A DNA stretch of 64,000 nucleotides from Chiloscyllium plagiosum (Eukaryota), in NCBI RefSeq assembly GCF_004010195.1, contig NC_057718.1, positions 101,637,463-101,701,462 on the forward strand. The letters are read 5' to 3'. This document shows positions 1-64,000 of the stretch, piece by piece (position 1 is the stretch's first letter; every line of letters begins with the position of its first letter). A program made the translations under genes and the position numbers. The notes below the pieces were generated by a model. It had not been told where the DNA came from and ran no database searches. It worked only from the letters and a program-made list of their open reading frames with translations.

Positions 1-482
1 CTCCGGTATACAGCTCAGGTTCCCACCCCCCTGACATACTAGTTTAAACCCTCTTGAACTCGAGCAAATCTTCCACCCAGGACATTGGTCCCCTTCCAGT
101 TCAGATGCAACCCGTCCTTCTTGTACAGGTCCCATCTTTCCCAGAAGGCATCCCAATTGTCTACATATCTGAAGCCCTCCCTCCTACACCAGCTGGACAG
201 CCACGTATTAAGCTGCGCCCTCTCCCTGTTCCTCGCCTCGCTATCTCGTGGCACCGGTAGTAAACTAGAGAACATACTCTGTTCGTCCTGCTTTGCAGCT
301 TCCATCCTAACTCCCTGAAATCACTTTTTATATCCTCGATCCTTTTCCTGGCTATATCATTAGTGCCAATATGTAACACGATTTCTGGCTGTTCGCCCTC
401 CCCTTTTAGAACCTTATACACCTGATCGGAGACGTCCCGGACCCTGGCACCAGGGAAGCAACATACCTTCCGGGAATCCCGA
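1..482 (-). mobile_element. CR1-type LINE ORF1 fragment (SGNH/GDSL esterase domain), frameshifted
   Basis: ORFs 161..421 and 39..305 give ...PEIVLHIGTNDIARKR... and ...WDLYKKDGLHLNWKGTNVLGGRF...; GTND and DGLHL are SGNH-hydrolase blocks; homologous to ORF1 at 30467-30955. Confidence 0.9.
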
Positions 483-625
483 TCTCTGATAAGGCCACAA
501 CATCATAGCACCAGGTACTGATCCATGCTCTAAGTTCATCACTTTTAATTCTGATACTCCTTGCGTTAAAGTAAACACACTTTAACTGATCCCTTGGTTC
601 CTTCCCAGGAAAATCCTTCCCACTA
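483..625 (-). mobile_element. CR1 ORF2 N-terminal (APE endonuclease start) fragment, out of normal order
   Basis: LKCVYFNARSIRIKSDELRAWISTWCYDVVALSE, matching the ORF2 start at 30285 (VYFNARSIQNKVDELAAWIGTWDLDVVTISE). Confidence 0.85.
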
Positions 626-1264
626 GTTATAGGAGCAGGCCATTCAGCCCCTTGAACCCTGCTATTCCCATTCAATAAAGGCATGGCTGATTTCAGTTCC
701 ACTTTCCTGTCTGCCCCTTCTCTAATAACCCTCAACTCTCTTGTCTGACAAAACTCTTCTAACTCAGCCTTGAATACATGTAAAGATGTACCTAGCTTCT
801 GGGGAAGAGAATTCCATCATTCTATTCATTCTGCTGAGAGAAAAAAATCATTTTTCTCATCACTACATTAAAAGCAGAGAGCTCCTCTTCTTAAACCACC
901 TCACCTAGTTTTAATTTCTCTCGTTAGAGGAAACAAGGCACATTCACTCTCTTCAACATCTGTTGTATTTCGGTATGATCATCTTTCCTTCTTCTAAACT
1001 CCAATGGATATAGCCACAGCCTATTTAGGCTTTCCTCATAAGAACACCACCTCCTGCAAGTTCCCCTCCAAGTCATTCACCATCCAGACATGGGAACACA
1101 GCACTGTTCCCCCATCGCCACTGGGTCAAAATCCTGGACTAAACAGCATTGATGGGTCTACTTACATCCTCAGGACTGCACTGGTTCAAGAAGGCAGCTC
1201 ACTACTGCCTTCCCCAGGGCATCATGGGCAATAAATACTCGGCAAAGCCAATGACACCCACATC

Positions 1265-1565
1265 GAATCCCTACAGTGCTGAAAGAGGTCATTCGGCCCA
1301 TCGGATCCACATCAACCCTCTGAAGTGCATCCCACCCAGACCCAGGCCCCTACTCTATTCCTGTGACCCCACATTGGCCATGGCTAACCCACCTAGCCTG
1401 TACATCCCTAGGCAATTTAGCATAGCCAAGCCACCCTAACCTGCACATCTTTGGACTGTGGGAGGAAACTCATGCAGACACAAGGACCATACTCCACACA
1501 GACAGTCGCCTGAGGCTGGAATCGAACCCAGGTCCCTGCTAATCACTGAGCCACCATGCCACCCG
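1265..1565 (-). mobile_element. HE1-type tRNA-derived V-SINE (decayed)
   Basis: Reverse complement reads gggtggcatggtggctcagtgattagc...gggttcgattcc...gtgtggagt...cctcccacagtccaaagatgtgcagg, with a CR1-like 3' end. Confidence 0.85.
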
Positions 1566-2449
1566 AAAGAGAATTAAAAAAAAAATGCTCTTCTATTGAA
1601 TTGTCATCAAAAACCCATTTGCTCCCATTTTTGGGAGCAAAACCTACTGTTCTTTCCTGGTCTGGCTGATACATGACTCCAAGTCCACAGCAATGTAGTT
1701 CACTTATAACTGCCTGCTGAGATGGCCGAGCAAGGAGTCAGCTGTGTTCAGCTCCCAAGGACAGTTAGGGATTTGTAATATTCCCATGTTGTTGATGATA
1801 TTTTGTTTTAAACAAAGCTACAGTCTTGTGATTGTACATTCCGCCTCTCTCAGAGCGGCTGCCCTTCCCTGTTGTACTCACTGCAATCTATCTGAGATGG
1901 TACGGTGCATTTTTGGGTCGTACAATCTCACTCCCACAATCAGAGACATTACCCGTTATCGACAGACCCAAAACGTATTTGAGGGCAGTGCCGAGGTAAT
2001 TAGCCAGATATAAAATGAGCCCCGGGGGATATAATACCAGTTCCCACGTTGTCAATAAAACCAGACTTCCATTTCAGAGATTGCCATCATCAATTTCCTC
2101 AGCACCTGATGTTAGCAGATGGAGGTCAATCGATAGTCAGCATCAGCTCTGACTGAAGAGGGTAAATTGTAAATAGTGCTAAGTTACTATTTACTGCACC
2201 AACCCTGACTTTGATGACAAACATCCTCCACATAGAAGTTGGACACTCAGTCCCAGGATAGACCGATCTCACAAGTACAAATGGATTGCTTTTCATAACA
2301 GGGTCCCACAGTTTATGTTTGTGCTTTGACGGACAACAAGACCGTCTTTCTCCCCAGAAATGTTATTGGTTGTAAACTCATGGATTAACTCTCGACTGTT
2401 TGTTTCTCCAGAAGCAAACAATTGGGTGTAGTTCTGTCACCACACCAAC

Positions 2450-3115
2450 GGTGGCAGCGCAGGTAGAGAAGGATGTGAGAAAGGCCGATGGCATGCTTAC
2501 CTTCATTGGAAGGGGCATTGAGTTTAAGGATACACCAGTTATGTGGCAGATTTATAGAACTTTAGTTCGGCCCCATTTGAAATATTGCGTGCGGGTCTGG
2601 TCACCACACTACCAAAAGGATGTAGATGCTTTGCAGAGGGTACAGAAAGGTTTACCAGGATGTTGTCCAGTATGGGGGATTTTAGCTTCGAAGAAAGGAT
2701 GGACAGGCTGGGTTTGTTCTCACTGGAACGCAGGAGGTTGAGGAGCAACCTGATACAAGTTTATAAGATCGTGAATGACATGGACAGAGTGGAAAGTATG
2801 AGGCTTTTTCCCAGGGTGGAGGGGTCAATTACTAGGGGACACAGGTTCAAGATGTGAGGGGGGAAGTTTAAAACAGATATGTGAGGCAGGTTTGTGACAC
2901 AGAGGGTGGGGAGTGCCTGGAACACACTGCCAGAGGAGGGGGTGGAAGCAGACACAACAGCAGCATTCAAGTAGCACCTTAACGTATACATGAATAGGAA
3001 GGGAATATGGATCCTGTCAGTGAAGACAGTTTTAGTATGGAAGGGCAAAATGTGCGGGCGTGGAGGGCCGAAGGGCCTGTTCCTGTTCCTGTGCTGTATT
3101 GTTCTTTGTTCTTTC
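2450..3115 (+). mobile_element. CR1 LINE 3' fragment (RT C-terminus + 3' UTR)
   Basis: YRTLVRPHLKYCVRVWSPHYQKDVDALQRVQK / RLGLFSLERRRLRSNLIQVYKI / TRGHRFK, then a tgttct tail. Confidence 0.9.
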
Positions 3116-4422
3116 TAATCCTTTGTGGGGATCATTACCTTGGAGAAAGCAATTCTTCAAAATCTCTGAATGCTCAAGGTCATCCGAAATGCCAATGGCT
3201 CCCTCAGATTTCAGGTCCACTATCATCGACTGATAGAGAAATCAAGACCATTTGAACTGAGGGCATTGAGACCTGCTTTTACCTTTGGAAAAAAGCATCT
3301 GCTACATGAACATCTTTCACCTTCAATGGTATTTAAAAGGCTCACCTTTAAGGCATATCATGTCAGGCCGAAGAGATTTATTTTAATGGGGTAGCATACT
3401 GACTGTGCAGCTGTAAACTCTGACATTTCAACAATCCTGGTTTATCTGTGACATCTTGTCTAAGCAGAGCCTCAAACCTAGCAGTGCTGTTGTTTATCTT
3501 GTACAGGAAACCATTCCAACTTTTCACCCACTTGTCGACAGAAATTCATCAAAAAAAAAACAGCCCCTGCTCTGTAAGCTGTTAAAGGGGTTGAAGATAT
3601 CAGTCTGCCTGTTACCAAGGCTTCGGGCCCAGTGATGGCCTCATATGCCTTAATGACAGGCATGTAATGCCTTTTAAAGAAGTGGCTTTAGCATTATCCA
3701 GACCATATTTTAAAGCAAAATGCATTAGAATTTGGTTGTTAAAAAAAAATCTAAAGTGCTGGAGAAACTCAGCAGGTCTGGCAGCATTTTTGGAAAAAGA
3801 ATCAGAGCTATCATTTCAGAATATAACCATTCCCCAAAGCTCGATCATCTTTTATTTGGCTATTGAACCAGAGCATTTTTTGACCAAATGTACAAGGGAT
3901 TGTGTGACTTCTGTTCTACTCAAGACTGTGACAATTCTGTATTTTATTTTTAAGCAGAAGTTGCAGATTTAACATGCTTAGCTAAAACAAAAAGCAGTTC
4001 CCTGAGGAAACTGGTTTCTTTGCCAGAAAGTTGATCCAGAAAGCGCTGGCTGAGAGGACAGTGAAGTTAGATTCACTTTGGAAAGGGAGTGGGATATGTA
4101 TTTGAGGGGAGACATTTGCAGGACATTGGTAAAACAGCAGTTTCATGGGGATTGTTTTACCAGGGAGTGAGCACAGACTAAATGTGTTGAATTGCCTACC
4201 ACTGAACTGTGTCATTCTGTGATTCTGCTACACTCTTCAAAGCCCAAATACAGATCTTGGATTTTCGAGTCCGAACAAATTCTAACATAACATACCTGTC
4301 GAGCTGATGATTTATATATTATAGGCAGTCATTTTTTCAGGGATAAATCTTCACAAAACCTTATCATCCAGCAATGTATTTCTTGGTGGCCTGCACAATA
4401 TATGTCTGCTGTTTATTTTAAG

Positions 4423-4465
4423 AACTGACAGGGCAAGAAGAATTGGAACACTCATATTTATTCAG
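4423..4465 (+). CDS. Candidate coding exon (phase 1 to phase 2) of the unnamed host gene: xLTGQEELEHSYLFR
   Basis: Acceptor gtttattttaag, strong donor CAG|gtgagg, 43 nt, open in a frame that joins 5525-5574. Confidence 0.5.
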
Positions 4466-5524
4466 GTGAGGATATGGGCGTTAACTTGGGACTCACTTGT
4501 GTCTCTCCATGCATTGTTGAGTTAGGAGATGCATGCTTATAATATCTAACTCTATAAAGAAGTGTTTATGAAACATTGACTCCAGTTCTGTCCTTACCAC
4601 CTGTGTTTCTGGAATATCGCAATTCTCACCTCTTTGCTAAAGACAAATTCTCTTGTTCTTCCAAAAAAAATTACGATTTTTGAGATTGACCAATACTGTA
4701 GCACCAAGTTCCGAAAACCCATTTATGGTCTTCTCTCACCGTCAGCGTCAGACCTGACAGTGCTACGATTTTAAAATTCTCAGCCTTGTTTTCAAATCCC
4801 TGGGTAGCATTGCTTCCCTTTAATTCTGTGACCATTTCCAGCTGAGCAACCCTCTGAGATTGCTGCAGTCCTCCCGTCCTGCCTGTACGCACATTCTTAG
4901 TTTCAACCACTCCGCTGTTGACGTCTGAGCCAGTTGGCATGTTGCTAAGCTCTGTTTTTCCTTCTTTAAACCTCTCCGACACTCCACCTCTCACTTAAAG
5001 ATCTTCAAGTGAGTGTCGTGCGATACTTTACATCCAACTCAATTGCACAAATGGATCCTCAGTTTAATAACGTGATATTAGACAGCACCTCTGACAGTAT
5101 AACACTAATCCTAGGTTCTTGTGCTCAAATCTGATGCATAATAATAATACTTGAAGGAATTAAATGAACGATTGTATGGAAAAAAATTAAGGAAAAGAAA
5201 CAGATCATACTGCATTAGATTGTTTGATATTCTTAATGCACTGTAAGAATGTTTTAAAATGTCATTAAAAATCTATTTCTGATGGCACTTTTGCTTCCAG
5301 TTTCTTTCATATTTCATATTTGTAATTTGCCAGATATGGATTTAATTAATCTGTATTTATTTTCCTGCATTAATTCCAACTTTGGCAAGTCCAAATGGAA
5401 TAAAGCATTGGTTCATGAATTTTATGTTGACATGAAGTGATAAATCATGCGTTGGGATTTGTTGTCAGAAAACATACATAATAATTTGTTCTTGCATTCT
5501 AATAATGTGTTACCTCTCTTTCAG

Positions 5525-5574
5525 GACATTTAAGTCACTTGTTTCTTCTGGGAAAGCAAGACTTCACCTTCCAG
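5525..5574 (+). CDS. Candidate coding exon (phase 2 to phase 1): TFKSLVSSGKARLHLP
   Basis: Good acceptor tacctctctttcag; frame bridges 4423-4465 to 5955-6041, but only with a non-canonical CAG|gcagag donor. Confidence 0.4.
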
Positions 5575-5954
5575 GCAGAGTTTACACACTGTGTTTTTAT
5601 ATGCTGGGATTGTGACTGACAAAAGTTTGATTTGATGCCTTACTGTCAGGTGTACCAAGATAGTGAAAAGTGTTGTCTTACATGCTATACAGGAAGATTG
5701 TTCTATACAGGTGTGTGAGGGTAACAGAAAAGAGTGCAGGATACAGTGTTACAACATAACCTACAAGCTACCCTCCTTTTTGCTGTAATCACCTGAAGTG
5801 CCCTTCACACACACTTTGAAAATAACATGGAATTGCTTTATTCAGATGAGTAGACAAGTGGCAGCCGTGATCCAACTAAGCTCGTGTACATGACAGAAGA
5901 ACACCCAAGGAAGGTAAACCTGTCACAAGTCTAGTGATTGCACTTTTTTTTCAG

Positions 5955-6041
5955 ATGACGAAGATATGCATGAAAACTCCCCCTTGACAAAGAAGTATAG
6001 AAGTAAAGAATTGTCGGAGAAGAGCGATGATAAGATTGAAG
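5955..6041 (+). CDS. Coding exon, symmetric phase 1, 87 nt: DDEDMHENSPLTKKYRSKELSEKSDDKIE
   Basis: cactttttttt cag acceptor, GAAG|gtagga donor, open, acidic/charged composition shared with the downstream exons. Confidence 0.75.
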
Positions 6042-7855
6042 GTAGGATGATTTAATTGCAAATGTAACCCTTCGCAATACCCCACTGACTTGGTGCATGT
6101 TTTTCTATATCACAAATGCAAATGGGAACTTACAACGTCTTGGACATTTGGACACTCAGTGCAAAAGATGCAAACTGATTATTAAGTGTTGCAGAAAATA
6201 CATCACACTTAATTCCAGCAAGTTTATGAGCGAGATGTGAGCACTTTGAGAAGGTGGGATTGAACAATCTTCTTGAACCACTACTGTCCATGTGTTAGAG
6301 AGGGAATTCCAGGCATTATAGACCTCATGAAGGTGAAAGAATGGAAATGTAGTACCAGATCAGGATGGTGCAAGGCTTAGAGGGTAACTAGCAGATAGGG
6401 CTGCCTCACATGAGACTTTCTGCCCTGCCTTTCCAACTGGCAGAGGTTATGGCGTCGGTTGAAGGATCCCAGGCAAGTTGGCTTAATGACTTGAAATGGT
6501 TGCTGATTGAAAAAAGGCTGAGAGAAGACCATGAAGCGTGATTCTGGAACTTGGGGCTGTCCAGATATGAAGAGGTGCTCCCAAAGTAAAAGGAGCATGT
6601 AGTATTGGAGAGCAGATTAAGACAAATCATGATCCAAGTATCTGGAAAAGAAATAAAGAATTCAGTGCTAGCAATATTATTATCTAGTAATGAACACAGA
6701 ATCCAGATGAAATGTGCATAGCATTAACAAGCCTTGAACAAGACATGAAATGAGAAGTGATTATTTTTCTGCAGATTTGTGAGAAGGTGAAACAGTATAG
6801 GTGTTGATTAACTTATTAATAAAAAGAATAAATAACTGATTGAGAGTAAGATTGAATGCTATTTATAGTGTGAAAGGCTGCTTCTAATTAATTATTTATT
6901 TGCAATTTATAAGGACAGATATGAATCGAGATGATTCTGGGGGGATGTGATGGCTCCCTGATGCTGAGACTTGTGACATTGCCTTGCGGGGAAATGATAA
7001 CAATGCTAACAAGAGATTCTGAGAGTCATGACACAGCTTTCATGATTCATATTGAGTCCATGTCCCACTAATCCCCTTGCTGGCCAATGGCGAAGACCAA
7101 ACTATGTGTGGAAGCACAGGCTCTTCGGGTTAAACAGCCTTCTGTTTGTCATTCTCATTGTTCTTTGTTTCCAATGCCTTCGGTGGCCTCACCCTTTTCT
7201 CTAACCATGTAACCCGGAAGATTCCAGCTCCTCCAATCCCCTGAATTCCCAAGGGTTCCTCCAATTTGAGTTTCTGCCCCAATTTTGATCCCTGCAATAG
7301 TGCAGCTGTGTGAGCCCTGGGCTGTGGATCTGCCCTTTTAGTGAATGTGATTCAGTGTCAAATTGGTTTGATAATCGTCTTTATGATCTTCAACATGCAT
7401 GGTACTATACAAATGCAGGTCGGGACTGAAAATTATATTGGGTCACTAATATTTGAGCTCTGGCCTCTGTTGCCCCATGTGAGGGATCAATCGGATAACA
7501 TGCATCAGGTAATGTTTGATTTTTTTGAGGAGACTGGTGCAGAGGGGACTGCAGCAAAGTTGTCCGGGTCTCTTCCCACCCCCTTCTAAATCTCTCACCA
7601 AATTCTGTTGCTTAAAGTAAATATGAGCTTGTTATGTTCAGACAGTCTAGTGACACCTCAATGGTGGAGGCTTCGGGACTCTCTGCAAGAATTCTAACTC
7701 ACAACAAACAGAATCTGTTTATTCAGCAAACACTCGACAGAGTCTGTTTGAAAAGGGTCTCACAAGTTGTGTTCCGATAACAATGTTTCTAAACAATGGC
7801 AAGCAGAAACTTTGACAAAAGACACTGCAACATATCACATTAAAAACAGTAATTT

Positions 7856-10800
7856 TGTGATTGTGCACTGGAGTAGCGTCTGTGATTGTGTACTGGGGTG
7901 GAGCCTGTGATTGTGTACTGGAATGGTGGCTATGATTGTGTACTGGAGTGGTGCCTGTGATTGGGTACAGGAATGGTGCCTGTGATTGTGTATTGGAATG
8001 GCGGCTGTGATTGTGTACTGGAGTGGCGCCTGTGATTGTGTACTGGAGTGGTGCCTGTGATTGTGTACTGGAGTGATGCCTGTGATTGTGTACTGGAGTA
8101 GCGTCTGTGATTGTGTACTGGGGTGGAGCCTGTGATTGTGTACTGGGGTGGAGCCTGTGATTGCATACTGGAGTGTTGCCTGTGATTGTGTACTGGAATG
8201 GTGCCTGTGATTGTGTACTGGAATGGTGCCTGTGATTGTGTACTGGTGTAGCGCCTGTGATTGTGTACTGGAGTGGTGCCTGTGATTGTGTACTGGAGTG
8301 GTGCCTGTGATTGTGTACTGGAATGGTGCCTGTGATTGTGTATTGGAATGGCGCCTGTGATTGTGTATTGGAGTGGCGCCTGTGATTGTGTACTGGAATG
8401 GTGCCTGTGATTGTGTGCAGGAATGGTGCTTGTAATTTTGTACTGGAGTGGTGCCTGTGAGTGTGCACCGGAATGGTGCCTGTGATTGTTTGCTGGAGTG
8501 GCGCCTGTGATTGTGTACTGGAGTGATGCCTGTGATTGTGTGCTGGAGTGGTGCCAGTGATTATCTACTGGAGTGGCGCCTGTGATTGTGTACTGGAATG
8601 GCGCCTGTGATTGTGTACTGGAATGGAGCCTGTGATTGTGTACAGGAGTCGTGCCTGTGATTGTGTACTGGTGTGGTGCCTGTGATTGTGTGTTGGAATG
8701 GTGCCTGAGATTGTGTACTGGTATGTTGCCTGTGATTGTGTACTGGAGTGGCACCTGTGATTGTGTGCTGGAATGGTGCCTGTGCCTGTGATTGTGTACT
8801 GGAATGGTACCTGTGATTGTGTACTGGAGTGGTGCCTGTGATTGTGTACTGGAATGGTGCCTGTGCCTGTGAATGTGTATTGGAATGGTGCCTGTGATTG
8901 TGTGTTGGAGTTGCGCCTGTGATTGTGTACTGGAGTGGCGCCTGTGATGGTATACTGGAGAGATGCCTGTGATTATGTACTGGAGTGGCGCCTGTGATGG
9001 TATACTGGAGTGATGCCTGTGATTGTGTACTGGAATGGTGCCTGTGATTGTGTACTGGAGTGGTGCCAGTGATTGTGTACTGGAGTGGCGCCTGTGATTG
9101 TGTACTGGAATGGTGCCTGTGATTGTGAACTGGAATGGTGCCTGTGATTGTGTACTGAAGTGGTGCCTGTGAATGTGTATTGGAATGGTGCCTGTGATTG
9201 TGTGTTGGAGTTGCGCCTGTGATTGTGTACTGGAGTGGCGCCTGTGATGGTATACTGGAGAGATGCCTGTGATTATGTACTGGAGTGGCGCCTGTGATGG
9301 TATACTGGAGTGATGCCTGTGATTGTGTACTGGAATGGTGCCTGTGATTGTGTACTGGAGTGGCGCCTGTGATTGTGTGCTGGACTGGTGCCTGTGATTG
9401 AGTACTGGAATGATGCCTGTGATTGTGTACTGGAGTGGTTGCTGTGATGGTGTACTGCTGTGGCACCTATGATTGTGTACTGGAATGGTGCCTGTGATTG
9501 TGTACTGGAGTGGCGCCTGTGATGGTATACTGGAGTGATGCCTGTGATTGTGTGTTGGAATGGTGCCTGTGATTGTATACTGGAATGTTGCCTGAGATTG
9601 TGTACTGGAAAGATGCCTGTGATTGTATACTGGAATGGTGCCTGTGATTGTGTACTGGAATGGTGCCTGTGATTGTATACTGGAATGGTGCCTGTGATTG
9701 TGTACTGGAATGGCGCCTCAGATTGTGTACCAGAGTGGTGCCTGTGATGGTGTACTGCAGTGGCACCTGTGATTGTGTACTGGAGTGGTGCCTGTGATTG
9801 TGTATTGGAATGGCTCTTGTGATTGTGTACTGGTGTGGCGCCTGAGATTGTGTGCTGGAGTGGTGCCTGTGATTGTGTGCTGGAGTGGTGCCTGTGATTT
9901 TGTGCTGGAATGGTGCCTGTGATTGTGTGCTGGGATGGCGCCTGTGATTGTGTACTGGAATGGCGCCTGTGATTGTATACTGGAATGGTGCCTGTTATTG
10001 TGTACTGGAATGGCGCCTGTGATTGTGTACTGGAATGCTGCCTGTGATTGTGTACTGGAAATGTGCCTATGATTGTGTCATGGAGTGGTGCCTGTGATTG
10101 TGTACTGGAATGGCGCCTGTGATTGTGTACTGGAGTGGAGCCTGTGATTGTGTACTGGAATGTTACCTGTGATTGTGTACTGGAATGGTGCCTGTTATTG
10201 TGTACAGGAGTGGTGCCTATGTGTACAGGAATGGCGCCTGTGATTGTCCACTGGAGTGGTTCCTGTAATTTTGTACTGGAATGGTGCCTGTGATTGTGTA
10301 CTGGAATGGTGCCTGTAATTTTTTATCGGAATTATGCCTGTGATTGTGTACTGGAGTGTTGCCTGTGATTGTGTATAGGAATGGCGCCTGTGATTCTGTA
10401 TAGGAATGGTGCCTGTGATTGTGTACTGGAATAGCTCTTGTGATTGTGTACTGGAATGGCACCTGTGAATGTGTACTGGAATGGCCCCTGTGATTGTGTA
10501 TTGGAATGATGCGTGTGATTGTGTACTGGAATGGCGCCTGTGATTGTGTACTGGAGTAGCGCCTGTGATTGCGTACTGGAGTGGTGCCTGTTATTGTGTA
10601 CTAGAGTGGTGCCTGTGATTGTGTACTGGAATGGTGCCTGTGATTGTGTACTGGAATGGCACCTGTGATTGTGTACTGGAATGGCACCTGTTATTGTGTA
10701 CAGGAGTGGTGCCTATGTGTACAGGAATGGCGCCTGTGATTGTTCACTGGAGTGGTGCCTGTAATTTTGTACTGGAATGGTGCCTGTGATTGTGTACTGG

Positions 10801-11183
10801 AATGGTGCCTGTAATTTTTTATCGGAATGATGCCTGTGATTGTATACTGGAATGGCACCTGTGATTGTGTTCTGGAGTGATGCCTCTGATTGTGGACTGG
10901 AATGATGCCTGTGATTGTGGATTGGAATGGCGTCTGTTATTGTGTACAGGACTGGCACCTGTGATTGTGTACTGGAGTGCGCCTGTGATTGTGTCCTGGA
11001 ATGGTGACTGTGATTGTGTACTGGAGTGGTGCCTGTGATTGTGTATTGGAGTGGTGCTTGTGATTGTGTGTTGGAGTGCCGCCTGTCATTGTGTCCTGGA
11101 ATGATGCCTGTGCTTGTGGACAGGAATGATGTCTGTGATTGTGTACTGGAATGGTAGATGTGATTGTGTACTGGAGTGGTGCA
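7856..11183. repeat. 25-bp tandem satellite, about 130 degenerate copies, consensus TGTGATTGTGTACTGGA(A/G)TGG(T/C)GCC
   Basis: Directly visible periodicity; it accounts for the repetitive ORFs at 7719-10958. Confidence 0.97.
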
Positions 11184-12499
11184 TTTGAACTCCAGAGGAT
11201 TGTGAGATCAGGACGGGAGAGTGACTGACTTAGAATAGAAGCAGTTGCTGAGGCAGTCCATATTGCAACAGCTCTCGTAGGGGAACTTCACTGCTACATT
11301 GGGAAAAGTGAATTATAGTCCTTGTGAACTTCAATGAGATTTGATGATTCACCATGTGATTAATGCCGGTGGTGGGGGAGATGTGTTGGAGATGTGTGTG
11401 GGATCTGTCTTGACCACACTCTCAATTTGTCGGCTATTTGATCACAGTCTATAATACATGTTAATTCAGAATATTAGAAATAACTTGTACATGTGTTGTA
11501 CATTGTATCATGATTCTAACATTATGCAGTCATGTTCATTGTTGGTGGTTCAAAACTTGTGGTTTTATTCTCTTACTAACATCCCTGGATCTCACATTTT
11601 GTCCACTACAAAATAAATTAGGTCCCTATTCAACCTGGAAGAGGTTTAGATGATCTCGTCCGGGATCACAACAATAAATTTGACAGATTATAACACACGA
11701 TATACCACTTGTTTGTTGGGTGTTGTTAATAATTTTTATAATCCTATCTAGTTCCTGTACGTATTCAGTTTCCATTTTATGACTTTTTTTTAATACATGA
11801 TCCATTGTATTATGAGATGGTTGTTTTGTATGAGTATTGAGTTATTGATTGGACGTTTAAGTTCTAGTGTAACTCTTGTAGTCACTGCATCAATGTATGC
11901 TTTGTCATTTGCTATCACCTATGTTTATTCCAAAGGTACAATTTCTTGGTGTCTGTCGTTCCGTGTTTATTATTAAATTGCTGCTTCGATAGATATTGAC
12001 TGCATTACATTTAAAGTAAGGGAAGGAAAATGGAGAGTAATCTACAAGTAGGGCCCCAGAGCTGAGAGAGGAATTGGAGTGATGGAACTGGTCAATGTAG
12101 AGCCAGCTGGTTGCTGAAGGCTAAGGGAAACCAGAGAAATGTTTCCGTAGACAGAAGGGACATCAGTGTGTTTTCTCTGCCTTTTGTTCGATCTTTGGAA
12201 ATTTCTGAGTAGGCGGAGAGAAAGCCAATGATTAAATTGCAGAGGTCTGCTCGTTAGCAATGGTTATTGTTAATTATGTGGCTCCTTTTCCTGTTCCTCC
12301 GGGGAAAGTACGAGTTGTTAGGGGCGGATCCATGTCTGCAAAGCAGAATTTAGTCTGGGCCCAAAATCATTGTGTGGTTAAAGCAATAGGGAAATCTGTT
12401 TCGATTTGCTCCACCTGGGCATGGAAACAATGGGGTAGAATCTGATTGGTGTTCTGCACGTTTGTTACAAACTTGTGAGATCCTGCCTTTCACAGCCAT

Positions 12500-12810
12500 C
12501 AACATAGAAAATAATAGAAGTAGGCCATTCGGCCCTTTGAGCCTGGTCCACCATGGCCATGGCCTATCTTCCAACTCAATCCCCCATTCCAATTTTCTCC
12601 TCATAACCCTTGAACATGTTTAGCCCCAAGAATTATATCTAACATGTCAAAAACATTCATTGTTTTAGCCTCAGCCGCTTTTTGTGGTATGGATTCCCCA
12701 AGCTAACCACTCTCTCTCTGGGTGGATACATTTCTCCTGATCTCAGTAAGTAAATGGCCTACCCTGTATCCTTGTCCCAGTCTTCAGGAATATCCTTCCC
12801 ACATCTGCCC
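12500..12810 (-). mobile_element. Decayed CR1 3' fragment
   Basis: Begins with the reverse complement of the CR1 tail (acatag...gtaggccattcggccc) and continues into degraded ORF2 3' sequence. Confidence 0.7.
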
Positions 12811-13089
12811 TGTAAAACAGGCATTAGGATTTTTGAATATGTTAGTGACATACCAAAGCATTGTGGAAGCATACCTATTCAAATTTAGTTCTTGATAAAT
12901 AGCAACACCAACTTCTGCTTTTGTAGTGCCAGTAAGATGCAATAAAATCTCTCAAGGTGCTTCACAAGGCTATTATAAAGAGAAATGAGACAGTGAGCCA
13001 CCTGGGCAGTCAACGTTCCTATGACCAAAACTTTGATCAAAGAGAGAGATGTTTTTGAGTGTTTTAAAGATGAGGGAGGTTTCACAGAA

Positions 13090-13410
13090 TTACTACAGTG
13101 TGGAAACAGGCCATTTGGCCCAACAAGTCCACACGGACCGTCTGAAGAGTATCCCACCCTGACCCTATTATTCTATATTTACTCCTGACTAATGCATCTC
13201 GCCTATTCCTGAACACTACGGGCAGTTGAGCATGGCCAATTCACCCTCACCTGCACATCTTTGGACTGTGAGAGGAAATTGGAGCACTTGGGGGAACCCA
13301 CACAGACACGGGGAGAATGTGCAAACTCCACACAGTTGCCCGAGACTGGAATCGAACCCAGGTCCCTGGCACTGTGAGGTAATAGTGCTAATCACTGAGC
13401 CACTGTGCCT
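13090..13410 (-). mobile_element. HE1-type V-SINE
   Basis: A/B-box-like head (ggcacagtggctcagtg...gggttcgattcc) and V-domain gtgtggagtttgcacattctccccg on the minus strand. Confidence 0.9.
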
Positions 13411-13553
13411 TCCCAACTGTAATAGAGAGGCTTGGGGAGGAGATTTAGATGTTGGGAGCCAGGCAGCTGAAGGTACTGCCCCAATTAGAATCAGCTGGAG
13501 ATGGTTAAGAAGCCACAGGAGTGCAGAGATCTCACTGAGATGATGTTTTCTTT

Positions 13554-14219
13554 TCAGTACAAAGTGGACCTGGTGTACTTGGCCACCCCCGCTGTGCCCT
13601 CTGACACGGTGTACTTGGCCACCCCCGCTGTGCCCTCTGACATGGTGTACTTGGCCACCCCCTCTGTGCCCTCTGACACGGTGTACTTGGCCACCCCCTC
13701 TGTGCCCTCTGACACGGTGTACTTGGCCACCCCCTCTGTGCCCTCTGACACAGTGTACTTGGCCACCCCCTCTGTGCCCTCTGACATGGTGTACTTGGCC
13801 ACCCCCTCTGTGCCCATTGACATGGTGTACTTGGCCACCCCCTCTGTGCCCATTGACATGGTGTACTTGGCCACCCCCTCTGTGCCCTCTGACACAGTGT
13901 ACTTGGCCACCCCCTCTGTGCCCTCTGACATGGTGTACTTGGCCACCCCCTCTGTGCCCTCTGACACGGTGTACTTGGCCACCCCCTCTGTGCCCTCTGG
14001 ATCTCCCAGGAGCTGATCATGCTGCGCTTGTTGTGATGGGCCAGGCAGGAAGACCACCCTCCACCCCCAGCCCATCGCAATGAGCTCAAAAACATCGCTG
14101 ACAAACAGGATCGTGGCCGTGGAGGAGACACTGGCATTGGAGTGAACCTGCTTCATCACTTTGTAGGTGTAGTCAGGGGATCTTTCTTTCCTGGCCCTCT
14201 TGCCTCTCTTCGCTGGTGT
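13554..14219 (-). pseudogene. H2B: Histone H2B pseudogene with frameshifts, an internal deletion and a tandemly expanded C-terminus
   Basis: TPAKRGKRARKE..YTYKVMKQVHSNASVSS..FVSDVFELIA, then shifted frame SCLAHHNKRSMISSWEIQ, then (VSEGTEGVAKYT)n. Compare canonical H2B [76 protein letters not shown]. Confidence 0.9.
13572..13999. repeat. 36-bp minisatellite, 12 copies (last one partial), GGTGTACTTGGCCACCCCCTCTGTGCCCTCTGACAC
   Basis: Units start at 13572, 13608 ... 13968 and are near-identical. Confidence 0.97.
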
Positions 14220-15309
14220 CCCGATTTGCTGTGTCCTCACTCAGTGACGGTTCATTCCAGGTCACCGGGTAAGTTTCTACACAGAGAGTCTAGAATGAAC
14301 TTCCAGAGGAAGTGTGGATGTTGTTTCAGTTACAATGGATAAGTACAAGAAACATAAAGGTTTTTCAAGGAATATGGGCTAAGTGCGGGCAGCTGGGACT
14401 AGTTTAGTTTGGGATTATGGTCGGTATGGACGGTTGAACCAAAGGGTCTGTTTACATGCTGTGTGACTCTATGACCTTTGGTGGAGACAGAATAGTAGTG
14501 CTTTCCTCAGCTCCAGATATTGCTAAGCTCTGCACATTCACCCAATCCAATCTCTATCACCATTCTGAGGGACAACGTGACAAGTGGGAATTGTTTTCCC
14601 AAATGGCTAAGCTTTCTCGAGAGATGTAGGCAAAGTATTGATTATTGACTTGAGGCTGACAACTCAATTTCTTGTCGATATTGGCTCACAGATGTGCTGC
14701 TCCTGGAGCCAGACCAGCAGTTCTGAGCCATCCTCAGGTCATTGGTCCTAGCCTATTCTTTTTCCTTCATGGGATTTGGGCATGAGAGGAAAGTCCAGCA
14801 TTTGTAGCCCATCCCTTGACCCCAACCATTTCAGATGACATTTACAAGAGTCAACCACATTGCTGTGGGTTTGGAGTCACGTGGAGGTCAGAATGAGTAA
14901 GAACAGTAGATTTCCTTTGCTGAAGAACATTAGTGAACCAGGTGGGTTTTTGCAACAATTGATGATAATTTCACGGTCTCTAGTACTGACACTTACTTTA
15001 GATCTCATTGTGAAATTGAACTCCATGTCCTCAAATGCTAACCTGGCCTTCTAGGTTACTAATCCAGTGATAGTACTGCTATAAGGTTATAAGACATAGG
15101 AGCAGGAATTAGGCCATTCAACCCATCAAGTTTGCTCCGCCGTTCGATCATGGCTATGTCATCTCTGTCCCTCCTATGTTTACAGGCACTGAAGTATTTT
15201 TGAAGTGTAATCAATGTGACAACAGAGGAATTGTATCAGTCAATTTGCACACAGCAAACTCCCATAAACACAATGTGAAAATGACCAGACAGTTCCTTTC
15301 GGGATGTTG

Positions 15310-15540
15310 ATTGGCCAGGATGGTGCTCTTCTTGAAAGATTCCCATGGGTTCTTTAGTATCCATCTGAGCAGGGAGCAGGGGCCTCATTTTGGAATCTCA
15401 TCCCAAAGGGACACCTTGGACAGTGCTGCATTCCCTCAGTACTGCGCTGAAGGGCCAGTCTGGGTTTGTCTGCTCAAGCTCGAAAGTGAATCTTCCGAGG
15501 CCGAGGTGAGAGTGCTCTTAACTGAGACACAGCTTGCTGA
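15310..15540 (-). mobile_element. DeuSINE (SacSINE1/AmnSINE1-like) remnant
   Basis: Reverse complement contains cagtactgagggaatgcagcactgtccaaggtgtccctttgggatgaga...gaggccc, resembling the Deu-domain. Confidence 0.65.
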
Positions 15541-17194
15541 AAACCTGCTTTCGTAATGCAGGAGCATAATCCGTAACATTCCTGGGAATGATAGCCTCAG
15601 CTGATGAAGGACGTTTGGACAGGCTGAACCTCTACTCACTGGAGCTCAGAAGAATGAAGAGGTGATCTTATTGAATCATTTACGATCCTGAGGAGACGTG
15701 AAAGGGTGGGCTCCTAGAGGGAGAGACCAGAACTAGGGATGCACTTTGGGAATAAGAGCTCTCCCTTTTAAGGTGGGCAGAGAAGAACTCTCTTAGAGAC
15801 TTGCAGAATTGTTTCCCTCAGAGAGCAGTGGAGTCTGGGTCATCGACTTTATTCAAGTCTGAGTTGGATAAATTTTTATTAGAAGCGAGAGGTCTTTGGC
15901 TGCGGAGAGTGGTCAGACTGGAAAATGTTCCTAAAGAACACAATAAACTCTATCAGGGGCTATAGTTTACCTCTCCTTGGAGAATGGAGGCAGGAAGGGC
16001 AAATAAACTGGGTGTGAGTTAGCCCTGGTTAGAATCCCCTGCAACCCATCCCCAACCTCAGCAATTCTGGGTGAGGAGACCATTTAGGAGTTTCTTCATA
16101 GTTCTTCACTCACCACCAACCCAAGGCCCTCAAGAGGTCAATGATTGGCTTCTGAAGGGTTCACCTCACTATCAGCCCTGACTGCTTGCCTCTTCATCAG
16201 GTGACGAAGGTGGTTAGTTTCTCAGTTGAGAAACCATGGCAACCTGGCTGTTGGGTTATGTTGGAGGAGGAGAGGGCACTAATAGCCCAAATTTGGGAGC
16301 AATCAGAAGCACGGTCTCTGAAAGCTAGCCCCCTAGCCCTTGCCTCTAATCACCCAACCCCACGAGCAGAAGATAAATGATGACTTACCTCCTGGATCCC
16401 CTGAAGTGTAGGGCTCACCTGATGGAGTTTAGGACCCAGAGTTGCCTGACAATGATTGGCCCATAGCCTCGGGTGACCAGGTCACCAGTGTCAAGACCTG
16501 TGATAGACTGAGATATATGCCAGTGCTCTGCCTGTCAGCTCTTAATGAGTTGATTAGTGCTGATCTGGTGAATAATCTCACCAATGGGGTGGTCTTAGTC
16601 ACCACTCAATATATTCACCTGCACCCTTTGGGAAAATATCAAACAATCAGACCCATTGAATGACAGATCTGGCTGGAAGGGCTAAGTGGCATGTTCCTGC
16701 TTCTAATTTGCAACAATCCAATTTCATCATTTCATTTCCAGTCTCCTTTTTAAAGTGAATTTAAATGTTCAAACTGCTCTGTGAGGGACTGACCGCACGT
16801 TATTTGGATTAACAGTCAGACCAGGGAGCCTGTGGAGTTCTCTCTGCAATTCCGCGCAGAATCTTCCACCGCAAGCAAAAAAATCATAACTCATGTGGAA
16901 TAAAAGTCAGCTGCTTGTAACTCAAGGAAGCAGCTCTCTAACCAATTATTTAGCATCCAGGCCTCCTGGATAGTGCGCAGGAAGCCTATGCTTAGTTTAT
17001 CAATGAGCTGACCTTGCAGGATTCACCAACATCCACTTGTCTCGAGAAACCCAAGAGCCGCTATTTGTGTGGAGGTTTTGATGGTGTTTGCACCAGGATT
17101 GCTGAATCAATCCAACTGTCTCAAATTGTCTGACAGGGCCACAGTTGTGCAACATTTCCATGTCATTACAGTTCGATTAGCATGAGAACAGGGT

Positions 17195-17410
17195 GTTGGT
17201 TAGCTCATTTGACTGGACAGCTTGTTTATGGTGTGATGTTATTCTGACAGAATGGGTTCAATTCTCGCATCAGCTGAGGTGACCATGAAGGACTCTTCTT
17301 TACAACCTCTCCCTTCGCCTGAGGTATGGTGACCCTCAGGTTAAACCACCACCTGTTGTCTCTCTCTAATGAGATGCTCTGGTAAGCCGATGGCAACTTT
17401 GTCCTTTTTA
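17195..17410 (+). mobile_element. Unassigned tRNA-derived SINE with a cctgaggt.tggtgaccctcagg hairpin body
   Basis: tagctca...gggttcaattc head; related copies at about 43375-43530 (+), 45715-45895 (-) and 54750-54915 (-). Confidence 0.6.
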
Positions 17411-17934
17411 CAATTAGCAACAGGTTTAAGCCATTTGACCATCCACACAACTGAATCCAATATATTCATAATGGCTGAACTTCGATGAATTCTAATGTCA
17501 TGGGTTTGCAAGGTGCTCACCAATACTCCTTCTTCAACAGCACCTTCCCAAACCTTCACCAGTACCACTTCGAATGATAAGAGCACGAGGTCAAAGGGCA
17601 GAATAGTCTCTCAACGACATTCCCTTTACTCGCATTCACAACTTCCAGATTCCCCTCAGAGTCACTCACCATCCTGACTTTGAAATATATCACCATTCTT
17701 TCACTGTCGCTGGATCAAAATCCTGGAACTCCCTCCCTAAGGACATTGTGGGTCAGCCTACAGCACATGGACGACAGCGGTTCAAGAAGGGAGTTTCCCC
17801 CCCCCCCACCTTCTCAAGGGGCAACTAGGGACGGACCTTAAATACTGACGTTAAACCTGCGATGCCCACATCCCATGAATGAATTCAGAAAGATCAGAAC
17901 CAGAGGAAACTGACTGCCTGCTCATAAGAACATT

Positions 17935-18255
17935 TGGGGTGACTCAGCGGTTAATTCTGCTTCCTCACAGTGTAAGGGACCCAGGTTCAATTCCACCCTC
18001 AGCTGACTGTCTGTGTAGAGTTTGCACATTCTCCCTGTGTCTGCACAGGTTTCCCCCAGGTGCTCTGGTTTCCTCCCACAGTCCAAAGATGTGCAGGTTA
18101 GGTGGAATGACCATGCTACATTGCCCCATAGTGTGCAGGCTAGGTAGTTAGCCATGGGGAATGGGGGGTGGTTAGGGGGGTGTAGGATAGGGGGGTGGGA
18201 CTGGGAGGGGTACTCTTCAGAGGATCAGTGCTTACACACTGTAGGGATTCTATGA
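17935..18255 (+). mobile_element. HE1-type V-SINE
   Basis: gggacccaggttcaattcc B-box, V-domain, cacactgtagggattctatg tail. Confidence 0.88.
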
Positions 18256-18864
18256 AACTCTGTACATCTCATTGAGGCTTTCAGATTGATATGAATCATG
18301 TTGATGTTTCAAAGTACGTCAAAGCAAATTGTTAGCAAATGGAAAATAATGCACATTCTGTATCTTCCTGTTCATGCACGCAACAGGGAAATTAGCATAA
18401 TTGGCATAGGCTGCGGGAGATATATTTATTGAAGAACATGAATTTTCAAATGACAAAGAATGAGATAGAACAATCAGGAAATGCCTCACAATCAATCAAA
18501 GTATGATTTATTAACAAATATAAGGCCATTGGACAGAGTGTCAAAAGCAAAATACTGCAGATGGTGGAAATCTGAAATATAAACTGAAAATGCTGGAATC
18601 TCACTCCAGTTTCTCCATCTACAGTTGCTGCCTGACCTACTGAGTACCTCAGAATTAGGTCAGAATTCTAAGACACAAAGCCTTCGCCAACCTCAGGACA
18701 ACCTGGGAGCTGTCAATGCATTTCTTTTAAGGTTGAGTTTCCTTTTTGTGGAGATGTGGTGCACAATTTACACTCAGCAGCCTCCCAAAGGTAGCTTTGT
18801 GATCATGACCAAGGAAGGCAACAGCCCAGTGATATTATCACTAGACTATTAAACCAGAGACTTA

Positions 18865-19295
18865 CTGCCAGGGTCGGAGGGAGAGGCTGCAAAGGCTGGT
18901 GCTGTTTTCCCTGGATCGTCTGAGGGTATGGGATGACCTTATAGAGGTTTATAAAATCATGATGGGCATGGATAGGGTAAGTAGACAAGGTCTTTTCTCC
19001 GGGGTGGGGGAGTCCAGAACTAGAGGGCATAGGTTTAAGTTGAGAGGGGAAAGATATAAAAGGGACCTATGGGGCAACTTTTTCACACAGAGGTGGTGTG
19101 TGTATGGAATACGCTCCCAGAGGAAGTGTTGGAGGCTGGTACAATTACAACGTTTAAAAGACACCTGCATAGGTATATGAATAGGAAAGGTTTAGAGGGA
19201 CATGAGCCAAATCTGGCAAATAATTTAATTTAATGGGACGAGTTGGACTGAAGGGACTGTTTCCATGCTGTGCATCTCTATGACTGTATGACTTA
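18865..19295 (+). mobile_element. CR1 3' fragment inserted into an older SINE (about 18815-19515)
   Basis: LFSLDRLRVWDDLIEVYKIM..TRGHRFKLRGERYKRDLWGNFFTQR; flanked by GACTTA direct repeats (18859-18864, 19290-19295). Confidence 0.88.
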
Positions 19296-19518
19296 GATCA
19301 TGTTCTGGGGACTGGGGTTCCCACCCTGGCAAATGGTAGAATTTGAATTCAATAAAAAATGACAGTCCGGTGATGACCAGAAATCCATAGTTGATTGTTG
19401 GAAAAGCCCGTCTAGTTCATTAGGGAAGGAAATCTGCCATCCTTATCCAGCCTGGCCTACATGTGACTGCAGACCCACAGCAATGTGTGGTGACTCTTAA
19501 CTGCCCCCTGGGCAATAA

Positions 19519-19814
19519 GGGCGGCACGGTGGCACAGTGGTTAGCACTGCTGCCTCACAGCGCCAGAGATCCGGGTTCAATTCCTGGCCTCGGGCTACTG
19601 TCAGTGTGGAGTTTGCACATTCTTCTCGTGTCTGCGTGGGTTTCCTCTGGGTGCTCCGGTTTCCTCCCACAGTCCAAAAATGGGTGGGTTAGGTGAATTG
19701 GCCATGCTAAATTGCCCGTAGTGTTAGGTGAAGGGGTAAATGTAGGGGAATGGGGCCGGGTGGGTTGCTCTTCAGCGGGCCAGTGTGGACTTGTTGGGCC
19801 AAAGGCCCAACAAG
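19519..19814 (+). mobile_element. HE1-type V-SINE, full 5' end, 3' tail missing
   Basis: gggcggcacggtggcacagtggttagcactgctgcctcacagcgccagagatccgggttcaattcc plus V-domain. Confidence 0.93.
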
Positions 19815-21393
19815 ACCTTTATCTTGTTACTTAAATGTTATAAACCTTACCTTGTTACGTAAGATGAGTCTGTTCATACTGAGACTTATTTGTGGCTGAT
19901 TCTTCCATCACCAACTACTAAAAAGCCCCATGGGAAGGCGGATTGGAGGTAGATCTTACTGTCATTGTTATTTAGCCACTGGCTATTATAAGAGAGACCA
20001 GATCAGCATCAAACCATTAGATCATCAGACGCAACAGGCCATTCAGCCCATTGAGTTTGCTCAGCCATTCAATGAGATCTGTTAATCCTCAATTCCCACA
20101 ATCCAAAGCTGGGCAGGCTAGGTGGATTGGCCATGGGAGATGCAGAGTTATTGGGGTAGGGTAGGGGGGCAAGTCTGGGTGGGATGCTCTTCGGGGGGTT
20201 GGTCTGGACTCAATGGGCCGAATGGCCTGTTTCCATACTGTGGGGACTCTATGATTCCAGTTTCTTGCCTTTTCCTCAAAATCCTTGACTCCCTTTCTGA
20301 TTAAAAATCTGCTACTCCCAGACTCGAATATACTTAATGACCCAGCCTTGACAACCCTCTGAGGTAAAGAGTCCCCTTGGTTCACCAACCCCTAGCTGAT
20401 GAACATGCATGTATTTGCATCTGGGTTGCTGCAAGTGTTTCAGGCTTACTGGACAATGCGCTGTGCTGAGGTCAGTTGTCTGAAGCCAGAAGGTCCAAAG
20501 ATTTGAATTATTGGTCAGGATTATGCATCTCAAAAGCAACCTCAATACACAAGTGCCACCTACTGGATTAATATCAACATTAACCACTCCAACGTCAGGC
20601 TCATTTCGTAGTCTCAAACTGTACCAGTATGGATTACACAGTAGATTGTTAACTTCCACTGGTCATGCAGAAAAAAAAGGATAAAATCAAATCAGGCAAT
20701 GACTGATGATGATATCCAGAATTATTATTGTATCTTATATATTCAGCATAAATTGTACATCCACCAGTTTAAGTGCTGTCTCTTTGTAGCACATGCCAGC
20801 GAAGATAATTTTCTCCCTTTACAGTCTGTTGAATGCTGTCATGGTTAGCTACCCTGGGCTCTCTCTGAGTACCAGACTTTGCCTGTGATGAGCCAAAACG
20901 CAAAGTCTAATTCCTCACACTTTGCAGTGTTGTACTGTCTACGTGAATTAGTCCCAATTTCCAGCATAATGCTTCTCTGTTTAAGTAAGTAGTGAGCAAA
21001 AACCTAATACAAGTAGCAACCTGTTCATTGCTAGCAAGTTTATAAATGGACGTATCGGATGAAGACCGATTCTAATTAGTTTGCGTCACTCTCTGCAATG
21101 CTGAAGCTTACACTGAAGAGTGGTCATGGAAGGAAGAAAGTTGTGCTTCCATGTACTGTCTTTCATGACCCTGAGGTGTCTGCCAAAGTGCTTTTCAAGT
21201 GTAGTCACTGTTATAATGAAGGAAATGCAGCAGCAAGCTTGCATATTAGGAGCTTCCTTCCCTTGCTGTGATTGGGATTAGATAAGCTATTGTTTGGTGA
21301 TGCTGGTTGAACGATAAATATTGGCCTGAACACCAGAAACAACGTCACTGTCTCTTCTTGAAAATACTGCTTTCAAGACCACTTGAAAGAGTA

Positions 21394-21527
21394 TGAGCCC
21401 TTCTTCAGGGATTCCTGAAGAAGGGCTCATGCCCGAAACGTCGATTCTCCTGCTCCTTGGATGCTGCCTGACCTGCTGCGTTTTTCCAGCAACACATCTG
21501 ATCTCCAGCATCTGCAGTCCTCACTTT
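21394..21527 (+). mobile_element. Short Penelope-derived (MER6-like) element with 14-bp TSD
   Basis: TSD CACTTGAAAGAGTA at 21380-21393 and 21528-21541; body gctgcctgacctgctg...tctccagcatctgcagtcctcac. Confidence 0.8.
21408..21449 (+). ncRNA. Minimal type I hammerhead ribozyme motif (family A)
   Basis: gggattc-CTGAAGA-a-GGGC tcat GCCC-GAAA-C-GTC-gattctc: intact core, stem II, stem I with one mismatch. Confidence 0.75.
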
Positions 21528-21577
21528 CACTTGAAAGAGTAGTTTATTTCATAACTCTATTAATTCACAGGATTTCG

Positions 21578-21905
21578 ATTAGATTAGAATACCTACAGTG
21601 TGGAAACAGACCATTCGGCCCAACAAGTCCACACCAACCCTCCGAAGAGCAACCCACCCAGACCCATTCCCCTACATTTACCCCTGACTAATGCATCTAG
21701 CATTACGAGCAATTTGGCATGGCTAATTCACCTGACCTGCACATCTTTGGACTGTGGGAAGAAACCCGAGCACCCGGAGGAAACACATGCAGGCACGGGG
21801 AGAATGTGCGAACTCCACACAGACAGCCGCCTGAGGCTGGAATTGAACCTGGGACCCTGGTGCTGTGAGGCAGCAGTGCTAACCACTGAGCCACCTTGCT
21901 GCCCC
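21578..21905 (-). mobile_element. HE1-type V-SINE
   Basis: Complete head, V-domain and (tctaa)n tail on the minus strand. Confidence 0.92.
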
Positions 21906-22182
21906 AGTGACAACCACTGGCAAGGCCAGCGTTCCTTGCCTGTTGCTAATTTGCCTTGAGAAGGTGAGTGATGGGCCTTTGAACATCTCATCCAAAAGAC
22001 AGCTGTTTCAACTCCCTCACAGGGAATGGGAGCTTTGGATCTTTATGCTCCAGCCTCAGGGCTGGACTTGAATTCACCATTTTTACAGCTCAGATATGAG
22101 TGAGCCATGGTTAGCAGCATAGATACTGCCTGAGCAATCCAGGTGAGGTCTGCTGCTGGACAATGAACAATAATCCAACTAA

Positions 22183-22394
22183 GAGAAAGTGGGACTGCAG
22201 ATGCTGGAGATCAGAGTCAAAAAATGTGGTGCTGAGAAAGCACAACCGGTCAGGCAGCATCTGAGGAGCAGGAGAGTCAATAATTCGAAGATAAGCATCA
22301 CATTCCTGATGAAGAGCTGATACTCAAAACGTCGAATCTCCTGCTCCTCGGATGCTGCCTATCCTGCTGTGCTTTTCCAGCACCACACCTTTTG
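22183..22394. mobile_element. Fold-back Penelope-derived element with degenerate hammerhead and 16-bp TSD
   Basis: Inverted arms; attcCTGATGAagagctgatactcAAAACGTCgaat; TSD acaataatcca(a/g)ctaa at 22167-22182 and 22395-22410. Confidence 0.75.
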
Positions 22395-24036
22395 ACAATA
22401 ATCCAGCTAATATCAGTCAGTGCCCTCGAGAATGCAAAGGAAGATAAAATCAATTCATTTTCAAATGGAGAACCATTAAAAGGAAGCTGAGAATATGGTC
22501 TCTTTGCCTAAAGATGAAGCTTGTAGAAGACCGATATTATGTAAGATAGCTGACTTGTTAGGGTCAACTCAGTAGTTCCAGTCACTGATTCTTAAGTTAC
22601 TTTATGGGAGAAGCTAATCCGTTCTGGTTGTTATTACTCAATTCTACAGTCTGTGATTATGTAGCATAGACTAATCAAGGTACTATACCTGCAGAGTTAA
22701 CAATGTCTCTTACCGAGTGTGGATGTTAGTCAACCAGTCTAATTTGAACCAAGGTCAAAAATCACACGACAGCAGGTTATAGTCCAACAGGTCTGTCGTG
22801 TTGTGTGATTTTTGATCTTGTCCAACCCAGTCCAACCTGGCACCCAGTCCAACCCAACCTGGCACCTCCACATAATGTGAAACAAAAACTGAAATTGCTG
22901 GAGAAACTGTTCTGGCAGCATCTGTAAAGAATAACAGAGTTAATGTTTGGAGTCCTGTGGCCCTTCATCAGAACAGTCTGGGTCTCCAGGCTCTCTGGTT
23001 CTCCTTACTGGGTCTGGCCGACATGTGACTCCAGATTTATAGCAATGACTCTTAACAGCCCTCTGGGCCATTAGGGATGGGTAGTACCTGGGTGCCCAGC
23101 CAGTGATGCCCACATCCTGTAAATGATTTTTTAAAAAAATCTGCCCCAAAAGGCCTTAGTAGAACCAACTACAGGCATCTCAACAATCTGTTTTAATTGG
23201 ACTGTTTTCTCCTCTCTGGTTATTAAACTTAATGTTGAAATACCCACATGGAATGAAGACAAACAATGGAAATGTTTTACACTGTGATGGTTATTTGTGA
23301 AAAAGGTCAAAAACGCTTCAAACTTGGCATTGTCAGCTAATTGAACAACAACAACTTACATTACTGTGTCACCTTTACAGAGTAAGGTGTCCCAAGGTGC
23401 TTCATGGCAGTGTGAATGATCAAAATTTGAAATGGATTCATACAAGGAGATGGTAGAACAAAGACTTTCTCAATCAGTAGATCTTAGTAGCTTCTTATAA
23501 GAGGAGGAAGGAGTAGGGGGGTTGAGGAAGTCACTTCCAGAGTTTTAGTCCTGGATAGCTGAAGGCATGATGCGTTCCATCAGAGACATGCAAGGGGCCA
23601 GAATTTGAGGAGTGGGCTGATCTCACAGGTTGTGGGAGCTGGAGGGAATTGCAAGAGGGATTTCAGAACAAAAACATTAAACTGTTATTAACTGATACCT
23701 ATGGGGCCAGGCTGGTTGATCAAATATTCCAGATCATCAAGGGGTACGCATAATCACAGTAAGCCCTGACCCAAGAGAAGCTTCACGATGTTGCAAGAAT
23801 TAGAATTAGATTTATTGTTACCTGTATTCAAGTTAAAAAAGGATAGGTGTACAGTGAAAAGTATACAATGTCGCCTACACACAGCACCATCTTAGGTGCA
23901 AACTACCTAGGTACACAAAAAATAGAGAAAGTAAAGTAAAAATGTTACACTACATTACAGATAAAATAGTATAAGTCAGCAAAATAAGAAATAAAGCTAA
24001 AAGATAGATATTACAGTCTTTCTATAAGGGCTCTGA

Positions 24037-24450
24037 ATCTGACAAAGGAGCAGTGCTCCGAAAGCTTGTGATTTCAAGTAAACCTAAAAATCACACAGCA
24101 CTAAGTTATAGTCCAACAGGTTTATTTGGAATCACAAGCTTTTGGAGCGCTGCTCCTTCATCAGGTAACTGTGGAGCAGGACCATAAGACACAGAATTTA
24201 TAGCAAAAGATCACAGTGTCATGCAACTGAAGTGATTTATTGAACAAACCTAGATTGCTGTTCAATATCATTTCAGTTGCATGACACTGTGATCTTTTGC
24301 TATAAATTCTGTGTCTTATTGTTCTGCTCCACAGTTACCTGATGAAAGAGCAGCGCTCCAAAAGCTTGTGATTCCAAATAAACCTGTCGGATTATAACCT
24401 GGTGTTGTGTGACTTCCAGCCCAGTCCAACACCGGCACCTCCACATCATG
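24037..24450. mobile_element. Fold-back Penelope-derived element (family B), ~160-bp inverted arms, hammerhead-like motif in each arm
   Basis: About 24090-24247 is the reverse complement of about 24259-24412; cctgatgaa.gagcagcgctccaaaagcttgtg on both strands. Confidence 0.85.
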
Positions 24451-26334
24451 AACAAATTAAGTTGTCACAATGCTGTGACCTGTCTTACAGCCTGCCTAAT
24501 TCATAATTTTCAGATAACAAACACATCATGAATTTGTCCATGTATAAATTTCATCTCGTTTTAATGTTATGGCTCAAGGTGATTTCTGAAACACTAATCC
24601 TTCTGGATAGGCCCCAGAGTGAGAGATTTCAGGTGGAACTTTGTGCCTTGATAGATTGATACCACATTTAATAGAAAAGAGTTTAACCTTAGGAATCACT
24701 GCCACTGTATAATTGAGTTGATGATGCCCTTGATTCAGACAGGTTTACCATGCAGAAAAACGGCAGTGTTGTATGTGGGTTACTTCAATAGTGGTGGATC
24801 GCTGAATCTGGCTAGAGCAAAGGCTAATGTAGACTCACCTTACATTTTCTGATTTGAGAAACTGAAATCCCACAGGATTTACATCAGGGGAAGGAATGTT
24901 TCTTCACAGTTTATCGAGTCTCTTGCAGCCAAGTGCTGCTGTTTACGATAAATCTCAGGAACACAATTATGAACAGGAAAGGGTAATCCTTACATTCCCC
25001 ATAAATCCCAACCCCTTCTAATATCTTTGACCATTGAGGCTTCTAAAGAATTATTTGCCATAGTATATGCTGATTCAGAGTTAGGTCAGCATTAGTTCAT
25101 TCCAACAGTGGATTGGAGCAGTTCATCTGAAATGGCCCAGTAAGCCATTGTGGCAGCAGACAATAACTGATAGCTTTTAAAAAAAAATAGTTTCTTGTTG
25201 CTTCACAATATATTATTTTTAAAATTTTTTCATAGGATGTGGGTGTCACCAGTGTTTGTTGCCCTTTCCTTACTGCCCTTGAGCTGAGAGTGCACTCATC
25301 CATGTCAGAGGCTAGTTAATAGTCAACCCCATTGCTGTGGGTCTGGTGTCTGGTGTCACATGTAGGCCAGACCAGGTAAGTGCAGCAGATTTCCTTCCCT
25401 GAAAGACATGATTGAACCAAATTGATTTTTGCTATAATTGATAATAGTCAACATTGCTGATGCTAGCTAGCAATTCGGCCTGCCTTGTCTGTGCTAGCTC
25501 TCTGAAGAAGCAATGCACACAGCCATCACCCAGTTGCCCCACCCCCACGTATCTCAGCCCATTCATCCTTTACAGAGAAGGATCCAATTCCCTCTGGAAA
25601 GCCTTAGGTGAACTGGCCTCCAACAGAATCGCAGACAGGGCATTCCACTCCCTAACCGTCCACCTTGTGAAGATGTTTCTCCTTATGTCACCGACTTGCT
25701 GCTTTTGTAAATGAATGTAAATCAGTTCCCTCTGGCTTTTGCTCTCTGTTCCTTTCTCTCTCTTTCTTTCTCTCTCTCTCTAACTGGTCCTAGGTTTATG
25801 TGGAACAAATGGCATTTTTGTTGCCACTGACTTTAAGTTTCTACTAATCAATAAAATGAATTGCAGTTCCTGCCTGAATAAAATCACAGTTGTAAATGTA
25901 TTCAGACTAAATGGCAGCAAGTTAACAAGCCTTGCCCAACCGCTTAACTTTTATCAGTGTTTAGACCTTTAGGTCTGGAAATATAGCTGCAGTGCTATAG
26001 TAGACTTCGTGGTCCTTTCACCATACTTGGAAATGTTGTTTTATTCCTAAAGTTTGTGTAGGTTGTTAATTCTTTGTTAACTTTTCTGAATGTATTCTTA
26101 ATTTTATTGATACGTTACAATCATTAAAATTAATCACACTGAATCTCACTGACTGTGCTGCACAGAAACAGGCCATTCGGCCCCAGGGTCCCTGCTGGTG
26201 TTATGCTCCTCACAGCTTCCTCCTGCCATTTTTCCCCTAAACCCAATGAGAATATCCTCCGATTGAGATTTTCCTCAAATATCGGTTTCTAGCTTATCCT
26301 TAAATTCATCAATGCAACCCACTTGCACTATTCA

Positions 26335-27020
26335 CAAGAACTTAAAACCTAGGAGCAGGAGTAGGCCGCCTGGCCCCTTGATCCTGCTTCGCCATTCAAT
26401 AAGATCATGGCCGATCTTTTTGTGGACTCAGCTCCACTTACCCACCCGCTCACCATAACGCTTAATTCCTTTACTGTTCAAAAATCCATCGATCTTTACC
26501 TTAAAAACATTCAACGAGATCGCCTCAACTGCTTCCCTGGGCTGGGAATTCCACAGATTCACAACCCTCTGGGTGAAGAAGTTCCTCCTCAGCTCAGCCC
26601 TAAATCCGCTCCTCCTTATTTTGAGGCTCTGTCCAATAGTTCTAGTTTCACCCGCCAGTGGAAGCAACCTCTCTGCTTCTATTCCCTTCACAATTTTATA
26701 TGTTTTGATAAGATCCCCCCTCATTCTTCTAAATTCCAATGAGTATAGTCCCAGTCTACCCAATCTCTCCTCATAAGCCAACCCCCTCAACTCCAAAATC
26801 AACCCAGTGAACCTCCTCTGCACCCCCTCCAGAGCCAGGACAGCCTTTCTCAAGTAAGGAGACCAAAACTGCAGACAGTACTCCAGATGTGGCCTCACCA
26901 GCATAACCTCCCTGCTTTTAAACTCTATCCCTCGAGAAATGAAGGACAATATTTCATTTGCCTTCTTACTATCCTGCTACACCTGCAAACCAACTTTTTG
27001 TGATTCATGCACAAGGACAC
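26335..27020 (-). mobile_element. CR1 LINE 3' fragment
   Basis: 173-aa ORF 26428..26949: VRPHLEYCLQFWSPYLRKAVLALEGVQRRFT..RRNFFTQRVVNLWNS. Confidence 0.93.
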
Positions 27021-27314
27021 TACTGCACACTATAGCATTCACTGAGGAAATTCCACTCTCGAAGCATGATCAGGGTTAAGAGCTGCATTGTGAATTGCCT
27101 GTTGGAATTAAGAATGACCACGTTATACAGATGGCCCATAACACTGCTGTGCCCCAGCTGTGGGCAGAGGGTAGAGCTTCTGTTGAAAGCTCACAAGCAA
27201 AATGACTTTGCATGTTGCAAGGCAGGTAATGAGAATGACACAGCGTCTACAGAGATTCTGGATCAGTGGTGCTGGAAGAGCACAGCAGTTCAGGCAGCAT
27301 CCAAGGAGCAGCGA

Positions 27315-27350
27315 AATCGACGTTTCGGGCAAAAGCCCTTCATCAGAAAT
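27315..27350 (-). ncRNA. Hammerhead ribozyme motif (family A) in a Penelope-derived end
   Basis: Reverse complement attt-CTGATGA-a-GGGC tttt GCCC-GAAA-C-GTC-gatt; weak stem I. Confidence 0.65.
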
Positions 27351-27358
27351 AAAGGCAG

Positions 27359-27848
27359 GGGCGACTGGGATAGGGAGTGGGTGAGGGGGCTATGTGTTTG
27401 ACACTGGGATGTCCTGTGGGCGACTGGGATAGGGAGTGGGTGAGGGGGCTATGTGTTTGACACTGGGATGTCCTGTGGGCGACTGGGATAGGGAGTGGGT
27501 GAGGGGGCTATGTGTTTGACACTGGGATGTCCTGTGGGCGACTGGGATAGGGAGTGGGTGAGGGGGCTATGTGTTTGACACTGGGATGTCCTGTGGGCGA
27601 CTGGGATAGGGAGTGGGTGAGGGGGCTATGTGTTTGACACTGGGATGTCCTGTGGGCGACTGGGATAGGGAGTGGGTGAGGGGGCTATGTGTTTGACACT
27701 GGGATGTCCTGTGGGCGACTGGGATAGGGAGTGGGTGAGGGGGCTATGTGTTTGACACTGGGATGTCCTGTGGGCGACTGGGATAGGGAGTGGGTGAGGG
27801 GGCTATGTGTTTGACACTGGGATGTCCTGTGGGCGACTGGGATAGGGA
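27359..27848. repeat. 59-bp G-rich minisatellite, 8 full copies plus a partial copy, apparently identical
   Basis: Unit GGGCGACTGGGATAGGGAGTGGGTGAGGGGGCTATGTGTTTGACACTGGGATGTCCTGT, shifting 1 nt per 60-nt line. Confidence 0.97.
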
Positions 27849-28004
27849 GGTGGTCTAAATGCTGCAGCGTCTGGTTTTCTGATGGTTCTTCAGCACCGTC
27901 CCCACGTGTATGTGCATGGTGAGGTTGGTATTGTTGGGAATGGCCTTCCGTTTGCTTCAGGTATAGAGCTCTGTGTAGAGCAGAACTGAAAGTTACTGTC
28001 CTTG

Positions 28005-31000
28005 AACACAGAACAGTCCAGCACAGAATGGGCCCTTTAGCCCTCGATGTTGCACTGACCCGTGAACTAATCTGATGAGAACAGATCTAAGTCTCTTGGC
28101 CTTTCCTCAAAAGTCCTTCCCACCATACCAGGCAATATCCTGGTAAATCTCCTCTGCACCTTTTCCAATGCTTCCATATCCTTCCCAAAATATGGGGACA
28201 AGAACTGTACACAATATTTCAAGTGTGGCTGCACTAGCGTTTTGTATAGTTGCAGCATGATATTGTGGCTCTAGAACTCAATCCCTCTACCAATGAAACC
28301 TAATACACTGTATGCCTTCTTAACAGTACTATCCACCTGGGTGGCAAATTTCAGGGATCTATGTACATGGACTCCAAGATCCCTCTGCACATCCACACTA
28401 CCAAGAATCTTTCCATTGACCCAGTACTCTGCCTTCCTGTTATTTTTCCCAAAGTGCATCACCTCACATTTAGCCAAATTGAACTCCATTTGCCACCTCT
28501 CAGCCAATTCATGAGTTTATCCAAGTTCCCCAGCATCCTGTAACATTCTTCCACACTGTCCACTACTCAATCGACTTTAGTGTCGTTTGCAAATTTACTA
28601 ATCCATCCACCTATGGCTGCGTCTAAGTCATTTATAAAAATGACAAACAGCAGTGGTCCCAAAACATCTCCTTGTATCTCACCACTAGTAACCGGACTCC
28701 AGGCTGAATATGTTCCATCAACCAGCACTCGTTGCCTTCTTTCAGAAAGCCAGTTTCTAATCCAAACTGCTAAATCACCCTCAATTCCATGCCTCTGCAT
28801 TTTCTCCAACAGCCTACAATGTGGAACCTTATCAAAGGCTTTACTGAAGTCCATGTATACCACGTCAATTGCCCTACCCTCATCTACATGCTTGGTCACC
28901 TTCTCAAAAAAACTCAATGGGGTTTGTGAGACACGACCTGCCCTTGACGAAATCATGTTGACTATCTGAAATCAAATTGTTGTTTGCTAGGTGATTATAA
29001 ATCTTATCTCTTATAATCCTTCCCAAAACCTTTCGTGCAAGAAAGATAAGGCTCCCTGGTCTATAATTACCTGGGTCATCTCTACTGCTCTTCTTGAACA
29101 AGGGCACAACATTTGCAATCCTCCAGTCCTCTGGTACTAAACCTGTAGACAATGACAATTCAAATATCAAAGCCAAAGGCTCTGCTATCTTCTTCCTAGC
29201 TTCCCAGAGAATCCTCGGATAAATCCCATCCGGCCCAGGGAACTTGTCTACTTTCACTCCTTCTAGAATTGATAACACCTGTTCGTAACTAACCTCGATC
29301 CTTTCTAGTCTAATATCTCGTACCTCATTCTTCTCCTCTACAATATTCTCCTTTTCCTGAGTGAAAACCGATGAGAAATGTTCGTTTAGCANNNNNNNNN
29401 NNNNNNNNNNNNNNNNNNNNNNNNNNNNNNNNNNNNNNNNNNNNNNNNNNNNNNNNNNNNNNNNNNNNNNNNNNNNNNNNNNNNNNNNNNNNNNNNNNNN
29501 NNNNNNNNNNNNNNNNNNNNNNNNNNNNNNNNNNNNNNNNNNNNNNNNNNNNNNNNNNNNNNNNNNNNNNNNNNNNNNNNNNNNNNNNNNNNNNNNNNNN
29601 NNNNNNNNNNNNNNNNNNNNNNNNNNNNNNNNNNNNNNNNNNNNNNNNNNNNNNNNNNNNNNNNNNNNNNNNNNNNNNNNNNNNNNNNNNNNNNNNNNNN
29701 NNNNNNNNNNNNNNNNNNNNNNNNNNNNNNNNNNNNNNNNNNNNNNNNNNNNNNNNNNNNNNNNNNNNNNNNNNNNNNNNNNNNNNNNNNNNNNNNNNNN
29801 NNNNNNNNNNNNNNNNNNNNNNNNNNNNNNNNNNNNNNNNNNNNNNNNNNNNNNNNNNNNNNNNNNNNNNNNNNNNNNNNNNNNNNNNNNNNNNNNNNNN
29901 NNNNNNNNNNNNNNNNNNNNNTAATCCTCTCTTCCACCTCCCTGGAACTCTGCGGAGTCCTATAAAAAACTTCAAGCTGTGTGACCTCTCCCCTCCTGTT
30001 TCTAACCTCAACCCACACTACCTCAGTAGACGAGTCCTCATCAAAGGTTCTCTCAGCCACCCTTATACCATCCTTGACTAACAAGGCCACACCTCCCCTT
30101 CTTTTACCGCCTTGCCTGTTCTTAATGAAAGATCTAAACCCTGGAATCTGCAACATCCATTCCTCACCCTGCTCTATCCATGTCTCCGAAATCGTCACAA
30201 CATCCAAGTCCCAGGTACCTATCCATGCTGCAAGCTCATCTACCTTATTTTGGATACTTCTGGCGTTGAAGTAGACACGCCTCAAACGACTTCGCTGTCT
30301 GTCAGCATATTCCTGTGACCCTGAAATCCTGCCCCTGTCCTTCCTATTCTCATCTTCCTGTGCACTGCAACTACACCTCCGGTTCCCATCCCCCTGCTGA
30401 GCTAGTTTGAACCCACCCGAATAGCACCAGCAAATTTCCCACCCAGGATATTAGTACCCCTCTGGTTCAAGTGAAGAACATCCTGTTTGTACAAGTCCCA
30501 CCTTCCCCAGAATGAGCCCCAATTATCCAAGTACTTGTAACCCTCCCTCCTGCAACATCCCTGTTCAGCTGGTATCTCTCCCTATTCCTTGCCTCGCTAT
30601 CATGTGGCATGGGCAACAAACCAGAGATAACAACTCTGTTTGTTCTAGCTCTCAGCTTCCACCCTAGCTCCCTGAAATCCTGCCTTACATCCCTATCCCT
30701 CTTTCTACCTATGTCGTTGGTACCTACATGGACAACGACTTGGGGCTGGTCACCCTCTCCCTTCAGGACCCTAAAGACACGATCCGAGACATCACGGACC
30801 CTGGTACCCGGGAGGAAACACACCAACCGCGAGTCTCGTTCGTTCCCAAGAAACCTTCTGTCTGAGCCTCTAACCATCGAGTCCCCAATGACTAACACTC
30901 TCCTCTTTTCCCTCCTTCCCTTCTGTGCAACAGGGACAGGCTCTGTGCCAGACACCTAGGCCCCACTGCATACCCCTGGTAAATCGTCCCCCTCAACAGT

Positions 31001-31340
31001 CTCCAAAATGGTATGCATGTTTTTCAAGGGAATGACCCCAAGAGATCCCTCCACTGACTGTTTTTTTTCCTCTTCGAACAGTTACCCAGTTTTCTCCGTG
31101 TCTAGGAGTCACGACTTCCCTGTAACTCTTATCTATCGCATCCTCTACCTCCCGAATGATCCGAAGTTCATCCAGCTCCTGCTCCAGTTCCCTAACACGA
31201 TCTTGGAGGAGCGAGAGTTGGGTGCACTTCCTGAAGATGTACTTGGATGGGACATCAATGCTGTCCCCCACCTCAAACATCATGCAGGAGGAACATTGCT
31301 CTCCCTGCACTGCCATCCCTGCTCGTCCCCTTATCACAAA
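28005..31340 (-). mobile_element. Near-full-length, inactivated CR1/HER1-type LINE (ORF1 zinc-finger/coiled-coil + esterase; ORF2 APE + RT)
   Basis: ORF1: CSSCMMFE..RKCTQLSLLQDRVRELEQELDEL, VIGDSMVR, HVGTNDIG. ORF2: VYFNARSI, PGPDGIYPRIL, YMDFSKAFDKV, QGDVLGPLLF, KFANDTK (catalytic D to N). Multiple stops and frameshifts. Confidence 0.95.
29392..29921. other. Assembly gap (530 N) inside CR1 ORF2
   Basis: Run of N. Confidence 1.
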
Positions 31341-31374
31341 GTAAAAATGAAGAGACGCTTACTTATATGTAATC

Positions 31375-32030
31375 TTAGTAAAATTGTATAAGACACTAGT
31401 CAAGTCCAAGCGAGATATTGTGAACAATTTTGGTTCCCTTATTTAAGGACAGATATACCGGTATTGGAATCCACTCGGCTGATCACAGGTATCTTGCAAA
31501 GATGGCTTGAGTAGGCGTTGCCATTGAGTACAGAAGAATGAGGGGTGACCCTATTGAAACATACCACATTCTTAGGGGACTTGACAAGGTAGATTTGGAA
31601 AGCTGTTTGTCCCTGTGGTACAGTGCAGGACCAGAGGGCATAATCTCAGAATAAGAGGTTGCCTGGATGTAGGCTTGCTTGCTGAGCTGAAAGGTTCATT
31701 TCAGCAAACAAACCTACATCAGAAGCTCATCTTGAGCCACAAATCTTCTCAAAACTCGCTAATTGGTCGTCTCTTTAATACAGAGATGAGGAAGATATTT
31801 TTCTCTCAGAGGGTAGTGAATCTGTGGAATTCTTTACTGCAGAGGGGTGTTGGGGCTGGGTCATTAAGGATATTCAACGTTGAGACAGACAGATCAGTAA
31901 GGGAATCAAGTGTTTGGGGAAAAAGCAGGAAAGTGGAGTTGAGAGTTGCCAGATCAGCCATGATCTCATTAAATGGTGCAGCAGACTCAATGGGCTGAAT
32001 GGCCTACTCCTGCTCCTTTGTCTTATGGGT
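31375..32030 (+). mobile_element. Decayed CR1 3' fragment, interrupted at about 31660-31762 by a small Penelope-end remnant
   Basis: TRGHNLRIRG / FNTEMRKIFFSQRVVNLWNSL; the insert resembles the 38460-38530 tail (gagc.acaaatcttctc.aaa). Confidence 0.8.
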
Positions 32031-32564
32031 CTCTGTCCCTCACTTGTTGATTAATCCTTCTCGTTGCCTTCTTTCCAGCCATCCCCCAGCTGTTCCAACT
32101 GAAAGCATCCATTCATTCCTGGAATAGCATTCCATTGGCAATAGACAATTTTCTCTTCCATATTCCCACAATTTAGTGTGAGGTGATTAGTGCTCCCTGG
32201 TGACCTTATGCTGTTTTCTGCTGTTTTAAACTTGCTCTCCATCCACCAAATGCCACTTTGGCTTCCTGCGTTAAGTCTTTCCCTTTGAAATTTTCACAAG
32301 AATCATAATCTCCCATAAAATTAAATTTCAGTCCTTAAAGAGCAAATCTAATTCCATCCCATTTGAAGAAAAAAGCATTACACCTGTTTCCAAACGATTA
32401 TGTCTTGGAACCTTGAGAATTTGTGTTTTTTCAAAATGTGTTTCACATGACAGTATTCTCTTGGGACAGCTGCGGGAATGCTGTCTGTAGCATGGAAATT
32501 GTTTGGTCAGTTTCTGTGCAGTTTCAACAGAGATATGACGTAGTGAAACTCCTTTTGTGTAGTG

Positions 32565-34870
32565 TCATAGAGTTATAGAGATATAGAGCACAGAAACAGA
32601 CCCTTCAGTCCAACCCGTCCATGCCAACCAGATATCCCAACCCAATCTAGTCCCACCTGCCAGCACCCGGCCCATATCTTTCCAAACCCTTCCTATTCAT
32701 ATCCCTATACAGATGCCTCTTAAATGTTGCAATTGTACCAGCCTCCACCACATCCTCTGGCAGCTCATTACATACACGTACCACCCTCTGTGTGAACAAG
32801 TTGCCTCTTAGGTCTTTTTTATATCTTTCCCCTCTCACCCTAAACCTATGCCCTNNNNNNNNNNNNNNNNNNNNNNNNNNNNNNNNNNNNNNNNNNNNNN
32901 NNNNNNNNNNNNNNNNNNNNNNNNNNNNNNNNNNNNNNNNNNNNNNNNNNNNNNNNNNNNNNNNNNNNNNNNNNNNNNNNNNNNNNNNNNNNNNNNNNNN
33001 NNNNNNNNNNNNNNNNNNNNNNNNNNNNNNNNNNNNNNNNNNNNNNNNNNNNNNNNNNNNNNNNNNNNNNNNNNNNNNNNNNNNNNNNNNNNNNNNNNNN
33101 NNNNNNNNNNNNNNNNNNNNNNNNNNNNNNNNNNNNNNNNNNNNNNNNNNNNNNNNNNNNNNNNNNNNNNNNNNNNNNNNNNNNNNNNNNNNNNNNNNNN
33201 NNNNNNNNNNNNNNNNNNNNNNNNNNNNNNNNNNNNNNNNNNNNNNNNNNNNNNNNNNNNNNNNNNNNNNNNNNNNNNNNNNNNNNNNNNNNNNNNNNNN
33301 NNNNNNNNNNNNNNNNNNNNNNNNNNNNNNNNNNNNNNNNNNNNNNNNNNNNNNNNNNNNNNNNNNNNNNNNNNNNNNNNNNNNNNNNNNNNNNNNNNNN
33401 NNNNNNNNNNNNNNNNNNNNNNNNNNNNNNNNNNNNNNNNNNNNNNNNNNNNNNNNNNNNNNNNNNNNNNNNNNNNNNNNNNNNNNNNNNNNNNNNNNNN
33501 NNNNNNNNNNNNNNNNNNNNNNNNNNNNNNNNNNNNNTGTGAGACATGATTTCCCATGCACAAAACCATGTTGACTATCCCTAATCAGTCCTTGCCTTTC
33601 CAAATACATATACGTCCTGTCCCTCAGGATTCCCTCCAACAACTTGCCCATCACCGACGTCAGGCTCATTGGTCTATAGTTCCCTGGCTTGTCTTTACTG
33701 CCCTTCTTAAACAGTGGGACCACATTATCCAACCTTCAGTCTTCCGGCACCTCACCTATGACTATCGTTGATACAAATATCTCAGCAAGAGGCCTAGCAA
33801 TCACTTCCCTAGCTTCCCACAGAGTTCTTGGGTACACCTGAACAGGTCCTGGGGATTTATCCACTTTTATGCGTTTCAAGACATCCAGAACTTCCTCCTC
33901 TGTAATATGGACATTTTTTAAGATGTCACCATCTATTTCCCTACATTCTATATCTTCCACGTCCTTTTCCACAGTAAATACTGATGCAAAATACTCGTTT
34001 AGTATCTGCCCCATCTCCTGCGGCTCCACACAAAGGCCGCCCGAGGGATGGGTATCATCCTTTGAAATCTTATTTTGTTCCCTCAGCAATGCCTGAAGCT
34101 GCAGACCAGGTGTTTGGTGTGCTCTCCTTAGTTACTATTTTGTCCTTCATGTATTTGTAGAAACCCTTTCGATTCTCCTTAATTCTATTTGCCAAAGCTA
34201 TCTCATGTCCCCTTTTTGCCCTCCTGATTTCTCTCTTAACTGTACTCCTACTTCCTTTATACTCTTCTAAGGATTCACTCAATCTGTCTTGTCTATACCT
34301 GACATATGCTTCCTTCTTTTTCCTCACCAAACCCTCAATTTCTCCAGTCATCCAGCGTTCCCTATACCTACCAGCCTTTCCTTTCACCCCTGACAGGAAT
34401 ATACTGTCTCTGGATTCTCGTTATCTCTTTTCTGAAGACTTCCCATTTTCCAGCTGTCCCTTTACCTGCGAACAACTGCCCCCAATCAGCTTGAAAGTTC
34501 TTGCCTAATACCGTCAAAATTTCTCTTCCTCCAATTTGGAACTTCAACTTTTAGATCTGGTCTATCCTTTTCCATCACTATTTTAAAACTAATAGAATTA
34601 TGGTCACTGACCCCAAAGTGCTCCCCCACTGACACCTCAGTCACCTGCCCTGCCTTATTTCCCGAGAACAGGTCATGTTTTGCGCCTTCTGTAGTAGGTA
34701 CATCCTCATTTTGAATCAGAAAATTGTCTTGTACACACTTAACAAATTCCTCTCCATCTAAACCCTTAATACTATGGCAATCCCAGTCTATGTTTGGAAA
34801 GTTAAAATCCCCTACCTTAACCACTTTATTATTCTTACAGATGGCTGAGGTCTCCTTACAAGTTTGTTTC
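32565..34870 (-). mobile_element. 5'-truncated CR1 LINE ORF2 (end of APE, RT, 3' UTR), disrupted
   Basis: GDFNFPNIDW, SDHNSISF, VDKSPGP, NVVPLFKKGSKDKPGNYRPMSLTS, GHRFRVRGERYKKDLRGNLFTQRVV. Confidence 0.95.
32855..33537. other. Assembly gap (683 N) inside CR1 RT
   Basis: Run of N. Confidence 1.
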
Positions 34871-35068
34871 TCAATTTTCCCCCACCTTACCCCAGTTCCA
34901 ACCTTCGAGCTCAGCACAACTCTCATCCTTTCCACCTTTCTGCTCCACCCTCCCCTCTGACCTATCACCTTTATCCCCACTCCCATCCACCTATTGTACT
35001 CTTTGCTACCTTCTCCCAGCCCCACCCCACCCCCATTTATCTCTCCACCCCGGAGGCTCCCTGCCTTC

Positions 35069-35104
35069 AGTCCTGATGAAGGGCTTTTGCCCGAAACGTC
35101 GATT
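35069..35104 (+). ncRNA. Hammerhead ribozyme motif (family A) in a Penelope 3' remnant (about 34880-35175)
   Basis: agtc-CTGATGA-a-GGGC tttt GCCC-GAAA-C-GTC-gatt; all core positions intact. Confidence 0.75.
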
Positions 35105-35174
35105 TTTCTGCTCCTCGGATGCTGCCTGACCTGCTGTGCTTTCCCAGCACCACTCTAACCTAGACTCCAGCATC

Positions 35175-35690
35175 TTTCCACCACTGACGTCAGGCTAACC
35201 AGTCTATAATTCTCTGTTTTCTCTCTCCCTCCCTTCTTGGAAAGTGGGACAACATTTGCCACCCTCCAATCCACAGGAACTGATCCCGAATCAATAGAAC
35301 ATTGGAAAATGATTACCAATGTGTCCACGATTTCTAGAGCCACCTCTTTCAGTACCCTGGGATGCAGACCATCAGTTCCCGGGGACTTATCAGCCTTCAG
35401 ACCTAACAGTCTCTCCAACACCATTAAGGTGGGAGGAGAAAGATTTAAAAGGGACCTGAAGGGCAACTTTTTCACACCAAGGGTAATTTGTGTGTGAAAT
35501 AAGCTGCCAGAGGAACTGGTAGATGCAGGTAGAGTGACAACATTTAAAAGATATTTAGACAGGGATATATGAATAGGAAAGGTTTGGATGTGCCAAAAAA
35601 AGGCAAGTGGGACTGGTTTAGATTGGGAAATGTGGTCAACATGGATGAGTTGGACCAAAGGGCCTGTTTCCATGCTGTGTGACTCTAAGT
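35175..35690. mobile_element. CR1 RT fragment (minus, to about 35425) fused to a CR1 3' end (plus)
   Basis: Minus: LKADKSPGTDGLHPRVLKE..NYRLVSLTSVV; plus: KVGGERFKRDLKGNFFT and tail. Confidence 0.85.
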
Positions 35691-37254
35691 TTGTGAGAAC
35701 TGGGTGGAGCAGGGATTCCATGGCAACACCACCTAATAAGGCATACGTGGTGCCATTCAGATGGAACTCAGCTGCTCAGTTCATAAATTGAACAAGTTCA
35801 TCGATCTCCTGTCATGTAATATTATTGTTGATAGTTTGCCTCTTGAATTGGTATTCTTGTGAGATGTCCTGATGAGGGCAAAATGAAAAGCTTCAACCAA
35901 ATGTGCCTTTTGTAGCAATACTCAATTCTGTATGACCAAACAACTATTTCAATACGGAAAGAAAGACCCTCAGCTGCTGGAAATCTGAAACAAAAACCAA
36001 AAATGCAGCAGATGCAGGTCTGGCAGCATCTGAGGAGAGAGAAACAGAGTGAATGGTTTGAATCCAGTGATCCTTCACCAGAACTGAAAATAGCTGGGGG
36101 CAGGTGATAATTCTACAGATGATGGATTGTGTTGGGGGAGCAGGAGGGTAGCAGAATAGAGTACATGGGGATAGTGCCCAGGGACAGAGACAGAGAAAGA
36201 AAAGGGACAGGCAAACAAAGAAATTGCTGCTGATGATAAACAAGGAGAGAGCTAATGGCTGAGTAGGATGCTAATGAGAAGTGAAAATGTTTGAAGATGG
36301 ATGGCTGGGAAGGGAGTAGTTCATATGGGACTGAACCTATGGGGACAAACGAGAGGAATGGTGTTTAGATCTCATTATTAAGACAAGTGCCTCTTTCTGT
36401 CAAGTTTCATTCATAAATAGCCTTTGAGGAAAGATTTCCTGCCTTCCTTAACTGGTCTGGCCTACTTGTGGCTCTAGATGCACAGCAATGGGGTTGAATC
36501 TTAACCATCCTCTGTTATGGCCTCAGAAACTATTCAGTCAAAGGGCAATTAGGGACGGGCAATGAATGCTGTTCTTGCATGTGCAGTCCACATCCCATGA
36601 ATGAAAATTCAGTGCAAAGACAAGTCACTCAGCCCAACCAGTCTGTGCCCATGTTCATAAACTGCATGACTTTCCGCTTTTTTCGTCCACCTGAGCTTTT
36701 GCATGTGTTTGTAAAGTGTCACAACAAAAATCAAAAATGTTTAGTCACTTGTACAATCCAAATTTTTGAAAAAGCTGCTTCAGAAAGATGACTCTGCCAT
36801 TATTGATTTACAGAGAACCACATTAAGTCTTCAGCGTAGAAACAGGCCATTCAGCCCAACGGATCCATGCAAGCATTTATACTGCACATGCATCCTCTTC
36901 CACCCAACACCATCTCACTCTCTGCTTGTACCTTTTCTCACTCCTGTGTTTATCCAACTTCTCATTGAGTGACTCTATGCTACTGCTAGTCAGCTTTTCC
37001 AAGTGATCACAGGTTCCACGTCTGAGTTATTCTGATGTACTAAGAGCTAACCTGGCCTTTCAGGCACAAAGGCCCAGGTTTGTTCAACTGAATGACTAGG
37101 GAGTTCCTGTCTTTAACAATATTTCACCATATTTCTAAGCAAGTCAAAATGGCAAAATCATTTTCTCAGCATAGTGACCAAAATGCTCTGAAGTAAAGTT
37201 TACTTTCATGAAAATGTCTTCTTCCATTTTACTGTGTTTAGTAGTGAGCAAGGG

Positions 37255-37590
37255 AAGGCGATGGCCTAGAGGTATTACTGCCACACTGCTCCTAGAGTGA
37301 CCCAGTTAATGATCCAGCGTGTCCAGGTCCAAATACCACCAAGGCAGATGATGGAATGTGAATTGAATTTTAAAAATCTGTCAATAAGAGTTTAAAGATG
37401 ACAATGAAACTATTGTTAGGAAAAACCCATCTGGTTCACTAATGTCTTTTAGGGAAGGAAACTGCCATTTTTACCCGGTCTGGCCTACACGTGACTCCAG
37501 ACCCACTGCAACGTGGTTGACTCTCAACTGTCCTCTGGGCAATTAGGGATGGGCAATAAATGCTGGCCTGGCCGCATCCCTGTGAATGAA
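37255..37590 (+). mobile_element. tRNA-derived SINE sharing its 3' end (gggcaattagggatgggcaataaatgctggcc) with an L2/CR1-group LINE
   Basis: Many partial copies in the window, e.g. about 1610-1770, 14780-15080, 25230-25450, 36420-36605, 40270-40640 and 50310-50500. Confidence 0.7.
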
Positions 37591-37684
37591 TACAACATTA
37601 GCGTGAATCAGTTTGGCGTCCATTATCATTATGCCTATTATTTTTCAGACTTTAACAATATTTACTTTTCTTTCCATGTTCTAG

Positions 37685-37765
37685 TTTCCACAGAAGAAAC
37701 CCCTGATGGTCAAGCAGAAAATTCACTGAAAAAGAAAGAAGACGAAAAATGTACTGGTTCACCTT
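37685..37765 (+). CDS. Coding exon, symmetric phase 1, 81 nt: VSTEETPDGQAENSLKKKEDEKCTGSP (alternative in-frame acceptor at 37694)
   Basis: Long polypyrimidine tract + ctag acceptor, T|gtaagg donor, open. Confidence 0.7.
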
Positions 37766-37892
37766 GTAAGGGCTTTTTGAACATTGCGTTGATAAAATGA
37801 TTCTTGGAGAAGAGTCAGTTGAAGTAGATATAATATTTAGAATATCGCCTTTTCAAGTTTTAAGTTTGCTCGCTGATCTGGAAGGTTTGTTT

Positions 37893-37932
37893 TCAGATGT
37901 TTCGTCACCATGCTAGGTAACATCATCAGTGA
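37893..37932 (-). ncRNA. Hammerhead motif (family C), cleavage triplet ATC
   Basis: Reverse complement tca-CTGATGA-t-GTTACC tagcat GGTGAC-GAAA-C-ATC-tga. Confidence 0.6.
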
Positions 37933-38415
37933 GCCTCCGGTGAAGGGCTGGTGGCATGTCCCGCTTTCTATTTACGTGTCTTGGTCTCGTAAGGTGGGGT
38001 GGTATCATCTAACAATACACTTAAACAACAGCTGATGAACCTAAAGGACCCTATATGAACAACCAGCAAAACAAATGTCATTTACAAAATACCCTGCAAG
38101 GACTGTAACAAACACTAAATAGGACAGACAGTCAGAAAACTAGCCAACAGGAAACGCAAACACCAACTAGCCACCAAAAGATATGATACACTATCACTAG
38201 TATCCTTGCATACAGGCGAACTGGGACAACATATCCGTCCTATGCCAGGTTAAACAGAGACACACAAGGAAATTCCTAGAGACCTGGCATTCAATCCAAA
38301 ACTCCATCAATAAACACATCGATTTGGACCCCATTTACCAATCTCTTAGGAAAAAAGAAACATAAATAGAAACATAAATAGAAAGTGGGAAAGAACACCA
38401 GCTCTTCACTGGAGG

Positions 38416-38457
38416 CTCACTGATGATGTTACCTAGCATGGTGACGGAACGTCTGAG
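38416..38457 (+). ncRNA. Hammerhead motif (family C), GAAA mutated to GGAA
   Basis: ctca-CTGATGA-t-GTTACC tagcat GGTGAC-GGAA-C-GTC-tgag. Confidence 0.6.
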
Positions 38458-38635
38458 AATAAACCTTCCAGCTCAGTGAGCAAATTTACAACCTGAACCT
38501 CAACCTGAGCTACAAATCTTCTCCAAAATCACACTGCCTTTTCATACTGGAAGGCTTGGCTTCCATGGTGATTAAACAGAGTGAGGAGAGTTACAGGGAA
38601 TTTTTAATGGTTTCTTTGAAGTCTGTGTGGTAACC

Positions 38636-38815
38636 ATGCCAACTGCAGCTCAGTGGGTAACTCCCCAGTGTGTAAATCCCAGGCCTTTTCACCCTAGACA
38701 CTTGAGCACAAAAGCACTGCAGTCAGTACTGAGGTGAGTGCCACACTGTCAGGGGCTGCTATTTGGGGAGAGACATTAAATTGAGGCCTCGTTTGCCCCT
38801 TCTCAGGTGGATCCT
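38636..38815 (+). mobile_element. DeuSINE remnant
   Basis: gctcagtgggtaa head; cagtactgagg..gtgccacactgtcaggggctgc..gagacattaaattgaggcc Deu-like core. Confidence 0.6.
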
Positions 38816-39067
38816 GGTGCAGAAGGTAATGGATCTGATAGGGCTCATGGTGGCATTAGGCCCAGCTGTACTGATGACGCAATCAAAGGAAGAGAATTGA
38901 GGAATCTACTGAGAGAGAGTGGGAAGAGGATAATGAGTTGGATGATCAACCATGATCATATTGGATGCTGGGTCAGACTCGAAGGGCTGAATGGCCCATT
39001 TCTGCTCCTACTCCTATTGTCTATGTTATCCCAATGGGGGTCAGATCTGTCATCTGTCTCCTGATAG

Positions 39068-39197
39068 AGATTCTCTTGATTCCTGATGAAACACTCTTAC
39101 CCAAAACATCAATTTTCCTGCTCCTCGGATGCTGCCTGACCTGCTGTGCGCTTCCAGCACCACTCTAGTCTCCAGCATCTGCAGTACCCACTTCTGC
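39068..39197 (+). mobile_element. Short Penelope-derived element with 15-bp TSD and decayed hammerhead
   Basis: TSD tctgtctcctgatag at 39053-39067 and 39198-39212. Confidence 0.75.
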
Positions 39198-40109
39198 TCT
39201 GTCTCCTGATAGTCTTAGTAATTAGGTCTAACTGGCCAATTTAATTTGTACCTATTGCTGTTGTACAATAAAACTACATCTCGGTGTTAAGACAAGAACC
39301 TCTTCTTATTAAGACTCAATAGTGATTCATCACCTCCCACTTTCAGCTAAACAGGCCCAGTATAGAAAGGAGCATGAATGGCAGCACTGCACCAGCTCAT
39401 AAAATAAAATCACTCGAAAAAAATAAAGAACTGCAGGCGCTGGAAATCTGAAAGACAAACCAAAATTGCTAGAGAAACTCAACAGGTCTGGCAGCATCTG
39501 TAGTGAGAGAAACAGAGTTAGCATTTTGAGCACAGTGACCCTTCGACGGAACTGATGGCAGTTATGAAAAGCTGATATTTATGTTGATGATGTGGGGTGG
39601 GAGCGAGTGGGCAAACTTAGATAAAGAACTTAGAGAGAGAGAGAAAACAGTGGTTGGACAGACAAGATGTACTCCCACAACCCACTAAGGCTCCTCTGAC
39701 AGCACCCTCCAAACCTGTGATCACTACCATCTAGAAGGATAAGGGCAGCAGATACACGGGACCACCACCCCCTTAAGGTTCCCCTCCGAGTCACTCACCA
39801 TTGGAAATATATTACCGTCCCTTCACTGTCACTGAATTAAAATCCAGGAACTCCCTCCCATGTTATGGGTGTATCTGTTGCACATAGGCTCCAAAAGTTT
39901 GGAAGGTTGCTCTCCCCCACCTTCTTGAGGGCAATTAGGATGTGCAGTAAATGCTGGCCCTGTTAGCAATGGCTACATCCCATGAAAGAGTTTTTAAAAT
40001 TCACCCAAATGTAAACAGATTCCAAGCAATTGAACTCATTAAACTGTTCAGCCGTGTTGAGGAAGTGATTCTGTATCTGACCGTTGTTCGATGTTGTGCT
40101 TTGTTTCAG

Positions 40110-40178
40110 CAGTGCCCTTGGAAAGTCAAGATGATGACTCTAAACCAAGTGATGTGTACATGGATAGCCAAATTGAAG
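40110..40178 (+). CDS. Coding exon, symmetric phase 1, 69 nt: SVPLESQDDDSKPSDVYMDSQIE (CAGCAG tandem acceptor)
   Basis: gctttgtttcag acceptor, GAAG|gtgaga donor, open. Confidence 0.78.
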
Positions 40179-40970
40179 GTGAGAATGCACACATTTAGCA
40201 AAACCAAAGGCAGTAGCAAATGCTGGAGATGGTGAATACCTTTTGCAGTGATTATTCTCTCTGTCTCCTACTGGATGTGGGCATTGCTGATAAGGGCAGG
40301 AGTTTATTGCTCATCCCAATTGCCCTTGTGTAGGTGGTGATAATCCCTGACCTTGATAATAACTGAATTACTTGCCTGGCTATCTTAATTCAGAGACAAC
40401 TGTGTTGGTATGGGCCTGGAGTCACCTATAGACCTGATTGGGTAAGGCCGTGAATTTCCTTGCATGCAAGACATTAGTGAGCCAATCCAACCACTTCATG
40501 GTCATTTTTACCCAATACTAGTGTTTATTCCAGATTTATTTTACAGGCTGCTTTAATTCGCCAGCTGCCATTGACAGGATTTGAACTCCTGTCCAGTTTG
40601 TAGGTCGGGGCATCAGGAATAGTGTAGTCCAAAGACATAACCAGTCTTCAGTCTTCCCAAAGTCATTCATGGTCACCTGTTTGTTAAGTGAAGAAATTCA
40701 GACGTTGAAGAGAGCATCCCATTACCTCCACTTGCGTGGTGCAAAAGATTTTCCAGTTAGGATCAGGCTGAATCGGGCTGTGTTCAAACTCCTTTGAAAT
40801 ATGCATTTCCCATTCACAGGCGTCACTATTGGAACACAGCTATCTCCAGGAATTGTTTTTTTGCTATTGCATTATTACTGAAGTGCCACGCGACATGATG
40901 TGGTCTTGCTTAGAATTTCAAAAAATGAAATGTTTTTCTTCTCAGTTTTACAAAGAAGTTTACTTTCCAG

Positions 40971-41057
40971 ATCAATCTGAAGACAATGAAATGCCAACCC
41001 AGCCTTGTAGCCAAACAGAAGGAGTGGAAATGGATAACTCTCAAGCTCAGTCAGAGG
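40971..41057 (+). CDS. Coding exon, symmetric phase 1, 87 nt: DQSEDNEMPTQPCSQTEGVEMDNSQAQSE
   Basis: tttactttccag acceptor, GAGG|gtaagg donor, open. Confidence 0.8.
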
Positions 41058-42208
41058 GTAAGGAGTCCTTTTCACTCTTAAAAGGGACAAAGAAGAGCCA
41101 CTGGACTCAAAACGTTTCTGTCTCCAGAGACGCTGCCAGACCTGCTGAGTTTCTCCAGCATTTTCTGTTTTTATTTGAGAGGGTTTTACAAACGGATTCA
41201 TTTTTGCATCTCGGCCCACCTGGGTTACGTTGCACAGCCATTCACAGGGCTCCCTCATCCATCACATCATCTCCGTCCAAGTTGCCCGTCTGGATTGCTG
41301 GCTTCACTAAGTTACCTGAGCCGCACTGCGGCCAGGGTCCCAGCTATTTGCCTGCTGATCCACACCATCCTTCCGCCCACCTCCCTGCCTCACCGTCTCC
41401 CAGGATGTTCATCTCATAATGAGCAACAAGGGAGTCGGCGGGAGAGTGAAATCAGAGCCACAGTCAGATCAGCCACAATACTAGTGAATGACGGAGGGGC
41501 TGAATGGCCTGTTCCTCTGCGCCTAGTTTGTAAGCTCATATGTGACCTCCTTTTAGAAATACCTCAATGCTCTTGACCCAGGTTACCCTGGCACTTGTCA
41601 ATCCTTAGGCTACTCATCCAATCTGTCCTACTGGGTCCGGTATCCACTCTTTCCACCCAGTGTGTCTGGAAAAGCCGTCACCCATCAATCTCCATTTCAC
41701 TTCCCTGAGCCCCCATGACCTTGTAAAATATTTGCGTCATCTTAAGATTCTCCTCAGCAGTTGCACTCTCACCTTTTGAAACCTGCACTGGTTCCTCTCC
41801 TCACCCCTACCCATTGTCTCTTCACACCCCACATGTGCCCCAGCACCACCAGCTCCACCCCGGCCCCTTACTGATCTCCCTCCTGATACCTAACCAGTGA
41901 CTTTTCCCATTTTCATTTGGTTTCTTCAGTGTAGCTGGGAGCAGTAAGTTGCAAAGGAACACAAACAGTTTAACGCAATGGACAAAATGCTACCAGATAG
42001 AGAAAAGGAGGAGAACTGCAAAATTGTCAACTTGAATAGAGATAAGAAAAACTGCAACATTTTCGAAACACTGAGAAGCTTGGAGCTAGTGGGGGAACTG
42101 AGAAATATTTGGGCCTTTCTGTGGAACTAACTGAAAACTGGTGGACACGCCTGAGAAAGTTAAAAATCACACAACACCAGGTTATAGTCCAACGGAGAAT
42201 AAGATAAC

Positions 42209-42243
42209 CACCTGATGAAGGAGCATCGCTCCGAAAGCTAGTG
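42209..42243 (+). ncRNA. Hammerhead ribozyme motif (family B), intact core, in a fold-back element at about 42155-42335
   Basis: CAC-CTGATGA-a-GGAGC atc GCTCC-GAAA-G-CTA-GTG. Confidence 0.75.
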
Positions 42244-42799
42244 CTTCCGATTAAACCTGTTGGACTATAACCTGGTGTTGTGTGATTTTTAACTTTGTCC
42301 ACCCCAGTCCAACACCGAAGTCTCCAAATCATGACACCCAAGAAATGATTTTAAGAGCCTGATGGTGTGTTGCTGTGTATCACGAGGGGCTGTGAGGGTG
42401 AGGGGTGTGTTAGGACCTGGAGGTTTGCTTGTGGGATTGGGATGCTTGGCTCGATTTTGGGACATTTGTTAGATTGGAGCAGAGGGAGGGGGATTAGTGT
42501 GGGTTTGGGGGATTGAGGCAAGGGAGAGTGGAAAATGGGATGGAAATTTCTGAGTGGAAATGTGAACTTGCACATTTTTTTAAAAAGCACTCAGTTTCCC
42601 ACTTGCACCCAGCGTGGGAAACTGTACCTCCTGTGTGCACTACACCTTTACTCAAAGCATTGAGGCATATGGAGACTGCTTCGATTTCAGTGTAGCCCAC
42701 TGTTGTCAGTACAGATGATCATTGTCCCTTGCTAGACTCTGAGCCATTTCAGTCCCAGGCCCAGTGATGAAAGAACAGCAGGGCCAATCTTTTCCAGAC

Positions 42800-43150
42800 A
42801 AATTTATTGGTCAGAGTATTGAGTACAGGAGTTGGGAGGTCATGTTGTGGCTGTACAGGACATTGGTTAGGCCACTGTTAGAATATTGCGTGCGATTCTG
42901 GTCTCCTTCCTATCGGAAAGATGTTGTGAAACTTGAAAGGGTTCAGAAAAGATTTACAAGGATGTTGCCAGGGTTGGAGGATCTGAGCTGCAGCATTTAA
43001 GAGGCATTTGGATGGGTATATGAATAGGAAGGGTTTGGAGGGATATGGGCCAAGTGCTGGCAGGTGGGACTAGATTGGGTTGGGATATCTGGTCGGCATG
43101 GACGGGTTGGACCAAAGGGTCTGTTTCCATGCTGTACATCCCTATGACTC
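42800..43150 (+). mobile_element. CR1 3' fragment with an internal deletion near 42990
   Basis: LYRTLVRPLLEYCVRFWSPSYRKDVVKLERVQKRFTRMLPGL jumps to gcatttaagaggcatttggat and the tail. Confidence 0.9.
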
Positions 43151-44355
43151 TTAATAAAAACCTTGCAATAGATTTCAAGGAGTTGACAAAAGAAGCAAAG
43201 GTGACATGAGGAAAGATCTCTTCACACCGTGAGTGGTTCAGGTCTCGAATGCATAGTCTGAGAGTGCAGCGGAGGCACATTCAATTGAGACTTTGAAGAA
43301 GGAATTGGGTTACCAATGGAAGGAAATGGAAGAAGTGCAGGGTTACAGGAAGAGTTGGCAAGAGGTGAATTGTTGGGGGGTGGATAGCTGAGTTGGCTGG
43401 TCAGCTGGCTTGCAATGCAAATGTTGCCTCCAGTGAGAGTTGATTTTCTGGCATGTCCCTCCCCTGAGGTCTGGTGACCCTCGGGTTAAGCTCATCTCTA
43501 ATGAGCCTCTGGGAAAATGGCAATTTTCACTTCTCTCAGCGAGCTGGTATATGCAAGATGGGCTGAACGATCTCTGATACTCGGAGTTCTCGATCTTTCC
43601 CCGTTACGAAGATGAAAATCAGCCCCTCTGTGTGTGCCTGAGATTGTGCAGCAATGTATTCCAGCATCCAACACCCCAGCAGAGCTTTCACGAAGCAAAA
43701 GATTAATTTCAACCTCATTCAGTCTCACTCGTCTGGCACAAGGGTCAGTCGGGAAGTTATTGTTCTGCTGTAAGCCTGCGGAATTCTGTCTTATTTTTAA
43801 GAGGATTGTTGGACTAATCCTTGCAATGAGCCACTCTATCTCTAAAACAGAGTTAATCAGTAGGCAGTAAGATTGGCTGCGCAGATCAGTAGGGAAGGGG
43901 ATTAGATTATTTGAGCATAGACAAAAGTTTGAGGATTTTTGAACCTGTTAACTAGAATCATTGTGTATCAGAATATAAACTCAGAAGATAGCAAGAGACC
44001 CAGTCCACACCAGTGGTATGATTTGTGAAATCTATAGAGGAAGCAAGGTAGGGAAAGATTTAAATGAAGAGAAGGATGATTTTCAGGAAAAAATATGAGG
44101 TAAAGTGGAAAGTAGAGTAGATGAAAGTTAGTTCTATCCCCAAAGGCAGCTACCTGTTGAAACATCCATCCCACCATCTGTTTGGTTTAGACCTGAACTA
44201 AGATCACCCCATTCAAAGTAGCATCATAACGAGTGCCATCAGTCACCACGATGGACTCAGTTTTAAAGAATCCCTGAAAGGGGGATTTGTCCACCTGGAG
44301 GTGTTTATGTCTTGGTGTGGGAACAGTGCTTCCAAGAACAATCCTGTTAACTGAA

Positions 44356-44404
44356 CACAGGTACGCAACACAGGTACGCGACACAGGTACACAACACAGG
44401 TACA
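44356..44404. repeat. 13-bp tandem repeat, about 3.7 copies (ACACAGGTACRCR)
   Basis: acacaggtacgca acacaggtacgcg acacaggtacaca acacaggtac. Confidence 0.85.
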
Positions 44405-45054
44405 ATGGAACGGCTGACAAGTATATTCACGGTAGCCCTGCAAAACCAGAGTTTTATTTTTGCTGTTCTTTCCAGAGGATGTGGCTGTCACTGAGTAGCC
44501 AGTATTTGTTGCCCATCTTTAATTTCCCTTAAACTCAGGCCATTTCAGTTCAGCGTCATTGTGGTGTGTCACGTATAGGTCAGATCAGGTAGGGATGGCA
44601 GATTTCCTTCCCCAAGGTAACATCCTGGTAAATCTCTTCTGAACCCGCTCCATCTTGATAATATCCTTCCTATAACTGTGCGACTCATTGCACATTACCC
44701 ACTTTTTGTGTGTTTTTCCATACATAACATCTGCTTGACAACAGATTATCTGCAGCACAGAGCATTAGAAACTTGAACAGACTATCAATAGTATTCTAAA
44801 CAAGCTTTTAATTTGCAGTGTACTATTCCATTTACAGTGCAGGGATTTTAAAATCAGTCTCAGAATGTTGGTATTGCGAGCAAGGTCAGCATTTATAACC
44901 GACCCCGACTTGCTCTTGAGAAACAACTGAGTAACTTGATAGTACGAACCACTGTGTCGTGGTTACAGATCAGCAAAAACTGCATAGGGATGGTAGGTTT
45001 CCTTCTCTGAAGTACCTTTGTGAACCAGATGAGAGTTTTTTCCCGCAATCCCAT

Positions 45055-45565
45055 ATCTCAGGAAGGATGTACTGCGCCTGGAGCATGTTCAGCAGAGGTT
45101 CACGAGAATGCTCCCAGGAATGAAAAGCTTAACAGAGGAGGAACGTTTGAGGACTCCGGGTCTACACTGGATGGAGTTCAGAAGGACTGGGGGGTACAGG
45201 GGATCTAATTGAAATTTACAGAATGGTGACTGGCCTGGACAAAGTGGATGTTGGGAAGATGTTTCCATTGCTCGGACCCGCGGGCACAGCCTTAGAGTAA
45301 AGGGAAGACCCTTTAGAAGGGAAGGAAGGAGAAACTTCTTCAGCCAGAGAGTGGAGAATCGATGGAATTTACTGCCACAGAAGGCTGTGGAGGCCAGGTC
45401 ATTGAGTGTATTTAAGACTGGGATAGATAGGTTCTTGCTTGTCAAGGATTACAGGGAGAAAGTGGGAGAATGGGTTTAAGAAACTTATCAACCATGATTG
45501 AATGGTGGAGCAGACTCGATGGGCTGGATGGCCTAATTCCTGCTCCTATGTCTTATGGTCTTATG
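45055..45565 (+). mobile_element. CR1 3' fragment
   Basis: Degenerate ORF2 end (agaaacttcttcagccagagagtgg..tggaat) and tcttatg tail. Confidence 0.85.
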
Positions 45566-47589
45566 CTTATAGTTGTTGCATCTTGACTGAGAGCAGATTT
45601 TTATTTGAGATTTATTAATAAGCTAAAGTTAAATATCACAAATGCCAGGAGGGGTCTTGAATTCCAGTCTTCGAACTTAACCTACAGTACCATAACAATT
45701 AATTACAATTATTACAGAGAGACAACTAGTGGTGGGTTATCCTGGGGGGTGGGGGGGGGGTGGTCACCACACCTCAGCTGAGGGGAGATGTTGAGAAGGA
45801 GAGTCCTTCATGGGAACCCCAGCTAGTGTGGGAATTGAACCTGCATCATTGTCAATCATTCTGTGTCACAAACCAGCTGTCCAAACTAACCAAACACCAC
45901 ACCATATTGTGTTATCAATATCCAACCTGTACAGGGGCCTAAACAAAACTCAGGGCTTGAAATCTTGATCCAAATATTTCTTTAAGCCAGTACGCTGGAA
46001 CTAACTTTCCAGTTACTCCTCTGTAAAACGTGAAACTATATAACTCAGAACATTTTGTTCATTGTGTGATATATTTAATGCACTTATATTATTATAAAAG
46101 CATGTCTTTGGTAGCGATTAATTGCCAAGAACATGGGAGTTAAGGTATTTGCCTTACATTTTAAGATTCTGGGATTCAATCAGTTCAAGAGCCACAGACA
46201 GTGTTGATGAATTAAAATTAGCTTTATTGTCCATGTACTCAAATGAGTGACAGTGAAAAGTTTACAAGTCGCCACTTGCAGCACCATCTTAGGTACAAAA
46301 ATACCTCAGTACAACTTCTTCAGTTACAAGATCTTAGAAAACAGAGAAATAGAAAGTCCAGAATTACAGAAATAAGAACTCAGAGACACGGTCTTTCACC
46401 CCAGAGCACACTGGTACCTGGTCTCCAGTCTGCACTGGGCCTTGGCACCAGACCGTGCCGGGCTTCAGTTTGAAGTTCATGGGATTGGGAGATCACACTC
46501 TGGAATCACCTCGAGTACTGTCACTTTGGAACTCTCAAGTAAAGTGATGAGCTAAGTTCCATCTTGCAAGGAATAACCCACACACTGCCCTGTTTCAGCA
46601 ACTACGGAAATAACCGCAGCTGTTAACAAATCCGATAACGTACCCAAACGTAGCCTATGGTGACCAGCTTTGTGCCCAATGCTGCTTTATCTACCTCTTT
46701 GTTTAATACAAATCACAACTAGATCCTTGTCTCCAAGTCAACTTGGGATTTCTTTTGTGGCTGATTGCGTACAGCAGGATTACACTTTCGGTAAATAAGC
46801 ATCGAGATAATTAAATGTGAATGTGATTGATGGGTACTTCCTACTTATTTAGAAAAAACAGTCACTCTGGGAGCAGGTACTCCAAGCCCTGCCTTTCAGC
46901 TGTGCCCCACATGCTGACGGTTTCACTAAACTGATAATTAAAAGAATCCCAGGTACTGAGTGCCATTTCTCCTCTCTTTCTCTTTGGTTCCATTGTTTGC
47001 TCATTGGCATGGTGAGCAGATGGTCAGAGATTTTAGCCTTTCAAAGCTGCAGGGCTTTCCCATGACATCAAGCTGGTCTTAGTGTTGTGCAATTAGATTG
47101 GGGCTTTCAGACTCCACAGGGATTGACTAAAGACCTGAGTAATTTCAATAAAGATTTGTAAAGGGAATCTTGTAAGGCCAGTCAAAGCCATTCGAGGGAA
47201 CAATGCCAGCAAACGTAGTAGGTCCCTTTCTTGTTTTAATCTGGGGAATATTGATGATGAACCCTCTGCCTATTTAGTGTAGCTGTGGTCGGAGGTATTT
47301 AATAGGAGGCCACTTCCCTCCAGGCCAGGTCATAGGTCACTGTTTAATTGATTAGGAATTTACAAGCCTATCCACACACCTTCAGGCAATGGGAAAGCAA
47401 ACAGATTGGTTGAACTTTATTTTTTCCGCAATTAGTGTGTTGATTCTCAGAGTCAAATTCTGCATGTTTCCAGCATTGAATGTAGTCCTCGGAAACCGAG
47501 AAGCATTTTTGCTTCAGAAATTTCAAAAGAAGTCAAGAGTGTAAAGCACAGCAAAGTGGAAGAACTGGCTATTTCCATCATGACAAAAT

Positions 47590-48955
47590 GTTCAATGCTG
47601 GTGTTAGAAACAGTGGGACAATTCTAAAGGGGATGCAGGAGCAGAGGGACCCAGGTGTACACGTGCAGAGACCATTGAAGGTAGCACAACAGTGGGGAAA
47701 AGCAATAAATAGAGATTACAGCGGCTTCAATTTTATCAAAAGGAGCACCGGCTACAAGGGCAAGAGGTGACACTGAACTTGTAAAAACAATTGCTCTTTC
47801 CTTATTTTTCTGCTTGGTGCTGGGAACAGAAACAGGCCCTTCGGCCCACAACATGACACCAAACTAAATTAATCCCTTCTGCCTGCCCTTGGTCCATATC
47901 CATACATGCCTTGAATTTTTAACTTATTTCTTTAATTTTCTGCTTTATGCCTAAGATTTTGTTATAGGTACCCAGGATGACACCGGAAATGGTGACTTTG
48001 TACTGTACTCCTGTGTCCCTGTACTTGAGTACATATGACAATCAAACCTAATTCTGATTCTAGACCTCAGCTGGAGGGCTGTGTCCAGTTGTGGAAGTCA
48101 CATTATGGGAATGATGTGAATGCATTTGAGTACGTGCAGAAGTGATTAACAAGAATTGTTCCATAAATAAGAAATGTCAGCGATGAAGAAAGGTTGAAGA
48201 CGAGAAGAGAGTGGATAAAGGCTTTTAAAATCATGAGCAGTCTGGGCAGAGAGGGAGAGGCTGTTCCCATTCATTAAAAAAAACAATGAGGGGGCATAGA
48301 ATTAATAAAATCATAATCAGGCTTCACAACCCAGATAGGGAGAAACAGTTCCTGCTCGTAAAAAGAACAGGAATGAGGGCTAAAGTGATGTGCAAAAGTA
48401 GCAAAGATAATCTGATCGAAATCTTTTTCACCCAGCGAGTAGTTAGGGTGTGGAATGCACTGCCTGGAAATATAGTGGAGGCAGGTTCAACTGAGGCTAA
48501 CAAGAAGGCCATTAGTTATTTGGATAGAAATAGTGTAGACCAACATGGGAAAAAGACAGGAGATTGGTGCGAGATAATAGAGCCAGTGCAGATGTGGTGG
48601 GCTGAATGCCCTCTGTCTGCACGGTAACAATTCTGTGTGCACTTTCTCGAGAGTAGGGGACTATAAAACTCGAGGACATAGGTTTAAGGTGAGAGTGGAA
48701 AGATTTAAAAGGATCCTAAGGGGCAACTTTCTCACACAGAGGGTGGTGCGTATATGGAATGAGCTGCCAGAGGAAGTGGTAGAGGATGGTACAATTGCAG
48801 CATTTAAGAAGCATCTGGATGGGTATATGAGTTGGAAGGGTTTGGAGGGATATGGGCAAAATGCTGGCAATTGGGACTAGATTAATTTAGGATATCTGGT
48901 CAGCAAGGATGAGTTGGATCAAAGGGTCAGTTTCTGTGCTGTACACTTCTCTGAT
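47590..48955 (+). mobile_element. Cluster of decayed CR1 fragments with nested LINE tails; younger 3' end at 48640-48955
   Basis: KTRGHRFKVRVERFKRILRGNFLTQRVVRIWNELPEEVV; FFTQRVVRVWNALP. Confidence 0.8.
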
Positions 48956-49963
48956 TTTAAACAAGGAACCACCCACCAAAATGTAAATCCATGCCATAGT
49001 CTTGTGTTTATATTATACCAAAACCATTGTATCACAGGAGCTTGGTCAAAGAGACAGACTTTAAGGAGCACACTTTAAGGGGGATAGAGGAGCACAGATG
49101 TTCAGGGAAGGAATTCCAGGGCTTAGGGGACAGCCAGCTAAATTCGAACTTTTTGTGACATATTTATAACTTATTTGAAGGTGTCAATTAGCACATCAAT
49201 GACTTTAGTGAGCAATGTTATCCATTTCAGCCTTGTTAATTTTAGACATGCATCTTTTACAAAAACATTGAAAAATGTGACATTCACTCCATTGAGTGTG
49301 TTTTTGGAAGGTCTAGCACTTGACCGCTTGTTCAGCACATCCCTCTGTCATTTTATTTTCTCCCCAGCTTCCCCCTGAAGGAATTTGCCCAATTCTCTTC
49401 TGAATGTTGCTATTGAATCTGCCTCCATTAGTCTTTCAGGCAGTGCATTCCAGATCACAACAACTCACTGAGTAAAAACTGTTTCCTCAGGTAGCCTCTG
49501 GCTGTTATTGTCAATCACCTGGATGGTGGATCATCAGGTTCTGATCCTCCTGCTACTGGGAACAGTTTCTCTGTATTTACTTTGTCACTGTACGGAATGC
49601 GAGTGTTGAGAGTTCAAGCTTCAATGTGCAGATCCCCGAAACCTATCAATCAGGTTGTGTTTAATTTCTGTATTTGGTTCTTCTTCCTTCCCCTCAGCGT
49701 AGTGTTTTTGTTAAGAGTTATTTTATTTCCAAGGATGGCCTTTAAGAAGATTTTTCATGAAGAAGTAGCTGACACAGTTCCAATGGGTGTATTTATATCT
49801 GAATGTCAAGTCCCACATTTCAATGAGAAAGAAAAGTCTAACTGGAGGATGTGCTGCCTTCAATCTTTTGCACTCCCTGTTCAGTGAAACTGATGTATGA
49901 TGATGGGAGTTAGATTTGGAGTCAGCCATTGGGCCCCTCAAATGTTTTTGTAAATTCATTTTT

Positions 49964-50305
49964 AGGGTGGCATGGTGGCTCAGTGGTTAGTACTGCTGCC
50001 TCACAGCGCCAGGGACCCGGGTTTGATTCCACCCTTGGGCAATTGTCTGTGTGGAGTTTGCACATCCACCCTGTGTCTGTGTGGGTGTCCTCTGGGTGCT
50101 CCAGTTTCCTCCCACAGTCCTAAGATGTACAGGTTAGGGTAGACTGGCCATGCTAAATTGCCAATAAAGTGCAGGCTGTGTGGATTAACCATGGGAAATG
50201 CAGGGATAGGGTTGGGGGCTAGGTCTGGGTGGGATGCTCTTCAGAGGGTAGGTGTGGACTTGATGGGCCAAACGGCCTGTATCCACACTTTCGGGATTCT
50301 ATGAT
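49964..50305 (+). mobile_element. HE1-type V-SINE
   Basis: gggtggcatggtggctcagtggttag head, V-domain, gggattctatg tail. Confidence 0.92.
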
Positions 50306-50499
50306 TCACAGGACTTAGGCATTGCTACTTTGGCCAGCATTTATTACCCATTCCTAATTGGGTGGCAGTTCAGAGTCAACCACGTTGCTGTGTGTCTGGA
50401 GTCACGTGTAGGCCAGACCAGGTAAGGACGGCAGATTTCCTTCCCCAAAGGACATTATTGAGACAGGTGTTTTTTTTTATACAATTGACAAGTCAACAT

Positions 50500-51290
50500 T
50501 GAGTCATAGAGATATACAATGTTGTAATTGTACCAGCCTCCACTACTTCCTCTGGCAGCTCATCCCATACACACACCACCCTCTGAGTGAAAAAGTTGTC
50601 ACTTAGGTCCCTTTTATATCCTTCCCCTCTCACCCTAAATCTATGCCCTGTAGTTCTGGACTCCCCCACCCCAGGGAAAAAAACCTTGTTTATTTACCCT
50701 ATCCATGCTCCTCATGATTTTATAAATCCTCTCCAAGGTCACCCCTCAGCCTTCAACGCTCCAGGGAAAACAGCCCCAGCTTATTCAGCCTCTCCCTACA
50801 GCTCAAACATTCCAACTCTGGCAACATCTTTGTAAATCTTTTCTGAACCCTTTTAAGTTTCACAACATCCTTCCGATAGGAAGGAGACCAGAATTGCACA
50901 CAATATTCCAAAAGTGGCCTAACCAGCATCCTGTACAGCCGCAACATGACCTCCCAACTCCTGTACTCAATGCACTAACCAATAAAGGAAAGCATGCCAA
51001 ACACCTTCTTCACTATCCTATCTACCTGCGACTCCACTCCAAGGTCTTTTTGTTCAGCAACACTCCCTAGGACCTTACCATTAGGTGTATAAGTCCTGCT
51101 AAGATTTGCTTTCCCAAAATGCAGCACCTCACATTTATTTAAATTAAACTCCATCTGCCACTCAGCCTATTGACCTATCTGATCAAGATCCTGTTGTAAT
51201 CTGAGGTAATCCTCTTCGCTGTGTGTTACACCTCCAATAAAGGGGTCATCTGCAAACTTACTTACTTTACCTCCGATGTTCATATCCAGT
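50500..51290 (-). mobile_element. CR1 3' fragment
   Basis: MLRLYRMLVRPLLEYCVQFWSPSYRKDVVKLKRVQKRFTKML; gtttgcagatgac (FADD) at about 51245-51257 on the minus strand. Confidence 0.92.
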
Positions 51291-53477
51291 CAGTTCCAGA
51301 TTTCTGAATAGGGATGGGAATAAATGCTGGCCAGCCAGCGATGCCCACATCCCACTTTTTTTAAAACTTAAGTTACATTAGCTCCCGTGGTAAGATTGGA
51401 AAGTATTAGACTAGAGCTCAGGATTCTTCACCCAGTACCATTCCCATTATAGCACCACCTCGACAAAAATCAGACCAAATTGTGACAGAGTATCAGGAGG
51501 TTGATCATGAAGAAAGTTACTTGGAGATTTAATTATTGTGATAAACAATCCTATCAGTCACTCTGCAACCCATTAAGTTCCCACATGTAGTAAAGCTCCA
51601 GTCGTCTTTTTTGGGAATGTTAATTGCGGGATAATTGTTGAAGACGATGAATAACCGCCTGCCATGGTGGGATTCGAACCCAGAACATTACCCGGGTCTC
51701 TGGATTAATGGTCTAGTGAAAACATCACTAGGACATAGTCTCCTCTGCCATTCATTCAGATCAAGGCTGAGACTGCCTCAACTCCACTTTGACACCCTAC
51801 CCCTTGATTTCCTTAGTATCTAAAATATAAATACAAGGGTTTGTATTCTGTGGAATTGTGAAGAAATTGCAACACAGAAACAGGCCATTCATTCCAACCA
51901 TTCCATCTACTGTTTGTGGTCCACTTGAGTATTGTCCCACATTATTATATCCAATGCCTTTAGCATTACTCTGTCAGGATGTTTTACTCCCAGTCTGATG
52001 CATGCTGGACTTGTCCTCGGAAATGCTTTTGGTGCTGGATATATGTTCAGCCTCTAGTTGAGTGACAGCATATTTGGGAAGTTTCAAATAGATACATCAG
52101 CACTTGAGAAAATAATAAGATGCATTGATATTTTCTAATCAGTGATGTTACTACACACATCAGAAGCAGATGGGTCTTGACTCCGGGCCTCCTGGCTCAG
52201 AGGCATTACCGCTGCACCACAATAGCAATGCAGTGCATGTCCAATACTTTGTATTGTGTCTCATTTGCTACAGAATTAGTGTGTGAAAGTTCTGTTGGAA
52301 TACCAGGATTTGCATAAATACATTAAAAAAGATGATGAGAAGTTCAATTGTGGTTTCAAATGGGTCAGATTATATGCAATTTTTGATAGTTCAGTATTCT
52401 AATGATGATATCATTTTCTAATTACTTTATACCTACTCACTTATATCATTAAGACTCCACTTGCAATCTCTCTCAAGTGGTTGATTTAGTCTTTCCAAAC
52501 CCTCTTCATAGTCTTTTTCTAATTATCTTTCACTTGTGCTATTTAATTGCCACTCTGCTTGCTACTGGAACCAATATGTCACTACCTTCATTATCACACA
52601 TAATGTTCCATTGATTTAGAGGCCACCCCTTAACCTTTGAGGCTTTTGTGAAAAAAAAGCCCCAGTTCTTGAGTTTTTCTCTCTCTCTCTCTCTCTCTGT
52701 GCAGTGTTACATCTCTGCTGCTGCCAATTGAAGCAATGCTGCTCTTTTCCCCAGTGGTTTCACATTCTCCTGATAATTATGTGCCCAAAACTGTCTAAGG
52801 TTTGAAGCTCACTTGTCATCTAAGGTTTTGTAAAAATTCAGTGGGAGCTTCTTGTTCCTTCTGTACAATGCCTCAGAATGTCAACCCAGTATTCCCATTG
52901 GCTATAATGTGAACATTACCCAAGCTATGCTGCCAGGATTTCCAAGTATCTTTCGTAATCCATGAGGAAGAGTATTGGTTACAGCATATTACCCTCTCAT
53001 TGTGCTTCCCAAATTTTGAATTGAACCATTTCTCTGTATCTGCCTTCTACCTTCCTGCCCTGTATGATCTTTTTGTCATGGTGTTGTCACTCACTTACTT
53101 TGATGACTGCTGTGTGCAGTTTCATTGAGCGTCTCTGTCAGGGCAGAAGGCTTTTCATTTTCCCCCTTTTCATCAGGTCAACGGGATCCCTCACAAATGG
53201 CTCTCTGACCATACACCATGCTGCCAACATGTATAAATATCACAAGCGGGTTCTGGCAGTTTTAGACAGACAAGGACTGGTCATCATACTAATGCAAACT
53301 GGTGAACATTTCACAAATTGCACACTATGCAAAAACCTTGTTGAGTAGGAGATCACTAGACCTGTCTTCAGCCAGTCCCCAATTCTATGTGACCTGATAC
53401 CATCTGCCATTACTGATGAGACAGGCAACTTTAATACATAGCTGTTAATTCCTTATTCTACAAGGAGAAACAGACGA

Positions 53478-54005
53478 ACAGAACACAAGAACATTATAAC
53501 ACAGGGACAGGCCCGTTGGCCCACCATGTTGAGCTGAACATGACAACAAATTAAACTAATCTCTTCTGTCTGCCCTGAGTCTATATTGCTGTACTCCTTG
53601 CATATTCATGTGCTCATTTAAAAGCCCCTGAAATGCCCCTATTGTATCTGTCTCCACCACCACCCCCAGCATTCCAGCCTCCTACCACTCTCTGTGTAAA
53701 AAAGCTGCCCCTCACATCTCCTTTGAACTGCCTCCTCTCACCTTAAATGCATGCCCACTAGTATTAGACATTTCAACTGTGGGAAAAAGGTTCTGACTAT
53801 CAACCCTATCTATGCATCTCATAATTTTCGAGAAATCTGCCAAGTCTCCACTCAGCTCCACTGCTCCAGAGAAACAACTTGAGTTTTGCTAGCCTTTTCT
53901 TACAGCTTACACCCTCTAAAGCAGGCAGCATTCTGGTCAACCTGTTCTGCACCCTCTCCAAAGCCAACACATCCTTCCTGTAATGGGGCGACCAGAACTG
54001 AACGC
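53478..54005 (-). mobile_element. CR1 3' fragment
   Basis: VQFWSPHYRKDVLALERVQNRLTRMLP and a tgttct-type tail. Confidence 0.88.
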
Positions 54006-55302
54006 CAATTGAACGATTAACTTTATTCACCGAATAGTGTAAGGAAGAAAGCTTTGTCAGCATATCTCTCTTTTAAACAAGGTTTGAATTCTCAGGCTGC
54101 AGTGTAATTTGAAGATAAACAGTTGGTGAAATAACTGATCTCTAATTCCCTGTCCCTTTCCTTCAACGAGTGTACTTGTTTGTAACTGCTGGACTGTGCT
54201 CTATAATGCGATATAAAAAAACCTATAAAAATGGAAGCAGTTATGTTCTTCAATTATCCTCTGCCATTAACTCGTAAATTAGCATTTCTGATCTTACTTG
54301 TGAAGCTCATTATGTTGTGTTCGGTGCTTCCAAAGTGTTCCCTTGTTTTAGGGTGCCTAATTGGAGCACTTCATTAACCACAACCTTCATCAAAATAGGG
54401 CTTCATCCTCAATTTCCTTTCCACTATTTAATACAGTGTAACATCCTCCCTGTAGTATGATTGATGTCTTGATACTTCTCAGTTCAATCAAAAGTCATTC
54501 TGTTCATGCATTTTTCTCCACTTAAATTTAAGCTCTAGCCCCTTGATACTGTTTGATTAATATCACTCATCTTCTTTCACTTCCCTCTCTATTCTGTCTG
54601 GACCCAGATCAAATACTGACCCAGTTACAGCTTTGTGCTCTTACGCCATGCTTTTCCATTTAATTTGTGGCTCGAGACTCACTCAGATTCATTGACTTTG
54701 AAGTTATCTGTCTTGGCACGATAATGCATCATGCGCTTTCAGTGTATCAGGTTGAAGGTAGAGTCCCCATAGTCCTACCAGACCATAGAGCTGCCCTCCC
54801 ATTACTGAGAGATGGTTGGTGGTGGTTTAACCTGAAAGTCACCATTGCCTCAGGTGAAGGGAGACGCTGAGAAGGAGAGTCCTTCAGATGGTGTAGAAAT
54901 TGAACCCTCAGTTGGCTGATTTCAATGGAAGGGAAAATCTAGTTATCAGTTATATGAGGTTACTTTAATTGTCATTGAGCCCATCTCTCAGTTTTAGTAT
55001 CAGAGTGGATGAACTACAGGTTGATCTTGACTGGAAGATACACTTGAGTTTTGAACTTGTTGGAAATCCTACAAGTCAGTACAGCCTCTTTTATGGGAGT
55101 TATAGAGATGTACATTTTGAGGCAGTCTTTTGGGATTGAGGGTGACTTGGTTCCACTCTGGTTCAATGGGGTCTGAGATGAGATTGATTTCACCATTGGT
55201 CTTAATCGACAGGTGTAGGTGCAGTGCTGGAGGAGGTAGTTGGAAAAGCATTAGTCAAAGATGTGTTTTTTCTCACGCATTTTGTATTTTTATATATATA
55301 TA

Positions 55303-55905
55303 GAACACCAGGTTTATTTAGAAGTACTAGCTTTTGGAGCACTGATCCCTTCATCAGGTAACTAATGGGGCAGGATCATAAGACACAGAATTTATAGCAA
55401 AAGATCATAGTGTCATGCAACTGATACGATATATTGAACAAACCTAGATTACTGTTCAAGTCTTTTATCTTTTCGAATGGGTTGTGGGTAAATTCAGAAC
55501 TTCTTTCAAGTCATGGCACTATGATCATTTGCTATAAATTCTGTGTCTTATGATCCTGCCTCACTAGTTACCTAATGAAGGAGCAGTGCTCTGAAAGCTA
55601 GTGCTTCCAAATAAACCTAAAAATCATACAACATCAGGTTATAGTCCAACAGGTTTAATTGGAAGCACACTAGCTTTCGGAGCGATGCTCCTTCATCAGG
55701 TGATAGTCTAAGGAGCGTCGCTCCGAAAGCTAGTGTGCTTCCAATTAAACCTGTTGGACTATAACCTGATGTGTGATTTTTAACTTTGTACACCCCAGTC
55801 CAACACCGGCATCTCCAAATCATGCCAAATAAACCTGTTGGACTATAACCTTGTTTTGTGTGATTGTTAACTTTGTCCACCCCAGTCCAATACCGCATCT
55901 CCACA
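55303..55905. mobile_element. Nested fold-back Penelope-derived elements (family B): a younger copy at about 55618-55822 inside an older one
   Basis: Two sets of inverted arms; ccaaataaacct duplicated around the inner copy; intact minus-strand hammerhead at 55668-55702. Confidence 0.8.
55668..55702 (-). ncRNA. Hammerhead ribozyme motif (family B), intact core
   Basis: Reverse complement CAC-CTGATGA-a-GGAGC atc GCTCC-GAAA-G-CTA-GTG. Confidence 0.75.
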
Positions 55906-57033
55906 TCATAGAGACGTACAGCATGGAAACAGACCCTTCAGTCCAGCTTGTCCATTCTGACCAGATATCCCAACCTAATCTAGTCTCACCTGCCAGTACT
56001 CGGCCTATATCCCTCCAATCATTTCTTATTCATGTCATAACTGTCATCAATAAGCCTGAGTCTCAGGAGCAGCTACAAGATCCAAGTGATTCTCAGTCCA
56101 CCATTTTTAAATCAACCTGTCTGTTATGACACACAAGTTCTAGAGCAGGTGGGACTTGAACGGGTCTCCTGCCCCAAAGGTAGGAGCATTGACACGGCAC
56201 CACAAGAGTTCTCCAAATTGTCTGCACGCATACCTGTGATGGACTCCTTCACTTACACGTAATTCTCATTTATGAATTCATGATGTAAAATGTTCCTCTC
56301 TCATAAACTGCTATTAGGTTGATAAAAAAAAACATGCCTCTGGCCAGCTATTAAGTGGCTGATTATGAATTCTTTGCGGTGAAGCTGTTTAAAATAAAGG
56401 GGAAAGGCTTTCCATGAGGATAACGGACAAATGCCTTGGAAGTGCATCAAGGATTCATTCAATGACTCATTTCCAAACTGAAAAACGTTCTGTGGTCTAC
56501 CACAGGACAGCTCAAAGCGAGAGGTAAGAATGATTCCACTAATTAATTCTGACATTATAGATAATTCAGCAGCTGAACTCATCATCGCTACTAAAGTATC
56601 CACCTCAGGAAATATTGATGTACGTGTAAAACGTCGGATCCAATTTGCCGAAAAGTTTTCCAAAAGAAATGTAAAAATGCCAAAGTTTTGTCAGCAGCTA
56701 TGCCTCCAGAGTCCAGTAGATTTGATGCATTATGCACAGCACAGGTACTTCTGAAGTTGTTGCTAGAATAATGGGTAGGGAGAGAAGATAGATCACAAAG
56801 GTAATGTAATAAAAGAAAAACAGCCATGTTCAGGGAACAGCAAGATAGTCACAGAAAGTGAGAGACTGGTTTCATTGTTTAAAATTGTGATGGGTGAAAA
56901 AATGTTGTTGCACCCTGCTAGAAAGTAAGATCTTGCACTTAGATATGATGTGGAGGTGCCGGTGTTGGACTGGGGTGGACAAAGTTAAAAATTACACAAC
57001 ACCAGATTATAGTCCAACATGTTTATTTGAAAG

Positions 57034-57068
57034 CACTAGCTTTCGGAGCGCTGCTCCTTCATCAGGTG
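57034..57068 (-). ncRNA. Hammerhead ribozyme motif (family B), intact core
   Basis: Reverse complement CAC-CTGATGA-a-GGAGC agc GCTCC-GAAA-G-CTA-GTG. Confidence 0.75.
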
Positions 57069-57077
57069 ATTTTTTTT

Positions 57078-57393
57078 TAGATTAGATTAGATTACTTACA
57101 GTGTGGAAACAGGCCCTTCGGCCCAACAAGTCCACACTGCCCCGCCGAAGCGCAAACCACCCATACCCCTACATTTACCCCTTACCTAACACTGCGGGCA
57201 ATTTAGCATGGCCAATTCACCTGACCTGCACATCTTTGGACTGTGGGAGGAAACCGGAGCACCCGGAGGAAACCCACACAGACACGGGGAGAACGTGCAA
57301 ACTCCACACAGTCAGTCGCCTGAGGCGGGAATTGAACCCGGGTCTCTGGCGCTGTGAGGCAGCAGTGCTAACCACTGTGCCACCGTGCCGCCC
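57078..57393 (-). mobile_element. Young full-length HE1-type V-SINE at the centre of a fold-back Penelope remnant (about 56945-57482)
   Basis: CpG-rich, intact head gggcggcacggtggcacagtggttagc, (TCTAA)3 tail. Confidence 0.95.
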
Positions 57394-57516
57394 ATAACCA
57401 CCAGACGAAGGGGCTCCAAAAGCTAGTGCTTCCAAATAAACCTGTTGTACTATAACTCGGTGTTGTGTGATTTTTAACTTTGCATTCAGATAGCTCTTGC
57501 TATGACATCCGAAAAG

Positions 57517-57822
57517 GGGTGGCATGGTGGTTAGCACTGCTGCCTCACAGCACCAGGAATCCGTGTTCGATTCCACCCTCAGGCAACATTCTCCCCTTGT
57601 CTGGTTGGGTTTCCTCCGGGTGCTCCAGTTTCCTCCCACAGTCCCGAGATGTGCAGGTCAGGGTGGATTGGCCGTGCTAAATTGATTATAGTGTGTAGGC
57701 TAGTTTGATTAGCCATGTGAAATACAGGGTTACAGGGATAAGGTATGGGGTGGATCTGGTAGTGATGCTCTTCATGAGGGTCATGGGCTGAGTGGGGTCT
57801 TGCTTCCACACTGTAGGGATTC
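57517..57822 (+). mobile_element. Older HE1-type V-SINE
   Basis: ggggtggcatggtggttagcactgctgcctcacagc, V-domain, cacactgtagggattct. Confidence 0.88.
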
Positions 57823-58714
57823 TCTGCACACCTTTGGAGCGCAGCCCCTGTTGCAGTGTAGAATAGGTGGCAGCCAGTTTGGGCAAAGCAAACATGACCT
57901 GACAACCAAATCATTTTTGTTTTTTTGATGCTGATAAAGGTGTAATAGTGACCATGACATCACAGAAACATGGAAAATGGAAGCAAGAGTAGGCCATTCA
58001 GCACCATTTTTCCACACTATCCCCATATCCCTTCATATTTTTAATATCAAGAAATCTTTGCTGGCCAGGTCTCTACGTCGCATTGGTGTAAAGGAGTTCA
58101 ACGGTTTGTCACACTCTGAGTGAAGAGGGTCCTCTTTGTCTCAGTCTTAAATATCCCACCCTTTATTCTAAGATGGCGTCCTGTGGTTTTAGATTGCACC
58201 CTTCAAAACAAGAGGAAATATCCTTCCTGCATTTACCCAATCAATCACTGAGAGAATTTGGTCAGCTTCAATGAGATCACCTCACATTTTTGTAAGCTCT
58301 AAAGAAGGCAGGCCCAGTCCACAATGTCTCCTCACAGGACAGTCCATTATCCCAGAGATCCATTGGGTGAACCAGCAGGGGGGAATTGCCCCTCTCTTTT
58401 TCCAAATAGCATCTTGGGATATTTTATGTACTTTATACCTGAGGGGACAAATGGGGTGTCAATTTTCACACCTCATTCAAAAAGTGGCACGTCCAGCAAT
58501 CCCTCAGAATGTCAGCCAATATTTCTGTGCTCAAGTCGACAGGGTGGGACTTGAACTCATAACCTTTTGCCTTGAGTGCTACCCACTGAGCCACAGTGTG
58601 CTGCATACCTCAATGCCCCTCAGATGGGGTGGGTCTTCATGAGCAATGTCACGTGAGATCTGGCAGTTCCATGAGAGTTTGGCCAATTTACTCTGTGCTG
58701 CCTTTTTAAAGTTC

Positions 58715-59210
58715 CTTCGTGGGACATGATCACTGTGGGCTGAGCCAGTGATTATTACCCATCCATAGTTTCCCTTGAAAAGGTGGTGGTAGTGAGCTGC
58801 CTTCTTGAACTGCTGCAGGTGCACAATGCTGTTATGGAGGGAATTCCAGGATTTTGACCCAGTGATTTGGAGGGGAACTTGTAGGGACCAGAGTTCCCAA
58901 GTATCTTGTCCTTGTCCTTCTATATGGAAGTGGTCTTAGGTTTGGAAGGTGCTGTCTAAGGGGTTTTGGTGAATTTCTGCAGTGCATCTTGTAGATGGTA
59001 CACACTGCTGTTACTGAAGGTCGGTGGTGGTGGAAGTGGATGTTTGTGGATGTGGTGCAGGCTGCTTTGTCCTGGATGGTATTGACCTTCTCGAGTGTTG
59101 TTGGAGCTGCCCCCAACCAGGCAAGTGGGGAGTATTCCATCACACTCCTGACTTGTGTCTTGTAGATGGTGGACAGGCTTCGGGGAGTCGGGGGTGAGGT
59201 ACTTGCCGCC
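58715..59210 (-). mobile_element. L2/CR1-group LINE 3' fragment (distinct family)
   Basis: LSTIYKTQVRSVMEYSPLAWLGAAPTTLEKVNTIQDKAAC; the same 3' region recurs at about 1045-1262, 17515-17880 and 39665-39985. Confidence 0.8.
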
Positions 59211-59722
59211 GTTTCCATGCAGTGAGTCCTGTTCAGTGTCTGATCAATGGTAACCCCACCCCCCTCCCCAAGATGCTAATAGAGGGGGATATTCAGTGAT
59301 GATGATCTCTTACAGTTGCATTCCTGTATGAATGTTTTATTAAAATAATGGCGTATTCTGCATTTAAGGCATCAAGTTTTATAATGTGGAGTTGAATATT
59401 TTGAATCGTTCTCAGTGGCCCTTGTTAGAAATTCCATCAGTGCATCAGGAAATTGAAATTCAATTGTTCGTGTTCGGATGGTGTAGTGAAGGAATAGAAA
59501 TCTGGCTTCTCACATTCATCAAAACTAAAAGCTTGGAACCCACTTATTGTCTCTGGATCAGTGGATGTGTAGTCATCAGTTTTCACAGAAACCATTTCTC
59601 ACATGCTCCCTGGCACAGAACTCAGCGAAGGGAAATGATCTTTATGCGATACAATAGTTCACAATTCAGTTCAGTCTGCTGGATTCTAACCCTGCTTAAA
59701 ATTGGTTTCTTTGCTTAAACAG

Positions 59723-59767
59723 GTACACAGAAAATGAGCGACGATGAAGAAAATTCTCCCACTCAAG
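59723..59767 (+). CDS. Coding exon, symmetric phase 1, 45 nt: GTQKMSDDEENSPTQ
   Basis: tttctttgcttaaacag acceptor, CAAG|gtagga donor, open. Confidence 0.75.
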
Positions 59768-59890
59768 GTAGGATCCATCATTGGCATTCCCACTAGCCAT
59801 GCAACACAGTAAACAGAGAGGCAGAAACTCGTGTCCATTGGGGATGGGGTGGTTTCATCCTATTGCTGATGCCCACAGAGACCAGACCAA

Positions 59891-60178
59891 TGCTGCCTCA
59901 CAGCGCCAGAGACCCGGGTTCAATTCCCGCCTCAGGCGACTGACTGTGTGGAGTTTGCACGTTCTCCCCGTGTCTGCGTGGGTTTCCTCCGGGTGCTCCG
60001 GTTTCCTCCCACAGCACCAAAGATATGCAGGTCAGGTGAATTGGCCATACTAAATTGCCCGTAGTGTTAGGTAAGGGGTAAATGTAGGGGTATGGGTGGT
60101 TTGCGCTTCGGCGGGTCGTTGTGGACTTGTTGGGCCGAAGGGCCTGTTTCCACACTGTAAGTAATCTAATCTAATCTA
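59891..60178 (+). mobile_element. Young 5'-truncated HE1-type V-SINE
   Basis: Nearly identical to 57078-57393; aatgctgc direct repeats at both ends. Confidence 0.95.
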
Positions 60179-60694
60179 AATGCTGCACAGGAAGTGGTTC
60201 CCAGCTGCTGCTGTGGGTTGTTCTTGTCTTTGGTGTGAGCGCATCCTATTGCTAAGCCTTCCGTGCCCACTCATCATCATGGTGACACACACTGACACTA
60301 TCCTCTGTCATCCGCTAGTGTCTCTCCGTTGCATCGGTGCTGGTCCTTGAAACCGAGTAACAATTTTAAGACACCCTTTTAAAAGGAATGCTCCAGTGAA
60401 CAAAGGTTCTACTTGGTTATCCTCAGAATCTCATGTTGTGCCTAAGATCAGAGAAAACATCTGTTTACTTCAGAGCAATCAGTTTGAAATTTGGTAGGCC
60501 TTGATTTATTCCTCTTGACGTTCGGAAAGTATTTCTGAAGAAGTCTCGCACCAGGCTCGAAACGTTAGCTCTGTCTCTCTTTACAGATGCTGCCAGACCT
60601 GCTGAGTTTCTCCAGAATTTACTTTGTTTGCTTCAGATACTATCACAGTGATGAATGATATTATTCACTGTCTCATCTTTCATTTTCTCTCACC

Positions 60695-61068
60695 ATGACT
60701 CAGTGGTTTGCACTGTTGCTTCACAGTGCCAGGGACCCGGGTTTGATTCCAACTTCGGGTGACAGTCTATGTGGAGCTTGCTCATTTCCCTGTTCCTCTG
60801 GGTGCTCCGGTTTCCTCCCACAATCCAAAAATGTGCAGGTTGGGTGGATTGGCCATGGGAAATTATCCATAATGTCCAGCGATGCGCAGGTTAAGTAGAT
60901 TGGCCATGGGAAATTGCTCCATAGTGTCCAGGGATATGCAGGCTAGATGGATTGGCCATGGGAAATGCAGGGTTACAGGGATAGGGTAGTGGGGTGGGTC
61001 TGGGTGAGGTGCTCGTTGGAGGATCAGTATGGGCTGAATGGCCTGCTTCCACACTGTAGGGATTCTAT
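60695..61068 (+). mobile_element. Older HE1-type V-SINE with an internal ~53-bp duplication
   Basis: tgcagg....gattggccatgggaaat occurs three times (about 60834, 60884, 60937). Confidence 0.85.
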
Positions 61069-61639
61069 AATCTTTGTCATATGCTCCAGCTGTGCTGTGC
61101 ACAATCTTTTTCCCTGAAAACCGAAACTCCAAGGTGGAACACACACACACTAACAGTTTGAGTGGAAGCTAGCTCAGCCTTCTCAAGAACAGCACCGCAA
61201 TGGCACCACCTCCATTTTTAATCCAACACAAAACCTAGAAGTCATAAAGATAAAAAGATCACCACCACTAATTCCCAAGAGAAATATCTGATCTCGAACT
61301 GTTGTTGGGGAGGTGGGAGCGCTGTTTAGAAGTAAATTTCTGGGACTGGTTTTAAATTCGAGCTTTTGTTTTTAATGAATTGAATTTAAATCTCCCAGAT
61401 GGTTTTTCAACCCGTGTCCTGGGAGAATTAGCCTTAGCTTCAGGGATGATAAAATAATGATAGTAACACCATCAGCCCCTGTGAGTAATTAGGGTCTGGA
61501 CTACACTGCCTCAGTCCAGTGATGAGAGCATGAGATGATTATTTTAATAGGAATAATATTACAGAGAAAAGACAGGAAAATGGCAATAAGTCATTCAGAG
61601 AGCCAGTGCAGACATGATGGGCTGAAGGCCTGCTTCTGC

Positions 61640-62090
61640 GACATTACACTTCAGTGATTGTGATGTTTAGACTGGAGAGCTGTAAAATGCCTTGTACAAC
61701 AAACAGGTACTGTATCTTGAGATTGCACAGACCATCATTGAAACAGTGTAGGAGGCCAAGGACAGAGAGATCAGGCCGACAATGGAAGTGGAAAGTTTCT
61801 GGAAGCTGAGGGCCACATGAGCTGAGCAGAAGCATTCAGCAGAGTGATCACTGAAGCTGCATTTGACTTTCCCAAAGGCAAGGAGGCTGCATCACCAAAT
61901 ACAAGGAACTCACTGACTCACGTGGGAGGAGTGCTTGGGAAAGAAGGAAGGGAAAGAGCTGATCTTGCATTTCCAGGGCTTACATGAGAAGATGGTGAGG
62001 AAAGGTTGGGGACATTCGGGGTGATGCAAGGATGGGCCACTGTGCCATGGGGAGAAATCCCTCTGGAACGCTGGAAGGGGAGGGCCTAGC
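61640..62090 (-). mobile_element. Highly decayed Penelope ORF 3' end (endonuclease C-terminus)
   Basis: HFHCRPDLSVLGLLHCFNDGLCNLKIQYLFVVQGILQLSSLNI resembles the PLE C-terminal LGLLHC..EQHLIFRLGTLQP.GLN pattern. Confidence 0.6.
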
Positions 62091-62188
62091 TGTATTTTGC
62101 TTTTTTGTTGTACAGGACACAAGTTCCCACTCTTGATGACAATCCTTAATAAGCCTGAAGTAACACATTGTTGTACAATGTTTTGCAG

Positions 62189-62242
62189 GAGAAGATAAGG
62201 AGAATAATGAACACATACCTTATATTGATGACTGTGAAGACG
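62189..62242 (+). CDS. Coding exon, symmetric phase 1, 54 nt: GEDKENNEHIPYIDDCED
   Basis: tgttttgcag acceptor, GACG|gtagga donor, open. Confidence 0.75.
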
Positions 62243-62792
62243 GTAGGACTAAATTTTGTTTTACAATAACAGAGAGCAGACATAATAAAACAGAAACATC
62301 AGAAATGCAGTTAAATAAACTGAAAAATTGTGGATTGGTCACTGTTCCAATTTGCCAGTTTTTATTCATTTTAACAAGCAATTTAAAAAAAATTGAAATG
62401 AATTTGAAGCCGAAGTTCTTAACAGTTCATTTCTCCAGTTTCTCTGGAAAGTAGACATTTCTGTCGATCAGCTGAGAAAGAATATTCCTCCTCTTTGGTT
62501 CCGAGATTTATTCAGTGATGTCTTAAGTCAGTATTCGGACCAAGATGGTTTCCTTAAAGGCCACTCTTCATGTGTGACCCTGGACCTTCAATATCAACCA
62601 TGAGGTCTCTCACATTTCTGCCCGACCCACTATATGACATTCACTAGATATTAATGGATTATTATATAAGCAGGAGCTAGGGGTCGATTGTTCCTTTAAA
62701 CGATGGTGATGAAAATGCCATTTTACGTGGGACATTTCCTATGTTCTCCCGGCAGCGACCTTTTGCTTAGATTCATTTTTCTGTTTCCACAG

Positions 62793-62806
62793 AAAGTGGA
62801 CAATGA
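62793..62806 (+). CDS. Probable last coding exon: ESGQ-stop, followed by 3' UTR
   Basis: Strong acceptor catttttctgtttccacag; phase-1 reading (G)AA AGT GGA CAA TGA; non-repetitive AT-rich sequence follows. Confidence 0.6.
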
Positions 62807-64000
62807 GGACATGACTCGAAGGATAACAAGACAGGTCGATGTCCGTGAAGGCAGACTGTCCCTCTTTTAGACTTCCAGAAGGTGGATGGTACAATTTTGT
62901 GCTTGCGTTTAGATCGCCATCTTGTTCAGTTTTGTGTATCCAAATTCTGGGATGTATTATGTTTCGTAATTGTAATTATTGAGGGAAATATTTTGGCCTA
63001 ATATTGTGCTTTGAAATGATACTTTTACTGCCTACAACTGGTGTTCCATTGAACAAGAGAAATTGGATCCAATATCATATCAGCTTCTCAACCGAAGGAT
63101 GACCTAACTGTATTTATCCCTGTTACGCCAGGGTATATCACACCTCTGCTCCTTGAGTCAGTGTTTACCTAAAGCTTGACCCTGAAGTTGCCATAGAATC
63201 CAACAGTGACAGATCTAGGCCCCAATCAGTCAGCCATACCTGTCCCATTGCTGTTCAGATGTGTACACAAACTCAATAGCCAATTGTTTGGGATCTCTTC
63301 TCTTTTTAGAGATGGTGGATGAATTAAAAAATGGATTCACTTTGTTAATATTTCCTCCTTTGGCAATCCCTTGATACCACAGTAAGGTTGGTTCCCAGTG
63401 TAGAGACTAAGGAAGAATGAAAATTGAGTTGTGAGATTTGCCAGAGAAGTTGACGGTGGCTTTTCTAATCTGAGAGGGAGACAGCATTGGCAAATACAGG
63501 CCAAACCAGTTGATGGGGTGGTTGTTAAATTGGATCTTATCTCTTTATGTTTTACGTCTCCTTTAGCAATCCTTTAGCTTTTTGCACCATGTTAACTCCC
63601 TCCTGGCACACAGATTAACAAATTTTATTGGTTGTGGCAGTTCCTCACTTATTGGTGCCAATCTCTCTCTCTCTCTCTCTTTTTATTCTTTTTCCTTCTT
63701 TTAATTCATTTACAATACGTGGGCATCACTGTCATGGCCAGCTTGCAATGGAATTCCCTTCCTAAACCTCTCAGCCCCATCTCTTCTCCTTTGAGATGCT
63801 TTTTATAACCTGCTGCTTTGATCAAGGTTTGGTCATACCTCGGCAGGTTTCAAAAATTGACTGGTTGCTCTTCCTGTGAAACATCTTGGGATGTTTTACT
63901 GCATTGTAAGGTTAAAGTCATCATTGTCCCAGAGGACCAATCAGGCTGTTCTCCCAGCTCAGGGTCCTGTCCTGATAACTCCACTGGGAATAGGGCAGTG

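What the first reader, a model, noticed from the sequence alone, without database searches (positions are those of the whole stretch)
21408..57068. Dispersed minimal hammerhead ribozymes of at least three families on short Penelope-derived elements
Seen: the motif stemI-CTGANGA-N-stemII-GAAA-N-NTH-stemI' recurs with different but pairing-compatible helices. Family A (GGGC/GCCC, GAAAC-GTC) is at 21408+, 27315-, 35069+. Family B (GGAGC/GCTCC, GAAAG-CTA) is at 42209+, 55668-, 57034-. Family C (GTTACC/GGTGAC) is at 37893- and 38416+. Further decayed copies lie at about 22304, 22945, 24040, 24135, 24336, 35866, 39080, 55570 and 60531. Stem III is reduced to a palindrome (ACGT in A and C, AGCT in B, AAGCTT at 35888), and there is one extra base after A9. 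Established: Penelope-like elements carry such minimal type I hammerheads, which cleave best as dimers through the palindromic stem III. Inference: the plus-strand intact copies (21408, 35069, 42209) are sense in the host pre-mRNA, and the two family A copies lie in the same 31-kb intron, so they could in principle pair and cut it. The class is known, but these families and this intronic density may be unannotated.
Basis: partly seen in the sequence, partly recalled or inferred. Interest (0 to 1): 0.72.

Follow-up and report, generated by a model that had tools for sequence, protein, structure and literature searches.

The report
Decaying shark Penelope hammerhead end-pieces
The introns of a shark gene hold about twenty worn end-pieces of repeats, likely all from Penelope-type jumping genes, each with a miniature self-cutting RNA motif of a kind described in 2014; most copies are broken and they likely do not cut the gene's RNA, so this is real but largely ordinary.

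Summary
Observation real: 7 strict minimal type I hammerhead hits against 0.02 expected; 21 recognisable cores in five families; predicted cuts as stated. Host: a + strand MACROD-like gene of a carpet shark; intron 6042-37684. Family C sits in a Penelope stub (inverted end, decayed GIY-YIG ORF end, end repeat), but neither C copy is intact. A, B and D are Penelope by anatomy only. The class is published (PMC4209133). Host-intron cutting by the two A copies is not supported: they lie 13.7 kb apart and 21415 is predicted locked in a 19-bp hairpin. Cores are not significantly better kept than flanks (17/198 vs 58/753); G12 is changed in 9 of 18 copies, mostly at a CpG. In poly(A) reads pooled over family B, dead G12A copies are not enriched on the sense strand (13.4% vs 11.8% antisense). 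Extra: family B carries a used poly(A) site 27-30 nt past the predicted cut. The scan found such shark hammerheads often before (77 notes), and this poly(A) site twice.

The parts
21394..21527 (+). Family A insertion; intact core (C3 21415, predicted cut after 21442); inverted stub 21391-21409 pairs with 21414-21432; 14-bp target duplication at 21380 and 21528
22178..22394 (+). Family A inverted pair: minus-strand 3' part with long tail, then sense copy (C3 22306, G12A); 11-bp target duplication at 22167 and 22395
27253..27360 (-). Family A copy, intact core (C3 27346, cut after 27319), antisense to the host
35059..35175 (+). Family A copy, intact core (C3 35073, cut after 35100), 4-bp stem I
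39068..39197 (+). Family A copy, decayed (C3 39083, G12A, stem II broken); 15-bp target duplication at 39053 and 39198
24036..24456 (.). Family B compound inverted insertion: 24039+ (G8A), 24164- (G12A), 24339+ (G12A)
42155..42336 (+). Family B copy: inverted stub 42155-42193, intact core (C3 42212, cut after 42240), ATTAAA 42250-42255, family poly(A) positions 42267/42270, GU-rich stretch, tail to about 42334
55299..55910 (.). Family B tandem/inverted cluster: 55357- (G12A), 55572+ (G5A), 55699- (intact), 55710+ (5' truncated), 55825-55909+ (3' part)
56945..57071 (-). Family B copy, intact core (C3 57065, cut after 57037), antisense to the host
57394..57482 (+).
37852..37981 (-). Family C inverted pseudo-LTR (C3 37929; palindrome lost)
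38014..38362 (+). Decayed 3' end of a PLE ORF (GIY-YIG region, with stops and a frameshift)
38368..38535 (+). Family C pseudo-LTR and tail (C3 38420; A13G); 9-bp target duplication at 37847 and 38536 frames the whole C unit
22875..22973 (-). Family D copy (C3 22971, G12C)
35982..36084 (-). Family D copy, three core changes
39445..39552 (-). Family D copy, four core changes
41092..41180 (+). Family D copy, 5' truncated
60533..60638 (+). Family D copy, core letters intact (C3 60535) but stems too weak for the strict descriptor
35869..35894 (+). Single type E motif: core boxes and AAGCTT palindrome, no workable stems I and II
5955..62242 (+). Host MACROD-like gene, six small exons: 5955-6041, about 37685-37765, 40113-40178, 40971-41057, 59723-59767, 62189-62242
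   Evidence: exon reads

Best explanation
These are 5'-truncated, mutating end-pieces of several repeat families, shown to be Penelope-like for family C and likely so for A, B and D, scattered through the introns of a shark MACROD-like gene; each carries a minimal hammerhead motif that likely served the parent element and is likely inert where it now lies. Mechanism. (1) Known for the class: an autonomous PLE is transcribed through tandem pseudo-LTRs, whose hammerheads cleave weakly as neighbouring dimers or with help from the element's protein. (2) Inferred from anatomy: copying starts near the 3' end and usually stops early, so the hammerhead-bearing end is what lands, often with an inverted stub and a 9-15 bp target duplication. 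(3) Shown: after landing the copies decay, the core not significantly slower than the flank, with G12 of the C11.1-G12 CpG hit hardest. (4) Shown for family B as a pool: its end holds a poly(A) signal 10 nt after the predicted cut, used in sense RNA, and those RNAs run uncut through the hammerhead.
For: Family C: inverted pLTR + ORF end + pLTR inside a 9-bp duplication; ORF end 81% identical to a zebra shark RT protein, best of 4 hits among 10 candidates; hits carry RVT_1, two a weak GIY-YIG. Target duplications of 14, 11, 15 and 9 bp at 4 of 16 spans tested; the other 12 gave <=8 bp. Inverted/tandem stubs in A and B match the published PLE insertion pattern (PMC8557442). A, B, C fit the published consensus CUGANGAH-G..C-GAAAN-palindrome-NUH. 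A family-A-type core lies behind an RT and GIY-YIG-like ORF remnant in L001. Decay: core 17/198 vs flank 58/753 changes, p=0.66; G12 9/18 vs other core 8/180. Genome-wide contig letters: G12A 14.8%, C11.1T 19.6%, loop CpG 17.5-22%, eight sampled non-CpG flank places 1.8-5%. RNA: G12A 255/1899 sense vs 40/338 antisense, p=0.49; no depth step at 42240 (2041 to 2050) and no pile-up of ends. Published: single motif inactive, dimers weak (PMC4209133); PAc hammerhead needs protein, no RNA-seq ends at its site (PMC11167929).
Against: No ORF remnant touches any A, B or D copy in the window, so their PLE origin is inferred; the L001 match is a short motif and could be convergence. Without G12, core changes are 8/180 (4.4%) against 56/743 (7.5%) in non-CpG flank: lower, not significant (p=0.19), n small, and copies were recognised partly by their core. 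The RNA test is one poly(A) library, 2% of one run, pooled over many loci and skewed to some (a 2-nt insertion variant is 553/2416 reads but 0.1% of DNA depth); cut products would be too short or lack a tail, so the cut fraction cannot be read directly. Folding puts 35073 and 42212 only 2.4 and 1.0 kcal/mol from a hammerhead-ready fold, so slow cleavage is not excluded.
Confidence: 0.87

Rival explanations
1. One reading: intact sense copies (21415 with 35073, or 42212 with a partner) pair through the palindrome in the MACROD-like pre-mRNA and cut it, affecting splicing or output.
For: 3 of the 7 strict hits are sense with intact core and palindrome; both A copies lie in intron 6042-37684; a cofold of the two 51-nt pieces joins the palindromic region (-32.7 kcal/mol), though not in a hammerhead-ready form; conserved intronic hammerheads exist in amniotes (PMC6155905).
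Against: 13,658 nt apart; 21415 core predicted paired with probability 1.0 in a 19-bp hairpin; 2-bp stem I; the other sense copies near 42212 carry core changes; even adjacent dimers cleave poorly in vitro (PMC4209133); 1 of 9 Xenopus dimers cleaved (bioRxiv 2026.07.22.740005); no strand bias in reads on 34900-35156 (120.7 vs 123.2).
Confidence: 0.03
2. Scattered intact copies are cut occasionally in trans, paired with any of the very many same-family RNAs in the nucleus or helped by the protein of a still active PLE; a general low-level turnover of pre-mRNA rather than a locus-specific switch.
For: Very deep family coverage in DNA contigs (millions of summed depth against about 15 at unique places; not a copy number); PAc hammerhead is protein-assisted (PMC11167929); 35073 and 42212 are near a ready fold.
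Against: G12A copies are not enriched among sense family B reads; no end pile-up.
Confidence: 0.07
3. Families A, B, D are not PLE ends but independent short elements (SINE-like or retrozyme monomers) that carry a hammerhead.
For: No ORF next to them in the window; target duplications at three A copies; non-LTR retrozyme monomers are described, also in one chondrichthyan (bioRxiv 2026.07.22.740005).
Against: No tandem arrays with one core per unit here; variable 5' truncation, inverted stubs and one-sided tails are PLE traits; the same preprint derives animal retrozymes from PLE pLTRs, so this is largely a difference of name.
Confidence: 0.03

Closest known systems
Minimal type I hammerheads (min-HHR) in pLTRs of metazoan Penelope-like elements (Cervera and De la Pena 2014, PMC4209133)
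   Same: CUGANGA plus one extra base, G10.1-C11.1, GAAA, 4-nt palindrome in place of helix III, NUH, short helix I; several families per genome; mostly single scattered copies; opposite-strand pairs 100-700 bp apart.
   Different: No shark term found in the 2 of 3 supplement files that could be searched; stem II of A is 4 bp, shorter than the 7-8 bp given for Schistosoma; poly(A) use next to the motif was not mentioned in the parts read.
Penelope/Poseidon-clade elements, e.g. PAc of Anolis (PMC11167929)
   Same: Family C: C-terminal GIY-YIG region followed by a pLTR with hammerhead; tail on one side; RT + GIY-YIG relatives in sharks.
   Different: Only the last ~115 codons survive here, broken; clade assigned by recalled resemblance (no cysteine linker before the nuclease), no tree built.
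Non-LTR retrozymes of animals (bioRxiv 10.64898/2026.07.22.740005)
   Same: Type I hammerhead in PLE-related non-coding repeats; monomers dispersed; found in one chondrichthyan.
   Different: Retrozymes are head-to-tail arrays with a core in each unit; none here.
Conserved intronic hammerheads of amniotes (RECK, CTCL/C10orf118, DTNB; PMC6155905)
   Same: Type I hammerhead in an intron.
   Different: Those are single conserved loci; these are repeat copies that decay like their flanks.

Membership tests
PLE minimal hammerhead (min-HHR) | Core boxes CUGANGA, GAAA, UH in type I order | tested here: met
   7 strict hits vs 0.02 expected; 14 of 21 cores fail through decay or weak stems
PLE minimal hammerhead (min-HHR) | Extra base between 9 and 10.1; G10.1-C11.1 pair | tested here: met
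   All 7 strict hits; type E lacks it
PLE minimal hammerhead (min-HHR) | Palindrome in place of helix III | tested here: met
   6 of 7 strict hits
PLE minimal hammerhead (min-HHR) | Different pairing-compatible stems I and II between families | tested here: met
   A, B, C differ in both stems with pairing kept; no formal covariation statistic was run
PLE minimal hammerhead (min-HHR) | Self-cleavage as dimer or with protein help | not testable with these tools
   No assay; poly(A) reads show no sign of cutting in family B
EN+ Penelope-like element | Motif in a pLTR behind an RT/GIY-YIG ORF (family C) | tested here: met
EN+ Penelope-like element | Motif in a pLTR behind an RT/GIY-YIG ORF (families A, B, D) | tested here: inconclusive
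   No ORF remnant in the window; A-type core behind a PLE-like ORF in L001 only; no genome held
EN+ Penelope-like element | 5' truncation, tandem/inverted ends, one-sided tail | tested here: met
   A 22178-22394, B 24036-24456, 42155-42336, 55299-55910, C 37852-38535
Non-LTR retrozyme | Head-to-tail array with a hammerhead in each unit | tested here: not met
   8 tandem rows; the only one in these elements (55741-55909) lacks the core
Domesticated intronic hammerhead | Core conserved above flank at the locus, across species | tested here: inconclusive
   No excess conservation among paralogous copies; orthologous loci not compared

The most novel reading that the evidence does not exclude
Family B ends are a mobile 'hammerhead then poly(A) site' cassette: the element's transcript would end 27-30 nt past the ribozyme, so cleavage would strip the tail, and the dispersed copies supply working poly(A) sites to many shark transcripts, some possibly switchable by hammerhead dimerisation or the PLE protein. 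Poly(A) use is shown for the family pool; tail removal and host use are untested.
Probability: 0.12. Interest if true: 0.55.

Novelty: new member of a known kind. Interest (0 to 1): 0.22.

Why it matters
Mostly as annotation: sharks carry several very abundant PLE end families with minimal hammerheads that Rfam misses. The reads give a small in vivo check that dispersed monomers are not cut appreciably, which explains how introns tolerate them. The family B poly(A) site would, if it is the element's own terminator, fix the 3' end of a PLE transcript relative to its hammerhead and tail, a poorly known part of PLE biology, and could be a source of intronic or 3' UTR polyadenylation in sharks.

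Tried and rejected
No whole genome was held, so no genome-wide count. Rfam at E<=5: 4 hits, all miRNA/lncRNA models on inverted repeats, none a hammerhead. Pfam on the two short ORF remnant pieces of family C: 0 families each; the identification rests on homologous proteins. The repeat finder was swamped by a 25-nt satellite. Metagenome scan for the family A core: 1 locus, not obviously shark. Run search: no RNA holder listed; run X22 laid 0 reads, no test. The 6041-37685 splice joint was not seen in reads, because the stretch laid did not contain both exons; the intron rests on two protein models. The family D indices were wrong, so its conservation counts were discarded and redone; two 5'-truncated copies (55703+, 41084+), both C copies and E were left out of that count (18 of 21 cores used). 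Some exon bounds guessed were off and replaced. Whether the 42212 locus itself is polyadenylated cannot be told: 33 of 3105 reads were >=99% alike, and the bin just upstream had zero depth. Luense et al. (PMC5785218) was not held; it is cited only through a review (PMC6765202). Literature searches for sharks plus hammerhead and for PLE polyadenylation (term search in PMC2377424) found no description of these families or of the poly(A) site; Repbase/Dfam, subscription journals, one supplement file of PMC4209133 and the preprint's supplementary tables were not seen and may list them. Chance occurrence rejected.
Full report
1. Observation. Strict hits: C3 at 21415+, 27346-, 35073+ (family A), 37929- (C), 42212+, 55699-, 57065- (B); 7 against a mean of 0.02 (maximum 1) in 100 dinucleotide shuffles. 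Predicted cuts follow 21442, 35100 and 42240. Self-BLAST and alignment raise the tally to 21 recognisable cores: A 5, B 9, C 2, D 4, E 1, plus truncated pieces. Fourteen of the 21 fail the strict descriptor. Neither C copy is whole (37929- lost the palindrome, 38420+ has A13G). Stem I is 2 contiguous pairs at 21415 and 27346. Rfam has no model that finds them.

2. Host. An exon at 40971-41057 retrieved a protein named 'ADP-ribose glycohydrolase MACROD1-like' of Chiloscyllium plagiosum and a C. punctatum relative (2 hits among 3 candidates; Macro domain). Its C-terminal part maps to six small + strand exons, five at 100% identity, so the window is from a carpet shark, likely that species. The intron 6042-37684 is 31,643 nt. 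Reads on the bins holding the exons at 40113 and 40971 are all of the orientation expected for + strand RNA (depth 1.9 and 1.65 against 0), and a 617-nt contig fits 40969-41060 only.

3. What the elements are. Family C (37852-38535) is an inverted end repeat, a broken ORF end and a direct end repeat inside a 9-bp target duplication. The ORF end, read with X at stops, is 81, 75 and 71% identical to three shark proteins and 69% to a 705-aa unnamed protein; of three of these scanned, all carry RVT_1 and two a weak GIY-YIG below the curated cut-off. One of them reads on through the same hammerhead region, so family C also exists in zebra shark. This is the truncated, inverted-end PLE insertion described in PMC8557442 (passages). 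A, B and D have no ORF remnant beside them. Their PLE origin is inferred from variable 5' truncation, inverted stubs, a tail on one side only (22178-22394), tandem/inverted clusters (24036-24456, 55299-55910) and target duplications of 14, 11 and 15 bp at three A copies (4 of 16 spans tested gave 9 bp or more). A scan of metagenome contigs for the A core gave one locus, L001, where the same core with a 5-bp stem I follows an RT-like (E 9e-7 to P0004) and GIY-YIG-like remnant; its cysteine linker recalls Neptune elements (recalled, not tested).

4. Known class. PMC4209133 (parts 1-2 of 4 of the text and part 2 of 3 of supplement 2 read) defines exactly this motif, including the extra base after A9 and the palindrome, reports about 4,000 and 9,000 copies in coelacanth and Xenopus, mostly single and scattered, and found a single motif inactive and dimers weak. 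PMC11167929 (parts 1-2 of 4) shows the Anolis PAc hammerhead cleaves only with protein and finds no RNA-seq ends at the site. bioRxiv 2026.07.22.740005 (parts 1-3 of 5) finds hammerhead retrozymes in one chondrichthyan, ties them to pLTRs, and saw cleavage in 1 of 9 dimers. PMC6765202 (passages and part 2 of section 11) and PMC6155905 (passages) were used for dimer cleavage and amniote intronic hammerheads. No paper describing these shark families turned up.

5. Are the scattered copies kept? No sign of it. In 18 copies of A, B and D, core positions differ in 17 of 198 cells and 3' flank in 58 of 753 (p=0.66). G12 is changed in 9 of 18, eight times to A, against 8 of 180 at other core places. 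G12 sits in a CpG, and DNA contigs laid on 42200-42345 show G12A at 14.8% and C11.1T at 19.6% of summed depth, like the loop CpG (22 and 17.5%) and above eight sampled non-CpG flank places (1.8-5%) (40 of 70 rows shown). This fits methyl-CpG decay after insertion (inference). Against my reading: non-G12 core is somewhat lower than non-CpG flank (4.4 vs 7.5%, p=0.19), and no other core position appears among the 40 rows shown. Conservation of the core between families with different stems points to selection in the parent elements.

6. Do they cut the host RNA? The proposed pair lies 13,658 nt apart. The 21415 copy arrived with an inverted stub that pairs with its core in a 19-bp hairpin; predicted pairing of CUGANGA is 1.0 and a hammerhead-ready fold costs 20.6 kcal/mol. 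The bare palindromic duplex is -1.7 kcal/mol. 35073 and 42212 are near a ready fold (2.4, 1.0 kcal/mol) but have no intact neighbour. In one poly(A) single-cell run (2% read), pooled over family B loci, sense depth does not step at the cut (2041 to 2050), and catalytically dead G12A copies are no more common in sense (255/1899) than antisense reads (40/338; p=0.49) or DNA. Efficient cutting would enrich them. No pile-up of ends was listed. Limits: the library cannot hold most cut products, and expression is skewed to some loci.

7. Extra finding. Family B has A(A/T)TAAA 10 nt after the predicted cut and a GU-rich stretch beyond. Sense depth falls from 2050 to 590 across 42265-42270 while antisense depth and DNA depth do not fall; 569 and 689 reads carry an A-run after 42267 and 42270 (first seen). 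These places are not among the six loose ends shown for each contig run (lists are cut, so this is weak). Median loose lengths (67 behind, 21 before, 62 laid, 150 in all) suggest the reads run from the tail through the uncut hammerhead into upstream element sequence. So the family's end works as a poly(A) site. Whether these are element or host transcripts is open. At 42212 itself the site is predicted paired with the inverted stub. Six of seven sense B pieces checked keep a hexamer, so cryptic intronic polyadenylation is a more plausible effect on the host than cutting (inference). Searches for PLE polyadenylation found no description; two earlier notes of this scan report the same site, seen after my own.

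8. Verdict. Real, well above chance, and a new member set of a published class; mostly decaying debris. The scan has noted shark PLE hammerheads many times (77 notes hold the search words). The intron-cutting idea is unlikely (about 3%). Interest 0.22.

Noticed in passing
window 24079-24093 and 55612-55626: Two separate family B clusters share the same junction: a sense copy stops just after the poly(A) hexamer and an inverted copy begins there. Either B inserts into its own end at a preferred site or a compound unit was copied.
   Followed up: no
window 60565-60592+, 39500-39525-, 22905-22935-: Family D has a pyrimidine tract and CAG directly before ATG, just 3' of the cut: looks like a splice acceptor or the start of the element ORF. 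Families A and D share the sequence after this point.
   Followed up: no
window 42240 (reads): A family B variant with a 2-nt insertion after the cut makes up 553 of 2416 RNA reads but about 0.1% of DNA depth; the same variant is at 55699- and 55710+. A small, highly expressed subfamily or a few loci.
   Followed up: partly
L001 1-2400: Decayed PLE-like element (RT, cysteine linker, GIY-YIG-like end) with an end repeat holding a family-A-type hammerhead core and ATTAAA about 20 nt after the predicted cut.
   Followed up: partly
window 7856-11182, 13572-13999, 27359-27849: Tandem arrays of 25 nt (133 copies), 36 nt (12) and 59 nt (8.3, 100% identical); the last abuts the 5' side of the family A copy at 27346-.
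   Followed up: no
window 28567-31391 and 32647-35775, minus strand: Decayed LINE pieces: RT (RVT_1, E 1e-11) and an esterase-like ORF1, with two assembly gaps (1,213 N in all).
   Followed up: partly
window 5955-62242: The MACROD-like gene's acidic tail, encoded by small exons, holds several SQ/TQ motifs; a long acidic tail recalls MACROD2 more than MACROD1 (recalled, not tested).
   Followed up: no
window 16182-16203 and 16305-16335: Two further faint family-B-like pieces (a minus-strand core-like box and a sense GAAAGCTAG stretch) about 120 nt apart, seen by eye, below the BLAST threshold.
   Followed up: no
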